Program-made: the position numbers and the translations under genes
The notes under the pieces: generated by a model
Database searches by the model: none
Seen by the model: only the letters and a program-made list of their open reading frames with translations
What the model was told of the DNA's origin: nothing
Assembly (NCBI RefSeq): GCF_028368995.1
Contig: NZ_JAQNDL010000003.1
Coordinates: forward strand, 608,001 to 672,000
Direction: 5' to 3'
Origin: Nannocystis bainbridge
Lineage (GTDB): Bacteria > Myxococcota_A > Polyangia > Nannocystales > Nannocystaceae
DNA length: 64,000 nucleotides
Part shown: positions 1 through 64,000 of the stretch, one piece after another
How positions within the stretch are numbered: position 1 is the stretch's first letter
Layout: the number at the start of each line of letters is the position of its first letter

Positions 1-1
1 A

Positions 2-793
<792 letters not shown>

Positions 794-1311
794 AGCAGAT
801 CCCGCCCCCGCATCGGCGGGAGGCGGGTCGTCCGCTCCAGTCGCAGTTCACCCGGGCGCATGGCTGGGGCCGTCGTGCGCCCCCTGATAGCGGGCCGTGA
901 AGCCCCTCGCCGCAATGATCACACATGGGCGAGCGCCCCATGAACAAAGGTACGACGGGTGGCGACGAGGTCCGGCCTGCACCCCGCCGGGCCGACCTGT
1001 TGCGGGGCATTGGCGCCCCCGAGCGCGCGCCAATGTCGTCTATCGCCCCCCGAATGATGATTGTTCGCAACTCATCATTGCGATGGGAGCGGGTCACGGA
1101 CGCCTGTCCGGCGGACAATTGACCATTCCTGCGAATCGAGCTTCTGGAGCATCACGCCAATATCGGCGGCATGCGGCTGCGCGGCGACTCTATGCATATG
1201 TAAGACACGCCCCTCCGCCGCCGCAATACCCCGCCGGCGCGGGCCGCGAAAAACCATTTCCACACCTTCACACCGCCGTGGTAGGGTGGCTGCGTGAATG
1301 GGAGGAGCGTA

Positions 1312-2520
<1,209 letters not shown>

Positions 2521-2625
2521 TCATACCTGCCCGCACGCGCACCCGGCCGTCGCCCGCGACGCGCCGGGTGTCGTCATTCGCGAATCACAGCACCCGCTCG
2601 GCGCCGGCGATCGTCGGCGCGGCGC

Positions 2626-3633
2626 TCACGACGCCCGCGCCTGGGCCCGGTAGCGCGTCGGCGTCGTGCCCGCCCAGCGCTGAAACGCGCGCGTGAACGA
2701 GTTCAGCTCCTCGAACCCGAGCAGGAACGCCACCAGGCCAGCGTCGAGCTCGGTGCGCGTCAGCAACCGCCGCGCCGCCTGCTCGCGCACCTCGTCGAGC
2801 AACTGTTGATAGTTGGTCCCGGCCGCCTCCAGGCGGCGCTGGAGCGTGCGCGGGCTGACCCGCAGGTCGCGCGCGACCTTTTCGACCGAGGGGCGCTCGC
2901 CGCACATGCAGCGGCACATCGCCAGCCGCGCCTCGTCGGCGAGCGGGCGGCGCTGCCCGTTCGCGGCGGGCTCGACTTCGAGGCCCGGCAGCAGCAGCGC
3001 CAGCAGCTCGGCCTCGTGGCGCACGAACGGCTCGGCGAGCGCGGCCGCCGGCAGCACCAGCAGATCGGTCGGCGCCTCGAACTGGACCGGGCAGCCGAAA
3101 TGCCGCACCAGCAGCGCCGCGTCGGCCCGCCGCCGCGTCAGCTCGACCCGCCGCGGCGCGATCGGCTGGCGCGTGCCGCGTCGCAACAGCGCCAGCATCG
3201 ACGCGAACGTCGCGTCGACGAGCAGCCGCGGCGGGTCGCGCTCGGCCAGCAGCCACTGGCATCGCACCCGCGCCTCGTCGTCGACGCGCGTCACCGTCAC
3301 CTCCTCGGGGCACTCGAGCTGCCTGAACCTGCCGAGCTTGGCCAGCGCGTCGCCGACGTCCGCCGCGTGCAGGGCCGCCAGCGCGGCCCTGTCGAATCGC
3401 TGCGCCAGCGCCTCGGCCCCGAGCCGCAGCCCGAGGTCGGGCGCATCGGCGAGCGCCTCGATCGCCTGCCACACCGCGAAGAACTCGGCGGTCGTGAGGC
3501 GCCCGCGCGGCGGTCCCGGCTCCGCCGACGAGACCCCGGCGCGCGCGAGGATCTGCGCGACGTCGAGGCCGAGCGCGGCCAGCCGCGCGAGCATTACCCC
3601 GGGGACGGGGACCAGGTCCGCCATCGCGCTCAT
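2626..3633 (-). CDS. AraC family transcriptional regulator
   Basis: C-terminal HTH pair VARDLRVSPRTLQRRL...LLGFEELNSFTRAFQRWAGTTP; N-terminal ligand-binding-like domain. Confidence 0.92.
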   Translation of the reverse strand: MSAMADLVPVPGVMLARLAALGLDVAQILARAGVSSAEPGPPRGRLTTAEFFAVWQAIEALADAPDLGLRLGAEALAQRFDRAALAALHAADVGDALAKLGRFRQLECPEEVTVTRVDDEARVRCQWLLAERDPPRLLVDATFASMLALLRRGTRQPIAPRRVELTRRRADAALLVRHFGCPVQFEAPTDLLVLPAAALAEPFVRHEAELLALLLPGLEVEPAANGQRRPLADEARLAMCRCMCGERPSVEKVARDLRVSPRTLQRRLEAAGTNYQQLLDEVREQAARRLLTRTELDAGLVAFLLGFEELNSFTRAFQRWAGTTPTRYRAQARAS

Positions 3634-3801
3634 CGTCGCACGGCCGGCGGCATCGCCGCCACCGCTGGCGAACCCCGGGACCGCCGCGAAATCGCTCGTC
3701 CCGCGGCGCCACCTCGCTGGCCACCGAACATCGGCCGCGAGCGACCCACATCGCCTGTCGCTGTCCTCCGGCGAGCAGCGTCCGCGGCTCGCGGAGAATC
3801 A

Positions 3802-3855
3802 CATGTCCCGATGGACATGTGCTCATGGCCATCCTCGGCTGTCCCCCAGGACAGC
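3802..3855. repeat. 14-bp-phased CATG motif cluster
   Basis: CATG/CATC at 3802, 3816, 3830; GCTG 3838 and CAGC 3852. Confidence 0.75.
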
Positions 3856-3873
3856 CAGTCTCCTGCCCGCCCG

Positions 3874-4575
3874 CTACCCCGGCGCGCACAGGTGCGCGCT
3901 CAGGACCGCCACTGGCTGGTCCCACAGCCGCTCGTAGGCCACGCTGAGCAGCTCGCGCGAGCGGCGGCCGCGGCGGTAGGCCGCGCGCAGGCGGCCGAGG
4001 TAGGCCCCGAAGCCGCGGACCCCGTCACGGCGGACCCGCAGCGCCGTCGAGAACACCAGCACCAGCGCGGCCGAGGGCACCCCGAGGTTGCCGAACACGA
4101 ACGCCTGCAGCTCCATCTCGCCGAGCTCGTCGGTGGAATAGCCGGTGATCACGTGGAACAGGTCGTGCGTCTCGCGGTAGCGCTTGCCGAGGTAGTCGAC
4201 GTCGTTTTCGACCGGGAACGAAGTCACGAACGGCTGGATGCCGTTGGCGCGGAAGTAGCGGACGAACTCGTGGCCGAGCGTGCCCTCGGGCAGGCGCGCT
4301 AGCGCGTCGAGGTCGAGCTCGCGCCCCTGCAGCGTCGGCCGATCGGCCAGCAGGCGCCGGCCCGGCTCGCTGTCGCGCCAGGCCCGGGCCAGCCCGCGGT
4401 ACACGTCGCTGTCCATGCACACGTTGAGCAGCGGCCCGTAGATCGGGTGGCCGGCGTCGTTCTTGAGCACGTTGAGCGCCCGCACCCCGAGCCGCAGCCG
4501 CGTCGCCAGCGACGCCCCCTCCGGCAGGCTCGGGATCGCGGTCGGCTCCTGCGGGCCTGGGGACGGCTGCTGCAT
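3874..4575 (-). CDS. COQ4-like protein
   Basis: LARLPEGTLGHEF and RYRETHDLFHVITGY...GEMELQAF match the COQ4 HDxxH-x11-E metal motif; start at MQQP chosen. Confidence 0.82.
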   Translation of the reverse strand: MQQPSPGPQEPTAIPSLPEGASLATRLRLGVRALNVLKNDAGHPIYGPLLNVCMDSDVYRGLARAWRDSEPGRRLLADRPTLQGRELDLDALARLPEGTLGHEFVRYFRANGIQPFVTSFPVENDVDYLGKRYRETHDLFHVITGYSTDELGEMELQAFVFGNLGVPSAALVLVFSTALRVRRDGVRGFGAYLGRLRAAYRRGRRSRELLSVAYERLWDQPVAVLSAHLCAPG

Positions 4576-4595
4576 GTTCTTCGGCGTAGCACAAG

Positions 4596-4611
4596 TGGAC
4601 AGTGGTGTCCA
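4596..4611. promoter_or_regulatory. Putative TetR operator TGGACA-gtgg-TGTCCA
   Basis: Perfect 6-4-6 palindrome in the short gap between the divergent COQ4-like and TetR genes. Confidence 0.6.
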
Positions 4612-4637
4612 TTTACGGATCGGCATACAGTCCCGCC

Positions 4638-5213
4638 GTGGCCGCCGACGCCCACGACTCGCCCCCCCGCCGCCGCGACGCCCAGGACAACCGCGAGCGC
4701 CTGGTCGCCGCCGCCCGCGAGGTGTTCGCCGAGAGCGGCTTCGAGGTCCCGCTCGACGCCATCGCCCGCCGCGCCGGCGTCGGCCGGGCCACGCTCTACC
4801 GCAACTTCCCCGACCGCTACGCCCTCGGCTCGGCGATCTTCGAGCACAACCTCGCCGCCCTCGAGGCGCTCGCCCGCGCCCACGCCCGCGACCCCGCGGC
4901 CTTCACCGCCCTGCTGTCCGCGATCATCGAGCAGCAGATCGCCAGCCACGCGCTCGTCCCCGCGCTGCTGAGCGGCCCGACCGCCCCCGACCTGCACGCG
5001 CTGCGCAGCCGCATGATCCGCCTGCTCGCCGGCCCCCTGCGGCGGGCCCAGGCCGCCGGCGCGATCCGCCCCGACCTGGTCTCCGCCGACGTCCTGGCCG
5101 TGATCGCCATGATCTCGGCCGCGGTCCTCCACGCCCCCTCGGTCGCCGCCCGCCGCCGCCGCGCCGCCCGGGCCCTCCAGCTCATGCTCGACGGCCTGGT
5201 CCCGCGCACCTGA
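4638..5213 (+). CDS. TetR/AcrR family regulator
   Basis: RRRDAQDNRERLVAAAREVF...DAIARRAGVGRATLYRNFP HTH; start uncertain (4602 or 4638). Confidence 0.92.
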   Translation: MAADAHDSPPRRRDAQDNRERLVAAAREVFAESGFEVPLDAIARRAGVGRATLYRNFPDRYALGSAIFEHNLAALEALARAHARDPAAFTALLSAIIEQQIASHALVPALLSGPTAPDLHALRSRMIRLLAGPLRRAQAAGAIRPDLVSADVLAVIAMISAAVLHAPSVAARRRRAARALQLMLDGLVPRT

Positions 5214-5239
5214 ATGCGCGGGCCGTGGGTCCCGATCGA

Positions 5240-5367
5240 CATGTCTGCCAGGACATGTCCCCGTGGACAGTCATCCACACGCGCTCGCTCCGAAGAACGG
5301 GCCCGACCGCCTTGACGCATCGCCTGGCGTAACATGCATGTCCTTTAAGACATGTCCTCATGACATC
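5240..5367. repeat. 14-bp-phased CATG motif clusters between convergent TetR genes
   Basis: Cores at 5240, 5254, 5268 and at 5323, 5337, 5351. Confidence 0.75.
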
Positions 5368-5463
5368 GCTCCGAGTCAAATTCGAGCAGGTCTCACTTGA
5401 ATCGAGCCCGCCTTCGCCTCGTTGCCCTCGGCTCGCATCGAGTCTCACGAAGACAAACAGCTG

Positions 5464-6273
5464 TCAGCGCGCCCGCCGGGGCGGCGCCGCCAGCCAGCGC
5501 GCCAGCTCCTCCGCCGCCGCCGCGAACTCGAACGCCTTGGCGTTGACCCCGAGCTGGGTCATCGCCCCCATCACGAACGACGTCACCACTCGCGCCCCCG
5601 CGGCGGGATCGAGGTCGGCGCGCAGCTCCCCGCGGGCCACCCCTTCGCGCAGCAGCTCCTCGACCATCCCGGCCCAGAACTCGTGGAGCGCGCGAAAGGC
5701 CGCCCGCGCCGACCGATCGCGCTGGCCTCGCAGCACCAGTTCCTGGAGCACTCGTCCGAGCTCGCGGTCCTCGCGGAACGACGCGCCCGCGCTCGCCAGG
5801 TGGGCCGCCAACCCCTCGCCGCCGCCGTGGCGGGCGCTCGCCGTCACGAACTTGTCGCGTACGTGGGCGATCACCGCCACTACCAGCGCCTCTTTGCTGC
5901 CGAAGTGGTAGTGCAGCGTCGAGATGTTGACCCCCGCGCGAGCCGCCACCTCGCGCGTGCGCAGGCCCTCGAGCCCGCGCTCGGCGATCGTCGCATAGGC
6001 GGCCTCGAGCAGCGCCGCTCGCCGCTCGTCCGCCCCCGGCCGCGCCCGCTCCGGCTTCGCCTTCCGCGCGCTCGCGCGAACCCCCGCGGCCTCCACCTCG
6101 ACCGCCGAACGGCGCGGCGACTTCTCAGCCCGCCGCGGCGCTGGCCCCGTCCCGGCCCGCCGCGAAGCCCTCCCCGAGGTCCCCGCCGCCGGATCGTCCG
6201 CCCCCGGCTCACGCCGCTTCGTCCCGCGCCTCGCCGTCGGCTCCCGCGCCTCCTCCTGGCCCTTCTTCGCCAT
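5464..6273 (-). CDS. TetR/AcrR family regulator with basic N-terminal extension
   Basis: REVAARAGVNISTLHYHFGSKEAL HTH; C-terminal RGELRADLD. Confidence 0.9.
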   Translation of the reverse strand: MAKKGQEEAREPTARRGTKRREPGADDPAAGTSGRASRRAGTGPAPRRAEKSPRRSAVEVEAAGVRASARKAKPERARPGADERRAALLEAAYATIAERGLEGLRTREVAARAGVNISTLHYHFGSKEALVVAVIAHVRDKFVTASARHGGGEGLAAHLASAGASFREDRELGRVLQELVLRGQRDRSARAAFRALHEFWAGMVEELLREGVARGELRADLDPAAGARVVTSFVMGAMTQLGVNAKAFEFAAAAEELARWLAAPPRRAR

Positions 6274-6358
6274 CTCGCCGGGCGACGGTAGGCGCGGGCG
6301 CGCCCCCGGTCAAGCGCCTTGACCCGCCCGTCCGCCCGGCGTAGACGTCCAACCACAT

Positions 6359-6380
6359 GATTCAATCATTTGATTGAATC
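6359..6380. promoter_or_regulatory. Putative TetR operator GATTCAATCA-tt-TGATTGAATC
   Basis: Perfect AT-rich 10-2-10 palindrome between the divergent TetR and VOC genes, just upstream of GGAGGA. Confidence 0.75.
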
Positions 6381-6393
6381 CATCGGAGGACCC

Positions 6394-6972
6394 ATGTTGA
6401 AAGCCCTGCGCAACCGAACGATCGCCGCCGCCTTCGCCGCCTGGACCACCGCCGTGCGCGCCCGCCGGGTGCTCACGAGCCTCTTGCGCCCGCGCCTGCG
6501 CCTGCTCGATCACGTCACGATCCCCGTCGACGACCTCGCCGTCGCCCGCCGCTTCTACTGCGACGTGCTCGGCGGCGCCTTCCTGCTCGAGATCGATGCC
6601 GCCGCGCTGGCCCGGTTCGGCCGCCCGCCCGCGCCCGACGGCGGTGACGGCACCTTCCACGTCTCGGTCTACCTCGGCGGCGCCACCCGCATCGACCTGT
6701 TCCTCCAGCGCGACGGCCAGCCCGCCCCGCTGCGCGGCCACCCGCACTACGCCTTCCGCGTGACCCCGCGCGACCTGCTGCGCTTTCAGGACCGCCTCCG
6801 CGCCCACGGCGTCCCGACCGAGGGCCCGCTGCAGCTCGGCTTCCCCGGCCAGGCCTCGCTCTACTTCAACGACCCCGCCGGCAACCTGCTCGAGCTGACC
6901 TGCACCGGCTTCCCGCGGGCGATCCCCGTGCGTCCGCCCGACCTCACCGGCCTCGCCTGGACCCCCGCGTGA
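6394..6972 (+). CDS. VOC/glyoxalase family protein
   Basis: LDHVTIPVDDLAVARRFYCDVLG, HYAF and LYFNDPAGNLLEL motifs; GGAGGA RBS at 6385. Confidence 0.88.
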   Translation: MLKALRNRTIAAAFAAWTTAVRARRVLTSLLRPRLRLLDHVTIPVDDLAVARRFYCDVLGGAFLLEIDAAALARFGRPPAPDGGDGTFHVSVYLGGATRIDLFLQRDGQPAPLRGHPHYAFRVTPRDLLRFQDRLRAHGVPTEGPLQLGFPGQASLYFNDPAGNLLELTCTGFPRAIPVRPPDLTGLAWTPA

Positions 6973-7000
6973 GCCGCCGCAGAGTCATCTATCCCTCGGT

Positions 7001-7055
7001 ACATGTCCTCTCGAACATGCCCATCGAGACATGCTCTTCAGAGCATGTCCCGAAC
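7001..7055. repeat. 14-bp-phased CATG array (4 cores)
   Basis: CATG at 7002, 7016, 7030, 7044 between convergent genes. Confidence 0.85.
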
Positions 7056-8906
7056 TTATTTCTTGAGCCCGCGGTACTTGAAGCCGATCGTCAGCTCCTC
7101 GTCGAGCGCCAGCAACTTCTCGAAGTGGACCTCGCGGCCCTGCAGCGGCAGGCTGACCGGCACCGGCATCGCCCCGTCGCCGAGCGACCCGCCCGGGGCC
7201 GCCTGCTCCCGCGCGTTCTCCATCACCTGCGGCGTCGCCGTCTGCACGTAGTTCATGTCCTCGGCCGGGATCGGGTTCGAGAGGTAGCGGACCTTGCGGA
7301 GGTTGCCGTCGATCGACAGGCGCTTGATCTTGGCGTCGTCGGGCGCGTACACGGTCCAGGCCACGTACGTGCTCGGCGCGTCGGCCCGCGGCAGCGTCGC
7401 CGCGAATTGCCCGCGGCCGTTGCCAGCCGGCGGCGCCCCGTTCTCGACGTACACGATCTCGACCTCGAACGCCGCCAGCTCGCCGCCCGCCGCCTGCGAG
7501 CGAACCAGCGGGATCATCACCCGCTTGTCGGCCGCCAGGGCCGGCTGGACCGCGCGCCCGCCGACCGACGCGCTCCACAGCTCGCCGCCCTTCGGCAGGG
7601 CCAGGCGCAGGAATTGGCGCCGGTTGTTGCGGATCCGGTACTTCACCGAAGTAAGGCGCCGACCCTCGCGGGTCCACATCGTGCGCGCGCGCGTCTCGTC
7701 GAGCAGCGTCACCAGCACGTCGGCGTCGACGTGCTGCCACGCGCTCAGCGGGATGCTGACATCGGTGCCGAGGTACTTGTAGCCGAGCAGCACCGGCTGC
7801 CCGGTGATGCCGAGGATCGCCGCCGGCAGCGCGCGCACGTCGACCGGCGTCGCGCCCTTGACGTCGCCGGCGTCGACCTCGAGGTTGCCGCGCGACTCGA
7901 CCCCGACGAACCCGCGCGTGCGCTCGACCCCGACCGGCACCGGCACCGGCGCGGCGATGTCCTTGATGTCGCCGCGCACCACCTTCTCCATCTCGATGCG
8001 CAGCGCGTAGGCCCCCTTGGCCGCGTAGTTGAGCTGGACCGCGAGGTTGCCCTCGCCGTCGACCTTCCACTCGCGCACGCCGGCGCCGACCACGTCGAGC
8101 ACCGTCATGTCCTTGGGCACCTTGAGCGCCAGCTTGTCGACGCCGGTGAAAAGGATCGTGTACTGCGCGGTGGTGGTCGCGCGCATGAGCCCCTCGCCGA
8201 GGCTGACCAGCGTGTAGACCTCGCTCAGCACCCGGCTGGCCTGCTGCGCCGCCTTCGGCAACTCGCGCTGCCACTTGACCTCGAGCGCCCCCGTCGACGG
8301 CAGCACCGCCTCGACCACCCGCTTGTCGCCGACCACCTTGTCCGACTGCAGCTTGGCGCCCGCGACCGTGAAGTCGAGGTCCTCGCGGGCCGGCACCGAC
8401 AGCACCGCCGAAGTCGCGCCGGCCGGCGACAGCTGGAACGACACCGCCGACGAGCCCTCCGCCGTGGTCACCGCCGCCGCGAACGTCACGTCGAGGTTGA
8501 GCGCCCCGCGCTGCTGCGTCACGAGCACGTAGTGCCCGTCCTCGATGACCACCGCCGCCTCGGCGTTGCCGATCTTCGCCGACTCGAGCGCCACCGTCGC
8601 CGGCAAGAACGGCACCTTGACGAAGCCCTTGGCCCGCAGCACCTCGACCCTGAACCTGGCCTTGAAGACAGCCGCGTACGGCTCGCCGTCCTTGACCTGG
8701 ACCTCGCCCTCGTAGCGGGCCGACGACAGCGCGTAGTCGAGCGGCGCCGTCGTCTCCTCCGCCCGGGTCTTCTCGTACAGCTTGAGGAACTCGTCGAGCT
8801 TCATCACCACCCGCTCTGGGTCGTCGGGCGCGGCCGCGGCGGTGACGGGCGACAGGGACAACAAGGTGACGAGGGCGATCGCTGGGCTGCGCATGACTGG
8901 GTTCAT
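7056..8906 (-). CDS. Uncharacterised secreted protein (616 aa)
   Basis: Signal peptide; beta-rich; strong GC3 bias; paralogous to the upstream 905-aa ORF. Confidence 0.8.
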   Translation of the reverse strand: MNPVMRSPAIALVTLLSLSPVTAAAAPDDPERVVMKLDEFLKLYEKTRAEETTAPLDYALSSARYEGEVQVKDGEPYAAVFKARFRVEVLRAKGFVKVPFLPATVALESAKIGNAEAAVVIEDGHYVLVTQQRGALNLDVTFAAAVTTAEGSSAVSFQLSPAGATSAVLSVPAREDLDFTVAGAKLQSDKVVGDKRVVEAVLPSTGALEVKWQRELPKAAQQASRVLSEVYTLVSLGEGLMRATTTAQYTILFTGVDKLALKVPKDMTVLDVVGAGVREWKVDGEGNLAVQLNYAAKGAYALRIEMEKVVRGDIKDIAAPVPVPVGVERTRGFVGVESRGNLEVDAGDVKGATPVDVRALPAAILGITGQPVLLGYKYLGTDVSIPLSAWQHVDADVLVTLLDETRARTMWTREGRRLTSVKYRIRNNRRQFLRLALPKGGELWSASVGGRAVQPALAADKRVMIPLVRSQAAGGELAAFEVEIVYVENGAPPAGNGRGQFAATLPRADAPSTYVAWTVYAPDDAKIKRLSIDGNLRKVRYLSNPIPAEDMNYVQTATPQVMENAREQAAPGGSLGDGAMPVPVSLPLQGREVHFEKLLALDEELTIGFKYRGLKK

Positions 8907-11620
8907 TCCTTGGCGATGAGCGGCTCCTTCGCCGAGATCTCGACCGCGTACGCGGCCCCGGCGGGGAGCAGGAGTCTTTGATAACGGACGGCCTCGCCGA
9001 CCGCGGGCACGACCACCGACAGCGCCGAGGCGTGGACCGTCGGCGTCGGCATGCCGGCCAGGTTGGGGCTGTCCTTCGCGCCAGGTGGCTCACGCCGCTC
9101 GCGCTCGGCCTTGAACTTGGTGTCGAGCGAATCGCGGCTCCGCACGGACCCACGACGGCTGCGCAGACCGGCCCGCCGCTGGACCACCACGACCTCGGCG
9201 GCGGTGCGTACGACGGGCATCGCAGAATCCACTGCGACCCCCGGCGCGGCCTTCAGCGGCACCACATCGACCACGGCCGTGAAGTCGCGCGCCCTCGGGG
9301 CGACCGGCGCGGGCGTGGTCGCCGACGGCGGCTCGACGCCGCCTGCGAGCTCGCCGCCCGCGACCTCCGCTTCATCGGTCGGCGCCGGCTCGGCGTTCAC
9401 CGCGACCTCGGGCGGCTTCTCGACCGCGTCGGCCGGCACCTTCGCCGCGTCCCGCACCGCGACCTCGCGCGGCGCCTCGACCTCGTCCGCGGCGGCCTTC
9501 GCATCACCGCCGTCGGGCCGCACCAGCGCCCCCGCGACGTCGTCGCTCTCGAAGTCGTAGACCGAGCTGCCCGCCGACTTCGCCATCTTCCCGGGCTTCT
9601 TGGCCCGCCGGCCGGCCCGCACCGCCGACGATTTGCTCTGGACCTGCTGGTACTCCTTCGCCAGCGCCGCATTGGTCCATTTCTGATCGACCGACTCGCT
9701 CTGCTCGAGCTGCGCCAGCTTGTCGCCGACCGCCAGCGCCTGCTGATAGCTCGACGCCGACGCCGCGTAGTCACCCCGCGCGCGCTCCTCCTCGGCCTGC
9801 TGCTTCAGCGCGACCTGGGCCTGCACGTCCGCGTACGCGCGCGCCTTGGCCTGCTCGCGCACGCGACGCTGAAGCGACATGTCCTGAGAGACAGATGATT
9901 TCCCCGCCACGACATCGAGGTTGCTCTGCAGGCGGGCGATGTTCTCGTTCTTGGCCCCCATCCCGCGCAGCGCGTCGAGCTTGTCCTGGGCCGCCCCGAA
10001 GTCGTTGCGCATCCACGCCTGGACCGCGTCCTGGAACACCATGTCGGCCTGGGCCGCCCCGACCTCGCCGACCCCGAGCCCGTAGGTGATGCCCTCGCCG
10101 CGGGTGAACGCCGCCACCACGTCGCCGTCGCCCGCGTGCTTGCGCGAGCGGTACCCGGGCGGCAGGTGCAGCGTCAGCCGCGACACCGCGACCGGGGCGT
10201 CGAGCGTCGGCAGCTGCAGCGCCCTCGTCTCGCGCCGGCGCCACGCGCCCGACTCCCCGAGCAAGATCACCTCGACCGGGAACGACAGCAGCCCCGTCAC
10301 CGTCTCGACCGAGCGCAGCAGCGGCACGATCCAGCTGCCGTCCCTGGCCCGGGCCGGCGCCGCCGTCTGCCCGCCGACGCGCACCCCGATCACCTTGAAG
10401 CCCGCTGGCGGCGTCACCCGCAGGTGCGCCGCGCGCTCGTTGCGGACCTCGTAGTGGGCCCGCACCAGCGCCCGCCCCTCGCGGCTGGTGGCGATCGTGT
10501 ACGCCGCGACGTCGACGACCACCGGCGGCCCCTCGAGCGGCACGAACCGCAGCAGGCTCAGGCTGCCCGCCGCCGCGCTGCCCTGCTGCACCAGCGCGGT
10601 CGTGGCTGTCCCTTCGACCAGGCCCTGCGCCCACGCCGGCAGCGTCGACGCGGCCACGTAGCTCCAGCCCGGCGCCTCGGGCACCGCCTCGACCTCGCCG
10701 TCGCGCGCCAGCTGCAGCGCGACCTCGCTGTGGAACACCCCGACCGGCGCGACCCTCGGCAGGTTCACCCGCGACTCGGCGGCCTTGCCGATCGGCGCCG
10801 ACCAGCGCAGCTCGAGCTCGACGCGGTCGCGCACCGGCGCCTGCAGCTCGACGCGCACGCGGTCGCCCTCGCGCACGAACCCGCGGACGTTGACGCCGAC
10901 CACCTCGAGATCGCCGCCGAGCCCCGCCGTCTCGAGCTCGAGCTTCGCCACCTCGCCCCGCCGCACCTCCCACACCGCGCGGGCCCGGCCGCGCAGCTCG
11001 GCGTCGCCGACCGTCACGCCGATCCCCACCTTCGCCACCACCATCGGCGGGCGATCGGCCGCCGGCGCCGGCGGGGTCACGAACGCCAGCGCGATCGCTC
11101 GCGCCCCGCTCCACTGCTTCTCGCCCACCGTCAGCGCCGCCGCCCCGTCGACCCGCAGCCCCGGCGTCAGCCCGGCCGGCGCGCTCGCCACGATCGTCCC
11201 GCGCACCGCCGGCAGCAGCTCGAGCGCCACCGCCTCGCGCGTCGGATCGCCGGGCACGAACGCCTCGACCACCAGCTCCACGCTGCCCGCGACCCGCCCG
11301 GCCACGATCGTCGCGCCCTCGGCGTCGACCTTGAGCGTCGCCGGGGCCGCGCCCCAGCGCGCCGACACCACCCGCAAGCCCGGCGAGCCGGCGAACAACA
11401 GGCCGCTGAACCAACCTGCCCCGAAGGACCGGATCGTCCAGCGCCCGCGCAGCTGCAGCCCGCCGTCGACTGGCCGAAAGGACAGCTCGCGCCGTTCGAC
11501 CCAGGGCGTCGGCGCAGCGACCTCGAGCGGCGGCCCTGTCAGTGCACGATGGCGCTCGCCGGCGATCTCCGCCGTCCCCGAGGTCGGGGCCACCAGGGCG
11601 AGCACGAGCGCGAGCAACAC
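8903..11620 (-). CDS. Uncharacterised secreted protein (905 aa) with helical/TPR-like and low-complexity insert
   Basis: Signal-like N-terminus; shares the REGR..Y..RN.R...GG...P...IPL.RS block with the downstream ORF; 4-bp overlap. Confidence 0.78.
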   Translation of the reverse strand: MLLALVLALVAPTSGTAEIAGERHRALTGPPLEVAAPTPWVERRELSFRPVDGGLQLRGRWTIRSFGAGWFSGLLFAGSPGLRVVSARWGAAPATLKVDAEGATIVAGRVAGSVELVVEAFVPGDPTREAVALELLPAVRGTIVASAPAGLTPGLRVDGAAALTVGEKQWSGARAIALAFVTPPAPAADRPPMVVAKVGIGVTVGDAELRGRARAVWEVRRGEVAKLELETAGLGGDLEVVGVNVRGFVREGDRVRVELQAPVRDRVELELRWSAPIGKAAESRVNLPRVAPVGVFHSEVALQLARDGEVEAVPEAPGWSYVAASTLPAWAQGLVEGTATTALVQQGSAAAGSLSLLRFVPLEGPPVVVDVAAYTIATSREGRALVRAHYEVRNERAAHLRVTPPAGFKVIGVRVGGQTAAPARARDGSWIVPLLRSVETVTGLLSFPVEVILLGESGAWRRRETRALQLPTLDAPVAVSRLTLHLPPGYRSRKHAGDGDVVAAFTRGEGITYGLGVGEVGAAQADMVFQDAVQAWMRNDFGAAQDKLDALRGMGAKNENIARLQSNLDVVAGKSSVSQDMSLQRRVREQAKARAYADVQAQVALKQQAEEERARGDYAASASSYQQALAVGDKLAQLEQSESVDQKWTNAALAKEYQQVQSKSSAVRAGRRAKKPGKMAKSAGSSVYDFESDDVAGALVRPDGGDAKAAADEVEAPREVAVRDAAKVPADAVEKPPEVAVNAEPAPTDEAEVAGGELAGGVEPPSATTPAPVAPRARDFTAVVDVVPLKAAPGVAVDSAMPVVRTAAEVVVVQRRAGLRSRRGSVRSRDSLDTKFKAERERREPPGAKDSPNLAGMPTPTVHASALSVVVPAVGEAVRYQRLLLPAGAAYAVEISAKEPLIAKE

Positions 11621-11685
11621 GACGCGGCGACGCTACCCGCGTGCCCGCACCCCGGCAACCGGCTGAACATCGGACGTCGCGGCGA

Positions 11686-13443
11686 CTAGCCCGGGGCGAA
11701 CATGTCCCAAAAATCACACTGCTGCGCGCGCACGCCATTGAATAGACCCGGCGGCTCGTCGAGCAGCGCGCCGTTGTCGTCCGCCGCCACGTACGGCGGC
11801 CAGGTCAGGTCCGCGCCGCCCGGATCGCCGGTGGCCGCGAAGCGGGCCCACGCCGCCTGCAGTCGCTGCGAGATCGCCAGGTCGTCCGCGTTCGGCTCGT
11901 ACATCGCCGGCTCCGGGAGCACCGCCCCCCAGGCGGCGAACACGTAGATCAGCTCGAGCCCGTGGAACGCCGCCTTGGTGGCGTTCGGCAGCGCGTCGTA
12001 GCCGTCGTAGGCGAAGTGGTAGCGGAACACCGGCGCGTCCTGGCCGGCGTCGGCCGCCCGCGCGGCCCGGCGCGCCCCGCAGATGAACTTGAGGTCCGAC
12101 GTGAGCGCGACGTAGGCCGCCTGCCCGTCGTCGCCGTAGTCGCCCGCCGGGTACTGCGCCAGCACCATCGCCGCCAGCGGCCCGAACGTCGCGTGCACCA
12201 GCCCCTCGTACTGCGCCACCGTCAGCGGCGGCACCCCCTTGGCCGTCTCGTCGGCGTTGGCCCCGAACACCAGCGGCACCGCGTTATGTGTCCCTTCGGA
12301 CATGGCCTCGAGGGCAGGTTTCGGGATCACCACCCCGTCCACGTGCGGCCCCCAGCCCTGCCCGAGCGCCGCCACGTCGGGGTAGCCGTCGGGCTGCAGC
12401 GACAGGATATCGGCGATCGCCAGGCCGCGCAGGCACGCCGCTGCATCGGGCACCTCCGCGCAGCCCGAGGCCGCGAGCCACGGCCCGGCGATGTCGGCCG
12501 CGTACTTCGCCGGCGCCCGCTCGTTGCACGAGCCGCTCTGCACGATCGCCCGCTGGAACAGCCCCGCCGCCCGCGGCGAGCCGATCAGGCTGCACGTGTT
12601 CACCGCCCCCGCCGACTCGCCGAACAGCAGCACCCGCTGCGGATCGCCGCCGAACCCGGCGATGTTGTCCTGCACCCACCGCAGCGCCAGCACCTGGTCG
12701 AGCAGCCCGTAGTTGCCCGACACCTGCTCCCGCGACTCGGCCGCCAGCGCGTCGGCGGCCAAGAAGCCGAGCGCGCCGAGCCGGTAGTTGAGCGTCACCA
12801 CCACCACGTCCTGCGCGGTCGCCAGCGCCGCCCCGTCGTACAGCGGATCGTCGCTGCCGCCGGTCGCGTTGCCGCCGCCGTGGATGAACACCAGCACCGG
12901 CCGCTGCCCATCGCCGGGCGCCGGCGTCCACACGTTGAGCGTCAGACAATCCTCGTCGCCGAGCATCGCCACGACTTGCCCCTGCCCATCCTTCTCGATC
13001 TGCGGGCAGCGCGGCCCGAGCTCGCTCGCCGGCGTCGGCCCGGCCACGCACATGCGCGGCTCCGGCGGGCGAAACCGCAGCGCGCCGACCGGCGGCTCGG
13101 CGTAGCGGACCCCGCGAAACGCCACGACCTCGGCCAGCTGCTCACCCGCGAGCGCCCCGCCCGTGGTCTTCACGATCGTCGGCCCCGGCGCGACGTCGGC
13201 CCCGCACCCGCTCGGCCCGACGCCCGTCGTGTCGGTCGACGCCTCGCCCGTCAGCGCGGTCGTCGTGCCCGCCGCGGTCGAATCACCGGAAGTCGTCGGT
13301 ACGCCCGGATCGTCGGAGCCCCCGGGCGCGCTCGCCGTCGTCGACGCGATCGCCAGCGAATCATCGGTCCCGCTGCTCGAGGCCGCCGTGCTGCACCCGA
13401 GCACCGAGGCCACCACCGCCGCCCACCCCTCGCGCCTCACCAT
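11686..13443 (-). CDS. Carboxylesterase type B, probable lipoprotein
   Basis: EDCLTLNVW, HGGG, NYRLG, GESAG nucleophile, FHGLE His; LGC lipobox followed by a Ser/Thr stalk. Confidence 0.93.
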   Translation of the reverse strand: MVRREGWAAVVASVLGCSTAASSSGTDDSLAIASTTASAPGGSDDPGVPTTSGDSTAAGTTTALTGEASTDTTGVGPSGCGADVAPGPTIVKTTGGALAGEQLAEVVAFRGVRYAEPPVGALRFRPPEPRMCVAGPTPASELGPRCPQIEKDGQGQVVAMLGDEDCLTLNVWTPAPGDGQRPVLVFIHGGGNATGGSDDPLYDGAALATAQDVVVVTLNYRLGALGFLAADALAAESREQVSGNYGLLDQVLALRWVQDNIAGFGGDPQRVLLFGESAGAVNTCSLIGSPRAAGLFQRAIVQSGSCNERAPAKYAADIAGPWLAASGCAEVPDAAACLRGLAIADILSLQPDGYPDVAALGQGWGPHVDGVVIPKPALEAMSEGTHNAVPLVFGANADETAKGVPPLTVAQYEGLVHATFGPLAAMVLAQYPAGDYGDDGQAAYVALTSDLKFICGARRAARAADAGQDAPVFRYHFAYDGYDALPNATKAAFHGLELIYVFAAWGAVLPEPAMYEPNADDLAISQRLQAAWARFAATGDPGGADLTWPPYVAADDNGALLDEPPGLFNGVRAQQCDFWDMFAPG

Positions 13444-13519
13444 GGCCCCCAGGATGTCCGGACCCACGCGCGCACACAAGCGCCACGGACTCACCGGGTG
13501 CACGCGCGCCGAGGCCCGC

Positions 13520-13837
13520 TCACATCAACGAGCCGGCGCGCGCCGTGCAAGACCACGTGCCGAAGAACGTGTACTCGCGCTTGCACTCCGCCAGGAACGG
13601 CCCGCCCTTGGTCTGGAACTGGTACGTGCGGCCGGTGACGCCCGTCGAGTGGCCGTTCGGCTCGGCGTCGCCCTTCAGCTCGCACGCCTCCGGCGTCTGG
13701 CCGATCGCCTTGCACACCGCGTTGCGCGCGTCCCCCTGCGTCTCGCGGAAGTTCTGCGCGTTCACGTAGCCCTGATAGCCGATGAACAGCGACGCCGCGA
13801 AGATGAAGTACCAAAGGAATTGGCGCATGACGGGCAT
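13520..13837 (-). CDS. Small hypothetical membrane-anchored protein with 4 Cys
   Basis: N-terminal TM helix; natural codon bias. Confidence 0.7.
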   Translation of the reverse strand: MPVMRQFLWYFIFAASLFIGYQGYVNAQNFRETQGDARNAVCKAIGQTPEACELKGDAEPNGHSTGVTGRTYQFQTKGGPFLAECKREYTFFGTWSCTARAGSLM

Positions 13838-13897
13838 GCTCGCACATCGCCCGCGCCCGCGACAGCCCCCTGAACCGCGCTCGCCGCGGCGGCGGAC

Positions 13898-14962
13898 TCA
13901 GAAGCGGACCGTCATCCGCAGCGTGCCCAGCAGATACCCCGGCGTGAGGTTCAGCGACTTCAGCTCGCTGAAGCGGACGTTGTAGCGGAACTGGGCCCCG
14001 AAGCTGAAGTGCCGCCGCACCAGCAGATCGACGGCCAGCCCGAGGTACATCTCGCCGATGGTGGTGACCTCGCAGACCTTCGCGGCGCTGCACTTCAGGC
14101 CCACGTCGCACCCACCGTTGGCCATGCAAGCTTCGCCGCGCTGCCCCGTCACCCCGCCGGTCGGCGTCACCACCCGCAGGCCCGCCACCCCGACCTCGAT
14201 GAGCGGCAAGAACCGCCCGAGGTCGAGCGCGAACACCGGCCCGGCCCCGTACCCCATCACGTGGATCGTGCCCGGCGGCGCCGTGCGCACGACCTCCATC
14301 TCGACCTGCACCCGCTCCTCGCCGACCGGGTGCCCCGAGTACATGCCGATCGCGCGGACCCAGATCCAGCGATACGCCTGCACGTCGAACTCGGCGCTGA
14401 CGCCGGCCCCGTGGATCCGCTGCGGCTGGTTATTGACGAGCCGCCCCTGGAACGGCAGCCGCAACATCGCGTAGGCGGGCGCCAGCGTCAGCGCGAACCG
14501 CCGCCGCGCCGACCATCCCTGACGAATGTCGGGTCGCGTGCGCGGCGGGTGCGTGGCGATCTGGTTGTTCGGCGCGCGCATGAACGGCGCGTCGTTCGGA
14601 TCGCTCGGCACCGGCGGCAGCTCGTCCCCGGCCACCCGCGGACTTTTTCCAGGCGCAGCGCCAGCGTTCGCGCCACCGCGTGAAGTGCCACCATTCGCGC
14701 CCGCGTTCCCCTGCGGAGCCACCCCGTTCGCGCCCGGCGGGCCCGAGGCGCCTCCGTCCGCTGGAGCTGGCGGCTCGCTCGTCTGCGGCTTCGTTTCACT
14801 CGCGCGCGGCCCCTCGTCGGGCTTGGCTTCCTGCCTCTCGCCCTCGGTCACCGGCGGCTCCCACGGCGGCAGTTCGCTCGCCCGAGCCGCCCCGGCCGCT
14901 CCCAGCGCGAAGACCAGCGCGAGCCCGAGCTGCACGGATCCCTGTGTGCGCACGCCGGGCAA
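13898..14962 (-). CDS. Putative outer-membrane beta-barrel protein
   Basis: Signal peptide, Pro/Gly linker, amphipathic strands, C-terminal ...LRMTVRF; Cys-rich loop. Confidence 0.7.
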   Translation of the reverse strand: MPGVRTQGSVQLGLALVFALGAAGAARASELPPWEPPVTEGERQEAKPDEGPRASETKPQTSEPPAPADGGASGPPGANGVAPQGNAGANGGTSRGGANAGAAPGKSPRVAGDELPPVPSDPNDAPFMRAPNNQIATHPPRTRPDIRQGWSARRRFALTLAPAYAMLRLPFQGRLVNNQPQRIHGAGVSAEFDVQAYRWIWVRAIGMYSGHPVGEERVQVEMEVVRTAPPGTIHVMGYGAGPVFALDLGRFLPLIEVGVAGLRVVTPTGGVTGQRGEACMANGGCDVGLKCSAAKVCEVTTIGEMYLGLAVDLLVRRHFSFGAQFRYNVRFSELKSLNLTPGYLLGTLRMTVRF

Positions 14963-15202
14963 TCCTGCGCCAGGCTACCACGTCGCCGCCCCACCGGTGA
15001 GTTGTCACCTTACCCACATATCACACCTTAACTTACCAAACCCGCCAAACGCCCCTGCGACCGCCTGGAGGCCCGAATCGGCAGCATCACCCCTTCATCA
15101 AACTCGCCCGCGACACCCACGGCCAGCCACGAGGCGCGACCCCCGACCCGCCCGTCGAGCGCCGAGAGTACAGTCGAAAATTACCGGCGAGATCCAAGAG
15201 TA

Positions 15203-15290
15203 CATGCTCGAAAGGACATTACCTCGAGAACATGTCTATCATAACATTTCCCCAAAGACATGCCCTCGAAGACATGTCCTTATGACCTTA
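15203..15290. repeat. 14-bp-phased CAT array (6 cores)
   Basis: CAT at 15203, 15217, 15231, 15245, 15259, 15273. Confidence 0.85.
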
Positions 15291-15370
15291 CCCTCTCCCG
15301 CATCGTCCACGTCGTCGGCAGCGCGCGAGCATGCCTTCATGCATCACCGGCCGACCTCGAGACGCCCCCG

Positions 15371-17581
15371 TCACCGGTCGCCCACGCACACCGCCGCCCC
15401 GTGCCACGGCGTGCAGCGCCCGTGCGCGCACGGGTTGTCCGCGTCGCACGGCGAGAAGCAGGCGTTGCTGGCGAACGCGTGCACCTGTCCTTCTGGACAC
15501 ATCGGTGCGAACAGCGGATCATGGCGCACGCACCCCAACAGCGCCTCGCACCCGTCCTTCACCTTCGCCGCCTGCCCCGCCTTGCACACGGCATACAGCG
15601 CGGGGTCGCCCCACATCGCGTCGCACGTGTCGCAGCCGCACAGCTCGTCCGGCGGCTGCGTGAACGTCAGCCGCCGCTCCGGCTCGTCCCGCAGCGCCAC
15701 CACCTCCGTCACCAGCCGCGCCCCCTGCCAGCGGATCCGCAGCTCGCCCGCCCCGTCGAGCCGGTGCAGCTTCGCGGTCAGCGGCGCGCCGATCGCCAGC
15801 GGCGTCACCAGCGTCATCCCCGTCGCCGTCGTCATCCGCATCGCCGCCGGCGAGCCGCCCTCGATCACCTCGATCTCGCGCACCGGCTCGACATCGTCGG
15901 CGGCCGACAGCCGCAGCTTGAGCCACCCGCCGAGCTGCTGCACCGTGCCCGTCGCCCACGCCGCTTCGCCGAGCTCGACCGCCTGCGCCCCGTCCCACGC
16001 CAGCTGCGTCGGCGCGTAACGCATCCCTTCGGGCAGGCCCGGCGCGGGCACCGGCGGCGGAAGTGGCCGCGCCAGCCGCTCGCCCAGCGCCTCGGCCAGC
16101 GCCGCGTGCCCGCGCGCCGTCATGTGGATGTCACGATCGAGGAACGCCCCCGGCTGGGCCGCGCGCAGGGCCGCGGTCGCGTCGAAGCTGCGGATCCGCA
16201 GGTCCTCCGCGTTCGCCACCAGGTCACCGAGCAGCACCTGCGACGGCCGCATGTCGGGCCCCTGCTCGACCCCGTACTTGGCCCACTCGCCGGCGTCGAC
16301 CTGCACGTCGAACGGCAGCGCCACCACCACCAGCTCCGCCCCGTGCGCCGCGCACAGCGCCTTGAACTCGGCCAGGTACGCCGCGAACACCGACTGCGGC
16401 CGCGACCGCGGCGCGCTGCGCTCCAGCTCGGCCAGCACCGCCTCGCGCGAGTCGACCAGCGTCGCCGCGGCCGCCTGCAGCTCGCGCAGCCGGGCCGCCT
16501 GCTGTTTGGCGAACTTGCGCTGCTGCTTCTTGTAGTCGTCGCGCCGCGCCACTGCCTCGCGGATCAGCTCCGCCGTCACCTCGAGCGACCGCCCGCTCTC
16601 CGCCAGCTTCTCGTTGCTGACGATGTCACCCGGCCGACCCGCCGCGATCTGCTGCCAGAACTCCGACGGCTCGGCATACAGCAACTCGTCCTCCAGCGCC
16701 CGCAGCTGGTCTCGCTGCTCGCGCAGCGGCTGACCGAGCGCGTCGACCTGCGCGCGCGAGGCCCCGCGCCGCACCTCGTGCTCCGCCGCCACCGCGGCCT
16801 GCTGCGCCTGCGTAAGCACGCTCGCGTGCACGAGGTCCTGCCAGCCGCCCTCCGACGGCGTCCCCGGATCGAGCGGCCGCCCCCCCGCGTCGTCGCTCTC
16901 GGGCGCGCCCGCCGAGCCGCGCGCGTGCAGCCACCGGCGCACCGCGTACACCGCGTGCGAGCGCGACATCAGCCATGCGCGCCCCGGGAACTGCGGCATC
17001 TCGGCGGGCGCCGTCTCGCGGCGCACCGCCCAGCCGTCCCACACCGCGTGGCGCTCGGTGTTCGGCCGCTCGAGCTCGAACGGATCGTTGACGAAGTTGA
17101 GCACCACCACCACCGTCGCCGGCTTGCGCGACGTCAGCAGCTCGCGCGCCACCTCGAGGTACTCGCGCGGCCCGTAGGTCGGCACCCCCGCGTTGATCAC
17201 CGGCCGACCTGTCCTTTCGGCCAGCCCCACCGAGAACGTCTCGTCGTCCGCGACCCCGAGCCCGAACACCTGCGAATCGCCGACCACCACGATCTCGCCC
17301 GCCTGCGGCGCCGGCCACTCGGGCCCGCGGTAACCGCTGGCATTGACGTGAATCGAGGTCCGCGGGTTGGGCGGCAGCCGGAACTCCATCGCCGCCCCCG
17401 GCTGCAGCCGCACCCCGAGCTGCGGATCGGCGACATAGAAATTCACGTGCGGAAATGCCCACTCGTCGCGCATCGCGAATGCGCACTCGGTGGCCACCAG
17501 CCCCAGCCCCAGCCCGACCGCGATCTGGCCCGCGATCACGAGCCTTCGACGACGAACAGCGGGGCGCGGATCGGTGGCCAT
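15371..17581 (-). CDS. SGNH/AlgX-like hydrolase or acetyltransferase with Cys-rich C-terminus
   Basis: GDSQVFG block I, NAGVPTYG block II, FVND, DIHMTARGH (DxH); N-terminal TM. Confidence 0.8.
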   Translation of the reverse strand: MATDPRPAVRRRRLVIAGQIAVGLGLGLVATECAFAMRDEWAFPHVNFYVADPQLGVRLQPGAAMEFRLPPNPRTSIHVNASGYRGPEWPAPQAGEIVVVGDSQVFGLGVADDETFSVGLAERTGRPVINAGVPTYGPREYLEVARELLTSRKPATVVVVLNFVNDPFELERPNTERHAVWDGWAVRRETAPAEMPQFPGRAWLMSRSHAVYAVRRWLHARGSAGAPESDDAGGRPLDPGTPSEGGWQDLVHASVLTQAQQAAVAAEHEVRRGASRAQVDALGQPLREQRDQLRALEDELLYAEPSEFWQQIAAGRPGDIVSNEKLAESGRSLEVTAELIREAVARRDDYKKQQRKFAKQQAARLRELQAAAATLVDSREAVLAELERSAPRSRPQSVFAAYLAEFKALCAAHGAELVVVALPFDVQVDAGEWAKYGVEQGPDMRPSQVLLGDLVANAEDLRIRSFDATAALRAAQPGAFLDRDIHMTARGHAALAEALGERLARPLPPPVPAPGLPEGMRYAPTQLAWDGAQAVELGEAAWATGTVQQLGGWLKLRLSAADDVEPVREIEVIEGGSPAAMRMTTATGMTLVTPLAIGAPLTAKLHRLDGAGELRIRWQGARLVTEVVALRDEPERRLTFTQPPDELCGCDTCDAMWGDPALYAVCKAGQAAKVKDGCEALLGCVRHDPLFAPMCPEGQVHAFASNACFSPCDADNPCAHGRCTPWHGAAVCVGDR

Positions 17582-17643
17582 GCGCGGCGCCAACGCCCGG
17601 CGGGGCGCGGCGGCTCACCGTAACATCGACCCGCCCGCGCCTC

Positions 17644-18663
17644 CTACGGGCAATTCATCGAAGTCACCATCTGCCCCTTCGTCGGCACCCCGCACTCGAC
17701 GAAGCTGAGCGGGATCGACTGGCATTTGCTCTGCCCGCAATTCTCCTGCCGCATCACGTGCGCGTGCCGCCCCGTCGAATAGCCGGTCGAGCCCGACAGC
17801 CCGATCGTCTGCCCGCGCTTCACCACCTGCCCGAGCGTCACCTGGACCTCGTTGAGGTGCTTGTAATAGCTCGACGTATTGTCGCCGTGCAGGATGACCA
17901 CCAGGTTGCCGTACGGCCCGCACTCCGGCCCGCCGCCGTTGTAGCAGGGGTCGCCGGGCCCGGTCTCGGCGAAGATGTGGTGGACCGTGCCGTCGGCCAT
18001 CGCCAGCAGCGGCGTGTTGAGCCCGAGCCCGAAGTCGAACGCGTAGAAGTCCTTGCCCTGGTGGCTGACCCCGCCGTCGTTGCCCTGCGTCACCTTGACC
18101 GACATCCCGCACGCCAGCGGCAAGTAGAACCCGTCCGGCGCCGCCGGCTTCTCGTCGAGCGTACAGGACACGAAGTTCGAGAACACGAAGCCGTCGGGCT
18201 CGGCGATCTGATACCAGAGCGAGTTGCCGTCGATCGTCTCGCCCGCGACCGCCGCGACCGTGTCGACCAGCGCCCCGTTCGCCAGCGTCGCCACCGCGTC
18301 CTCGGCCGTCGACGGCGACGGACGCACGTTCAGCACCTCGCCCGCCGGCACCATCACCCGCAGCCGCGGGCACTCGGCCAGCGGATCGCCGGTGGTGCCC
18401 GTCGTCGTCGTCGTCGTCGACTCGATCTCGCCGTCGCTCGTGCTCGTCGACTCGCCCGTCGCGCCCGAGGTCGGCGGTCCCGTCATCCACGCGTCGGTGA
18501 CCGGCCCCGGGCCCTCGCCGCCGCTCGTCGTGCCATCCTCGCCCGTGGTCGTCAGCGGCCCGGGGAACGTCGTCGTCGGCTGTCCGCCCGTGAAGAGGAG
18601 CTGCTGAGAATCACCGCATGCGGCGATCGTGAGGGCGAGCAACCAACGGCGTTCGAGGCGCAT
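17644..18663 (-). CDS. M23 family metallopeptidase with SH3-like domain, lipoprotein
   Basis: IAAC lipobox; LNVRPSPST SH3b-like; H...AFDF, YGN, YKHL, SGSTGYSTGRHAH. Confidence 0.9.
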   Translation of the reverse strand: MRLERRWLLALTIAACGDSQQLLFTGGQPTTTFPGPLTTTGEDGTTSGGEGPGPVTDAWMTGPPTSGATGESTSTSDGEIESTTTTTTGTTGDPLAECPRLRVMVPAGEVLNVRPSPSTAEDAVATLANGALVDTVAAVAGETIDGNSLWYQIAEPDGFVFSNFVSCTLDEKPAAPDGFYLPLACGMSVKVTQGNDGGVSHQGKDFYAFDFGLGLNTPLLAMADGTVHHIFAETGPGDPCYNGGGPECGPYGNLVVILHGDNTSSYYKHLNEVQVTLGQVVKRGQTIGLSGSTGYSTGRHAHVMRQENCGQSKCQSIPLSFVECGVPTKGQMVTSMNCP

Positions 18664-18787
18664 GCTCCCGGGTTACCGGATCACTCGCGCGTTTTCAAGC
18701 GTGGATGAATCCTTATCGAGTCGACGACGCGCCCGGGTCCATCGCCGCGTGCTCGCCGGGCCCCGTGTTAGGCTCCGCGGCCTCGGG

Positions 18788-19612
18788 ATGCTCGCACCAC
18801 AGCGATTTTTCATCACCGGATGTGCCAGCGGCATCGGTCGGCACGCCGCCGACGTCCTCCTCGCGGCCGGCCACACCGTATTCGCCACCGACGTCCGGCT
18901 GGAGCCGCTGCAGGACTTCGCCGCCGCCCGCGAATGGCCGGTCCAGCGGGCTCACTGTCGCGGCCTCGACGTGCGCGACCCAGTCGCCTGGGAGGCCGTG
19001 TTCGGCGAGGCCGCGCGGGTCATGGGCGGCGTCGACGTCATGCTCAACGTCGCCGGCTACCTCAAGCCCGGTTACTGCCTCGAGGCCGACCCCCTCGAGG
19101 TCGATCGCCACTTCGACATCAACACCAAGGGCGTCGTGCACGGCACCCGCATCGCCGCCCAGCACATGGTCGCGCGCGGCCGCGGCCACATCATCAACGT
19201 CGCCTCGCTCGCCAGCCTCGCCCCCGTCCCCGGCATCGCCCTCTACAGCGCCTCCAAGTACGCCGTGCGGGCCTTCTCGCTGGCCGCCGCGCAGGAGCTG
19301 CGACCCCGCGGCGTCGCCCTCACCGTCGTCTGTCCCGACGCCGTGCGCACCCCCATGCTCGACCTCCAGCTCCACTACGGCGAGGCCGAGCTGACCTTCT
19401 CCGGCTCGCGCCTCCTCACCCCCGACGACGTCGTCCGGGCGATCGTCGACGACGTCCTGCCGCGCCGCCCGCTGCTGCTGGCCCTGCCGCGCTCGCGCGC
19501 CTGGCTGGCCCGGATCGCCGACCTGTTCCCGCGCACCTCGCACTGGATCGAGCCGCTGCTGCGCAGGATCGGCCGCAACCGCCAGCGACGCATGCGCGGC
19601 GAGCCGAACTGA
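18788..19612 (+). CDS. SDR family oxidoreductase
   Basis: TGCASGIG, NVAG, YSASK. Confidence 0.93.
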   Translation: MLAPQRFFITGCASGIGRHAADVLLAAGHTVFATDVRLEPLQDFAAAREWPVQRAHCRGLDVRDPVAWEAVFGEAARVMGGVDVMLNVAGYLKPGYCLEADPLEVDRHFDINTKGVVHGTRIAAQHMVARGRGHIINVASLASLAPVPGIALYSASKYAVRAFSLAAAQELRPRGVALTVVCPDAVRTPMLDLQLHYGEAELTFSGSRLLTPDDVVRAIVDDVLPRRPLLLALPRSRAWLARIADLFPRTSHWIEPLLRRIGRNRQRRMRGEPN

Positions 19613-19618
19613 TCACCA

Positions 19619-19685
19619 CCTGTCCCGCGAGACACCTCGACATGGCCCACGGGACAGCCCATCAAAACATGTCCCGAGAGACAGA
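19619..19685. repeat. 14-bp-spaced motif cluster
   Basis: Core pairs 19619/19633, 19641/19655, 19668/19682. Confidence 0.65.
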
Positions 19686-19700
19686 TCGCGTGAGCCCGCC

Positions 19701-20180
19701 ATGACCACCGACAAGCGCAACACCCCGATCGTCGCCGCCGAGGCCGCGCCGCGCGTGCGGCCCAGCGTCTACCCGCCCGAGTTCGCCCGCCGGGTCGAGG
19801 GCCGGATCAAGCGGCCGCTCGGCGACCTGTTCGGCCTCGTCAACTTCGGCGTCAACCACACCCGCCTGTCGCCCGGCTCGTGCAGCGCGCTGCGGCACGC
19901 CCACACCCGCCAGGACGAGTTCGTCTACGTGCTCGAGGGTCGCCCGACCCTCGTCACCGACGCCGGCGAGTTCGAGCTCGAGCCTGGCATGTGCATCGGC
20001 TTCCCGGCCGGCTCCGGCGAGGCGCACCACATCCTCAACCTCACCGAGCACGACGTCGTCCTGCTCGAGGTCGGCGACCGCAGCCCCGGCGACGCCGTCA
20101 GCTATCCGACCGACGACCTCGTCGGCATCTTCGAGAACGGCCGCTGGCATTTCACCCGCAAGGACGGCTCGGCCTACTGA
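19701..20180 (+). CDS. Cupin domain protein
   Basis: GLVNFGVN...SALRHAH..QDEFVYVLEG...AHHILN. Confidence 0.92.
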   Translation: MTTDKRNTPIVAAEAAPRVRPSVYPPEFARRVEGRIKRPLGDLFGLVNFGVNHTRLSPGSCSALRHAHTRQDEFVYVLEGRPTLVTDAGEFELEPGMCIGFPAGSGEAHHILNLTEHDVVLLEVGDRSPGDAVSYPTDDLVGIFENGRWHFTRKDGSAY

Positions 20181-20298
20181 GACGCCCTCGCCCGCATGTC
20201 CCCGAGGACATCTCCCGACGACCATGGCCGCCACCCGCGCGCCCGAAAGCTCGAAGGCCGTCCGACCCGCGGAGCGGGAGGGACGGCCTCGAATGTTG

Positions 20299-20385
20299 CG
20301 GAACGGGAGGGATTCGAACCCTCGGTAGAGTTTCCCCTACACAGGTTTAGCAAACCTGCGCCTTCAGCCACTCGGCCACCATTCC
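20299..20385 (-). tRNA. tRNA-Ser(GCT)
   Basis: Acceptor GGAATGG/CCGTTCC, anticodon arm CAGGT-TT-GCT-AA-ACCTG, long variable arm, GGTTCGAATCC; CCA not encoded. Confidence 0.96.
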
Positions 20386-20557
20386 ATGCGCAGTCAGGTT
20401 GTCGGACGCCGCGTCCCAGGGGGGCCCGCGGGGTCTCGGAACCTAGCCGCATCGCTCGCCGGTTGCAAGGGTCCGGGGCACCCGCCAAAATCACACCCCG
20501 ACCGACAGCACAGCGGCGCCTTGTGAGATCTGGCCGCCCCCGCCACACTCAGCGCGA

Positions 20558-21316
20558 GTGTCTCCCGCCGCCACCGATCGGATCTCGGTCATCGCCAGCG
20601 AGATCGTCACCGCGGTCGGCTGCTTCGCCGCCGGCCTGGTGCTGATCCTGGGGATCCCCGGCGTCGCCGACGGCCTGCGCGCCGCCTTCGCCGCGCTGTT
20701 CGGCCAGCCGGTGCTGCCGCCGGACCAGGCCAAGATTGCCCTGTCGATGGCGCTGACCCCGATCGCCACCCTGTGCGGCGCCTTCCTTTACGACCGCCTC
20801 GGCCGCTTGTTCGATCCCGGCCCGCTGCCCCCGCTCGTGCCGGCCGCGCAGCAGCCCCGCCTGCCCCGGGCCGCGACGATCTCCCTCGTCTACCTCTGCA
20901 CCGCCGTGGTCGGCAGCTACGCCCTCGGCTTCCTCATGCAGCTGCTGGGCGCCCCGATCGCCGAGCAGCGGCTGGTCCTCGACCTCGTCGCCGCCGGCGG
21001 CCCCGCCCTCGCCAGCCTGGTGTTCTCGGCCCTCGCGCTGGCCCCGCTCGGCGAGGAGCTGTTCTTCCGCGGCCTCGTGTTCCGCCGGATCGCTCACCGC
21101 GCCGGCATGTGGCCCGCGCTCGTCACCTCGTCCCTGCTGTTCGCCGTCTTCCACGGCAACCTCCAGGGCCTCGTCGTCTATCTCTGGCTCGGGCTGGTGT
21201 TCGCCGGGGTCTACGCGGCCACCGGGCGGCTGTCCTGCGCCGTCGCCGTGCATTTCGGCAACAACGCCATCACCTTGCTGACCCTGCTGGCCCCGCGGGG
21301 CGACGGGGCGACCTGA
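20558..21316 (+). CDS. CPBP (Abi/CAAX) intramembrane metalloprotease
   Basis: EELFFRG, FAVFH and HFGNN motifs; multi-TM. Confidence 0.92.
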   Translation: MSPAATDRISVIASEIVTAVGCFAAGLVLILGIPGVADGLRAAFAALFGQPVLPPDQAKIALSMALTPIATLCGAFLYDRLGRLFDPGPLPPLVPAAQQPRLPRAATISLVYLCTAVVGSYALGFLMQLLGAPIAEQRLVLDLVAAGGPALASLVFSALALAPLGEELFFRGLVFRRIAHRAGMWPALVTSSLLFAVFHGNLQGLVVYLWLGLVFAGVYAATGRLSCAVAVHFGNNAITLLTLLAPRGDGAT

Positions 21317-21422
21317 GCCAGACTTGTGATGTAGCGCTCGTTTTAATCGCGCGGAAGTTCTTGCTCCCGGCCCGGGCCCCTGGTAGGTTTCGCCGCCCCT
21401 GCACCACACGTGCCGGGGTTTT

Positions 21423-21496
21423 GCATCCGTAGCTCAGTTGGATAGAGCGTCGGTCTACGGAACCGAAAGTCGTAGGTTCGAATCCTTCCGGATGCG
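21423..21496 (+). tRNA. tRNA-Arg(ACG)
   Basis: GCATCCG/CGGATGC acceptor, AGCTCAGTTGGATAGAGC D arm, TCGGT-CT-ACG-GA-ACCGA anticodon arm, GGTTCGAATCC; CCA not encoded. Confidence 0.96.
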
Positions 21497-21500
21497 CAGC

Positions 21501-21535
21501 GAGAGGGGCCCCCACCGGGGCCTCTCTCGCTTTCT
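21501..21535 (+). terminator. Hairpin terminator after tRNA-Arg
   Basis: GAGAGGGGCCCC-cacc-GGGGCCTCTCTC followed by gctttct. Confidence 0.7.
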
Positions 21536-21671
21536 GCGTCTGCAGATCTTCCCGCCGAGGCCGCCGCGAGGGTCGACGCCTGCTCGACGCGGCGTCGGCT
21601 CGCCGGTCGATCGTCCGCGAGCCGGCGACCTCGGCCGCGCCGGTCCGCGGCCCCCGCCTGTCGCGCCGGAG

Positions 21672-21717
21672 CATGAATCTTCGGACATGTCCCTTCAGAC
21701 ATGCCTGAAGGGTCATC
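21672..21717. repeat. 14-bp-phased CATG array (4 cores)
   Basis: Cores at 21672, 21686, 21700, 21714. Confidence 0.8.
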
Positions 21718-21839
21718 CCTCTTCGCTCCAGCCCGGTCGCGATGATGTCACCTGGGGCGAGGCCCGCGCGGCCCGTGGGGGCCATTTGCCCACTGGCGCG
21801 CGTCCTTGCCCCGGTGGTAGATCGTCGCGCACACCGCCT

Positions 21840-23348
21840 ATGCTTCGTCCGCGCGCGCTCATCCCCAGTGTCACCGTCGGCCTCGTTCTCGCGGCCCTCG
21901 CCTGCAACCTCACCCCTGACGCGAGCACCACCGACTCGGGTGACAGCGACACCGACGCCAGCACCGAGGGCACCGACACGAGCAACGAGCCGACCACCGC
22001 CGGCCCGACCACCGACGAGCCGCCGACGACCAGCAGCCCCGGCACCACCGACGGGACCGAGACCGGCACCTCGACCACCACCACGGACACCGACACGACC
22101 GCGGGCCCGACCACCGAGACCGGCACCACCGGCCCCGACCCCGCCGGCGTCACCATCTACGACATCCAGGGCGGCACCATCGCCGAGAAGACCGTCGTCA
22201 CCGTCAAGGGCGTCGTCATCACCTCGCCGGTCCGCATCGACAACATGGGCAAGGGCACCATCTTCGTCCAGGACCCGCAGGGCGGCGAGCTGTCGGGCAT
22301 CGCCGTGTTCCTCTACGAAGAGGTGGCGATGAACTTCGGCGTCAAGCCGGGCGTGATCGTCGACATCACCGGCGAGTACACCGAGTTCTTCGGCGAGAGC
22401 CAGATCCAGGTCACCAGCGTCGACGCGATCGTCGAGGTCGGCCAGGGCGAGTCGCCGCCGCCGGTGGTGGTCGCCGCCGCCGACATCGCCACCGGCGGCG
22501 CCAAGGCCGAGGCCTACGAGGGCGTGCTCGTCCAGGTCGAGGACGTCACCGTCACCAACCCCGCCGTCGATCAGAGCGACTTCGAGGTCGAGGGCGGCCT
22601 GCGGATCAACGACTTCTTCCTGTTCCCGCAGATGGAGAAGCCCGTGGTCGTCAACGGCCAGGTGTTCACCACCATCGCCGGCCCGCTGCGCTACAGCTAC
22701 GACAACCACAAGATCGCCCCGCGCGCCGCCGCCGACCTCGTCTCCGGCGTCGTCCCGCCGGCCGAGGAGCAGACGATCTACGCCATCCAGGAGGGCACGC
22801 TGCCGGTGCAGACCCCGGTGCTGATCAAGGGCGCGATCGTCACCTCGCCGCTCACCTTCAAGAAGGACGGCTTCTTCATTCAGGACCCGATGGGCGGCGA
22901 GCACTCGGGCATCTACGTCTACGTCGGCAACAAGGCCGTCGACGTCAAGCCGGGCGACGTGGTCGACGTCGAGGGCATCTACGACGAGTTCTTCGAGAAC
23001 TCGCAGATCGAGGTCGCCGACGCGGCCAAGATCGTCGTCACCGGCAGCGGCGCCATCCCGGCCCCCGAGGTCGTGTCCGCGGCCGACGTGGCCACCGGCG
23101 GCCCGCTGCAGGAGGCCTACGAGGGCGTGCTCGTCACCGTCGAGAACGTCCAGGTCGCCGCGATCAACGCGATGTTCGGCGACTTCGAGCTCACCTCCGG
23201 CCTGCTCGTCGACGACATCTTCATCGCCAAGGTCGACTGGAAGCTGCCGATGGTCGCCGACATGTTCGCCTCGCTGACCGGCCCGCTGACGTTCACCTTC
23301 GAAGAGGCCCGGCTGCTCCCGCGCACGCCCGCCGACATCGTGCCCTGA
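21840..23348 (+). CDS. Lipoprotein with Thr-rich stalk and tandem OB-fold-like modules
   Basis: LAC lipobox; two copies of TIY.IQ.G...V.VKG.V.TSP...F.QDP.GGE.SGI.V...EAYEGVLV.VE, resembling extracellular-nuclease-associated OB modules. Confidence 0.8.
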   Translation: MLRPRALIPSVTVGLVLAALACNLTPDASTTDSGDSDTDASTEGTDTSNEPTTAGPTTDEPPTTSSPGTTDGTETGTSTTTTDTDTTAGPTTETGTTGPDPAGVTIYDIQGGTIAEKTVVTVKGVVITSPVRIDNMGKGTIFVQDPQGGELSGIAVFLYEEVAMNFGVKPGVIVDITGEYTEFFGESQIQVTSVDAIVEVGQGESPPPVVVAAADIATGGAKAEAYEGVLVQVEDVTVTNPAVDQSDFEVEGGLRINDFFLFPQMEKPVVVNGQVFTTIAGPLRYSYDNHKIAPRAAADLVSGVVPPAEEQTIYAIQEGTLPVQTPVLIKGAIVTSPLTFKKDGFFIQDPMGGEHSGIYVYVGNKAVDVKPGDVVDVEGIYDEFFENSQIEVADAAKIVVTGSGAIPAPEVVSAADVATGGPLQEAYEGVLVTVENVQVAAINAMFGDFELTSGLLVDDIFIAKVDWKLPMVADMFASLTGPLTFTFEEARLLPRTPADIVP

Positions 23349-23360
23349 GCGGAGATCGCC

Positions 23361-23867
23361 TTGCACGATAGCGCGCAGCACGCGCTCGACCTCCGATACA
23401 TGCGCGCCGCTCTGGCGATCGCCGAAGCGGCCGCGGCCGCCGGCGACGTCCCGGTCGGCGCGCTGGTCGTGCTGGACGGCGTGATCCTCGGGGTCGGCGG
23501 CAACACCCGCGAGCAGGGCGCCGACCCGACCGGCCACGCCGAGATCGTCGCCCTGCGCGAGGCGTGCGCCGCTCGCCGGCGCTGGCGCGTCGACGGCGCG
23601 ACGCTCTACGTGACCCTGGAGCCGTGTCCGATGTGCGCCGGCGCGATCGTCAACGCCCGCGTCGCCCGCCTCGTGTACGGCGCCGCCGATCCCAAGGCCG
23701 GCGCCGTCCGCTCGCTCTTCAACCTCTGCGACGACCCGCGCCTCAACCACCGCCTGGCCGTCGTCCCCGGCGTGCTCGCCGGCGAGTCGGCCGCGCTCTT
23801 GCAAGCTTTCTTCCGCCGCGCCCGCGCCCGCGATAAAACCGGGCGGGGACCGAAGACGCGTGTCTGA
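23361..23867 (+). CDS. tadA: tRNA adenosine(34) deaminase
   Basis: DVPVGA, DPTGHAE, TLEPCPMCAGAI, DPKAGA, LNH, FF. Confidence 0.92.
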   Translation: MHDSAQHALDLRYMRAALAIAEAAAAAGDVPVGALVVLDGVILGVGGNTREQGADPTGHAEIVALREACAARRRWRVDGATLYVTLEPCPMCAGAIVNARVARLVYGAADPKAGAVRSLFNLCDDPRLNHRLAVVPGVLAGESAALLQAFFRRARARDKTGRGPKTRV

Positions 23868-24846
23868 TCTCGCCGCCGTCCAGCAGCTCCTGGCGCACGG
23901 GCGCCTCAGCGTCGACCGCTGCGAGCGCGGCCGCACCACCTTCCTCTCGCACCTCGGCGCCGCCGCCAAGTTGGTCCCCGGCGCCTGGCTCGGCCACCGC
24001 GACCTGCTCTACGCGCTCGCGCTCGCCAACCTCAGCCCGACCCAGCGCAGCAGCCTCGCCCGCGCCGTGCTCGTCGAGCACGGCCGCGAGTTCGGCGTCG
24101 GTCGCCTGTCCCTCGTGACATGTCCTTCGGGACTCCCGCACGGCGGCAGCTCGCTCCTGCTGCGCCCGCGCGGCGGCGGCCCGACCTGCCTCTACACCTG
24201 GGCGCTCGGCCCTGGCGCCGGCCTGCCCGCCTGCGAGTGGCTGCTGCTGCGCGCCCTCCCGGGCTGGGCCCTGGACGCCCCGCCGGCCCCGCTCGCCCAC
24301 GCCGGCCTGGCCACCTTGCACGCGCTCGGCATGCACGTCGAGATCCTGTGCGCCACCGCCACCTGCGCCCGCCAGATCCAGGAGCACGCGCTCGGCGACC
24401 TCCCGTTCGGCGCCCACCCGCGGTTCGCCCCGCACCTCGACGGCGTGGTCCGCCCCGGCGGCGACGAGCCGGCCACCATCCGCCTGAGCCCGCACGACGC
24501 CTTCGACCCGCGTACTTTCGGACAGGTCGCAAAGAACAGGTCCCAAGAGCCAGCCTCCGCCATCGCCCTGGTCCTCGTCGACGCACCCCTTACCGTGCGA
24601 GCCGCCGTCGATACCTGGCTCAAAGGACAGCCGGCGCGCCGCCAGGTCGAGGTCGTCGCCGCTAGCTGCCCCGGCCGCCTCGGCCGCGACGCCCTCGCCG
24701 CCCTGTGGCGCAGCGGCGGCCAGCCGCAGGTGCTCCTGCGCGGCGACCCGGCCTGGACCGCGCCCGCGCACGCGTGGCTGCAGAGCCTCGGCGCCACGGT
24801 CGCCGCCCAGCACGACGACGGCACCCAGCTCGGCCTGTTCGGCTGA
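23860..24846 (+). CDS. Hypothetical protein, degenerate MBL/beta-CASP-like fold
   Basis: FLSHL, CPSGLPHGGS and CLYTWA align by eye with MBL motifs but lack metal ligands; ends QLGLFG; overlaps tadA. Confidence 0.6.
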   Translation: MSDLAAVQQLLAHGRLSVDRCERGRTTFLSHLGAAAKLVPGAWLGHRDLLYALALANLSPTQRSSLARAVLVEHGREFGVGRLSLVTCPSGLPHGGSSLLLRPRGGGPTCLYTWALGPGAGLPACEWLLLRALPGWALDAPPAPLAHAGLATLHALGMHVEILCATATCARQIQEHALGDLPFGAHPRFAPHLDGVVRPGGDEPATIRLSPHDAFDPRTFGQVAKNRSQEPASAIALVLVDAPLTVRAAVDTWLKGQPARRQVEVVAASCPGRLGRDALAALWRSGGQPQVLLRGDPAWTAPAHAWLQSLGATVAAQHDDGTQLGLFG

Positions 24847-25262
24847 CCTCCGCGCTCCCCGTCACCTCGCAGCGGTACGGCCGCGCTCCGAGTCGTGGCG
24901 AATCGATGTCGCCCCCGCGCTCGTGCACCGCGCCGCCCAGTCCCCGCGCGATCGACCTCGCTCCGCGCCGCCGAGTCCCCGCGAACGACCTCGCCGCCCG
25001 AGCCGCGCCGCCCGATCCCGCGAACGGCTTCGCCGCCGAGTTCCATGAACACCTCGGTCGTTGCCCGGATCTCCCGTCGCCGACGCCTCGCCTCGAGCTT
25101 TGCGATTCGGCGCCCGCGCCGGCCCATGTTGCCTCGCAGCGCCTCGGAGCGGCCTCATGACGCGCTCCGCGCCCCGGGCCCGCGTGTTTTCGCGCATACC
25201 GTCGTCGCGCCGCGGCCTGGAGGCTCGCCCGGGCTTTCTCTACAATCGCCGCCAACGCGCGA

Positions 25263-27344
25263 ATGGACAACCGACCCTTGCCGCCCTGGTTGCCGCTGCT
25301 CCTCGGGCTTCTCGCCGGAATCGCCGTCCTCGGCGGTCTCGATCCTGTCTATCCCGGCGCCATCGCCTTGCTGACCGGCGCCGCCGGTTACTACATCGGC
25401 ATGCAGGCCGACAAGCAGCTCGCGCGGGCCGGCGACGAGCGGCAGGCCCTGCGTGAGGTCGAGGCGCGCAGCCACCAGTCCGAGCGCGCCCTGCACGACG
25501 CCACCGCCCACGCGCAGAGCCTCCAGACCCAGGTCCAGGAGCTCGCCGGGCGCCTGCAGAATTGCCAGGCCCACGGTCAGGAGCTCGCCGCTCGTCTGCA
25601 GGCCGACGCCCATCAGCTGCGCAACGCCGAGCTCGAGCAGCGCAGCCTCACCGCTCGCCTGCAGGAGGTCACCGCGCGCGCCCAGGAGCAGGCCGGGCGG
25701 GCCCAGGCCGCCGAGGTGCGGCTCGCCGATCTCGAGACCCGCCTGCAGGACGCCCAGTCCGAGAACCGCGCCCTGCAGCAGAGCGTGCGCGGCGGCGTGC
25801 CCGAGCTCGACGTCCTGCGCAACGAGCTCGAGACCGTGCGCCGCGGCGCCAACGAGACCCGGCACCGCCTCACCAGCGAGCTCGAGGCCTCCCGGCGCGA
25901 GCAAGAGGCCACCGCCGCCGATCTCGGGCGGATCCAGGGCCGCCTCGCCGAGGCGCTCAACCAGCGCGACGGCGCCGTGCGCGACGCCGAGGAGCTGCGG
26001 CGCATGCTCGACGAGGGCGGCCTGAGCTCCCGGGGCATCGACGCCGAGGCCACCGCGCTCATGCAGGAGCTGTCCGAGGGGCTCGGCACCACCACCGGCG
26101 CGCTCGAGGAGACCTCGCAGGCGCTCAACAACGTCAACGGCGGCCTCAAGGGCATCGCCGACAACGTCGAGCTGCTGGCCAGCAACGCCGAGGAGAGCGC
26201 CAGCTCGATCCTCGAGATGGCCGCCGCCAACGACGAGGTCGCCGAGAGCATGTTGAACCTCGCCGCCAGCGTGCAGGAGACCGCCACCTCGATCGAGGAG
26301 ATGACCTACTCGGTCAAGGAGGTCGCCAAGAACATCGAGGCGCTGAGCTCCACCGCCGAGGAGACCTCGCTGGCGATGACCGCCATGGACACCTCGATCC
26401 AGCAGGTCGAGAACAACGCCAACGAGACCGCCGGCCTGTCCGAAGAGGTGGTGTGGGCCGCCGAGGGCGGCGTCGACGCCATCAACCAGACCATCGAGGT
26501 CATCAACCTGATCAAGACCTACTCGGCCGACGGCGTGGCCGTCATCAGCCGCCTGGGCGAGCGCATCAGCGAGATCGGCAAGATCCTCAGCGTCATCGAC
26601 GACGTGTCCGAGCAGACCAACCTGCTCGCGCTCAACGCCGCCATCATCGCCGCCCAGGCCGGCGAGCACGGCAAGGGCTTCGCCGTCGTCGCCGACGAGA
26701 TCAAGGACCTCGCCGAGCGCTCCGCCAGCAGCACCAAGGAGATCGCCGACATCATCAAGGCCGTCCAGCGCGAGAGCCGGAACGCCGTCGAGGCGGTGCA
26801 GCGCTCGAGCAAGTCGGTCGACGACGGCGTGCGCGTCAGCCACCAGGCCGAGGACGCGCTCAAGCGGATCTCCGACGCCGCCCGCCGCTCCACCGGCATG
26901 GTCCGCGAGATCGCCCGCGTCGCCGTCCAGCAGACCCAGAACTCCAAGCAGGTCACCGACGCCATCAACGTCGTCGCTACCACCGTGCAGCAGGTCGCCA
27001 CCGCCACCAGCGAGCAGGCCCGCGGCGCCGAGCAGATCATGCGCTCGGCCGAGAAGATGAAGACGATCACCCGCCACGTCGAGCGCTCGACCCAGGAGCA
27101 GACCCGCGGCTCGCGCCAGATCACCCGCGCGATCGAGACGATCAGCGAGATGGTCAGCCAGCTCAGCAAGGCCCACCGGGCCCAGACCCAGGGCGCCGAC
27201 CAGATCGTCGAGGGCCTCAAGTCGGTCAAGGAGGGCATGACCTACCAGCGCAGCCTCTACGAGCAGCTCAGCTCGAGCGTCGGCGTCACCCCGCCGCGCC
27301 GCCAGCCCTCGCGCAACAGCAAGCCCGGCCCCGCGCGCATGTGA
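25263..27344 (+). CDS. Methyl-accepting chemotaxis protein
   Basis: [37 protein letters not shown] hairpin tip; N-terminal TM pair; long coiled coil. Confidence 0.95.
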
Positions 27345-27353
27345 CCTCGAGGG

Positions 27354-27413
27354 CATGTCCGCGGGGACATGCCCGTGGGGACATGCCCCTTCGCGCATGT
27401 CCCCGGGGACAAG
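27354..27413. repeat. 14-bp-phased CATG array (5 cores)
   Basis: Cores at 27354, 27368, 27382, 27396, 27410. Confidence 0.85.
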
Positions 27414-27504
27414 AGCCGCCTCCGTGCGGCCCCCCGCCCAGCTCTGTCCTGCCCCCCGACCCGCGCCCGCTCGCCCCGCCGCCTGCCGCCCGGCCCTCCG
27501 CGCG

Positions 27505-28110
27505 GGCCCTGTACCTCGGACCAGCTCGCCGCCCGCCGCCTGGCCCTCCGCGCGACCTGTCCCTCGGACCAGCTCGCCGCCTGCCGCTCTGGCCCTCCAC
27601 GCGGACCTGTCCCTCGGACCAGCTCGCCGCCTGCCGCCGGCCCTCTACGCGGGCCTTGGACCTCGGACCAGCTCCGCGACGCGCCGCCGGCCTTCTACGC
27701 GGGCCTTGGACCTCGGACCAGCTCCGCGACGCGCCGCCGGCCCTCTACGCGGGCCTGTCCCTCGAACCAGCTCGCCGCCTGCCGCCTGCCCCTCCGCCGG
27801 ACCCTCCGCGGACCTGTCCCTCGGACCAGCTCGCCGCCTGCCGCCTGCCTTTCTCCTCGACTCCAGCGGCCCATCGGGTAGCTGTCGCTCAGTCGCGGAC
27901 CTGTCCCTCGGACCAGCTCGCCGCCTGCCGCCTGCCTTTCTCCGCGGACCTGTCCCTCGGACCAGCTCGCCGCCTGCCTCTCTACGCGGACCTGTCCCTC
28001 CGGCCAGCCTCGCTGCCTGCTCCTCCGCGTAAACCTGTCCCTCGGACCAGCCTCACCGCCTGCCCTTCCGCGCCGACCTGTCCCTTGGACCAGCCTCGCC
28101 GCCTGCCCCT
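27505..28110 (+). repeat. Minisatellite, about 12 copies of ACCTGTCCCTCGGACCAGCTCGCCGCCTGCC
   Basis: Conserved about 30-bp core with related linkers; period mostly 42-58 bp, with one longer unit. Confidence 0.9.
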
Positions 28111-28296
28111 GACGGCTCCCTGCAGGCCGCCGGCGATCGCTCACCTGTCCGGGCGTCGCCGCGCCGGCGCGTGCGGGACGTCCCTGGCGTCCCGTGCCGG
28201 CCCGTGGAGGCCCTCGGGGCTGCCCGCGCGCTCGCCCGCGCAGACTGCGCCCCCGGCCCGCTCGCCCGCGCCGCGGGACACTGCTATGGTCTGCCG

Positions 28297-29037
28297 GTGT
28301 TCGGCATCGGCATCACCGAGATGATCCTGGTCGGGCTCGTCGCCTTGATGCTCTTCTCCCCGCGCGAGCTGCCCAGCCTGATCAAGACCCTGGCCGGCAT
28401 CTACGGCAGCATCCGCCGCACGGCCGAGCAGTTCCGGGCCCAGGTCATGGAGGCCGACGAGCTGCGCGAGCCGATCGAGGAGATCCGGGCCGCCTACCAC
28501 GGCACCAAGGCCGAGCTCGACGGGGCCCGCGACGTCGCCCGCCGCGAGCTCCAGCGCGCCCGCATGGAGGTCGTCAAGGCCCAGCAGAAGATCAACGAGA
28601 TCGCCCGCGAAGAGGCCAAGCGCCCGCCTGTCCCTGGGGACATGCTCGCCGGGACAGGTCCTTCGACGCAGGTCTCTTCGGCCAGCCAGGCCGTCGCCGC
28701 CGCCTCCGCTGCCACGGCCGCCGCCTCCGCGGCCACGGCCGCTGCCTCCGCTGCCACGGCCGCCGCTGCCGCCTCGTCCGCCGCCGCCGAGGCCCCGACC
28801 GCCACCGCCTCGACCGTCGCCGCCGAGGCTGCCCCGCGCGCCGTCCCGGCCGCCGCCACCGTCTCGACCGTCGCCGCCGAAGCCGCCCCGCGCGCCGTCC
28901 CGGTCGCCGGCACCGTCTCCTCCGCCCCGCCCGAGGCGGTCCCGCGCGCCGTCCCGGTGCCGGGCGCCGTCCCGGTCGAACCCGCCTCGCGCGTGGCCGC
29001 GCCGGGCCGCCCCGTCAACGAGCGTGACGTCGCATGA
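28297..29037 (+). CDS. tatB: Sec-independent translocase TatB
   Basis: MFGIGITEMILVGLVALMLFSPRELP; directly upstream of tatC; Ala/Pro-rich tail. Confidence 0.88.
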   Translation: MFGIGITEMILVGLVALMLFSPRELPSLIKTLAGIYGSIRRTAEQFRAQVMEADELREPIEEIRAAYHGTKAELDGARDVARRELQRARMEVVKAQQKINEIAREEAKRPPVPGDMLAGTGPSTQVSSASQAVAAASAATAAASAATAAASAATAAAAASSAAAEAPTATASTVAAEAAPRAVPAAATVSTVAAEAAPRAVPVAGTVSSAPPEAVPRAVPVPGAVPVEPASRVAAPGRPVNERDVA

Positions 29038-29942
29038 GCGCCGCCCAGACCCCGCCCGCCTCCGCACCGCTGCCGGCCGTCGTGCCGCCGCCCTCCAACG
29101 GCCTCGACGGCCTCGCCGAGGGCCCCGAGGGCGACCAGCCGATGTCGTTCTGGGACCACATCGGCGAGCTGCGCAACCGCCTCGTCAAGGCCTTCCTCGG
29201 CCTCGTCGTCGCCTGCATCCTCTGCTTCGTCTACGCCACCGAGCTGCGCGAGTTCTTGGCCGCGCCGCTGCACACCGCCTGGGCCGCGGCCGGCATGGCC
29301 GGCAAGCCCGAGCTGCAGGTGCTGGCGATGATGGACGCCTTCATGACCGACATGCGCGTGGCGGTCGCGGCCGGCATCTTCCTCGCCGCGCCGATCGGCT
29401 TCTACCAGCTGTGGATGTTCATCGCTCCCGGCCTCTACTCGCGCGAGAAGCGGTACGTCATCCCGTTCGTGGCCACCTCGGTGCTCATGTTCGTGGCCGG
29501 CGCCGCCTTCTGCTACGTGGCAGTGCTGCCGTGGACGATCCAGTGGCTGCTCTCGTACACCCAGAGCACCAGCGGCGCCGAGACGACCGTCGCCTATCAC
29601 CTGACGCTCAACGACTACATCCGCGACGCCACCAAGATCCTGGTCGCCTTCGGCGCCGTGTTCGAGTTCCCGCTGCTGATCGCCTTCCTCAGCTTCGCCG
29701 GCGTGCTCAGCCACCGCGGCCTGCTGCGGTTCTGGAAGATCTCGGTCATCGCCATCTTCGTCATCGCCGCCGTGCTCACCCCGCCCGAGCCGGTCTCGCA
29801 GCTGATGATGGCCTTCCCGATGGTCGGGCTGTTCTTCCTCAGCGTCGGCGTCTCGTACCTGATCACGCGCAGCCGTGAACGCGCCGCCGGCCTCGTCACC
29901 CCCGAGCCGGTCCCGCCCGCGCCCGACGATCCCGAGGCCTGA
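29034..29942 (+). CDS. tatC: Twin-arginine translocase TatC
   Basis: MSFWDHIGELRNRL, YQLWMFIAPGLYSREKR, FEFP, AAVLTPPE. Confidence 0.96.
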   Translation: MSAAQTPPASAPLPAVVPPPSNGLDGLAEGPEGDQPMSFWDHIGELRNRLVKAFLGLVVACILCFVYATELREFLAAPLHTAWAAAGMAGKPELQVLAMMDAFMTDMRVAVAAGIFLAAPIGFYQLWMFIAPGLYSREKRYVIPFVATSVLMFVAGAAFCYVAVLPWTIQWLLSYTQSTSGAETTVAYHLTLNDYIRDATKILVAFGAVFEFPLLIAFLSFAGVLSHRGLLRFWKISVIAIFVIAAVLTPPEPVSQLMMAFPMVGLFFLSVGVSYLITRSRERAAGLVTPEPVPPAPDDPEA

Positions 29943-30358
29943 CCCTCGTCGCCTGGCCGCACCTCGCGGCGCATGCCTCGCGCCGCAACCGTAGCGGCGA
30001 ATCCGAGATCGGGTGAGCCCAGCGCGGCGCGACCGTGATGTCGACGATCGAGCCGCGCGCGAGGTCGTCGCTGACGACGCCTCGGCGGCCCGAGGTCGGC
30101 CGATCCCGCCGCTCACGTCACCACGCGTCAGGCTGCCGTCACGTCGGCGCTCCGTACGGATCGCGGATGCACGCCGCCGTCCGTCCGCCGGGCGCTGGCC
30201 TCGCCGCCTCGACCGACCTCGCGGCGCGGCCCGGCGGCGCGCTCCGGCGAGGTCGCGGGCCTTCGGGTCTGCGAGGCGAGTTTGCGCAATTTTTTGCGGT
30301 CTCCCGCGTCGGCCAAAACCTTCCCCGCGGCGCGCAACTCGCCTATTCTTTGCGCCCC

Positions 30359-31321
30359 ATGTTCCAGCTTCGCTTCTCGCCGCTCCTGGCCGTGTTCCTC
30401 GCCGTACCTGTGCTCCTGTCCGCCTGCGTGTGCGGCCCCGGGCCCAACGTGGGCGGTTACGACGACCCCTCCGGCAAAGACCCGCCGCGCTCGCTCCAGG
30501 GCGTCAAGTTCATCGAGAGCGAGAAGGGCGAGCCCGAGGTCATCGGCTGCGCCGACGGCCAGCGCGAGGGCTTCGCCGACCTCACCCGGCACAAGCGGGT
30601 CGCCGGCTGCCTCGCCACCTGGGAGGGCACCAAGAGCCTGCGCGACAAGCCGACCGGCAAGGTCTGCGGCGACGACAAGGGCGTCTGCACCTCGCCCGCC
30701 GACGCCTGCTCCAAGGGCTGGCACGTGTGCGGCTACCAGGGCAAGCACGAGGACCTCAAGCGGCACACCACCGCCAACGCCTGCAACAAAGAGGCGGGCC
30801 CCGGCAAGTTCGTCGCTGCCATGAGCCACGGTCAGACCGAGGACCTGTGCCCGCCGCCGCCGACCGCCGAGACCGTGTTCCCGTGCATGGACTCGGGCAT
30901 CTGCTCCGAGCCGGTCTGCTGCGGTGACGGCTGCGCGTTCGGCAAGTGCCGCGACGCCATCTGGCGCGGCCAGACCAAGATCTCGCTCGGCAAGGCCGAG
31001 GGCTGCGGCTCGGTCACCTCCGAGCGCAACGGCGGCATCCTGTGCTGCTACGACGGCGACGGCGACCCCGCCGCGGCCGCTGGCGGCGAGACCCCGCCCG
31101 CCGGCGCCGACCCGACCACCCCGCCCGCCGGCACCGACCCGGGCACGCCGCCGACCGGCGCCGCTCCGACCGGCACCCTGCCGACCGGCGCCCCGGCTGG
31201 CGCCGCTCCGACCGGCACCACCCCGGCCCCGTCGACCGCCACGCCCACCGACCTCACCGTCCCGACCGGCGGCCCCGCTCCGACCCCCGGCACCAGCGCC
31301 AAGAAGCCCGGCTCCAAGTAG
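30359..31321 (+). CDS. Cys-rich lipoprotein with Pro/Thr-rich tail
   Basis: LLSAC lipobox; GCADGQREGF; many Cys; low-complexity C-terminus. Confidence 0.8.
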   Translation: MFQLRFSPLLAVFLAVPVLLSACVCGPGPNVGGYDDPSGKDPPRSLQGVKFIESEKGEPEVIGCADGQREGFADLTRHKRVAGCLATWEGTKSLRDKPTGKVCGDDKGVCTSPADACSKGWHVCGYQGKHEDLKRHTTANACNKEAGPGKFVAAMSHGQTEDLCPPPPTAETVFPCMDSGICSEPVCCGDGCAFGKCRDAIWRGQTKISLGKAEGCGSVTSERNGGILCCYDGDGDPAAAAGGETPPAGADPTTPPAGTDPGTPPTGAAPTGTLPTGAPAGAAPTGTTPAPSTATPTDLTVPTGGPAPTPGTSAKKPGSK

Positions 31322-31342
31322 CCGACCTCGCGGCCTGCCGCG

Positions 31343-31430
31343 CCTGACTCGAGGGACATGCCCACCCGGGCATGTCCCTTTTCGCATGTCCTCGCGAACA
31401 TGTTCGCGAGAACATGTCCGAACCGCCATG
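31343..31430. repeat. 14-bp-phased CATG array (7 cores)
   Basis: Cores at 31343, 31357, 31371, 31385, 31399, 31413, 31427. Confidence 0.88.
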
Positions 31431-31456
31431 CGCTGCAGGCCTTGAACTGCCGCCCG

Positions 31457-31632
31457 GACCTGTCCGCAGAGCCAGCCGACAACCCGAACTCCCGCCTTCG
31501 ACCTGTCCGCAGAGCCAGCCGACGCCCTCGCGCCGACCCGATGAGCCCCCGCGCCCGACCTGTCCGCAGAGCCAGCCGACGCCCTCGCGTCGAGCTCGAT
31601 CCTCTGACCTGCCCCCGAGGACAGCCAGCCGC
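31457..31632 (+). repeat. Tandem repeat ACCTGTCCGCAGAGCCAGCCGAC (3 copies plus 1 variant)
   Basis: Copies at about 31458, 31501 and 31558, and a variant at about 31607. Confidence 0.85.
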
Positions 31633-31652
31633 GAGATGCCCCGTGCAGCGCT

Positions 31653-31967
31653 TCAGGCCGCGATCTCGCCGCTGCGCACGCCGCTGACGTAGTGACCGAG
31701 CGCGTGCAGCTCCGGCCGCATCACCTCCATCACCGGCGACGTCGTCACGTCCGTCGCGTGCCCCCAGAACTGCAGGCGGCGCCCGATCCACTCCGCGTCC
31801 GCGCCGACCGGCGGCAGCTGGACCGCGCGCAGGCGCAGGGCCGCGTGGCATCGCAGCCACGCGCCGGTGCTGCGGTCGCGCACGCCCACGCACTCGTCGG
31901 CCCGCAGGTGATACTCCGTGTGCTTGGTCGCAAACACGCGATGACGGCGGCGGTTCTTCGGGTTCAT
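31653..31967 (-). CDS. Small hypothetical protein (RRRHRVFxTxxTEYH type)
   Basis: Compact 104-aa ORF with natural codon bias; the N-terminal motif resembles small myxobacterial hypotheticals. Confidence 0.75.
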   Translation of the reverse strand: MNPKNRRRHRVFATKHTEYHLRADECVGVRDRSTGAWLRCHAALRLRAVQLPPVGADAEWIGRRLQFWGHATDVTTSPVMEVMRPELHALGHYVSGVRSGEIAA

Positions 31968-32059
31968 GCGACGGAGCGTGCCAAACCCGCCTGCCGCACC
32001 GCAAAAAACCGGCGTACTTCGGCGGGCGCGGCCGACGCACCTGCTACACTCCCTGCATC

Positions 32060-32752
32060 GTGTCGACCTCGCCGTTTGCGAATCTGCCGCGCTTCCGGCC
32101 CGCCAGCTTCTGGTTGTTGGTCGCCGCCACGGCCACCAGCGGGTTCGTCTCCGACCTGCCGCTCGCCGACCGGCTCCTGCTCGGCGCCTCGTTCGTCGCC
32201 GACCCCGCCCCCTGGCAGCCGCTCACCGCGCCGTTCCTGTTCCCCAACGGCCAGCTCGCCGGCCTCATCGGTACGGGCCTGCTGCAGTGGTTCGTCGGCA
32301 GCCGCGTCGAGGCGCGGCTCGGCCCCGCGCGCTACCTCGGCCTCGTCCTCGGCGGGGCCGTCCTCGGCTACCTCGCGCTCGGCCTCGTCGGCCTGGCCGT
32401 GCCCGCCGCCCTCGCGGTCCCGCACGGCGGCACCATCCCGATCGACATCGCCGCCGTGGTCGCGTTCGGCGTGCTGTTCGCCCGCGACCCGCTGGCGCTG
32501 TTCGGCCTCCTGCCGATCACCGCGCGCAGCTTCGCCAGCGTCGCCGTCGCGCTCCTGCTCCTCGGCCCGCTGCTGCGCGGCGGCTGGCCCGACATCGTGC
32601 CCGGCCTGGTCGCCGCCGGCATCGCCCTCGGCGTCACCCGTCGCTGGCAAAAGCAGCCCGCGTCCGGCAAAGTCGGCCCGCGCAAGGCCAGCAAGAGCAA
32701 GCGCCCGCGCCACCTGCGGATCGTCGACGGCCGCGAGCAGTACCTGAATTGA
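32060..32752 (+). CDS. Rhomboid-like / DUF1751-like membrane protein
   Basis: PWQPLTAPF and WFVGSRVEARLG..RYL; multi-TM; no catalytic GxSG visible; C-terminal HLRIV...YLN. Confidence 0.7.
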   Translation: MSTSPFANLPRFRPASFWLLVAATATSGFVSDLPLADRLLLGASFVADPAPWQPLTAPFLFPNGQLAGLIGTGLLQWFVGSRVEARLGPARYLGLVLGGAVLGYLALGLVGLAVPAALAVPHGGTIPIDIAAVVAFGVLFARDPLALFGLLPITARSFASVAVALLLLGPLLRGGWPDIVPGLVAAGIALGVTRRWQKQPASGKVGPRKASKSKRPRHLRIVDGREQYLN

Positions 32753-32771
32753 CGCTCCGCCCCGCGCTCAC

Positions 32772-32826
32772 GGACCTGTCCCCGGCGACCTGTCCCTGAC
32801 GACCTGTCCCGCGCGACCTGTCCCTA
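32772..32826 (+). repeat. 14-bp tandem GACCTGTCCC x4
   Basis: CCTG at 32775, 32789, 32803, 32817. Confidence 0.85.
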
Positions 32827-32835
32827 CAACCATCC

Positions 32836-34272
32836 TTGAATGACGAGCCCGAAGTGACCTTCCGAAGCGACGAGCCGCGCGAAGCGGCGATGACGACCAG
32901 CGTGGCCCGGCCGGCGCCGTCGCGGCCGCTGCGTCGCGTGATGCTGCGGGTCACCGACGGCCCCGACCGCGACGCCCAGGTGCAGACCGCCCGGCCGCGG
33001 CTGACGATCGGCCGCAGCGCGGTCAACGACCTCGTGCTGACCGACAGCTCGATCAGCGGCCTGCACGCCGAGCTGCTGCTCGGGGCCGGCGGCCCGCACG
33101 GCGCGGTGCTGCTGCGCGACCTCGGCAGCACCAACGGCACCCACGTCGGCGGGGTGCGGATCCGCGAGGCGTGGATCGAGCCGGGCGCGACGCTGCACGT
33201 CGGCAAGACCGCGATCGCGTTCCTCGCCGAGGACGAGGTCCAGGTCCCGATCTCGCGCCAGACCCACTTCGGCGCGCTGCTCGGCTCCAGCCCCGGCATG
33301 CGCGAGCTGTTCGCCGTGCTCGAGCGCATCGCCGACACCGACATGAGCGTGCTCGTCGGCGGCGAGACCGGCTCGGGCAAGGAGCTGGTGGCGCGCGCGC
33401 TGCACGACGAGTCGCCGCGGCACAAGGGCCCGTTCGTGGTCCTCGACTGCAGCGCCCTGCCGCGCGAGCTGGCCGAGGCCGCGATCCTCGGCCACCGCAA
33501 GGGCGCCTTCACCAGCGCGCTCGAGAGCCGCGCCGGCGCGTTCGAGGAGGCCCACGGCGGCACCCTCTTCCTCGACGAGATCGGCGAGCTGCCGCTCGAG
33601 CTGCAGCCCAAGCTGCTGCGCGTGCTCGACCGCCGCGAGGTCCAGCGCATCGGCGAGACCCAGGTCCGCAAGGTCGACGTCCGCGTGGTCGCGGCGACCC
33701 ACCGCGACCTCAAGACGATGGTCGGCCAGGGCACCTTCCGCGAGGACCTGTACTTCCGCCTGTCGGTCATGACCGTCGAGCTGCCGCCGCTGCGCGAGCG
33801 CGGCGACGACATCGCCCTGCTGGCCGAGAAGTTCGTCGGCGACTTCACCCGCCCGCGCGGCGGCGGCGTCGTGCTCAGCCCGGCCGCCCGCCGGGCCCTC
33901 GCCGCTCACCCCTGGCCCGGCAACGTCCGCGAGCTCAAGAACACCATCGAGCGCGCGGTCCACTTCGCCAGCGCCGGGGTGATCGAGCCCGCCGACCTGT
34001 TCCTCGGCCGCCCGGGCCGCCCGGTGCCCGCCCCCGCGCCCGTCGCCTCGCTGCCCACCCTCGCCGGCGAGGAGGTGCTGTTCACCCAGCCGTTCAAGGA
34101 GGCCAAGCAGACCCTGCTCGACGCCTTCGAGCGCCGCTACTTCGCCCGCCTGCTCGAGCAGCACGACGGCAACCTCAGCCGCGCCTCCGCCGCCGCCGGC
34201 ATCACCCGCTACTACCTGCGCGAGCTGCTGAAGCGCCTCGGCCTCCACCGCGTGAAGGACGAAGAGCCATGA
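32836..34272 (+). CDS. FHA-domain sigma54-dependent transcriptional activator
   Basis: FHA (IGRS...SGLH...DLGSTNGT), GETGSGKE, GAFTSA, FLDEIGE, WPGNVREL, Fis-type HTH. Confidence 0.95.
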   Translation: MNDEPEVTFRSDEPREAAMTTSVARPAPSRPLRRVMLRVTDGPDRDAQVQTARPRLTIGRSAVNDLVLTDSSISGLHAELLLGAGGPHGAVLLRDLGSTNGTHVGGVRIREAWIEPGATLHVGKTAIAFLAEDEVQVPISRQTHFGALLGSSPGMRELFAVLERIADTDMSVLVGGETGSGKELVARALHDESPRHKGPFVVLDCSALPRELAEAAILGHRKGAFTSALESRAGAFEEAHGGTLFLDEIGELPLELQPKLLRVLDRREVQRIGETQVRKVDVRVVAATHRDLKTMVGQGTFREDLYFRLSVMTVELPPLRERGDDIALLAEKFVGDFTRPRGGGVVLSPAARRALAAHPWPGNVRELKNTIERAVHFASAGVIEPADLFLGRPGRPVPAPAPVASLPTLAGEEVLFTQPFKEAKQTLLDAFERRYFARLLEQHDGNLSRASAAAGITRYYLRELLKRLGLHRVKDEEP

Positions 34273-34934
34273 CCCGAGAGACATGTCTCCAAGGCCATCC
34301 CGAGGCGGCCCGCGCCGCCGCGGGGCCGGCGGATCCTGACATGCCCTGCCCCGAAGGACAGGTCGCTCCGCTCCCGGCGATCGCGCTCCGCCCCTCGACC
34401 TCCGCCGCGACCGCCCTCGAAGCTGTCCTCTCGACCATGTCCTCCGAGACCTGTCCCTCCGGACATCCTCGCTCCCCCATCCCCGCGGTCCTGCGCACCG
34501 CCGCCTTGATCTGCTGGGCCGCGCTGGCGGGCGCCTGCGGCAATCGCAGCGGCGACCCGGTGCGCACGGCCCAGGCCTTCACCGCCGCGGTCCAGCGCGG
34601 CGACATGGACGCCGTCTACGGGCTGATCGAGCGCGCCGCCAGCGAGCAATTGGTCGCCGCCGCCGCCCAGGCCTCCGACCAGGTCGGCGGGCGCCGGCGC
34701 ATCGAGCCGGCCGAGATGCTGCAGATCGTCGACGTCGACCCCAACTTCGAGCTGGCCAGCGCCGAGCTGCTCGGCGACGTCGACCTCGCCGACGCCGAGG
34801 ACGGCACCTTCGCCCAGGTGCGCCTGAACGGCAGCCAGCAAGAGAGCCACACGCTCACGCTCGTGCGCGAAGAAGGCGCCTGGCGTGTACGGATCCCCCT
34901 GCCTCCGCTTAACTCTACCGCCACTACCCCATGA
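34269..34934 (+). CDS. Hypothetical lipoprotein (NTF2/DUF4878-like); start 34269 or 34437
   Basis: LAGAC lipobox; C-terminal LVREEGAWRV; ATGA overlaps at both ends. Confidence 0.65.
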   Translation: MTRETCLQGHPEAARAAAGPADPDMPCPEGQVAPLPAIALRPSTSAATALEAVLSTMSSETCPSGHPRSPIPAVLRTAALICWAALAGACGNRSGDPVRTAQAFTAAVQRGDMDAVYGLIERAASEQLVAAAAQASDQVGGRRRIEPAEMLQIVDVDPNFELASAELLGDVDLADAEDGTFAQVRLNGSQQESHTLTLVREEGAWRVRIPLPPLNSTATTP

Positions 34935-35866
34935 ACTCGTTCGAACCACGCCCCACCGGCCGCCCCGCCGTCGTCGGCTGGCTGCTGCCGTTCTTCTGTG
35001 TCAGCGCCGCCCTGCTCGCCCACTGGCTGCTCAGCGTCCCGCCCGGCCCGTTGCCGCCGCCCGTCGCCAAAGAGGCCCCGCCCAAGCCGAGCCCGGCCCC
35101 TGCTGCCGGCGGCGACGACGACGACGACAAGGACAAGGCCGGCTTCGAACCCTTCACCTCGCCGCGCGCCGACGGCCTGCTCGCGCAGCTGCACGGGGCC
35201 TACGACGCCGTCGGGTTCAAGGCCGAGCCGACCTTCGAGGCCTGGAGCGTGGCCCACCGCCCGCTCATCACCCAGATCATCACCGCCACCCGCCTGCAGG
35301 CGTTCAAGGGCGTCGTGCCTTCCCCCTCGGTGTCGACCTCGAACGTCGAGTGTCACACCATCCGCTGCCGCTTCACGCTGTCGAGCAGCAAGCAGGAGGA
35401 CCTGCAGCTGCTCCTCGACTCGGTCGCCACCCTGCAGCTCGACGGCGCCCCGCTGTGGCACACCTGGAAGCCTGACGAGATCGCCGAGGAGCCGACCAAG
35501 CGCGCCAACGCCAAGCCGCGCATGCGCACGCAGGTGGTCGTGTCGTTCGCCCGCGACCTGCCCAAGCTCGACCAGATCAAGCTGCAGTCGGGCGCGCCGC
35601 TCAAGCCGGCCTCGATCACGCCGGTCAAGGTCCCCGGCGCGACCCCGGGCGCGCCGACCACGAACCCGTTCGGCCCCGCAGGCACGGCCATGGGCCCGCA
35701 CCCGTCCACCTCGATGCCCGGCAGCACGGCTCAGCCCAGCAGCACGGCTCAGCCCAGCACCGCCAAGCCCGGCAGCGCCGCCAAGCCCGGCAGCACCGCC
35801 ACGCCCGGCAGCACCGCCACGCCCGGCAGCACGCCGAGCACCAAGCCGCCTGCGCACGCGCCCTGA
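34931..35866 (+). CDS. Hypothetical membrane-anchored protein with Pro/Ser/Thr repeat tail
   Basis: N-terminal TM; VECHTIRC; PGSTA(T/K) repeats. Confidence 0.75.
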   Translation: MNSFEPRPTGRPAVVGWLLPFFCVSAALLAHWLLSVPPGPLPPPVAKEAPPKPSPAPAAGGDDDDDKDKAGFEPFTSPRADGLLAQLHGAYDAVGFKAEPTFEAWSVAHRPLITQIITATRLQAFKGVVPSPSVSTSNVECHTIRCRFTLSSSKQEDLQLLLDSVATLQLDGAPLWHTWKPDEIAEEPTKRANAKPRMRTQVVVSFARDLPKLDQIKLQSGAPLKPASITPVKVPGATPGAPTTNPFGPAGTAMGPHPSTSMPGSTAQPSSTAQPSTAKPGSAAKPGSTATPGSTATPGSTPSTKPPAHAP

Positions 35867-36150
35867 GCCTCCTCGCAGCTCGTGTCTCGCTCGCAGAGAC
35901 ACCAGCGCCCGCGCACGCGCCCTGAGGCTCCTCGCAGCTCGTGTCTCGCTCGCAGAGACACCAGCGCCCGCGCACGCGCCCTGAGCCTCCTCGCAGCTCG
36001 GTGTCTCGCTCGCGGAGACACCAGACTGCCCGCGCACGCGCCCTGAGGCTCCTCGCAGCTCGGTGTCTCGCTCGCCAAGACACCAGACTGCACGCGCACG
36101 CGCCCTGAGGCTCCTCGCAGCTCGGTGTCTCGCTCGCAGAGACACCAGCG
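35852..36150 (+). repeat. About 60-bp tandem repeat x5 with internal hairpin
   Basis: gcgcacgcgccctgag(g)ctcctcgcagctc(g)GTGTCTC-gctcgca-GAGACACcag. Confidence 0.92.
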
Positions 36151-36398
36151 GACGCGTGCCTGCCACCGCCGTCCTGGCGACCACGGCGATCCAGCGCTTT
36201 CGTGCCCGCGCTGACGCGCACCCGCGGCCCTCATCCGGCAGCGCCGATGATGTTGCGTCCGAATCCTCCGCGAGCATGCGCGGCCGCGACCGCCCCGACA
36301 GCGACGGCGATTTCAGCTTGCTCTCGAGTTCTCGCGTCCACGGCCGCGAGGGCGCGCCCGGCCCGGCGGCCGTCACCCGCGGCTGCTACGCTGCCTGC

Positions 36399-36833
36399 GT
36401 GCCACGCACCGCGCTCGGCCTCCTCCTCTCCCTCGGCAGCCTCGCAGCCTGCGGCCCGGGCGACCGCCTCGAAGGCACGCTGTCGGTCGACAGCGAAGAA
36501 TATGGCGCATGGACCATGTCCCCGACGACATGTGTCTCGGGCGAGCGCCGCCAGTTCTTCGGCGTCGATCTGACCGAGCGCGGCGACAACGGCAGCGGCG
36601 TGCGGATCGTCGACGACCCGGTCGACGGCTACTCGCTGGCGATGAACATCCCCGACCACGACCTCGCGCTCGTCGTCACCGCCGCCAGCAAGTGCGAGGT
36701 GTTCGACGTCCACCTCGAGCGCGGCAACGTCCGCGTCAACAACATCTGGGCCGTCCAGGGCCACGCGATCCTCGAGTGCCGCGCCGACGGGATGGAGATC
36801 GTCGCCGACTTCCAGTTTTCGGGCTGTACCTAA
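36399..36833 (+). CDS. Hypothetical lipoprotein
   Basis: GTG start; LAAC lipobox; beta-rich domain ending FSGCT. Confidence 0.75.
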   Translation: MPRTALGLLLSLGSLAACGPGDRLEGTLSVDSEEYGAWTMSPTTCVSGERRQFFGVDLTERGDNGSGVRIVDDPVDGYSLAMNIPDHDLALVVTAASKCEVFDVHLERGNVRVNNIWAVQGHAILECRADGMEIVADFQFSGCT

Positions 36834-36882
36834 GGACATGCCGTTATCGACATGTCCCCATGGACATGCCCGATCGGGCATG
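36823..36882. repeat. 14-bp-phased CATG array (5 cores)
   Basis: Cores at 36823, 36837, 36851, 36865, 36879. Confidence 0.85.
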
Positions 36883-36899
36883 CCATCTTCGCCAGCCGC

Positions 36900-37529
36900 T
36901 CAGAAGTTCACCCGCAGCCCGAGCCCGAGCCCGCGCGGGAGCGGCAGCGGGGCCACGATGGGGCGGCCGCGCCGGGCCAGACCGACGTCCCGGAGGTCGC
37001 GCAGCGGCACGGCCCAGCGGTTCCACAACATCGAGCCGGCGATCATCGCCGCGAAGGCGGCCGAGGTGGTCGCGGCCGCGGCGATGCCGATCATCGCCTT
37101 GCCCTCGAAGAGCTCGGTGCGGGCCGTCTCGACCCAGAAATAGATCGCCGGCCCGATGGCGGCGATCCCCCAGAACGTCACGCCGATCCCGAGCCCGCGG
37201 CGGACCCTGAACCGGCGCTTGGCGAACTCGAGGAACGTGTCCGTCTCGCCGTCCTCCTCGACATCCTCCTCGTAGGACTCCCAGGCGCCGCTCAGATCCA
37301 TCCCGGTGATTCCCTCGAGATTGCGGTACTCGCGGTACTGCCGGCCCATCCCGGCCGGCTCGGGCACCTCGGTGTCGAGCGGCGTGAAGGGATCGGCGAC
37401 GGCAGCGGTCTCCGGCGCTGGCGCCATCTCCCCCGCAGGCGCGGTCTCCGGCGCTGGCGCGACGTCCTGCGCCCCGGCGATCGGCTGCAATCCGGCGCCC
37501 AACAACCACACCGACACGACGCTCACCAT
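36900..37529 (-). CDS. Hypothetical membrane protein
   Basis: Signal-like N-terminus, two TM segments, C-terminal GLGLGLRVNF. Confidence 0.7.
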   Translation of the reverse strand: MVSVVSVWLLGAGLQPIAGAQDVAPAPETAPAGEMAPAPETAAVADPFTPLDTEVPEPAGMGRQYREYRNLEGITGMDLSGAWESYEEDVEEDGETDTFLEFAKRRFRVRRGLGIGVTFWGIAAIGPAIYFWVETARTELFEGKAMIGIAAAATTSAAFAAMIAGSMLWNRWAVPLRDLRDVGLARRGRPIVAPLPLPRGLGLGLRVNF

Positions 37530-37864
37530 GCCGCCGATCGTATCCCGCCCGCTTCGGGCAAACACGCAGCAACGTGTTTCATCGCCTCCCCGAGCGCGAC
37601 GCACGATCGCCGCACACCGTCGAGCCGTGCTCGAGTGATGCCGCGGAGTACATCGTTCAAGCCGCGACGATCGGCGAGCCGGCTTTCCATGCGCACGCGC
37701 CGCCTTCTCGCGCCGTCTTTGGCGAAGCCGTCCATGCACCGCGAAGGCGACGAGCTTCGCCACAGCCGGCACTCCAGTTCACGAAACCAACCGAAGCGCG
37801 ACGAGCAGCCCGGGCGCACTCGCGTCTGCCGGCATGGAGCGGCCGCGCCGCACAACACTATCTA

Positions 37865-37966
37865 CATGTCTTTTCATACATGCTCTCATGGGCATGTCTG
37901 ATGAACAATGTCCTATGAAACATGTTCTTTTGAACATGCCCGTCCGAGCATGTCGCCTCACCAAGG
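37865..37966. repeat. 14-bp-phased CATG array (7-8 cores)
   Basis: Cores at 37865, 37879, 37893, 37907 (AATG), 37921, 37935, 37949, and possibly 37963. Confidence 0.9.
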
Positions 37967-38157
37967 TCGCATCCCTCGACCATCTTCCGCGCGCGGTCCG
38001 TCGTGTCTTCGCCGACGAGCGCCTCGCCTCGCGTCTCCACCCGCGAGCGCCTCGCCTCGCGTCTCCACCCTCGAGCGCCTCGCGCCCCTCGCTCGCGAAG
38101 CGGCCGGAGGCGACGGTACGTCGCGCTCCGGCCGGCGGTCTCGAGCCTCTGCGCTGA

Positions 38158-38976
38158 TTAGCCGCTGAGCTTCTTCTTCAGCTCTTCGAGCTGGGCGTCG
38201 ACCTCGGCGGCCTTGAGGTCGTCGGCGCTGAGCTCTTCCGCGGGCGGGGCCGACTTCGCGTCGCCGCGGCCGGAGCCGAGCTGGCGCGGGTCTTCGGACT
38301 TGCCGGCGGTGAGGGCCATCTTGCGCTTGAGGGCCTCGAGCTGGTCGTCGACATTACCGGCCTCGAGCGCCTTGAACTGCGACTCCAGGCTGCCTTCCTC
38401 GAGCACGCCGCCGATCTCCGAAGTCGCCTCGGCCTCGGCCTCGAGCTGCGTGACGCGCTCGGACATGCGGCCGAAGGTGTCGAACGACGAGGTCGAGTTG
38501 ATGCTCGACAGCGTCTCGTTGATCGTGCGCTGGGCCTCGGCTCGCTTCTGGCGCGAGACCAGCAGGTTGCGCTTGCGCTTGGCCTCCTCGATCTTCGAGT
38601 CGAGGCCGCGGAGGGCGACCTTGAGCTGCTCGACCGAGTTCTTCTGGGCCTCCCACTGGTCCTTGAGCTGCGAGGCGACCTCGTCGTGGTCGCCCTTGCG
38701 CTGCAGGGCAGCGCGGGCGAGGGTCTCGTCGCCGGCCTTGAGGGCCAGCATCGCCTTCTTCTCCCACTCGGCCGCCTTGGTAGCCTCCTGCTCCCATTGC
38801 TTCTTGATGCGCTTCTCATCGGCGATGGCGATCGCCACCTGCTTCTTGGCCTCGATGAGCTGCTGCTTCATGTCGACCAACACCTGATTGAGCATCTTCT
38901 CCGGGTCTTCGGCCCGGTTGATGAGCTCGTTGATGTTGGAGCGGATGAGGGTGCCGAGGCGTGAAAAAAGTCCCAT
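38158..38976 (-). CDS. pspA: PspA/IM30 family protein
   Basis: MGLFSRLGTLIRSNINELINRAEDPEKML...; coiled coil; FGRMSERV. Confidence 0.93.
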   Translation of the reverse strand: MGLFSRLGTLIRSNINELINRAEDPEKMLNQVLVDMKQQLIEAKKQVAIAIADEKRIKKQWEQEATKAAEWEKKAMLALKAGDETLARAALQRKGDHDEVASQLKDQWEAQKNSVEQLKVALRGLDSKIEEAKRKRNLLVSRQKRAEAQRTINETLSSINSTSSFDTFGRMSERVTQLEAEAEATSEIGGVLEEGSLESQFKALEAGNVDDQLEALKRKMALTAGKSEDPRQLGSGRGDAKSAPPAEELSADDLKAAEVDAQLEELKKKLSG

Positions 38977-38977
38977 C

Positions 38978-39397
38978 TCAGTTGCCCTCCTGGATCTCGA
39001 TGTGGGTCGGGGCGGGGCGCCACGGGCTGAGCTGTTCGAGATGGCCGTCGATGGCCATCGCAATGTCCTCGATCATGGCCTGGAACTCGCTGAAATCGAG
39101 GTCCGCGAGCTGATGCGCGCCCGACAGCAGGATCTGGTCGCCGTCGAGCGCGTAGGCGCAATGCAGCGTGGTGTCGTTGAACTCGAGCAACCGGCGGAAC
39201 AGCCCCGTGTGATCGGGCGTCGCCGCGGTGACCGCGAAGATCGGCGACGAGTAGAGCACGATCGGCTCGTCGATGCGGACCACGATGCGGATGCCCGAGT
39301 GACTCTCAGGCCCGACCACCCAGGTGTCGTCGGAGACCTTCTCGTGGGGCAGCTCCATCCGGAGCATGTACGATTCCAGCGTTTCTGCGTGACTCAT
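38978..39397 (-). CDS. YbjN/CesT-like chaperone-fold protein
   Basis: 139 aa, LFRRLLEFN...AYAL; immediately upstream of pspA. Confidence 0.75.
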   Translation of the reverse strand: MSHAETLESYMLRMELPHEKVSDDTWVVGPESHSGIRIVVRIDEPIVLYSSPIFAVTAATPDHTGLFRRLLEFNDTTLHCAYALDGDQILLSGAHQLADLDFSEFQAMIEDIAMAIDGHLEQLSPWRPAPTHIEIQEGN

Positions 39398-39772
39398 GAG
39401 GGTTCGTTGGGCCGGGGGCGGCGGCAGCGGCCGGAGCGGACGCATCGAGCCAGTGAGACAAGTCTGTGGCCCGCCTGCGGCACCTGAGCCCGGCAGCACG
39501 CCCGAGGTCAGCCACTATACGCGACGGCCCGCGGGGGCGGCAACCCAAACCCCGTCAGGCGCGCCGCTTTGCAGCCGCACGGGCCCGTGGTATCCGAAAG
39601 CGGCCCGCTCGACCGACGAACTCCCTGCCGGGGCCGCGCCGGTTTTACGGTCGCGGGGGCCTGAAACACCCCGACCGGGCTCCACGGAGCGCCTCCTCGT
39701 CATGACAAACCCTGCTCGGCGTCCTCACCCGCCTCGCTCTTTCGCCCCCTGCTGCCGCCGAGGGCCCGGTCG

Positions 39773-40579
39773 ATGAGCGCGCGCGAAGCGGGCGCAGGCG
39801 AGGGCCGCGTGCCGCGGCACGTCGGCATCATCATGGACGGCAACGGCCGCTGGGCGCGGCAAAAGGGCCTGCCGCGCGAGGTCGGCCACGAGCACGGCGC
39901 CGACGCCGTCCGCCGGGTGGTCCGCGCCGCCCGCGAGCTCGGCGTCGAGGCGCTGACGCTGTTCGCGTTCTCGAGCCAAAATTGGGACCGGCCGCCGCAG
40001 GAGGTGTTTCACCTCATGCAGCTGCTCAACCGCTACCTGCTCGAGGAGCGGGCCGAGATCCTCGACAACCAGATCCGGCTGACCACCGTCGGCGACACCG
40101 AGCGCCTGCCGAGCTACGTGCGCGACCCGATGCGCGAGCTCATCGCCGCCTCGGCCGACAACCAGAAGATGACGCTGTGCCTGGCGCTCAGCTACGGCGG
40201 GCGCGAGATGATCACCGACGCCGCCCGGCGCATCGCCCGCGCCGTGCAGGCCGGCAGCCTGCGCCCCGACGAGATCGACCCCAAGACCTTCGCCTCGTAC
40301 CTCGACTCGAGCCGCCATCTGCCGTCGCTCGACCTCTTGATCCGCACCAGCGGCGAGCACCGGATCTCCAACTTCTTCCTGTGGGAGGTCGCTTACGCCG
40401 AGCTGTTCTTCACCGAGGTGCTGTGGCCCGACTTCGCGCGCGAGCACCTGATGGAGGCGCTCGATGACTTCAGTCGCCGCGAGCGCCGCTTCGGGCTGCT
40501 CCCCGGCGAGTCCGACGCCGACGCGCTCGACGAGCCGCCGGCCGTCGGGATCTTCCCCGCGCAACGAGGCAAGGGCTGA
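39773..40579 (+). CDS. uppS: Undecaprenyl/polyprenyl diphosphate synthase
   Basis: PRHVGIIMDGNGRWA, FSSQNW.RP, IRTSGEHRISNF, RERRFG. Confidence 0.97.
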   Translation: MSAREAGAGEGRVPRHVGIIMDGNGRWARQKGLPREVGHEHGADAVRRVVRAARELGVEALTLFAFSSQNWDRPPQEVFHLMQLLNRYLLEERAEILDNQIRLTTVGDTERLPSYVRDPMRELIAASADNQKMTLCLALSYGGREMITDAARRIARAVQAGSLRPDEIDPKTFASYLDSSRHLPSLDLLIRTSGEHRISNFFLWEVAYAELFFTEVLWPDFAREHLMEALDDFSRRERRFGLLPGESDADALDEPPAVGIFPAQRGKG

Positions 40580-40580
40580 C

Positions 40581-41444
40581 GTGGCCGATCTGATCAAGCG
40601 CTTGTGGACGGCGATCGTCCTCGTCCCGATCCTGTTGGTCGCCCTGTTCGTCGACCGCTCGCCGTGGAGCATCCTCGCCATGTCGGTGCTGTTCGGCGGC
40701 TTCGCCCTCGACGAGTACCTGCGCATGGCGCTGCCGCAGCGCTCGCTGTCGGGCCCGGCCGCGCTGGCGGGCCCGGAGTACGGCCTGCGCGCGATCCTGG
40801 GGGCGATCGGCGCCGCCGTGATCGCGCTGCCGATGGTGTTCGGCGCCGGCCGGGTGCTGCCGCCGCTGCTGATGTTCTCGGTGATCGCCGTCGCCCTGGT
40901 GCTGCTGGCGCGCAAGCAGGCGCTCGAGCAGGCCGGCCGGCACATGTCGGTGTGCCTCGCGGGGCTGCTCTACGTGCCGCTGCTCGCCTCGCTGTGGCCG
41001 CAGATCAAGCACGTGTTCGGGCCCGGCTGGCTGTTCGTCACCCTGGCGATCGCGTTCATGTCCGACACCGGGGCGTACGCCTTCGGCCGCCTGTGGGGCA
41101 AGCACAAGCTCTACCCGGCGGTCAGCCCCGGCAAGACGTGGGAGGGCTCGCTCGGCGGCCTCGTCGGCGCCAACGTGGCCACGGTGGGCTTCGGCTCGGC
41201 GTTCCTGCTGCCCGAACTCGGGGTCGGCCACGCGATCGTGCTCGGCGTCCTCGGCTCGCTCGCCGGCCAGGTCGGCGACCTGTTCGAGTCGATGCTCAAG
41301 CGCAGCCACGGCGTCAAGGACTCCGGCAACCTGCTGCCCGGCCACGGCGGCATGCTCGACCGCGTCGACGCGCTGCTGTTCGTCGGCCCGGTCGTCTACT
41401 ACTTCGCCGCCAACGTGGTGTTCGCCGGCGGCCTCCGCGGATGA
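40581..41444 (+). CDS. cdsA: Phosphatidate cytidylyltransferase
   Basis: SDTGAY, SPGKTWEG, GDLFESMLKR..GVKDSG..LPGHGGMLDRVD. Confidence 0.97.
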   Translation: MADLIKRLWTAIVLVPILLVALFVDRSPWSILAMSVLFGGFALDEYLRMALPQRSLSGPAALAGPEYGLRAILGAIGAAVIALPMVFGAGRVLPPLLMFSVIAVALVLLARKQALEQAGRHMSVCLAGLLYVPLLASLWPQIKHVFGPGWLFVTLAIAFMSDTGAYAFGRLWGKHKLYPAVSPGKTWEGSLGGLVGANVATVGFGSAFLLPELGVGHAIVLGVLGSLAGQVGDLFESMLKRSHGVKDSGNLLPGHGGMLDRVDALLFVGPVVYYFAANVVFAGGLRG

Positions 41445-41513
41445 ACGAAAGGGCATGTCCCTTCGGACATGCCCTTCGTGACACTGACCAAGGGCCATGT
41501 CCGCGAGGACATG
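41440..41513. repeat. 14-bp-phased CATG array
   Basis: Cores at 41454, 41468, (41482), 41496, 41510. Confidence 0.8.
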
Positions 41514-41523
41514 GCCCTTCGCG

Positions 41524-42354
41524 CTACTGGCAGCGCGGCGCGGTGAACGTGCCCTCGAGCTGGGGCTTGGTGTCGAAGAACGGGGAGTCGACGTGGCACA
41601 GGCGGCCCACGACCTCCTTGTCGTCGATCGAGATCAGCTCGAAGGTGGCGCTGAAGCTGCCGCCGCCGAACGGGCACAGGTCGGGCCCGTCCACCTCGCC
41701 GGCCTCCATCGCGTGGCCGGTGACGTCGGGCCCGAGCAGGTGGTAGAGGCCGGGCGTCTGGTAGGCCACGGGGATCCGGATCGACACCTGCCAGTTGTTG
41801 CCGCACTCGACGCCGGCGTTCGGGTCGGCGCAGGTGGCCACCTGGTTCGAGAGCCGCACGTGCAGCGTGTTCGGGTCGGACGGCTCGCCGCCGCTGGTGC
41901 CGGAGCTGCCGCCGGTCGGATCGGGATCGGGGGGCACCTGCGCGTCGGTGTAGGCCAGCGCGGCGGCGTCGATCTCGATCGCCTCGCCCTCGCACGGGGT
42001 CGGCTCCGGCGGCACGTCACCCGAGGTGGCCGAGGTGACGGTGCTCGAGGCCGAGGTCATGCCGGTCGGGTCGGCGCCGGTGGTGGCCCCGCTGGTGCCC
42101 GGGTCGGTGTCGCTGTCGGGGTTCGGCCAGGTGGTCGCGCTCGTGCCCGGGCTGCTGGCCGAGCTGCCGCCGCTGGTGGTCAGCGGGTCGCCCTCGGTGG
42201 CGCCGCCGGTCGAGCTGTCGCCGTCAGTGCCGTCGCTGGCACTACCGCTGGAGCTGCTGTCGACGCTGGCGGTGTCGGAGTCGCTGGGCTTCGAGTCGCA
42301 CCCGAGCGCGAGCGCGGCGACGAGGCTGAGGCAGGAGAAGCTGTAAGAACGCAT
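41524..42354 (-). CDS. Hypothetical lipoprotein with Ser/Thr stalk
   Basis: ALGC lipobox; low-complexity linker; Cys-containing beta domain ending GTFTAPRC. Confidence 0.8.
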   Translation of the reverse strand: MRSYSFSCLSLVAALALGCDSKPSDSDTASVDSSSSGSASDGTDGDSSTGGATEGDPLTTSGGSSASSPGTSATTWPNPDSDTDPGTSGATTGADPTGMTSASSTVTSATSGDVPPEPTPCEGEAIEIDAAALAYTDAQVPPDPDPTGGSSGTSGGEPSDPNTLHVRLSNQVATCADPNAGVECGNNWQVSIRIPVAYQTPGLYHLLGPDVTGHAMEAGEVDGPDLCPFGGGSFSATFELISIDDKEVVGRLCHVDSPFFDTKPQLEGTFTAPRCQ

Positions 42355-42548
42355 GCGGTGGAGTTAGCACGCGCCGCCACGGCCCGCACCGGGGAAGCCA
42401 CGCGGCTTCGATGTGCGCGCGGCCCATGACAGGTGCGTCGCACGATGACGCGCGCGCGTGTCAGCGGCGATTCGTCGTTCTCCGGCCGCGAGAGCCCGCT
42501 GCACGCGGGCCGGCGCGCGCGAGGGCTCGCCGCGACATGACCTCGATG

Positions 42549-44897
42549 TCAGGGTCCGAGATCGATCTGCAGCGTACCGCCCTGCGCGATGTCGCCGTGC
42601 ACGAGGCGCGGCTGCGCCAGCGGCTGGCCTTGCCAGCTCGCCGAGGCGGACCCGAGCGCGTCGTCGGAGGTCACCGGCGCGACGATCCGCAGGTCGCCGC
42701 CCTCGAGGTGCAAGATCGCCTCGCTGAAGATCGGGCTGCCGAGCAGATAGAAGTCGGTGCCCGCGATCGGGAACACGCCGAGCGCCGCGAACGCGAGCCA
42801 GGCGCTCATCGTCCCGCCGTCGTCGTTGCCGGGCAGGCCCGACGGCGTGTCGCCGTAGCGGTTGCGCAGCACCCATCGCGACCAGCGCGCGCTGCCGGCG
42901 TGATCGCCCAGGGCGCTGAACACGAACGGCGCGTGGATGTCGGGCTCGTTGCCCTGCCAGTAGTATTTCTGCGGCATGAGGCCGAGCACCTCCGCCTCGG
43001 AGTCGACGAAGAACTGCTGCAGCCGGGTCATCGCCGCCGCCGGCCCGCCCATCGCTTCGGCCAGCCCCTCCATGTCGTGCGGCGCGTACCAGGCGTACTG
43101 CAGCGCGTTGCCCTCGGCGTAGTAGTCCTGCCAGATCAGCGGATCGGTCACCGCCACGAACGCGCCGGCCTCGGAGCGCGCGACCAGCAGCTGTTGCGCC
43201 GGGTCCCACACGTTCTTCCAGAAGCCGGCCCGCTCGGCGAACATCGCCGCGTCCTCGGGCTCGCCGAGCACCTCGGCCAGGGTCGCCAGAGCGAAGTCGT
43301 TGTAGGCCGACTCGAGCGTCCACGACGACGAGCTGGCGCCCGCCTCGACCGGGACGTAGCCGAGCTCGATGTACTTGTCGACCGCCATGCGCCCGCCGTA
43401 CGGCGAGCCGGGCGGCACCGGGGCCATCGCCGTCGCGCGCATCGCCGCGTAGGCCGAGGCCAGCCCGATCTCGTCCGGATCGAAGCCCTTGAGGACGCTG
43501 TCGGCGTAGACCACCGTCGCGCTCTCGCCGTCCATGCCGTTGGTGTAGCCGGTGCCCAGCGGCCAGCGCGGCATCCATCCGCCGTCCTCGGCCATCCGCG
43601 TCAGCGAGCGCAGCATGTCGCGCTGGTACTCCGGATAGAGCAGCGTGAGCAGCGGGTGCAGCGTGCGGAACGTGTCCCACAGCGAGAAGTCGGTGTAGTA
43701 CGGCCCGTCGGAGTTGTGGACCGCATCGTCGAGCCCGCGGTAGCTGCCGTCGACGTCGCTGGCCAGCGTCGGCATCAGGAGCGCGTGATAGATGGCGGTG
43801 TAGAACAGCCGGAAATCGCGGCCGCTGTCGCCGCGCACCTGCACGCGCGCGAGCTCGTGCTCCCACGCGGCCTCGGCGGCGCCCCGCGCGGCCTCGAAGT
43901 CGAGCTCCGGCGCCTCGGCGGCGAGGTTCATCGCCGCGTGCTCGGCGTCGACGAACGACAGCCCGACGCCGACGACCACCGGCTCGCCCGGCTCGAAGCG
44001 CAGATAGGCGCCCACCGCCTCGCCCTCCTGCGCGCCCACTCCGGCCTGCGGCTCGCCGTCGTTCCAGCTGCCGAACTCGACGAACGGCCGCGAGGCTCGC
44101 AGCGCGTAGTAGACCTTGACCCCGCCGTGGCGCTCCGAGTAACCGCCGGACACGTGGTGGTGGCCGCGGATCTCCCCGGCCCCGGCGTCGACCTCGACCT
44201 GCCCGCTGACAGTCTCGACGTCGGGCAGCCCGTGCGCGAGATCGAGGATCACCACCGGCTCCTGTCCTTCGGGGAAGGTGAAGCGCTGCAGGCCGACCCG
44301 CGCCGTCGCCGTCAGCTCGGCCGCGATCCCGCCGGCGAGGGTGACCGCGTAGTAGCCGGGGCTGGCCGTCTCCGTGGCCTTGTCGAGCGCGAGCCGATAG
44401 CCGTTCGGTTCGGTCTTGGCGGGGCTCATGCCGAGGCTCGGCATCACCCGCACGGACCCGTAGTCGACGATGCCGGTGCCGTGCATGCGCGTCTGCGAGA
44501 AGCCCTGCACCTCGGTGTCGTCGTAGTGGTAGCCGGCGCAGTGCGAGAAGCCGAGCGCGAAGCCGCCGGCGAGGGTGGTGTCGGGGCCGGGCCGGGCCAG
44601 GCCGAACGGCACCTGCGGACCTGGATACGCGCTCCCGACCCCGTAGCCGGATCCACCGGTGCCGATGAACGGGTTGACGTGCTGGACCAGCGGCGCCGGG
44701 GCGAACATGCCCGGAAGTTCAGGTTCTTCGGGACCTGTCGTCGGGGACAGGCTCGTCGCGTCGCCGGTGCTGCCGGTGGTCGTCACGCCGGTGCCGCCGG
44801 TGGTGCTGCTGCCGCCCTCGCTCTCGGTCGCGCCCGCCGACGGCGAGCCGTTGCAAGCTGCGAGCAAGAACGCGGCAGGGAGCAGACGCGGGAGCAT
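42549..44897 (-). CDS. GH92 alpha-mannosidase family lipoprotein
   Basis: VNPFIGT, PFG, FSQTRMHGTG, FSLWDTFR, EGN, GNEP, GNDDGGTMSAW. Confidence 0.95.
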   Translation of the reverse strand: MLPRLLPAAFLLAACNGSPSAGATESEGGSSTTGGTGVTTTGSTGDATSLSPTTGPEEPELPGMFAPAPLVQHVNPFIGTGGSGYGVGSAYPGPQVPFGLARPGPDTTLAGGFALGFSHCAGYHYDDTEVQGFSQTRMHGTGIVDYGSVRVMPSLGMSPAKTEPNGYRLALDKATETASPGYYAVTLAGGIAAELTATARVGLQRFTFPEGQEPVVILDLAHGLPDVETVSGQVEVDAGAGEIRGHHHVSGGYSERHGGVKVYYALRASRPFVEFGSWNDGEPQAGVGAQEGEAVGAYLRFEPGEPVVVGVGLSFVDAEHAAMNLAAEAPELDFEAARGAAEAAWEHELARVQVRGDSGRDFRLFYTAIYHALLMPTLASDVDGSYRGLDDAVHNSDGPYYTDFSLWDTFRTLHPLLTLLYPEYQRDMLRSLTRMAEDGGWMPRWPLGTGYTNGMDGESATVVYADSVLKGFDPDEIGLASAYAAMRATAMAPVPPGSPYGGRMAVDKYIELGYVPVEAGASSSSWTLESAYNDFALATLAEVLGEPEDAAMFAERAGFWKNVWDPAQQLLVARSEAGAFVAVTDPLIWQDYYAEGNALQYAWYAPHDMEGLAEAMGGPAAAMTRLQQFFVDSEAEVLGLMPQKYYWQGNEPDIHAPFVFSALGDHAGSARWSRWVLRNRYGDTPSGLPGNDDGGTMSAWLAFAALGVFPIAGTDFYLLGSPIFSEAILHLEGGDLRIVAPVTSDDALGSASASWQGQPLAQPRLVHGDIAQGGTLQIDLGP

Positions 44898-45154
44898 GAT
44901 CGCATCCTACTCCCGGCCGCGGACCCCGCGCCGGCCGTGAGAGATGAGTTATGCGGGCATGACCCGCCGCCTCTGGATAGCCAGCCGGAGCCGTCGCTCG
45001 CCCGGCTAGCGGGCGACATCACCGATGTCGGGGGTGCCAGGCCACCAACGTCCCGAAACGCGACCGGGAACGCCCGGTCACTCGCGCGAGTGACTCGCCG
45101 TTCCATCGGCGATATGACCTGCCTGCAAGCGCAGGTCGAAGCCCCCGCGGCCGT

Positions 45155-45406
45155 TCACAGCTTCTCGTCGTAGCTGCGCGGCTCGTGATCCATCATCGAT
45201 TTGCAGCCGACGATCTGCGTCACGGGGACGCGGTCGCGGTCGGGAAACAGCACGAAATCCTCGCCCGACTCGGTGACCACGTCGAGCACCTGGGCCTGGA
45301 AGGTCTCGCCGCTGCGCAGCTCGACCTGCACGGGCCGCTTGAAGTGGGCGGACTCTTCGAGCATGTCGAGGAAATCACAACGTCCGGTCGGCTCTGTCTG
45401 CTGCAT
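45155..45406 (-). CDS. Rof/YaeO-like Rho-binding antiterminator
   Basis: CDFLDMLEE...VELRSGETFQA..LD..T..GEDF resembles Rof CDxxDxLE...LELKDGExxQA; 83 aa. Confidence 0.65.
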   Translation of the reverse strand: MQQTEPTGRCDFLDMLEESAHFKRPVQVELRSGETFQAQVLDVVTESGEDFVLFPDRDRVPVTQIVGCKSMMDHEPRSYDEKL

Positions 45407-45522
45407 GGGCTCTCCTGCTTCCGCGGTCGCAGAAACCATGGTCGCGCCCGGAGTCGGAGGCAAGCTCGGCCGCCGCACCGCGAGAACGAGCGGGCTTTCA
45501 CCGCACCGCCGACGCGGCGAAC

Positions 45523-45969
45523 TCACCCGCAGATGCCCGGCTCGACCCGCAGCCGCTCGACCAGCAGCTCGGGCAGCTGCGCGAAGGTCCCGGCCGCCAA
45601 CTCTTCCTGCAGCGCCGCGATCGCCCGCGTCGAGGTGAAGCACACCTCGGCCGGGATCTCACCGTGCCACGCGGCGAACTCCATGCCGCGCGTGCCCTCG
45701 GCCCACAGCTCGGCCAGAGTGGCGAACCCCAGCCGCACCAGCGAGTCGCGCATGCCCTCGGCGATCCACGGCGGCTCCTCGGTCACCAGCGACCCGAGCC
45801 CGCTGCGACAGGCGACGCCGTGCAGCAACCACGCGCGGATGAGGTCGCGCTGCGCCGGCGTCATCGCCGAGAAGGTGTCGCGCTGCTGGCTGGCGACCAG
45901 CCACGGATCGATCACGGCCCCCCAGACCTCGTGAAAGCTCGCGCTCCGCAGCCACTCCGCGCTGATCAT
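45523..45969 (-). CDS. Hypothetical protein
   Basis: ORF with plausible codon bias filling the gap; no recognised motif. Confidence 0.55.
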   Translation of the reverse strand: MISAEWLRSASFHEVWGAVIDPWLVASQQRDTFSAMTPAQRDLIRAWLLHGVACRSGLGSLVTEEPPWIAEGMRDSLVRLGFATLAELWAEGTRGMEFAAWHGEIPAEVCFTSTRAIAALQEELAAGTFAQLPELLVERLRVEPGICG

Positions 45970-46134
45970 CCCGGCAGCATGCCACGCCCGCGCGGAGCCG
46001 GACAAGCATGCGAGATTCAGCTCCCGAGCCGAGCCCGTCGAAGGACCAGGCCGCGCCAGTCATGCCCCGAAGAGCCTCCTGGCCCCTCTCCTGGCGTATG
46101 CCTCCCGCATGTCCCAAGAGACAGTGACCGGGGC

Positions 46135-46467
46135 TCACGGCGCCAGCTTGACGTCGGCCTCCACCGCGAACGCGCGGCCCCAGTCGTACAGCGACTGCAG
46201 CACCGTTCGCAGCGACTCGCCCCGCTCGGTCAGCGCGTAGTGCTCGTGACCCGCGACGGCCGAGCGGCAGACCAGGCCGATCTCCTCGAGCTCGCGCAGC
46301 CGCTGCGTCAGCATCTTGTCGCTGAGCCCCACGACCTGGCGCCGCAGCTCGCCGTAGCGCAGCGGACCCTGTTTGAGCCGGGCCAGGAGCACCGTCTTCC
46401 ACTTGCCGCCGAGCACCTCGAGGGCCAGCTCGACCGGACAGCCGAAGGTTCGCGACAGGTCGGTCAC
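46135..46467 (-). CDS. HxlR family winged-helix regulator
   Basis: CPVELALEVLGGKWK...LSDKMLTQRLRELE...YALTERG. Confidence 0.93.
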   Translation of the reverse strand: MTDLSRTFGCPVELALEVLGGKWKTVLLARLKQGPLRYGELRRQVVGLSDKMLTQRLRELEEIGLVCRSAVAGHEHYALTERGESLRTVLQSLYDWGRAFAVEADVKLAP

Positions 46468-46550
46468 GCCTTCATCATGCCCGTCGCGCCGCGCCCACGC
46501 ACCATCCGGTGCGTTGAACTGCGGCCGCGTCCGAACGATTCTCGGCGCCG

Positions 46551-46859
46551 ATGATCGTCGAGTACATCCGCTACCGCGTGCCCACCGATCCCGCCGCCTT
46601 CGAGGCCGCCTACGCCCGCGCCAGCACCTCCCTGCGCGAGGCCCCGCAGTGCCTGGCCTACGAGCTGACGCGCTGCGAGGAGGCGCCCGACCACTACATC
46701 CTGCGCATCGAGTGGCTATCGACCGAGGCGCACCTGCAGGGCTTCCGCCACGGCCCGCAGTTCGGCCCGTTCTTGAGCGAGATCCGCCCGTACGTCGCCC
46801 AGATCGAAGAGATGCGCCACTACGCCCCGACCGGCCTGACCTGGCGCCGCGACGCCTGA
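46551..46859 (+). CDS. Antibiotic biosynthesis monooxygenase (ABM) family protein
   Basis: MIVEYIRY...YELTRC.E...YILRIEW.S.EAHLQGFR. Confidence 0.88.
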   Translation: MIVEYIRYRVPTDPAAFEAAYARASTSLREAPQCLAYELTRCEEAPDHYILRIEWLSTEAHLQGFRHGPQFGPFLSEIRPYVAQIEEMRHYAPTGLTWRRDA

Positions 46860-47020
46860 CGATCGGGACATGCCCCCCGGCGCATCGAGGATCAGGTCAC
46901 CCGCGAGGTGACGACCACCGCAAGATCGTCCAAGTACGTCGCCGGGCGCCGTCGTAGGCTCGATCGAACATGCTCGATCGGACATGCCCGATCGAGCATG
47001 CCCGGAAGAACATGTCCCGA
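46855..47020. repeat. 14-bp-phased CATG arrays
   Basis: Cores at 46855, 46869, 46883 and at 46969, 46983, 46997, 47011. Confidence 0.82.
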
Positions 47021-47025
47021 GACGC

Positions 47026-49143
47026 TCAGCCCGGCCGCGCCCGCTCGCGGCGGGTCGTCAGGCGCCAGCGGACCAGCGACTCGATCAGCAGCAGCAGCGC
47101 CACCAGCAGCACCAGCGGGCGCCAGCGCGGGTAGCGGGCGGCGGCCAGCACCTCGTCGCCTTCGATCTGCGGGCCCGCGACCGTCACCAGCGTCGTGTCG
47201 CTCTCGGCCGGGTCGACCTGCACCGCGAAGCGCAGCGGCGGCTCGTCGTCGCCGCGCTCGACCGTGTAGTGACCCGGCAGCCACGTATCTTTAAAAACGG
47301 CTTCGCCGTGGCCGTCGGGCACCGCTGCCAGCCGCTCGCCGGTCGGCGAGATCACCGTCGCTGGCCGGTCGCCGGGCAAGATCCGCGGCTCGCCGACCCG
47401 CAGCACCGCGCCGGCCGCACCTTGCTGGCTGGCGTCGAGGTACGCCACCAGGCGCTCGACCAGCGGCACGAAACCTGGCCGAAGGGGCAGGTCCGACCAG
47501 TCGCGGTCGATCGACGTGGTCAGCAGGGCCACGCGGCCGCGGCCGTGCGCGCGGGTGACCAGGGCCGGGGCGCCGCTGGTGAAGCTGAGCGCCACGTCGG
47601 ACGCGCGGGCGGCGTCGGGCTCGAGCAGGAACAGGCGACGGGTACGGGCGCCGAGCAGGCCGAGATCGTCGCCGAGCCCGCGCAGGGCCGGGTGGGCCAG
47701 GTTGGCCGGCGCCAGCGCCTCGGTGCGGTTCTCGGTGCGGCCGGGCGCGGTGCCGACGACCAGGGCCTCACGCAGGCGCAGCGGCAGCAGCTCGCCGAGG
47801 CGATCGTTGTAGGCGCTGGCCTCGACTCGCTCGCCGACGGTCACCAGCAGGCCGAGCCCCTCCTCGACGCGCCGGGTCAGCGCCGTCGCGGCGTCGGGGG
47901 CCGGCGCGCGCACGTTGGCGAGCACCACCACGTCGACGCCGGCGAGCGGCCTCGGCTCGCGCAGGCGGGCCTCGAGCTGATCGGGCGCCAGACCGTGCAC
48001 GCGCAGGCGCCGGCCGGGCGCGGCGGCCAGCGCGGTGGCGAGGAAGAACACCTCGTCGTGGGCCCGCATCTCGCTCGGGTCGCCGTTGACGAGCACGATG
48101 TCGAGCTCGTCCTCGCCGGCCAGCCAGAAGTGCCGCACCTCGTCGCCGGGCAGCGGATCGCCCTGCAGCTCGACCAGCGCCAGCGCGGCCGGGCTCGGCC
48201 CGTCGCCGATCAGCGTGTGCGTGAACTCGACCCGCGCCTCACCGGCGAGCGGGACCATGACGTCGGCTCGCGCGACCTCCTCGCCGCCGAGCTGCATCGC
48301 CACCGCCACGCGGCGCAGGTTGTCCGGCTGGACCGGCCCCGGCGCGTGCCGGCGGACCACGCCCCACACCCGCACCGCTCGCGGGTCGAGGTCGCGCGCG
48401 GGCTCCCAGCCGACTGAATCAAGGGACATGTGCTCCGGGACAGGCGGCAGCGCATCGAGGCTGCCGAGCGCCGGCACCGGCAGCACCGGCGTGTCGGGGC
48501 CCGCGGTCTCGGGCAGGCTGCCGAGGCCACGCGCGGTCGGGTCGCCGATGGCGTAGATCGCCCGCCGGCGCCCGCCGGCGTCCGCCCGCAGCAGCGCCGC
48601 CGCGACCGGCAGACCGCCGTCGAGCGGCCACGCCCCGGCCCGCGGCGCCCCGCCGGCCACCCACTCGCCGATCGCCTCGCGCGCGAGCCCGAGGTCGGCC
48701 GACAGCTCGAGCCGCGGACCCGACGGATCGCTGGTGACGAGCCCGACCCGGCTGCCCGGCGGCAACGCGTCGACCACCGCGGCCGCGGCGTCGGCGGCCC
48801 CGTCGAGGGCGCGCATGCCATCTGTCCTCAGGGACATGCTCAAAGAGCCGTCCACCAGCAGGATCGCGTCGTGCGGCTCGCCGAGGACCGCCACGCGCGC
48901 TCGCCCCGAGCTGACCGGCCGCGCCAGCGCCAGCGCCAGCAGGGCCAGCGCGGCCAGCCGCAGCCCGAGCAGCAGGCGGTCGCGCAGGTGCCGGCGCATG
49001 GTCACGACCTCGTCGCCGGTGCGGACGAAGCGGAGCGCGGCGAAGGCGATCTTGCGCGGCTCCTCGCGCCCGCGCAGGTGGGCGGCCAGCGGCGCGGCCA
49101 GGCCGAGCAAGCCGAGCAGCAGGAGCGGCGCCAGCAGGCTCAC
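47026..49143 (-). CDS. BatA/vWA domain membrane protein
   Basis: N-terminal BatA double-TM (LLLGLRL...LARP), MIDAS-like DGSLSM, GATase-like region, C-terminal TM. Confidence 0.88.
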   Translation of the reverse strand: MSLLAPLLLLGLLGLAAPLAAHLRGREEPRKIAFAALRFVRTGDEVVTMRRHLRDRLLLGLRLAALALLALALARPVSSGRARVAVLGEPHDAILLVDGSLSMSLRTDGMRALDGAADAAAAVVDALPPGSRVGLVTSDPSGPRLELSADLGLAREAIGEWVAGGAPRAGAWPLDGGLPVAAALLRADAGGRRRAIYAIGDPTARGLGSLPETAGPDTPVLPVPALGSLDALPPVPEHMSLDSVGWEPARDLDPRAVRVWGVVRRHAPGPVQPDNLRRVAVAMQLGGEEVARADVMVPLAGEARVEFTHTLIGDGPSPAALALVELQGDPLPGDEVRHFWLAGEDELDIVLVNGDPSEMRAHDEVFFLATALAAAPGRRLRVHGLAPDQLEARLREPRPLAGVDVVVLANVRAPAPDAATALTRRVEEGLGLLVTVGERVEASAYNDRLGELLPLRLREALVVGTAPGRTENRTEALAPANLAHPALRGLGDDLGLLGARTRRLFLLEPDAARASDVALSFTSGAPALVTRAHGRGRVALLTTSIDRDWSDLPLRPGFVPLVERLVAYLDASQQGAAGAVLRVGEPRILPGDRPATVISPTGERLAAVPDGHGEAVFKDTWLPGHYTVERGDDEPPLRFAVQVDPAESDTTLVTVAGPQIEGDEVLAAARYPRWRPLVLLVALLLLIESLVRWRLTTRRERARPG

Positions 49144-49255
49144 GCGACGGCCTCCGGTTGACGCTCGTCAAACACTCTGTCCCCGAGGACATGCGCCGCC
49201 GATGCGCCGCGCCCCGTCGGGCTCACCCCGCCACGGCTGTCCTCGAAGACAGGCA

Positions 49256-50260
49256 TCACGCCCGCGCCTCCTCCAGCGCCGGCTCGCCTTGCAGCGCCCG
49301 CAGCAGCCCGAGGAAGGCTGCGGTCACCGGCGTGTCGGTGACCACGCGGTGGCACACCAGCCCGCGCGCCAGGCACCCGCCCGCGAACCCGGCCAGATAC
49401 GCGCGCAGTCGCTGCAGGTAGGCCGCGCGCAGGCTGGCGCCCAGGCCCTCGACCTCCGGGCGCGCGCCGCGGACGTCCTCGAGCCGCAGCAGCTCGCGCC
49501 CCGACCACGGGAACTCGAGCTCGTCGCGGTGCAGCACCTGCAACAGCACGACCGCGTGGCCGCGCCCGGCCAGGGCCGCGAGCTCGTCGAGCAGGCCGGC
49601 CTCGGCCGCGGGGAGACCTGGCTCTTCGGGCATGTCCCCCGCGACATGTCCTTCGGAGCAAGGGTCGAGGAAGTCGGACACCAGCACGACCAGGCTGCGC
49701 CGCGGCAGCTGCGGCCCGACCGCGCCGACCAGCCGCGGCCACGGGCAGTTGCCCGCGGGCGGGCGCGCCAGCGCCTCGGCCAGCGCCAGCAGCCGCCGCG
49801 CGCCGCCCTGCGGCCGCACCTGCTGCAGCTCGACGCCGCCCGCCCCGCCGCTGGCCAGGCCGAGCCGGTCGCCCTGGCGCGCGCCCAGGCTGGCCAGCCC
49901 GGCCACCAGCGCCGCCGCGTAGGTCGATTTGCGCTCGGGACCTGTCCCGTAGGACATGCCCCCGGAGCCGTCCAGCAGGAACACCGCCGACAGCACGTCC
50001 TCGGCGTCGTGCTGGCGCAGCACGAAGCGGTCGTCGCGGGCCGCGGCGCGCCAGTCGAGCCGGCGCAGGTCGTCGCCGGCGACGTACGGCCGGTGCCCGC
50101 GGAACACGTCGCCGGAGCCCGCCCGGGCCGCGAGGTGCCGCCCGGGCCGCCCGCCCCACACGGCCTGGCCGACCCGCAGCACCCGCCCGCGCAGCAGCTC
50201 GCGCAGCTCCGGCGGCAGCACGGCGGCGAGGGCGATGTCCGGGTCGGGTCCTGAGGACAT
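49256..50260 (-). CDS. DUF58 domain protein
   Basis: FRGHRPYVAGDDLRRLDWR, LDGSGGM, SDF. Confidence 0.92.
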   Translation of the reverse strand: MSSGPDPDIALAAVLPPELRELLRGRVLRVGQAVWGGRPGRHLAARAGSGDVFRGHRPYVAGDDLRRLDWRAAARDDRFVLRQHDAEDVLSAVFLLDGSGGMSYGTGPERKSTYAAALVAGLASLGARQGDRLGLASGGAGGVELQQVRPQGGARRLLALAEALARPPAGNCPWPRLVGAVGPQLPRRSLVVLVSDFLDPCSEGHVAGDMPEEPGLPAAEAGLLDELAALAGRGHAVVLLQVLHRDELEFPWSGRELLRLEDVRGARPEVEGLGASLRAAYLQRLRAYLAGFAGGCLARGLVCHRVVTDTPVTAAFLGLLRALQGEPALEEARA

Positions 50261-50295
50261 GGCGGAGAGCTCAGGCCGCGACGGGCGGCAGGTGG

Positions 50296-50428
50296 CATGT
50301 CCGCGAGGACATGGCGAATGGGACATGCGCGAAAGCGCAGCTCACGAGGGGCCGCTGCGGGGGAGCGTCGGCCTCGCTCGCGGCTGGCCGCGAGGACATG
50401 GCGAAAACGACATGTCCGAAAGAACACT
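50296..50428. repeat. 14-bp-phased CATG arrays between moxR and DUF58
   Basis: Cores at 50296, 50310, 50324, 50338 and at 50383, 50397, 50411, 50425. Confidence 0.8.
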
Positions 50429-50493
50429 CGCAGGCCGCGCCCGGGAGAGCGGCGGCGGCGGGCGTATCGGACCGTGAGGACATGGCGGGAGGT

Positions 50494-51504
<1,011 letters not shown>

Positions 51505-51524
51505 GGGGCGCGGAGTATAGCGCG

Positions 51525-52493
51525 TCAACGCGGAGCCACCGGCCGCTTCGTCGCGCGCCGGGCCGCGAACAGCTCGCGCGCGCTGGCGACGGTGGCCGCC
51601 CGCTGCACCCAGCGCAACAGCTGGGCTCGCCGCCTGCACTCGGCGATCGTGCGCCGCTGCGTCGCGGTCACGGCGATCGCCCGCGCGTCGAGGATGGCGA
51701 ACAGGGCCTCGTGAAGCCCTGCGAGCTCGCCCTCCTCCTTCGCCTGTCGCGCCTCGCGGCGGGCCCGATGCAGCGGGGCCATGAGCTGGCCGAAGATCGA
51801 GCGCCGATAGAGGTACACGAAGGGGCGGAGCAGTTCTTCGTCGCTCAGGGGCTGCATGGCGTCGACTCCGAGCTCGGCGCGCGCGGCGGCGCCGAGAAAC
51901 ACACGGACGAGATCAGTGTAAAGAGGGCGACGCGCGCTGTCGAGCATGGTCACGCCGGCGAGCGCGGCGCGGCCGATGGCGGCGGCTCGTGGACCGCGGC
52001 CGTGGGCCAGCACCGACAGGACCGCGAGCTCGGGTCGGCGCCTCGCCTCGGGTGCGCGGGTGACTTGCGGGATCTGTTCCGGCCCCAGCACGTCCGGCAC
52101 CAGGATCCAGCGGCCGTCGCCCATGTCGATCGGTCGGCTGCACCAGCGCGCCACCGCCGGCCGGGTCGTCAGCACCAGCAAGCGCACGGGGCATTGCAGC
52201 CGCCGGCGCAGCGACGCCAGGTAGACCGGCCAGACCCACCGCTTGGCCGGGTCGCAGCGCAGCTGCGCCTCGACGACGATCGCCAGCGCTGGCCGACCGC
52301 CCTTGCCGGTCAGCGTCAGCACGAGGTCGGCGCGCACCTCGGCCGGATCGATCTCGGCGAACTCGCCCTCGACCACCTGCACCGCGGTGAATCGCGGCAA
52401 CGGCGCCGCGCAACCCTCACGCAGCAGCGTGGCGACGAGAGGCGGCGCGCGGCGCAGCAGCTCGAGCAGGACGGTGTGCGGGAGCGAGGGCAT
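51525..52493 (-). CDS. Hypothetical protein, PD-(D/E)XK/Rpn-like
   Basis: MPSLPH..LLELLR; RADLVL...IVVEAQL..D..KRW.WP.Y; C-terminal LLRWVQRAATV.S..ELF. Confidence 0.7.
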   Translation of the reverse strand: MPSLPHTVLLELLRRAPPLVATLLREGCAAPLPRFTAVQVVEGEFAEIDPAEVRADLVLTLTGKGGRPALAIVVEAQLRCDPAKRWVWPVYLASLRRRLQCPVRLLVLTTRPAVARWCSRPIDMGDGRWILVPDVLGPEQIPQVTRAPEARRRPELAVLSVLAHGRGPRAAAIGRAALAGVTMLDSARRPLYTDLVRVFLGAAARAELGVDAMQPLSDEELLRPFVYLYRRSIFGQLMAPLHRARREARQAKEEGELAGLHEALFAILDARAIAVTATQRRTIAECRRRAQLLRWVQRAATVASARELFAARRATKRPVAPR

Positions 52494-52684
52494 GTCGACC
52501 CTGACAGGTCGGTCGCCGCGACGTCGGTTTTGCGCGCGGCAGCGGTGAGTCAGCGCACTGCAATCACCTGCACCCGCGGACATGACCCAAAAGACAGCCG
52601 CCAGCCTGTCGGCTCGGCGACGACTTCGGCTAAAACCCGTGGACGGGGCGACCGCGAATTTCCCGCCCCGCACGGAGACAGGCG

Positions 52685-53857
<1,173 letters not shown>

Positions 53858-53858
53858 G

Positions 53859-53932
53859 CCTGGCTCTCGCGGCATGTCCGTGAGGGCATGAACCAAGGGA
53901 CATGCCCGTTCGGGCATGTCCCTTGATGCACG
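53859..53932. repeat. 14-bp-phased CATG array (6 cores)
   Basis: Cores at 53859, 53873, 53887, 53901, 53915, 53929. Confidence 0.88.
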
Positions 53933-53959
53933 TCCCGGCCGCGGCCGGCGCGGCCCGCC

Positions 53960-55093
53960 TCAGCGGTCCTCGCGGATCCGCCGGGCCAACTCCTCGTGCT
54001 CCGGGTACGGCGGCACGATCACCTCCGGCTCCGGCGCGCGCAGGGCCTCGGGCGCCGCGAACAGATCGGCGACCAGCCCGGGCGCCGCCTTCGGCTTCGC
54101 CGGCCCGAGCACCCGGTCGCGGTGGCGCGGCGCGTAGGCCTGCTTGAGCGCGACCACCCGCCGCAGCGCCGGCTCGACCAGCGCGTCGGGCAGGTGCTCG
54201 AGCAGGCGCAGCGACTCGTCGCGGAGATCGGCCTTGCTGCACACCAGCAGCGCGTCGAGCCCGGCCTCGAGGCTCCAGCGGACCCGCTGCTCCGGGGTGA
54301 AGTGATCGGCGACCGCCTTCATCTCGAGGTCGTCGCTGAACACCACCCCGTCGTAGCCGAGCTCGCCGCGCAGCAACTGCATCACCGGCGGCGACAGGGT
54401 CGCCGGCCGCTTGCGGTCGAGCGCCTCGAACAGCACGTGGGCCGACATGACGCTGGCGACCCCGGCCTTGGCCGCGGCGGCGAACGGGACCAGCTCGACC
54501 TCCCGCAGGCGGTCGAGATCGTGCGGCAGGCGGGGCAGCTCGAGGTGGCTGTCGGAGCGAGTGTCGCCGTGCCCCGGGAAATGCTTGGCGCACGCGGCCA
54601 CCCCGGCCCCCTGCATCGCCGTGACGAAGGCCGCGGCGTGGCGGGCCACCCGGGCCGGCTCGGCCGCGAAGCTGCGATCGCCGATCACCGGGTTGGCCGG
54701 GTTGGTGTCGACGTCGACCACCGGCGCGAAGTCGAGGCCGATCCCGAGGTCGGACAGCTCACGCGCCAGCGCCTCGGCCACCGCCGCCGTGGTCGTCGGC
54801 TCGTCGCGCCGCCCGAGCGCTCGCATCGGCGGCCACACGGTCCAGGGGGCCTTGAGGCGCTGAACGCGCCCTCCCTCCTGATCGATGCCCACCAGCAGCG
54901 GCACGTCCGGCGGGGCCGCCTCGTGCAGCGCACGCACCAGCCCGCGCAGCTGCGCCGGACCTTCGATGTTGCGAGCGAAGAGGATCACGCCGCCGATCCG
55001 GCCCTGGCCGAGCAGGCGGGCGAGATCCGGCGGGACCGTCGTCCCCTCGAAGCCGACGAACAAGAGCTGACCGGGCTGCCACCACGACGCCAT
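53960..55093 (-). CDS. nagZ: Beta-N-acetylhexosaminidase (GH3)
   Basis: GGVILFARN, DQEGGRVQR, KHFPGHGDTRSDSH, SDDLEM. Confidence 0.95.
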   Translation of the reverse strand: MASWWQPGQLLFVGFEGTTVPPDLARLLGQGRIGGVILFARNIEGPAQLRGLVRALHEAAPPDVPLLVGIDQEGGRVQRLKAPWTVWPPMRALGRRDEPTTTAAVAEALARELSDLGIGLDFAPVVDVDTNPANPVIGDRSFAAEPARVARHAAAFVTAMQGAGVAACAKHFPGHGDTRSDSHLELPRLPHDLDRLREVELVPFAAAAKAGVASVMSAHVLFEALDRKRPATLSPPVMQLLRGELGYDGVVFSDDLEMKAVADHFTPEQRVRWSLEAGLDALLVCSKADLRDESLRLLEHLPDALVEPALRRVVALKQAYAPRHRDRVLGPAKPKAAPGLVADLFAAPEALRAPEPEVIVPPYPEHEELARRIREDR

Positions 55094-55271
55094 CGCCGCG
55101 AGGGTACGGGGCCGGGGCGCGCGCCGCAAATTGGCCGCCGGCCCCGAAAGCGCCGCACGACGATCGGCCGAACTCCAGCGGCGAGTGACTTGTTCCCGAG
55201 ATTCCCGCGATCGGAGCGAGCGGGCTGGTTGACGCACCACCCCGTGGTTGTTAGCGTCCGGCGCCTCGCCG

Positions 55272-57419
55272 ATGCCGACCTCTCCGTTTTCGCGGCCACA
55301 CCGCCTCTTCTGGCTGATCCCGGCCTTCGGCCTCGTCAACCTGTTCAACGGTTCTTCCACCGCGCACGCGCAGGGCCCCATGGGCGGCGGCATGGGCATG
55401 GGCGGAGGAGGCATGGGCGGCATGGGCCCGATGGGCGGCGGCGGCATGCCGGGCCAGGGCGGCCAGGGCGGCGACAAGAAGAAGGAAGGCCCCGCCGAGG
55501 CGGCGCCGAAGGACAAGAAGGCGCTGCAGCCGATCGAGCCGGTGCCGGCGCAGCCCCGCGGCCTGCGGCAGCTGCAGCTGTTCGAGCTGCACGGCTACAT
55601 GCGCATGCGCGCCGACTACTTCCACCGCCTCGACCTCGGCGGCGGCAAGAGCAACCAGTCGACGATCGGCACCAACTACGCCGACAACGCCGCGCTCGAG
55701 AACCCGTACTTCGTGCCGCCGTCGGTCGCGGCCGAGACGGTCGGCGGCTTCGGCGAGGGCGCGACCGCCAGCGACGTCAACTGCGTCGGCTCGCTGACCG
55801 GCCTCGGCATCAACGCCAGCAAGGCCAGCCGCCGCTGCGGCCGCCGCAACGGGTTCGCCAGCGCCAACATGCGCTTCCGCATCGAGCCCACGCTGCACAT
55901 CACCGACACCGTCAAGGTCCACGCGCAGCTCGACGCGCTCGACAACATGGTCCTCGGCAGCACGCCGGACTCGCTGCTCGGCGACAACCCCAACGCGCCG
56001 ATCGACCTGTTCACGCGCACCCAGCTGCCGCCGTCGGACATGCGCAACAGCGGCCGCGACAGCATCGTCGTCAAGCGCGCGTACGGCCACATCCGCTTCG
56101 GCTGGGGCCTCGACATCAAGTTCGGCCGCATGCCGCACCACTGGGGCATGGGCATCGTCGCCAACGACGGCAACGGCTACTACCGTGGCGAGGCGGCCGA
56201 CATCGTCCGCATGCTCGACATGGACTACGGCGACTCGGTCGACTCGCTGCGCCTCGGGTTCGACTTCGGCAAGGACCGCCGCAGCACCCACACGCTCGAG
56301 TTCTCGTGGGACTGGGCCTCGAGCGGCCCGACCACCGCGCAGATCTTCGGCCCGTACTACGGCCCGTACCAGCAGGACCACACCACCGGTCAGACCTTCA
56401 GCGTCGAGAAGTTCGACAACGTCTATCAGTGGCGCCTGTCGATCCTCCGCCGCGACGACCCGGCCATGCTGCAGCGCAAGCTGTCGCTCGGGCGCCCGGT
56501 CATCAACTACGGTGCGATCGTGTGGGCCCGTTACCAGGCGGTCGACCGCGTCACCGGCACCCCCGGCATCGGCATCGACCCCCAGCAGAACGACATCTAC
56601 GGCTCCGACATCGGCAGCTCGGGCAACCAGTACTACGACCAGCTGCAGGACTACGCCAACGTCCTGGTCCGCCGGCGCGCGCTGGTGTTCACGCCCGACG
56701 TGTGGTTCCGCGTCAACTGGAAGACCCTCCGCGTCGAGCTCGAGGGCGCCGCCGTGCTCGGCCGGTTCCATGAGATCAACGACCGCGGCGCGTTCGACAT
56801 CTCGCAGGGCAACGACCGCGACGACGTCTATACGATCAACGGCCCCGACATGGGCCGCCGCTGGCTGACCCAGTTCGGCTACGCGCTCGAGTTCAAGTAC
56901 GGCCTGTTCAAGGACAAGTTCCACCTCGGCCTCGACCACGGGTTCGCCTCCGGCGACAACGACCCGCGGTTCCGCTACAACACCCCGTGGAACTCGAACC
57001 TCGACGATCGCACGTGGTCGAAGTTCCGCTTCAACCCGGCCTACTTCTCCGACCTGCTGCTGTTCCGCGAGCTGCTCGGCACCGCCAGCAACGCCGCGTA
57101 CTTCAAGCCCTGGCTGGCGTTCTACTTCTTCGACAACAACTTCTCCGGCCGCCTCGACATCGAGTACGCCGTCGCCCCCCAGAAGATCAACACGTGGGGC
57201 AACAAGGCCAACTACGGCCTCGAGATCGACGCGGCGTTCCGCTACCACGACCGCCAGGAGCCGATCTTCTTCCAGATCCAGTACGGCGTGATGTTCCCGT
57301 TCGGCGCGTTCAACCGCGGCGTCGAGTACAGCCCCGACGGCACCCTCGCCGGCCTGCCCAACAACGGCGACCCCAAGGCCGCCCAGACCGTGCAAGCCCA
57401 GCTCGGCATCCGCTTCTAG
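55272..57419 (+). CDS. Outer-membrane beta-barrel protein, TIGR04551-like
   Basis: Signal peptide, Gly/Met linker, ANMRFRIEP, DALDNMVLGSTP, GRMPHHWGMGI, FRFNPAY..DLLLFR, C-terminal Phe. Confidence 0.82.
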   Translation: MPTSPFSRPHRLFWLIPAFGLVNLFNGSSTAHAQGPMGGGMGMGGGGMGGMGPMGGGGMPGQGGQGGDKKKEGPAEAAPKDKKALQPIEPVPAQPRGLRQLQLFELHGYMRMRADYFHRLDLGGGKSNQSTIGTNYADNAALENPYFVPPSVAAETVGGFGEGATASDVNCVGSLTGLGINASKASRRCGRRNGFASANMRFRIEPTLHITDTVKVHAQLDALDNMVLGSTPDSLLGDNPNAPIDLFTRTQLPPSDMRNSGRDSIVVKRAYGHIRFGWGLDIKFGRMPHHWGMGIVANDGNGYYRGEAADIVRMLDMDYGDSVDSLRLGFDFGKDRRSTHTLEFSWDWASSGPTTAQIFGPYYGPYQQDHTTGQTFSVEKFDNVYQWRLSILRRDDPAMLQRKLSLGRPVINYGAIVWARYQAVDRVTGTPGIGIDPQQNDIYGSDIGSSGNQYYDQLQDYANVLVRRRALVFTPDVWFRVNWKTLRVELEGAAVLGRFHEINDRGAFDISQGNDRDDVYTINGPDMGRRWLTQFGYALEFKYGLFKDKFHLGLDHGFASGDNDPRFRYNTPWNSNLDDRTWSKFRFNPAYFSDLLLFRELLGTASNAAYFKPWLAFYFFDNNFSGRLDIEYAVAPQKINTWGNKANYGLEIDAAFRYHDRQEPIFFQIQYGVMFPFGAFNRGVEYSPDGTLAGLPNNGDPKAAQTVQAQLGIRF

Positions 57420-57668
57420 CAGCGGGCCGGCGGCCGGACCCGCTTGCGACGGGTCCGGAGCCCTGCACACGCACGACACGACGCCGCGACCCCGCGACGA
57501 CGGATCGGCCTCCTCCCGCGCCAGGCCCTGCGCGCCGCGAGGGCGCCATCCTCGTCTGCGAGCCCGTGCGCGCGGGTTCATGCCGCAGAGCTTGCCCCGT
57601 CCCGGCGGTCGACGTAGACCTGCTCGCAACCCGGTCCGCCCGCGACCTGCGCTCGGCCGGTCGCCTCA

Positions 57669-57731
57669 TCTGTCCCTCGCGCCATGTCCCTCGCGACATG
57701 TCCCGCGCGACATGTTCTAAAAAGACACAGG
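57669..57731. repeat. 14-bp-phased CATG array abutting the radA start
   Basis: Cores at 57669, 57683, 57697, 57711. Confidence 0.82.
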
Positions 57732-57735
57732 TCCC

Positions 57736-59124
57736 ATGAGCAAGGTCAAAAAGCCCCAGCAGCGCTGGGTGTGCCAGGCGTGCGGCGCGGTCTCGTCCGG
57801 GTGGTACGGCAAGTGCCCGGCCTGCGACGCCTGGAACTCGATCGAGGAGGAGGTCGCGGCCCCGTCGCCCGGCGAGCGGCCGGCCGGTCCGGGCAAGGTG
57901 GTGGCCTCGACGGAGGCGCAGACGATCGTCGACCGCCAGCCCCGCCGCCCGTGCGGCCTGCAGGAGATCGATCGGGTCCTCGGCGGCGGTCTGGTCCCCG
58001 GCAGCGTGGTGCTGCTCGGCGGGCCGCCGGGGATCGGCAAGTCGACGCTGCTGCTGCAGGCCTCGGTCGGGCTCGCGCGGCGCAACGGCGTCGTGCTCTA
58101 CGCCAGCGGCGAGGAGTCGGTGGCCCAGGTCGCGTCCCGCTGCGGTCGCCTCGGCGCCAGCCACCCGGGCCTCCTGCTGATGGCCGAGACCCGCCTCGAA
58201 GAGATCTTGAGCACCGCCCAGGAGCGCGCCAAGACCCTCGCCGCCCTCATCGTCGACTCGGTCCAGACCGTGCACAGCGGCGCCCAGGACGGCCTGCCGG
58301 GCAACATCAGCCAGATCCGCGCCGTCACCTCGGCCCTGGTCGGCTTCGCCAAGACCCACGGCGTCCCCGTCGTCGTCGTCGGCCACGTCACCAAGGACGG
58401 CCAGCTCGCCGGCCCGCGCCTGCTCGAGCACCTGGTCGACGCCGTGCTCTCGTTCGAGGGCGACGAGGAGCGGGCGATCCGCATGCTGCGGGCCACCAAG
58501 AACCGCTACGGCAGCACCCAGGAGCTCGGCGTGTTCGAGATGCGCGGCGACGGCCTGCGCGAGATCACCAACCCCTCCGAGGCCTTCATCACCGACCGCG
58601 ACAGCCCCGCGATCGGCTCGTGCATCACCGCCAGCCTCGAGGGCTCGCGCCCGCTGCTGCTCGAGGTCCAGGCGCTGCTGGCCGCCGCGTTCGGCAACCC
58701 GCGCCGCACCTGCGTCGGCGTCGACCCGGTCCGCCTCGCCATGCTGCTCGCCGTGCTCGACCGCCACGCCGGCGTGTTCGCCCTCGACCAGGACGTGTTC
58801 GTCAACGTCGTCGGCGGCATGCGCCTCGGCGAGCCCGCCAGCGACCTCGCGGTCCTGCTCGCCGTCGCCTCCTCGCACCGCCGCCAGCCGCTCCCGCCCG
58901 GCCTGTGCGTGTTCGGCGAGGTCGGCCTCACCGGCGAGCTGCGCCCCGCGCCTCGCACCGACGCTCGCCTGTCCGAGGCCGCCCGCCTGGGCATGAAGCG
59001 GGTGCTCCTTCCGACAGGTCCCAAACAACATGCCCTTTCGGCCAGGAAGCTGAAAGAGCAGCTCGACGTCGAGGTCCGCCTGGCCCGCACCGTCGGCGAG
59101 GCGCTCGATCTGGCGTTCAGCTGA
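57736..59124 (+). CDS. radA: DNA repair protein RadA/Sms
   Basis: CxxC..W.GKCxxC zinc finger, GPPGIGKSTLLLQ, DSVQT, KNRYG, Lon-like C-terminus GEVGLTGE. Confidence 0.97.
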   Translation: MSKVKKPQQRWVCQACGAVSSGWYGKCPACDAWNSIEEEVAAPSPGERPAGPGKVVASTEAQTIVDRQPRRPCGLQEIDRVLGGGLVPGSVVLLGGPPGIGKSTLLLQASVGLARRNGVVLYASGEESVAQVASRCGRLGASHPGLLLMAETRLEEILSTAQERAKTLAALIVDSVQTVHSGAQDGLPGNISQIRAVTSALVGFAKTHGVPVVVVGHVTKDGQLAGPRLLEHLVDAVLSFEGDEERAIRMLRATKNRYGSTQELGVFEMRGDGLREITNPSEAFITDRDSPAIGSCITASLEGSRPLLLEVQALLAAAFGNPRRTCVGVDPVRLAMLLAVLDRHAGVFALDQDVFVNVVGGMRLGEPASDLAVLLAVASSHRRQPLPPGLCVFGEVGLTGELRPAPRTDARLSEAARLGMKRVLLPTGPKQHALSARKLKEQLDVEVRLARTVGEALDLAFS

Positions 59125-59291
59125 GCCTCACGGCGTCCGCGTCAGCCGGCGCCCTCGCGCGCCTCAGCGGCAGGAGGCACCTGCTTCAATGCAAGCGGCC
59201 CCCTGCCCTCGCGCGCTTCCACGGCAGGACGCGAGGGCCGAGCCCTGCGCGCGCCTCTTCGTCACCGGGGCTCACACGCGCCGGCGTCCGC

Positions 59292-60374
59292 TCAGCGCAT
59301 GCACACGCGAGCGCGCAGCTTCGGGTCGTCGCCGAGCCCTTCGCGCGCCTCGACCGTCACGCCCGGGAACGGCATCCACTCGTCGTACGACGTGCCCATG
59401 TACTTGCTCGAGTGTGGCACCAGCACGAACCCGCCGGCGAGCTGCGGCACCCAGTCCTTCGGCTCGCCGAGCGGCTTGAGGTCGATCGGCTCGATCCCCG
59501 AGTTGCCGTCGCCGACGAAATCGACGATCCCGAGCGGCTGCGAGGCCGCCTGGACCGGCTGGGGATCGCCGCCCCAATCCATGGCGCACCCGTTCCCGAC
59601 CTGGGCCCCGCACTCGAAGCAGTGGAACGACGCCAGCCCGTTGGCGCAGCCGGTCGCCCCGTCGCCGTCGCCCTCGTCCCACTCCAGGCTCGCGTCCAGC
59701 ACGTGGACGGCGAACTTCAGGTCGCTGTGGACGTTCTTCTGGTACTGCGCCCACATCTCGAGGTGGATCGACTCGATCTGCTCGGACTCGATCGGCCCGT
59801 TCTTCGACACCAGCCGGCCGTCCTGTAGCGGGAACCGCAGCGCCATCACGCTGGTGCCGGTATACGCGGGGCCGATGTTGCCGTTGTCTTTGAACAGCGA
59901 CACCGTCGGCGCCCTGCCGAAGCTGACGTGCTTGCACTCCAGCATGGAGTACTCGACCGGCAGGTCGCTGAGCGTGCAGCCCGTGCCGACGCCGTCGTTC
60001 GCGTCGCTGAAGAACGTGTCGGCCGCGACCGGGACGTCGACGAAGCAACAGCCCTCCATGTCGAGCTGATCGCCGGGGCACAGGAACGGCTCGCCGGTGG
60101 TCTCGGTCGTCGGGTTCGGCCCGGTCGTCGTGCTGGGGTCCGACGACACGGTCGACGTGATGTCGTCGGTGGTGCTGGTCGTGGTCGGCGGATCGCCCGT
60201 CACGGTGACCGGCGGATCGAGCGTGGTCGGCTCGCTCGGGCCGACCGAAGTCATGCTCTGCGAGCTGCTGTCGGTGACGGGGTCCCAGGTGTCGAGGAAC
60301 AGCGGGTTCGGCTTCGAACAGCCGCCTGCGAGCGCCCCGCCCAGGAGGATCGCCGTGAACGAGCTCCGCGTCAT
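59292..60374 (-). CDS. Hypothetical Cys-containing lipoprotein with Thr stalk
   Basis: LAGGC lipobox followed by NPLF; Thr-rich linker; ADTF...WDEG.G domain. Confidence 0.78.
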   Translation of the reverse strand: MTRSSFTAILLGGALAGGCSKPNPLFLDTWDPVTDSSSQSMTSVGPSEPTTLDPPVTVTGDPPTTTSTTDDITSTVSSDPSTTTGPNPTTETTGEPFLCPGDQLDMEGCCFVDVPVAADTFFSDANDGVGTGCTLSDLPVEYSMLECKHVSFGRAPTVSLFKDNGNIGPAYTGTSVMALRFPLQDGRLVSKNGPIESEQIESIHLEMWAQYQKNVHSDLKFAVHVLDASLEWDEGDGDGATGCANGLASFHCFECGAQVGNGCAMDWGGDPQPVQAASQPLGIVDFVGDGNSGIEPIDLKPLGEPKDWVPQLAGGFVLVPHSSKYMGTSYDEWMPFPGVTVEAREGLGDDPKLRARVCMR

Positions 60375-60496
60375 CGAACACCCACCCTAACACAAACGCC
60401 CCGGGTTCGCCGCTGCGGCGGGGCCGGCGGCACCTGAGCGCGTTTTGATCCCCGGTCCTCCTCGCAATTTGCGCCGGCCTCGACTACATCGCCTGA

Positions 60497-61939
60497 ATGT
60501 CCGGCGCACCCGAGCTCTACGACATCTACGAGCGCTCCAACGAGGCCGTCACCCAGGAGTTCGACGTCCGCCTCCCGCTGTGCGAGGGCGCCGTCCCCGA
60601 CGAGCTGCGCGGCGTGTTGTTCCGCAACGGCCCCGGGCGGCTCGAGCTGTACGGCCATCGCTACGGGCATTTGTTCGACGGCGACGGGCACATCAACCGC
60701 TTCGCCTTTGACGGTCGTGGGGTCACCTACCGCAACCGCTACGTCCGCACTCGCGAGTTTCTCGCCGAGGAGTCGGCCCGGCGGATCCTCTTTCGCAACT
60801 TCGGCACCAACATCCCCGGCGGCCTGCTGAAGAACCTCCTGCGCACCCGGTTCAAGAACGTCGCCAACACCAGCGTCGTCCTCCACGGCGGCAAGCTGCT
60901 CGCGCTGTGGGAGGCCGGCTGGCCGCACCGGCTCGACCCCGGCAACCTCGACACCCTCGCCCGCGACGACCTCGGCGGCGCCCTGGAGAACCCCGGCAGC
61001 TTCATCGAGCGCATGGTCGCCCCCGAGCTGCCGTTCAGCGCCCACCCCAAGGTCTGCCCCGTCACCGGCGAGCTCTTCAATTTCGGCCTGGCCGCCACCG
61101 GCACCCGCTCGCGCCTGTGCCTCTACCGCGTCGACGCCAGCGGGCGGGCCGCCCGGCCCGAGTTCATCGACCTGCCGGGTGGTTACTTCATCCACGACTT
61201 CGTGCTGACCGCCCGCCATCGCGTCTTCTTCCTCACGCCGACCGCCTTCGACCTGCGCAAGATGCTGCTCGGCCTGGCGCCGCCGGTGCAGACCATGCGC
61301 GCCCTGCCCGGGCCGACGCAGATCCTCGTCGTCGACCGCGACAGCACCGCGCACCGCCGCACCGAGACCAGCGGCTGCTTCATCTTCCACTTCCCCAACG
61401 GCTTCGAGGACGAGCACGGCACGATCTTCGTCGACGGCTTCCGCATGCAGCGGTTCCCCGACCTCAACCCGCGGCCCGACCGGCCCGAGGATCACGTCAA
61501 GCCGTACCTCACGCGCTACCGCATCGACCCGGACGGCGGCGTCAGCGAGCAGACGCTCACCGATCACACCGGCGAGCTCGGCACGATCCGCCAGGACCGC
61601 ATCAGCCGACGCCACCGCTACGCCTGGTCGATCGGCTCCGCCCCCGGCCGCAAGGCCCCGTTCTCGACCGGTCTCCTCAAGATCGACTGCGACGCCGCCA
61701 CCACCACGTTCCGCGACTTCGGCCCCGCCCTCGCCGGCGAGCCGGTGTTCGTGCCCCGCCCCGGAGGCGCCGACGAGGACGACGGCTGGCTGCTGTCGAT
61801 GCACTACGTCGACGACGAGCGCGCCAACCACCTGCTGGTCCTCGACGCCCGCGACCTCGCCACCGTCGCCCGCCTGCGCTTGCCCCACGCCACGCCGCTC
61901 GGCTTCCACGGCACCTTCGTGGCCGACGCCGAGGACTGA
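60497..61939 (+). CDS. Carotenoid oxygenase (RPE65/CCD family)
   Basis: RNGPG, HLFDGDG, FSAHPK, IHDF, FHF.N, GEPVFVP, EDDGWL, GFHG (four His). Confidence 0.95.
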   Translation: MSGAPELYDIYERSNEAVTQEFDVRLPLCEGAVPDELRGVLFRNGPGRLELYGHRYGHLFDGDGHINRFAFDGRGVTYRNRYVRTREFLAEESARRILFRNFGTNIPGGLLKNLLRTRFKNVANTSVVLHGGKLLALWEAGWPHRLDPGNLDTLARDDLGGALENPGSFIERMVAPELPFSAHPKVCPVTGELFNFGLAATGTRSRLCLYRVDASGRAARPEFIDLPGGYFIHDFVLTARHRVFFLTPTAFDLRKMLLGLAPPVQTMRALPGPTQILVVDRDSTAHRRTETSGCFIFHFPNGFEDEHGTIFVDGFRMQRFPDLNPRPDRPEDHVKPYLTRYRIDPDGGVSEQTLTDHTGELGTIRQDRISRRHRYAWSIGSAPGRKAPFSTGLLKIDCDAATTTFRDFGPALAGEPVFVPRPGGADEDDGWLLSMHYVDDERANHLLVLDARDLATVARLRLPHATPLGFHGTFVADAED

Positions 61940-61948
61940 CGCTTCGGA

Positions 61949-62010
61949 CATGCCCTCGAGGACATGCCCTTTCGCGCATGTCCGTGCGGGCATGTCCCCT
62001 GCGACATGCC
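61949..62010. repeat. 14-bp-phased CATG array (5 cores)
   Basis: Cores at 61949, 61963, 61977, 61991, 62005. Confidence 0.88.
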
Positions 62011-62064
62011 TCGAAGACGACCCGGGCGCGCGCCCTCGCGCTCGTTAGGAAAAGACGACGGTCG

Positions 62065-62934
62065 TCACAGCAGCGGCCGCAGGTGCTCGCGGGCCCACGC
62101 GTCCAGGCTCGTCGGCGTCGTCGTCGCCGCGGTCCTTCGATCTTCGGCGACGAAGCCCTCGCGCATCCCGGCCGCCATGCCGACGATCGCCTCGATCTGC
62201 GGCTTCGACATGCCGGCCTGCGCCAGCGCGGCGCGGACCTCGTCGTCGGAGCTCTGGACCGCCGCGATGCGCCGGCCCAGCGCCTGCGACAGCACGCCCG
62301 CCGCCTCGACGAAGCTGAGGTCGCGCGGGCCGTGGACCGCCTGCACCTGGCGGCCGGTCCACGTCGTCGAGAGCAACCGCGCCGCCGCCACCTCGCCGAT
62401 GTCGCGCGGATCGACCCACGGCAGCGGGCGATCGATCGCCATCGCGGTCGCCAGCACGCCGCCGCGGAGCGACTCCACCTCGAGCAGCAAGTTGGTGAAG
62501 AAATAGCCGCAGCGCAGGTGCGTGACCGCCACGCCGAGCCCGTCGAGCGCGACCTCGGTCGCGGCCAGCCCGTCGATGTCGCCCATCCCGTGGCGCCTCT
62601 CGGCGCCGACGCTCGACTGGAAGACCACGCGCGGGATGGCGTTCTCCCGCACCGCGCGGACCAGGTTGGCGGCCAGCCGCGCGTAACCTTCGAGCGGGTC
62701 GTCGGCGCCGGTCGGCGGCGCCACCCAGTACAGCGCCGTCGCGCCCCGCGTGGCGGCGACGACGGCGTCGGCGTCGAGTTGGTCGGCCTCGACGACCTCG
62801 ACCCGCTCGCGCAGCGCGGCGTCGATGCGGGCGGCGCTGCGCACCAGCACCCGGGGTCGTTCGCCGGCCTGGACCAGCAGGTGGGTCACGCGCGAGCCGA
62901 CATGCCCGGTCGGCGTGGTCACGACGATGCTCAT
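62065..62934 (-). CDS. NmrA family NAD(P)-binding protein
   Basis: VVTTPTGHVGS, SSVGA, LRCGYFFTN, VDPRDIG. Confidence 0.9.
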   Translation of the reverse strand: MSIVVTTPTGHVGSRVTHLLVQAGERPRVLVRSAARIDAALRERVEVVEADQLDADAVVAATRGATALYWVAPPTGADDPLEGYARLAANLVRAVRENAIPRVVFQSSVGAERRHGMGDIDGLAATEVALDGLGVAVTHLRCGYFFTNLLLEVESLRGGVLATAMAIDRPLPWVDPRDIGEVAAARLLSTTWTGRQVQAVHGPRDLSFVEAAGVLSQALGRRIAAVQSSDDEVRAALAQAGMSKPQIEAIVGMAAGMREGFVAEDRRTAATTTPTSLDAWAREHLRPLL

Positions 62935-62943
62935 GGCGCTCCC

Positions 62944-63127
62944 CTCTCTGTCTCTTGGGTCATGTCACAGACCGCACGGCGCGACGCGCCGTACTGTCTC
63001 TCGGGTCATATCACCGACCGCACAGCGCGACGCGCCGTGCTGACTCTTAAGCCATGCCGCCGCCCGCACGGCGCGGTGACTCTCTCTGTCTCTTGGGTCA
63101 TGTCACCGCCCGCACGGCGCGACGACC
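62944..63127. repeat. About 46-bp tandem repeat x4 (ctgtctcttgggtcatgtcac...cgcacggcgcgacg)
   Basis: Four imperfect copies between the recA 3' end and the NmrA gene start. Confidence 0.82.
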
Positions 63128-63177
63128 TTGAACGGTAGCGTCGCGCCGCTGGCTCGCGTGGCCAGCCGGCGGGGCCT

Positions 63178-63999
<822 letters not shown>

Positions 64000-64000
64000 C

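Follow-up and report, generated by a model that had tools for sequence, protein, structure and literature searches.

A 14-bp-phased CATG lattice behind stop codons in Nannocystis, possibly a genus-specific family of 3'-end hairpins

Why does a four-base word recur at steps of exactly 14 bp across 64 kb of a Nannocystis genome? An earlier note had described such a CATG lattice throughout this stretch, which we call the window, and the lattice is real. CATG occurs 280 times in the window, with 44 pairs at lag 14, 27 at lag 28, 17 at lag 42, 8 at lag 56 and 6 at lag 70, against 0-6 at every other lag within 1-99; 100 dinucleotide-preserving shuffles gave on average 0.64 copies of CATG-N10-CATG (sd 0.80, maximum 3), and 0/100 reached 44. 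The genome-wide peaks at 14, 28 and 42 that the note expected are equally sharp: the 39,940 CATGs on five contigs (11.05 Mb, 71.5% GC) form 3,736, 2,073 and 1,586 pairs at these lags, compared with 72 and 262 at lags 13 and 15 (about 100 around lag 14). All six example loci it cited match its description, several of their cores being one-base variants (CATT at 15217 and 15245, AATG at 37907, CCTG at 31343 and 53859). Its figure of more than 30 loci needs such variants to be counted; with exact cores the window holds 23 chains of at least two phased CATGs, of which two (45362-45404 and 55379-55421) resemble chance or a different repeat, the second being a coding repeat of GGCATGGGC.

The repeat unit is a 10-bp palindrome, GGRCATGYCC; with a free 4-nt spacer it makes a 14-bp module. 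As had been proposed, it is a weak palindrome, centred on a CATG that hardly ever varies. Arrays comprise 2-7 modules, up to 11; those with 3-11 units number 916 in the genome, which also has 1,987 strict dyads of the form TGTCC-N4-GGACA. The half-sites of a unit vary almost independently (for the R/Y pair, C..A at 381 exceeds C..G at 146), units of one array show no more complementarity to each other than random units do, and units within an array resemble independent draws from one consensus. Spacing is kept better than sequence or pairing, both within the genome and between species, as the note had also held: between-species identity is 0.91-0.98 for CATG, 0.77-0.83 for GG/CC, 0.66-0.73 at the degenerate R/Y positions and 0.53-0.57 in the spacers, against 0.74 in other intergenic DNA. 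In a genome about 10% diverged, the orthologous site of 68/85 arrays again holds phased units. The arrays are old, because they occupy orthologous positions in several Nannocystis species, and they evolve through point drift and through whole modules being added or lost. Could they be functionless by-products, tandem duplications of a palindrome made by slippage that merely persist? Local duplication does happen: in some arrays, neighbouring units or blocks of 28 and 42 bp are nearly identical. Spacers next to each other are also a little more similar than random ones (0.311 vs 0.271). Most units of an array, however, are no more alike than random units, and this, together with the retained orthologs, the gap between CATG and spacer conservation and an extreme placement bias, makes such an origin very improbable.

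The arrays follow closely on stop codons and take up a large part of the convergent intergenic space. By context, 492 of the 916 are convergent, 320 tandem, 30 divergent and 74 in genes, and two or more phased units occur in 654/1,293 convergent, 581/3,750 tandem and 109/1,437 divergent intergenic regions. The distance from stop to array is 5-19 nt in 461/1,304 cases, with a mode of 10-14 nt, and in tandem regions the medians are 20 nt from the upstream stop and 205 nt to the next start, as given by our own codon-model gene caller, which under-calls (77-82% coding) and whose stops are reliable but whose starts are not. Genes followed by an array have higher codon scores (0.541, n=1,224, vs 0.490, n=6,325; p = 8e-30). 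Of 102 tRNA genes, 3 have an array within 300 nt downstream, so the arrays are not a general terminator.

This distribution also bears on the analogy, drawn in the earlier note, to the chromosome-positioning sites parS, matS and those of Noc, SlmA and RacA. Short 14-bp palindromic sites would suit such a role, and the motif does appear to be undescribed in bacteria, as supposed: we found no description in the literature searched, nothing relevant to it in work on Nannocystis and Myxococcus repeats, and no match in Rfam. But 916 arrays and 1,987 strict dyads far exceed the numbers in such systems; every one of the five contigs carries arrays, each full 250-kb bin holding 4-41 of them, and they lie on both sides of the GC-skew switch of contig C3; and placement tracks gene ends, not chromosome regions. 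The analogy is thus contradicted by the distribution, and we give it hardly any weight.

Individual arrays in the window (strandless unless a sign is given) illustrate the placement. In convergent gaps, four units at 6999..7050 nearly fill the space between 6394-6972 (+) and 7056-8894 (-), four at 36834..36885 fill that between 36276-36833 (+) and 36900-37529 (-), and two adjacent perfect two-unit hairpins at 41451..41516 (-51.8 kcal/mol, z = -8.2) fill that between 40581-41444 (+) and 41524-42354 (-). Another convergent region is shared by two 2-unit arrays, one at 5237..5260, 24 nt past the stop of 4638-5213 (+), the other at 5334..5357, on the side of 5464-6096 (-). Likewise convergent are six units at 31354..31433 (z = -6.8), 33 nt past the stop of 30359-31321 (+), four at 46966..47017, 9 nt from the stop of 47026-49143 (-), and five at 61946..62011 (fold z = -5.8), 7 nt past the stop of an RPE65-family gene, 60497-61939 (+). 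Downstream of minus-strand stops lie two units at 3799..3822 (52 nt from that of predicted gene 3874-4575), six at 15200..15279 (four CATG and two CATT; 15371-17539; fold z = -4.8), seven at 37862..37955 (six CATG and one AATG; 38158-38976; z = -3.5), and, behind 50494-51456, three at 50293..50330 and two at 50394..50417, the latter at 77 nt.

Plus-strand genes are followed by three units at 20192..20229, 12 nt past the stop of 19701-20180 and facing the 3' end of a minus-strand tRNA gene (20299-20385), and by four CATG units and one CAAG unit at 27351..27416, 7 nt past the stop of a chemoreceptor gene (25290-27344), which form a nested hairpin (-49.1 kcal/mol, z = -4.2). At least one array in the window has variant CCTG cores: 32773..32824 (+), 21 nt past the stop of 32060-32752 (+), consists of GACCTGTCCC as 3.7 direct copies at 14 bp. 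Two units at 34265..34288 overlap the stop of 32938-34272 (+). Four at 53870..53921 lie 13 nt past the stop of a ThiF/rhodanese gene, 52685-53857 (+), and 39 nt from that of a GH3 gene, 53960-55093 (-); the orthologous arrays of five named Nannocystis genomes retain CATG and phase, which are invariant in six species at this locus while the flanks change. Three units at 21669..21706 follow the tRNA gene 21423-21496 (+) at a distance of 176 nt, and a 2-unit array at 49628..49651 is intragenic, in predicted gene 49256-50221 (-), which also holds a single conserved dyad at 49943. An exception to the stop-proximal rule is the 3-unit array at 57680..57717, which lies between 55272-57419 (+) and 57736-59124 (+) and closer to the downstream start.

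What could such arrays do at gene ends? We put at about 50% the probability that the lattice is a genus-specific, REP/BIME-like family of 3'-end hairpins acting with a sequence-specific partner. The arrays would be transcribed as the last part of the mRNA and, because every module is self-complementary, either strand could form one or more strong hairpins, which may set or protect the 3' ends of both converging transcripts. They might do so through factor-helped, hairpin-dependent termination with no U-tract, or by blocking 3' exonucleases after Rho-dependent termination, as E. coli REPs do. Fold z ranges from -3.5 to -8.2 in all eight arrays folded, and 400 arrays sampled from the 916 have a mean fold energy of -28.9 kcal/mol, vs -15.4 for shuffles. 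In the same sample, unit-permuted arrays reach -28.5 and arrays of pool-drawn units -27.2, so that real arrays barely outfold them and selection on pairing is only weak. Base-pair covariation is weak too: double changes between species are not in excess (12 vs 9.4 expected), and the RNAalifold covariation term is positive, that is, unfavourable.

Other signals lie at the RNA level, where the sense strand tolerates G·U. In tandem regions read in the direction of transcription, G·T mismatches are commoner than A·C (197 vs 121), and the G·T excess over a composition-based expectation holds for both gene strands (p = 0.0017 and 0.0013). The R position carries G 461 times vs 329 at its mirror position (p = 3e-6); spacers are strand-symmetric. 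A run of T4 or longer within 14 nt downstream is found in 1.6% of the 320 tandem arrays, making classical intrinsic termination unlikely, and canonical hairpin-plus-T terminators are not enriched at 40001-60000 of the window (4 vs 3.9 in shuffles). A distant genome of the genus has a classical T8 terminator at the site of an array here. The arrays recall the U-tract-less hairpin terminators of GC-rich bacteria, being GC-rich 3' hairpins with no T-run in a 71.5% GC genome, but differ in sharing one conserved sequence. Mycobacterial RNA polymerase is argued, in an excerpt of PMC3993855, to need a U-tract, in which case a hairpin might not suffice for termination.

REPs, as an excerpt of PMC3733652 presents them, lie downstream of genes between convergent or unidirectional ORFs, cluster in regular arrays, have some intragenic copies and carry G·T pairs in their stems, which hints at a function as RNA; they have been proposed to act in termination, mRNA stability and supercoiling. 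The earlier note had set the lattice apart from classical REP hairpins, a separation that does not survive, at least against that excerpt, in which location, hairpin potential, G·T pairs and intragenic copies are all REP traits; high copy number and hairpin palindromes in arrays at gene ends are further likenesses to the REP/BIME elements of Proteobacteria. There are differences as well. The Nannocystis module measures 14 bp rather than 20-40 bp, its core is a perfect-type palindrome, and modules abut in exact phase, leaving loops of only 4 nt. The arrays lack the GTAG or CGTC tag (0.5% and 5.3% in array flanks), and the Y1 transposase (RAYT) was not found in the genome searched, which is 90% complete. 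Finally, the core is conserved far above pairing, and the single dyad is enriched in coding sequence.

These last two features are why we add a partner to the hairpins. Near-invariant CATG, exact phase and intragenic dyads are unexplained by folding alone, and conservation of core and phase far above pairing is what a sequence-specific recogniser, a protein on the hairpin RNA or on DNA, predicts. Deep in genes the dyad occurs 456 times vs 8-14 in synonymous shuffles, so that a pure RNA-hairpin model is insufficient; transposition cannot produce this roughly 40-fold enrichment either, as reading frames are left intact. Intragenic dyads are more conserved than control windows (43/69 vs 43%, p = 0.002), and their loops less so.

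A live rival, although we judge it unlikely, transfers the earlier note's idea to gene ends and dispenses with RNA: a dimeric, sequence-specific DNA-binding protein would recognise TGTCC-N4-GGACA or GGRCATGYCC and polymerise in 14-bp register on arrays, serving as transcription roadblock, insulator, or handle for a topoisomerase or nucleoid protein where convergent supercoils build up, with single intragenic dyads as weak, non-cooperative sites. The conservation profile resembles a recognition code (CATG high, R/Y lower, spacers lowest), and the invariance at the ThiF locus, the nearly independent half-sites, the units that look like independent draws and the conserved intragenic dyads all suit such a protein, as does the 5-N4-5 geometry, which is typical of helix-turn-helix dimers. 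Cooperatively bound operator arrays exist: MetJ met boxes, omega repressor heptads and ParR centromeres consist of short palindromic or repeated units that abut with a constant period, about 2-10 to a run; their spacing matters more than the bases in between, and they lie at few promoters or centromeres. The Nannocystis units are similarly short, abutting and periodic, but lie at hundreds of gene ends. No candidate emerged among ten window proteins scanned, none of them in a DNA-binding family, or five small genes behind divergent-region arrays (a GST, a phosphoesterase, a NUDIX protein and two without assignment). Moreover, a roadblock or nucleoid site need not sit 10-15 nt past a stop, given the roughly 200 nt available in tandem regions, and the sense-strand G/T asymmetry in stems, absent from spacers, speaks for RNA. 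Intragenic dyads drop fourfold in density in the best-adapted genes (30 vs 120 per Mb), a pattern equally expected of tolerated by-products and of sites.

Such tolerated copies are what an uptake-signal-like drive would leave, a reading we find doubtful. The drive would come from a DNA-uptake or recombination bias towards the CATGTCC half-site and its complement, as for the DUS of Neisseriaceae and the USS of Pasteurellaceae. Copies would accumulate where they are tolerated, in permissive codons and, as inverted copies, in terminator hairpins, the lattice being the densest packing of the latter with minimal 4-nt loops. The genomic signature agrees with an uptake-sequence survey (bioRxiv 10.1101/2025.10.24.684340), an excerpt of which describes clade-specific dialects with copies in and between genes, about half of them in predicted terminators, inverted pairs mostly in terminators and build-up in permissive regions; the likeness extends to an over-represented word depleted under high coding constraint. 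CATGTCC occurs 3,806 times vs 300 for the reversed word, 1,005 copies lacking partner context, and intragenic dyads, besides being rarer in well-adapted genes, show a reading-frame bias of 339/183/49. Known uptake sequences, however, are 9-12-nt non-palindromic words not known to form phased arrays of up to 11 units, whereas this element is palindromic with a short half-site, and the bare TGTCC, at 12,351 copies, is near the value of about 10,600 roughly estimated by hand from composition. The genome has ComEC and DprA, but these are uninformative, being matched in 10-11/14 control genomes too, and we know of no uptake receptor or competence phenotype in Nannocystis.

Taxonomic spread is narrow. 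The dyad numbers 114-2,090 copies in 11/11 genomes of the genus, 87 and 161 in two sister genera and 0-7 elsewhere, a clade restriction that also suits the uptake reading. All 10 of 10 Nannocystis genomes contain phased pairs, but only the six large ones have them in abundance; in 300 further Myxococcota genomes such pairs are no commoner than chance predicts. Outside bacteria, GGACATGTCC is literally a consensus p53 response-element half-site (RRRCWWGYYY), and the literature matches listed for it concerned p53 half-sites or other eukaryotic or viral sequences, a coincidence to which we attach no biological link.

The lattice described in the earlier note, CATG cores at an exact 14-bp spacing, holds in the window and across the genome. 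The loci that the note offered as examples match its description in sequence, and CATG pairs in the window accumulate at lags of 14 (44 pairs), 28 (27), 42 (17), 56 (8) and 70 (6), with 0-6 at all other lags up to 99; the 44 CATG-N10-CATG pairs compare with 0.64 ± 0.80 in dinucleotide-preserving shuffles, and 0 of 100 shuffles reach 44. Genome-wide (11.05 Mb in five contigs, C1-C5, with the window at C2:608001-672000; 71.5% G+C), the lag histogram peaks at 14 with 3,736 pairs, against 72 at lag 13 and 262 at lag 15. Aligned units give the consensus GGRCATGYCC, a 10-bp palindrome in which R and Y form a variable pair, followed by four bases that are weakly AT-enriched and otherwise free. Chaining matches to a 10-bp weight matrix (6 bits) at exact 14-bp steps, with one missing unit tolerated, yielded 916 arrays of at least three units (307 of three, 281 of four, 217 of five, 86 of six, 19 of seven and 6 of eight to eleven) and 1,030 doublets. 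The spacers are diverse, with 189 different 4-mers among 1,058, and neither GNRA nor UUCG dominates them, so we set aside the idea of tetraloops. Some arrays contain near-identical blocks of 14, 28 or 42 bp, indicating that local duplication adds units. A weak super-period of 42 bp also shows: likeness is greatest between units three apart (0.478, with 0.45 for the other steps and 0.43 for randomly chosen units), CATGTCC pairs are more frequent at lag 42 (182) than at lag 28 (169), and several arrays are visibly 42-bp duplications.

Where do these arrays lie? We called 7,774 genes with a codon model trained on long high-GC3 frames, which under-calls (77-82% coding) and gives approximate starts and exact stop codons; seven of ten scanned window proteins had Pfam matches, five of them approximately full-length to a domain model, consistent with the gene calls. 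Convergent intergenic regions hold 492 arrays in 1,416 regions and tandem regions 320 in 4,300, versus 30 in the 1,438 divergent regions, which have the greatest total length, and 74 of the 916 within called genes. At least two phased units occur in 654 of 1,293 convergent regions (50.6%), 581 of 3,750 tandem regions (15.5%) and 109 of 1,437 divergent regions (7.6%). Tandem arrays lie a median of 20 nt past the upstream stop and 205 nt ahead of the next start, and the distance from stop to first unit peaks at 10-14 nt, with 461 of 1,304 at 5-19 nt. Arrays cover a median of 41% of the convergent region that holds them, and several span it from stop to stop. Genes with an array behind them have a higher codon score (0.541 versus 0.490), and just 3 of the 102 tRNA genes are followed by an array within 300 nt.

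Such a distribution marks a gene-end element rather than sites of chromosome segregation or nucleoid occlusion. Sites of the parS/ParB, matS/MatP, Noc and SlmA systems number from a few to tens and either keep to one part of the chromosome or avoid it. The 916 arrays occur at gene ends on every contig, with 4-41 in each full 250-kb bin, and the analogy to those systems drawn in the earlier note is not supported. The genome also has a strong GC skew, from -0.02 to -0.10 along C1, C2 and C5 and positive on C4 and on C3 to ~1.5-1.6 Mb, where the skew on C3 flips sign, probably marking an origin or a terminus.

Because every unit is self-complementary, the arrays fold well: two modules together (24-32 nt) make a 10-14-bp stem closed by a loop of 4 nt, predicted folding of eight arrays gave z-scores of -3.5 to -8.2, and the mean folding energy of 400 arrays sampled from the 916 was -28.9 kcal/mol, versus -15.4 in shuffles. 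Arrays with their units permuted (-28.5 kcal/mol) or replaced by units drawn from a genome-wide pool (-27.2) fold nearly as well, so almost all of the folding strength lies in the consensus itself. Covariation at the R/Y pair of the dyad TGTCC-N4-GGACA is present but weak, the counts being T..A 1,987, C..A 381, T..G 314 and C..G 146 (85.7 expected for C..G). The base just outside the dyad is paired in 1,066 of 1,987 copies, with 899 expected, and units sharing an array resemble one another, directly or as reverse complements, no more than random units do (0.42-0.48 versus 0.43).

An RNA-level signal does exist in the arrays. Tandem arrays read in the sense orientation carry 197 G·T mismatches versus 121 A·C, an excess that persists on both gene strands after allowing for the strong replication skew, and their 5' R position is G 461 times, versus 329 for the mirror position (p = 3e-6), while the spacers are strand-symmetric. 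A transcript-run search returned metagenome contigs only, with shares of at most 0.18; the four that we compared were relatives' contigs that break in intergenic DNA and gave no information about 3' ends. Among Rfam covariance models run against the window, two tRNAs alone reach the gathering score, at 20299-20385 (-) and 21423-21496 (+).

On placement, hairpins and tolerance of G·U, traits that a REP survey (PMC3733652) also gives for REPs, the best-supported reading of the arrays is a putative 3'-end element, transcribed and of the REP/BIME kind. Like REP/BIME families, which exceed 100 copies per genome and are often clustered, the element is abundant (916 arrays plus 1,030 doublets), extragenic, mostly downstream of ORFs in convergent or unidirectional settings, and richer in G·T within stems on the transcribed strand (197 versus 121; 461 versus 329). 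The REP/BIME unit is a single palindrome of 20-40 bp able to form a stem-loop; the Nannocystis module is 14 bp long, its stem-loops form from paired modules, and its architecture is modular. The GTAG/CGTC tag is lacking (among 1,832 14-nt array flanks, 0.5% contain GTAG and 5.3% CGTC), and the RAYT Y1 transposase (PF01797) has no match in this genome, which is 90.5% complete, in a search that matches 6 of 14 control genomes. Nor do the arrays fit canonical intrinsic terminators, which combine a GC-rich hairpin with an immediate U-tract: the arrays have the hairpin only, and a run of T4 or longer lies within 14 nt downstream in 1.6% of the 320 tandem arrays. Window 40001-60000 shows no excess of classical hairpin-plus-T terminators (4 versus 3.9 in shuffles). 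A conserved mycobacterial terminator family was not found in the portion of PMC3993855 consulted, and a search of the literature on Nannocystis and Myxococcus repeats and on the motif in bacteria, covering texts outside supplementary files, found no description. How transcripts end and are protected in GC-rich bacteria with few classical terminators is poorly understood, and here one 14-bp module is present, as at least two phased units, in half of the convergent intergenic regions across a genome of 11 Mb.

The lattice is narrowly distributed. This genome has 640 phased pairs (RCATGYCC-N4-GGRCATGY), and such pairs occur in all ten other Nannocystis genomes (321-448 in five of 12-13 Mb, 1-42 in five smaller assemblies), with 0-4 in eight other genera of the family and none in 12 other families of the class; among 300 further genomes of the phylum, five have a single match, as six do for the reversed control. 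Arrays stand at the same intergenic sites in five named Nannocystis species, and these sites are without arrays in more distant 'Nannocystis sp.' assemblies and other Nannocystaceae. At array 53870-53921, behind a ThiF-like gene (52685-53857, +), every CATG and the 14-bp phase are preserved in six sequences whose mean column identity is 59%, and RNAalifold on five sequences of the locus gives no covariation support (term +1.08). Behind the same gene in two more distant same-genus assemblies, L006 (6015-6065) and L007 (11340-11400), are single TGTCY-N4-GGACA dyads with CAGG-cored neighbours and no CATG array, and in L006 a classical GC hairpin with T8.

A closer comparison used 1.2 Mb of a same-genus genome (G010), 901 kb of which aligned at 90.2% identity, with 96 arrays anchored on both sides and 85 of these collinear and usable; the orthologous site has at least two phased units in 68 of the 85 and at least three in 54. 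In the 27 arrays that align without internal gaps (103 units; the other 58 arrays were excluded), identity is 0.98, 0.93, 0.91 and 0.98 along C-A-T-G, 0.78 and 0.79 at GG, 0.66 at R, 0.73 at Y, 0.77 and 0.83 at CC and 0.53-0.57 in the spacers, versus 0.74 in other intergenic DNA, the per-position values being upper bounds because the aligner can favour CATG on CATG. The anchored, gap-free ThiF case has the same pattern. Double changes at paired positions number 12, with 9.4 expected, and keep the pair in 7. The proposal that spacing is kept better than sequence or pairing is thus borne out: core and phase are conserved, spacers are free and covariation is weak.

This pattern of constraint points to a putative sequence-specific partner. 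A search for a cognate protein by autoregulation took the 66 genes that are preceded, in divergent regions and within 150 bp, by a dyad or array, and no family recurs among them (the clusters have 4 and 2 members); five small array-preceded genes encode a GST, a metallophosphoesterase, a NUDIX protein and two proteins without Pfam matches. The main rival to the REP-like reading has the partner acting on DNA, with the arrays as tracks for a protein at gene ends. In its fullest form, which we consider rather unlikely, an abundant, sequence-specific protein would polymerise at hundreds of gene ends in a register of three units to four helical turns, as a terminator, insulator or supercoil-management system peculiar to Nannocystis, with thousands of intragenic single dyads as low-affinity sites. 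If true, gene ends would be marked by a nucleoid protein addressed by sequence. The unusual constraint, with invariant CATG, exact phase and free spacers, makes an RNA-hairpin role and protein recognition separable by mutants that keep the pairing or alter the spacing.

The dyad extends well beyond the arrays. It occurs 1,987 times genome-wide, versus 3 for a reversed control, and is twice as common as the junction GGACATGTCC (956 copies). Deep within genes (more than 150 nt from either end of 5,337 well-scoring genes, 5.73 Mb) there are 456 dyads, versus 8-14 in four synonymous-codon shuffles and 1-2 in two codon-order shuffles. Intragenic dyads use all three frames (339, 183 and 49 of 571) and rare codons, are spread along genes and are four times rarer in the best-adapted quartile (30 versus 120 per Mb). 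Against G010, 43 of 69 are fully conserved versus 43% of 1,380 matched control windows (p = 0.002), and their loop is less conserved. All 11 Nannocystis genomes hold 114-2,090 copies, even where phased pairs are few, and two sister genera hold 87 and 161; counts elsewhere are 0-7. The dyad predates the lattice.

Such in-frame enrichment cannot stem from insertion of an element and needs selection or drive acting on point changes. A second rival places an uptake-sequence-like drive behind both dyad and arrays: an uptake-sequence survey (bioRxiv 10.1101/2025.10.24.684340) gives a genomic signature strikingly similar to the Nannocystis element, including a clade-specific word over-represented in genes and intergenic DNA and inverted pairs in terminators, as in DUS/USS. 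ComEC and DprA are present in the genome but do not discriminate. The REP-like reading remains the better supported for the arrays; the family also unites traits of REP elements and uptake sequences (in-frame intragenic enrichment, genus-level restriction) and could inform the origin of genome-wide words. Because they mark gene 3' ends, the arrays could also help to annotate genomes of Nannocystis, a target of genome mining for natural products.

Several related or neighbouring repeats accompany the lattice. At C3:586331-586670, seven strict dyads, several 21 bp apart and five fully conserved in the relative, lie in 340 bp of one well-scoring gene; the cluster may reflect repeated protein sequence, with the dyad spelled by its codons. 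ATGT-N8-ACAT may resemble PadR operators, and CTGT-N8-ACAG LexA boxes, a likeness on which no reading of the arrays rests. Arrays of direct rather than palindromic 14-bp repeats, cored by CCTG or CAGG (GACCTGTCCC), occur at window 32773-32824 and genome-wide. The GGACAGG/CCTGTCC arrays form 73 chains of at least two, mostly doublets, in a mix of contexts unlike that of the CATG arrays (33 tandem, 28 in genes, 6 convergent, 6 divergent); those in tandem regions split 19 to 14, with no orientation bias, and decide nothing on orientation because they still pair at 8 of 10 positions. One orthologous site has a CAGG array in the relative and CATG units in N. bainbridge. Directly behind array 27351-27416, between a chemoreceptor gene (25290-27344, +) and the next called gene, a 630-bp tandem-repeat block (27477-28107; periods of 50, 148 and 43-59 bp) holds in every copy GGACCTGTCCCTCGGACCAGC, a CCTG-cored relative of the unit. 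A 62-bp tandem repeat at 35847-36150 (five copies, 93% matches), intergenic after gene 34931-35866 (+), has its own inverted repeat, GGTGTCTC...GAGACACC, and is unrelated to the CATG lattice. Finally, in-frame tandem repeats of 15 and 45 bp, in about ten copies, lie at 1434-1641 inside called gene 1330-2520 (+).

Follow-up and report, generated by a model that had tools for sequence, protein, structure and literature searches.

A 14-bp palindromic site abuts in strictly phased arrays at gene 3′ ends in one clade of Nannocystis

The repeat at 37865..37952 of the window (the whole 64,000-nucleotide stretch of the Nannocystis bainbridge genome analysed here) belongs to a family of about a thousand arrays built from a 14-bp inverted repeat, TGYCC-N4-GGRCA, in which two 5-bp arms flank four free bases. 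Dense arrays are confined to one clade of Nannocystis. Our tentative reading, to which we assign a probability of about 0.4, is that the arrays are a lattice of abutting sites cooperatively bound by a putative dimeric DNA-binding protein.

Results

The array unit is a palindrome and CATG is its seam

The host assembly comprises 11,048,555 bp in 5 contigs at 71-72% GC and contains 39,940 copies of CATG. Pairs of this tetramer occur 3736 times at a spacing of 14 nt, compared with 72 times at 13 nt and 79 times at 16 nt, and the 262 pairs at 15 nt correspond to the codon-periodic background (about 250-300). The 14-nt period echoes at 28, 42, 56 and 70 nt. Chaining of in-phase cores yielded 982 arrays of at least three units genome-wide, comprising 3 (313 arrays), 4 (266), 5 (230), 6 (129), 7 (37) or 8 units (4), with one array each of 9, 12 and 20 units; an additional 1048 pairs have two units. 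Every 250-kb bin holds arrays, between 1 and 37 of them, except for a short bin that ends one contig (C4). The arrays are not CRISPRs, as the unit measures 14 bp in total and the loci number 982.

The logo of the array unit reads GGRCATGYCC followed by four free, A/T-enriched bases. A first-pass annotation of the window had described each unit as a CATG core followed by a spacer of 10 nt; the length is exact, but the spacer is not free, since its outer 3+3 nt follow YCC...GGR family-wide and the central 4 nt alone are unconstrained. Counts of the half-sites identify a different unit. TGYCC and GGRCA are separated by 4 nt in 2828 instances and by any other gap of 0-17 nt in 18-93 instances, with an echo of 778 at a gap of 18 nt. 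The preference persists outside in-phase CATG pairs (1755 instances at a gap of 4 nt versus 15-87 at other gaps), and the seam form, GGRCA joined to TGYCC without a gap, is found 610 times outside arrays versus about 26-77. A reversed-pattern control matches 21 times in the host genome, compared with the 2828 copies of the strict site. Past the last CATG of the arrays, one more complete site is found and then no signal, the frequencies across this terminal site being T.62, C.72, C.68, four free positions, G.56, G.56, one weak position, C.69 and A.50. The arrays are sites abutted without a spacer (..GGRCA/TGYCC..), so that CATG is merely the seam of two adjoining 14-bp palindromes, mis-parsed in the first-pass annotation as a core, and the truly variable part shrinks to 4 nt. 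In addition, 1780 sites are isolated, 904 of them in coding and 876 in intergenic DNA, and most of these are devoid of CATG flanks.

The array near pspA is a degenerate family member

The array at 37865..37952 is an AT-rich, degenerate member of the family with seven cores in exact 14-nt steps. Reading of the sequence bore out the phase and the six spacers first described: six cores are CATG (37865, 37879, 37893, 37921, 37935 and 37949) and one is AATG (37907), and an additional, out-of-phase CATG lies within spacer 2 (37883-37886). The repeat had been drawn to 37966; it stops at 37952, because the next in-phase position, 37963, reads AAGG, which leaves 37953-37966 as non-repeat sequence. Its billing as the longest array holds for the window, where the others have at most six units, but not for the genome, where arrays of 8, 9, 12 and 20 units exist. 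The spacers are AT-rich, as had been remarked: the GC content of the array is 0.432, the 44th lowest among the 982 arrays, versus a family mean of 0.558 and 0.715 for the genome.

Parsed as palindromes, the array consists of six abutting 14-bp site equivalents (37867-37880, 37881-37894, 37895-37908, 37909-37922, 37923-37936 and 37937-37950). The fifth, TGTTC-TTTT-GAACA, is a perfect inverted repeat, and the strict TGYCC-N4-GGRCA pattern has 0 matches within the array. The arms have drifted, for example to TGTCT/ATACA, TGTCC/AAACA and TGTTC/GAACA. This array is a worn copy that retained its CATG seams while the inner CC/GG of the half-sites drifted to T/A.

The array is located in a 630-bp gap with minus-strand genes on both sides, each delimited by a crude gene call. 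The stop codon of pspA (38158..38976, minus strand; PspA/IM30, Pfam PF04012, E = 7e-51) lies 190-205 nt away. A GC-rich stem-loop predicted by RNA folding directly past this stop (38100..38135, minus strand), and found in 5/5 orthologous loci read, is probably the terminator hairpin of pspA itself. Since it precedes the array, the latter is not the immediate terminator of pspA. At the other end, 336 nt beyond the array, stands a 209-aa ORF without a Pfam family (36900..37529, minus strand), followed by a four-unit sister array (36837..36882) that occupies a convergent gap and starts 4 nt past the stop of a plus-strand gene. The ORF was found only in the host genome and one sister genome, so the two arrays here flank one extra gene. 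Metatranscriptome contigs of relatives (90-95% alike), placed on 30001-40000, cover pspA, one contig reaching 106 nt past its stop; in these contigs, which come from relatives only, the bin with the array has no RNA cover.

The companion array singled out by the first-pass annotation behaves alike, with six units at 15203..15276, two of which are CATT. The window also contains arrays of six perfect units (31357..31430), five units (61949..62008), four units (7002..7047, and 53873..53918, the latter with five units in three sister species) and three units (21672..21703), and further 3-4-unit arrays begin at 20195, 27354, 46969, 50296 and 57683. Four 14-nt direct repeats on the plus strand, GACCTGTCCCnnnn (32773..32824), share the period and half-site of the arrays. 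Their core is CCTG instead of CATG, which renders the unit non-palindromic and adjacent units unable to pair. A chance origin of the window arrays is excluded: the three-unit pattern with at most one mismatch has 42 matches versus 0.04 expected, strict TGYCC-N4-GGRCA has 26 versus 0.37 expected, and 0/100 shuffles reach either count. Rfam searches of the whole window at gathering thresholds returned two tRNAs only.

Register is maintained while spacers diverge

Genome-wide, 5 array junctions are out of phase versus 3277 in phase, which together with the spacing counts substantiates the strict register that had been claimed from the window. The spacers are diverse, with 2512 distinct sequences among 3277, and in the central 4 nt adjacent spacers have an identity of 0.32, near the 0.27 of random pairs. 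Near-identity is seen in a minority of adjacent units (2.3%), and some arrays consist of one unit repeated, indicating that units are occasionally duplicated and that slippage happens. A short unit held in strict register is a property the arrays share with cooperative operator arrays and iterons.

Comparison with four sister species revealed an in-phase array in 46 of 51 orthologous intervals (1 of 52 intervals lacked anchors, and two window arrays count the same array of two sister genomes twice). The first-pass annotation had predicted that orthologues would differ by substitutions in spacers and by indels in multiples of 14 nt. Indeed, unit numbers differ by whole units (4 versus 5 at 53873; 3 versus 2 versus 4 at 57683), the spacers have diverged, and the three-unit array at 21672..21703 aligns without a gap over 76 columns in four species, with every CATG invariant and the spacers altered. 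Steps of 13 nt do occur in relatives, where they are rare. Neutral, alignable non-array intergenic DNA accumulates 0.15-0.18 gap openings per mismatch between species. Identity between orthologues amounts to 0.88-0.92 for CATG, 0.67-0.84 for the YCC/GGR arms and 0.62-0.67 for the spacers, a profile biased upward because the aligner tends to pair CATG with CATG. Judging from these alignments, the CATG cores appear to outlast the spacers between species.

Arrays gather at gene 3′ ends and avoid promoter gaps

Positional counts rest on a crude GC3/codon-usage gene caller that delimits 8004 genes covering 83% of the genome. Among the 982 arrays, 802 are wholly intergenic and 94 lie wholly within a called gene. 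The 877 arrays that are not mostly within called genes distribute as 482 in convergent, 174 and 183 in tandem and 38 in divergent gaps, the genome providing 1460, 2606 and 2475, and 1458 such gaps, respectively. Expressed per gap, at least two units are present in 642/1224 convergent gaps (52%; counted if at least 40 nt long), in 321/1742 and 274/1654 tandem gaps, and in 122/1436 divergent gaps (8.5%). The promoter or origin location typical of operator arrays is thus not seen, divergent gaps being depleted.

In tandem gaps, arrays lie a median of 24 nt from the upstream stop versus 194 nt from the next start. The favoured stop-codon positions are in phase with the unit, and 211 of the 8004 genes have their stop codon within an extended array. 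As a high-copy extragenic palindrome found mainly downstream of genes, the motif conforms to the REP type. Arrays near tRNAs are few, with 6/102 tRNAs having one within 400 nt downstream and 4/102 upstream, both small numbers. The arrays do not mark gene cassettes or recombination hotspots, as an array is present in 20/31 large indels versus 24/48 small colinear gaps, which amounts to no enrichment.

Flanks could be measured for 78 of the 94 in-gene arrays, and in 76 of these 78 both sides carry a true coding signature (high GC3, and GC1 exceeding GC2) in a shared frame that runs through the array without a stop; 93 extended arrays lie within ORFs. The six array-bearing genes that we checked encode multidomain proteins of ordinary kinds, namely an SMC-like ATPase, three kinases, an AMP-binding enzyme and a GGDEF-EAL protein. 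Such arrays are translated in frame (..DMS..TCP..GHV..). The loop of the AMP-binding enzyme has an identical length in 9 homologues, one of them from another genus, which rules out an in-frame insertion of the Rickettsia palindromic element (RPE) type for this one host gene. Array-poor relatives bear GAC/GCTGTCC-GAAG-RGACAGG at the same variable-loop position; in this one case, the site therefore predates the arrays and the array arose in place.

RNA folding is unlikely to account for the period

An alternative that we regard as unlikely is that the arrays are REP/BIME-like extragenic palindromes acting as RNA or single-stranded DNA hairpins, in which adjacent units pair (CAUGYCC-loop-GGRCAUG, or nested whole 10-mers). 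The hairpins would serve to stabilise 3′ ends, to attenuate read-through from either side or to stall ribosomes close to stop codons, roles that REP elements have in E. coli. The REP-like placement described above, with 482/877 arrays in convergent gaps, a median of 24 nt to the upstream stop and stops inside extended arrays, speaks for this alternative, as do sizeable absolute folding energies of about -25 kcal/mol for 4 units and -40 kcal/mol for 6. Weak structure had been predicted for the array at 37865..37952, but its minus-strand RNA folds at -44.1 kcal/mol versus -33.8 +/- 3.7 kcal/mol for shuffles (z = -2.8), and 3/200 shuffles were as good.

This stability does not set the family apart from its surroundings. 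Array windows of 44 nt range from -13.7 to -16.6 kcal/mol versus -14.0 to -15.5 kcal/mol for other intergenic windows and are not more stable than these. Real arrays scarcely beat those built from random units, which are about 2 kcal/mol weaker, and most of the difference survives permutation of an array's own units. Within the unit, Watson-Crick frequencies are 0.36/0.55/0.56 as against 0.43/0.56/0.55 expected from column composition. Across the spacer, they are 0.44/0.58/0.57/0.32 observed versus 0.42/0.56/0.57/0.28 expected, a small complementarity excess (n = 3277; +0.02 for two positions of the stem and +0.046 for the one that closes the loop) that agrees with pairing. Also on the side of a hairpin, the four-species alignment of the 21672..21703 array has 2 compensatory pairs (covariation term -0.38). 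The logo of 318 arrays oriented with transcription is two-fold symmetric, with a sense strand slightly richer in G and T. Array windows in ++ gaps fold about 1.6 kcal/mol better than those in -- gaps (all taken as the plus strand), a sense-strand advantage that would again suit an RNA.

Further properties of the arrays are difficult to reconcile with a hairpin. An isolated site would form a stem of only 5 bp, yet 1755 such sites exist; hairpins should tolerate 1-nt changes in their loops, yet the register is near absolute; and the CCTG-core direct-repeat variant, which cannot pair, retains the identical 14-nt period. About 76-93 arrays lie inside intact ORFs, the conserved GC-rich hairpin of pspA already precedes the array studied here, and searches of 6/6 array-rich genomes found no Y1 (RAYT) transposase. 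The hallmarks of an intrinsic (Rho-independent) terminator are not seen, as T is not enriched downstream of the 318 oriented arrays and a terminator scan of 26000-45999 gave 4 matches versus 4.3 expected, 0 of them at arrays. As to whether arrays and ordinary hairpins exclude each other, 52% of array-free convergent gaps contain a window of -24 kcal/mol or lower versus 36% for those parts of array-bearing gaps that lie outside the array, where fewer windows are available.

Recognition at the DNA level rather than through RNA, as first proposed from the register, is on these data the better bet. It is favoured by the lack of meaningful covariation, by the symmetry of the oriented logo and by folding no better than that of intergenic windows; the z-score of the array studied here, the small complementarity excess and the two compensatory pairs stand on the contrary side.

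Dense arrays are a property of one Nannocystis clade

We counted a four-unit ladder pattern across genomes. It occurs 869 times in the host, 409-527 times in five genomes of the same genus measuring 12-13 Mb and 1-13 times in five smaller genomes of the genus. Fragmentation does not explain the low counts, since one array-poor genome of 9.1 Mb is assembled in 40 contigs. The ladder has 0 matches in 30 genomes of other genera, and 15 of 400 further genomes of the phylum have 1-5 matches, which among the matches listed are plain tandem repeats. The array-poor members of the genus carry true short arrays. In one of these genomes, six orthologous gaps were devoid of CATG arrays. No analogous periodic 4-mer was found in 200 kb from each of two other genera.

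Single sites follow a gradient. Array-rich genomes have 2271-2846 copies (reversed-pattern control 21-34), array-poor members of the genus 170-1071 (control 8-32), two neighbouring genera 246 (control 47) and 233 (control 18), and the other 28 genomes 4-73 (control 6-47). With thousands of copies in both coding and non-coding DNA, the motif is a clade-specific palindrome of the HIP1 kind.

This graded abundance, rising from 233-246 to 170-1071 and then 2271-2846 copies, is one argument for a further alternative, which we likewise consider unlikely: a hyper-abundant palindrome upheld by molecular drive, through biased short-patch repair, methylation-linked repair or ectopic conversion, whose arrays grow by replication slippage wherever they do no harm, comparable to the HIP1 palindrome of cyanobacteria. 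Isolated sites are alike in number in coding (904) and intergenic (876) DNA, slippage is evident from the near-identical adjacent units (2.3%) and identical-unit runs, the array of the AMP-binding enzyme arose in place without a change of length, and arrays shun promoter gaps and gather where insertions are tolerated, all of which agrees with drive. The searches provided no enzyme candidate, however, and drive alone does not explain why sites abut exactly, why 1-nt shifts are removed or why 52% of convergent gaps are occupied.

Searches for a partner

Methylation of CATG/RCATGY by a D12 methyltransferase was rejected as an explanation, because this family is present in 34/41 genomes and is not clade-specific. 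A ParB/Noc-like paralogue, an idea suggested by a likeness to parS, was likewise discarded: nearly every genome has one ParB_N and the pattern is not clade-specific. Searches for RAYT (Y1 transposase, PF01797) gave 0 matches in the host and five further array-rich genomes (6/6), and control genomes gave matches. The genes next to the longest arrays (12 and 20 units) and to those in short divergent gaps are unrelated and include no DNA-binding candidate; they encode sensor kinases, a PLP enzyme, and ankyrin, cupin and YbjQ proteins. Full-text literature searches, as far as their listings and abstracts tell, returned nothing on the motif or on such arrays in Nannocystis.

The least credible alternative, largely refuted and in our view very improbable, is that the arrays are footprints of a cut-and-paste transposon, in which a 4-bp CATG target duplication and inverted-terminal-repeat bases were laid repeatedly at one spot, an idea that would on paper account for the palindromic flanks, the variable centre, the 14-bp step and the in-frame copies: no partner element of 150-4000 bp with CATG bounds and matching inverted ends was found (46 matches were array-array combinations or perfect contig-end palindromes), dispersed repeats are almost absent (at most 3 copies) and none has a consistent CATG duplication, isolated sites mostly lack CATG flanks, and the sole in-gene array examined is not an insertion.

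Discussion

A protein of two-fold symmetry that recognises double-stranded DNA, with cooperative binding where sites abut, is our preferred reading on the grounds of the 5-4-5 palindrome, the thousands of isolated copies with 5-bp arms, the register kept despite saturated spacers, the symmetric logo and the absence of a folding advantage. In the lattice that we propose, a two-fold symmetric dimer would read two 5-bp half-sites, 9 bp apart from centre to centre and thus separated by about one helical turn, and neighbouring dimers, exactly 14 bp apart, would bind cooperatively. On B-DNA, a 14-bp step corresponds to a turn of about 120 degrees per site, so that three sites make four helical turns. 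The outcome would be gene ends coated with protein over 40-100 bp, most likely serving as a mark or insulator of 3′ gene boundaries or as an organiser of the nucleoid at these places. A boundary role is preferred over an outright stop to RNA polymerase because about 80-90 arrays lie within intact genes.

Several observations count against the lattice. The scarcity of sites in divergent (promoter) gaps would be unusual for a transcription factor. Of the isolated copies, about half are coding, a fraction that suits a motif maintained by drive as well as a binding site. The z = -2.8 of the array at 37865..37952, the cross-spacer excess, the two compensatory pairs and the G/T bias of the sense strand also weigh against it.

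A more specific version of the lattice, which we hold to be doubtful, is a gene-boundary system in which a dedicated dimer would polymerise on abutting sites past stop codons, at half of all convergent gene pairs, the coated segments insulating adjacent transcription units or absorbing the supercoiling generated between them, and the motif having spread singly and been concatenated later. If true, bacteria would have an equivalent of the boundary elements of eukaryotes. More generally, a protein that coats the arrays would represent a new kind of bacterial chromatin feature, placed at gene ends rather than promoters. The 14-bp ruler has no slack, making the lattice easy to test by changes of spacing, and about 1000 natural arrays of 2-20 sites offer a dose series. 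If drive maintains the motif instead, it would be a clean second example, beside HIP1, of a genome overwritten by a sequence-specific process, and its origin could be traced along the genomes, whose copy numbers grade from a few hundred to almost 3000. Under either reading, the arrays are practical markers of 3′ gene boundaries in genomes of 11-13 Mb, and the in-frame peptide segments that they contribute to about 80-90 proteins are relevant to gene annotators.

The arrays share features with several known systems. The REP/BIME elements of enterobacteria and pseudomonads are clade-specific extragenic palindromes with hundreds to thousands of copies, located downstream of genes or in convergent gaps and often clustered at fixed spacing near stops. 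The arrays are likewise clade-specific, high in copy number, downstream or convergent, clustered and close to stops. They differ in having a 14-bp unit with a 5-bp arm, compared with 20-40 nt for REP, in abutting at zero spacing in a single strict register without RAYT in 6/6 genomes, in lacking a folding advantage over background and in having half of their isolated copies in coding DNA. The Rickettsia palindromic elements are inserted in frame into genes, and the arrays are also found in frame, and translated, inside intact genes; the segment in the AMP-binding enzyme is, however, not an insertion, as the loop is equally long in the 9 homologues.

HIP1 of cyanobacteria is a highly iterated palindrome, a contiguous 8-mer, and resembles the present motif in being clade-specific and present in thousands of copies in coding and non-coding DNA. 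In contrast, TGYCC-N4-GGRCA has a free centre and forms phased arrays at gene ends; we know of no report of phased arrays or gene-end concentration for HIP1.

The FNR/CRP-type sites are 5-4-5 palindromes such as TTGAT-N4-ATCAA and share with the present site two 5-bp half-sites, 4 free bases between them and a total of 14 bp, whereas the half-site sequence is another one here, copies outnumber those of a regulon about 100-fold and the sites are concatenated. Finally, the heptads of omega repressor, the metboxes of MetJ and the direct-repeat units of PhoP/PhoB are tandem operators cooperatively bound by small dimers. Like them, the arrays have short conserved units in unbroken register, a variable unit number and few free positions, for which a protein filament on DNA would be the natural reading. 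Those operators reside in a handful of promoters, whereas the arrays described here number about 1000, lie at gene 3′ ends, are depleted from promoter gaps and have a 14-bp period that matches none of the omega, MetJ or PhoP/PhoB arrays.

Gene content and repeats around the target array

Comparison of window positions 36837-37952 with the loci L005-L009 indicates that the 209-aa gene is an extra gene present in N. bainbridge and in one relative (G005), with an array on either side. The equivalent position in two other relatives (G001 and G010) holds a single array without the 209-aa gene, which is also missing from G007, where the array directly adjoins the convergent gene.

On the other flank of the target array (37865-37952), a GC-rich stem-loop lies on the minus strand at 38100-38135, some 25-60 nt beyond the stop codon of pspA. 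It was found in all five orthologous loci read, the remainder of the gap permitting no alignment, and is probably the actual terminator hairpin of pspA. Between the target array and pspA lies a tandem repeat with a 28-bp unit (38016-38083; 2.4 copies, 97% matches), and a 62-bp tandem repeat (five copies, 93% matches; 35847-36150) lies further upstream. In a further relative (G009), the position equivalent to the N. bainbridge gap, downstream of the pspA orthologue (about 10380-10480 of locus L214), is filled by about seven copies of a tandem repeat, GGGGCCAGATCTTG, which shares the 14-nt period of the arrays but is unrelated to them in sequence.

Arrays elsewhere in the genome

The longest array in the genome comprises 20 units, 16 of them with a perfect CATG, is markedly AT-rich and has a YbjQ-family gene on one side and the gene for a PLP-dependent enzyme on the other (C3:1237916-1238185). 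A three-unit array resides within a gene encoding an AMP-binding enzyme (C5:41319-43142; L218), in a variable loop N-terminal to the TSGST motif (residues about 180-200), and translates as ..EDMLSETCSLDH... Array-poor relatives carry one CTGTCC-GAAG-GGACAG site at the equivalent position.

Four segments close to the ends of contigs (C1:4522352-4526271, C1:4531616-4534299, C2:3028820-3031520 and C5:712375-715526) are perfect inverted duplications on the kilobase scale and have the appearance of assembly artefacts, not of biological features.

Other repeats in the window

A 15-nt-period repeat of about 10 copies, with super-periods of 30 and 45 nt (1434-1641), would, if coding, resemble a protein repeat of five residues. 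Positions 27477-28107 hold an extended stretch of tandem repeats of 43-50 bp, and every repeat contains GACCTGTCCCTCGGACCAGC, a sequence related to the half-site family. In one array-poor relative, the gap orthologous to this region spans just about 145 nt. Finally, four direct repeats of GACCTGTCCCnnnn (32773-32824) have the same 14-nt period as the CATG arrays but a different core, CCTG, so that adjacent units are unable to pair.
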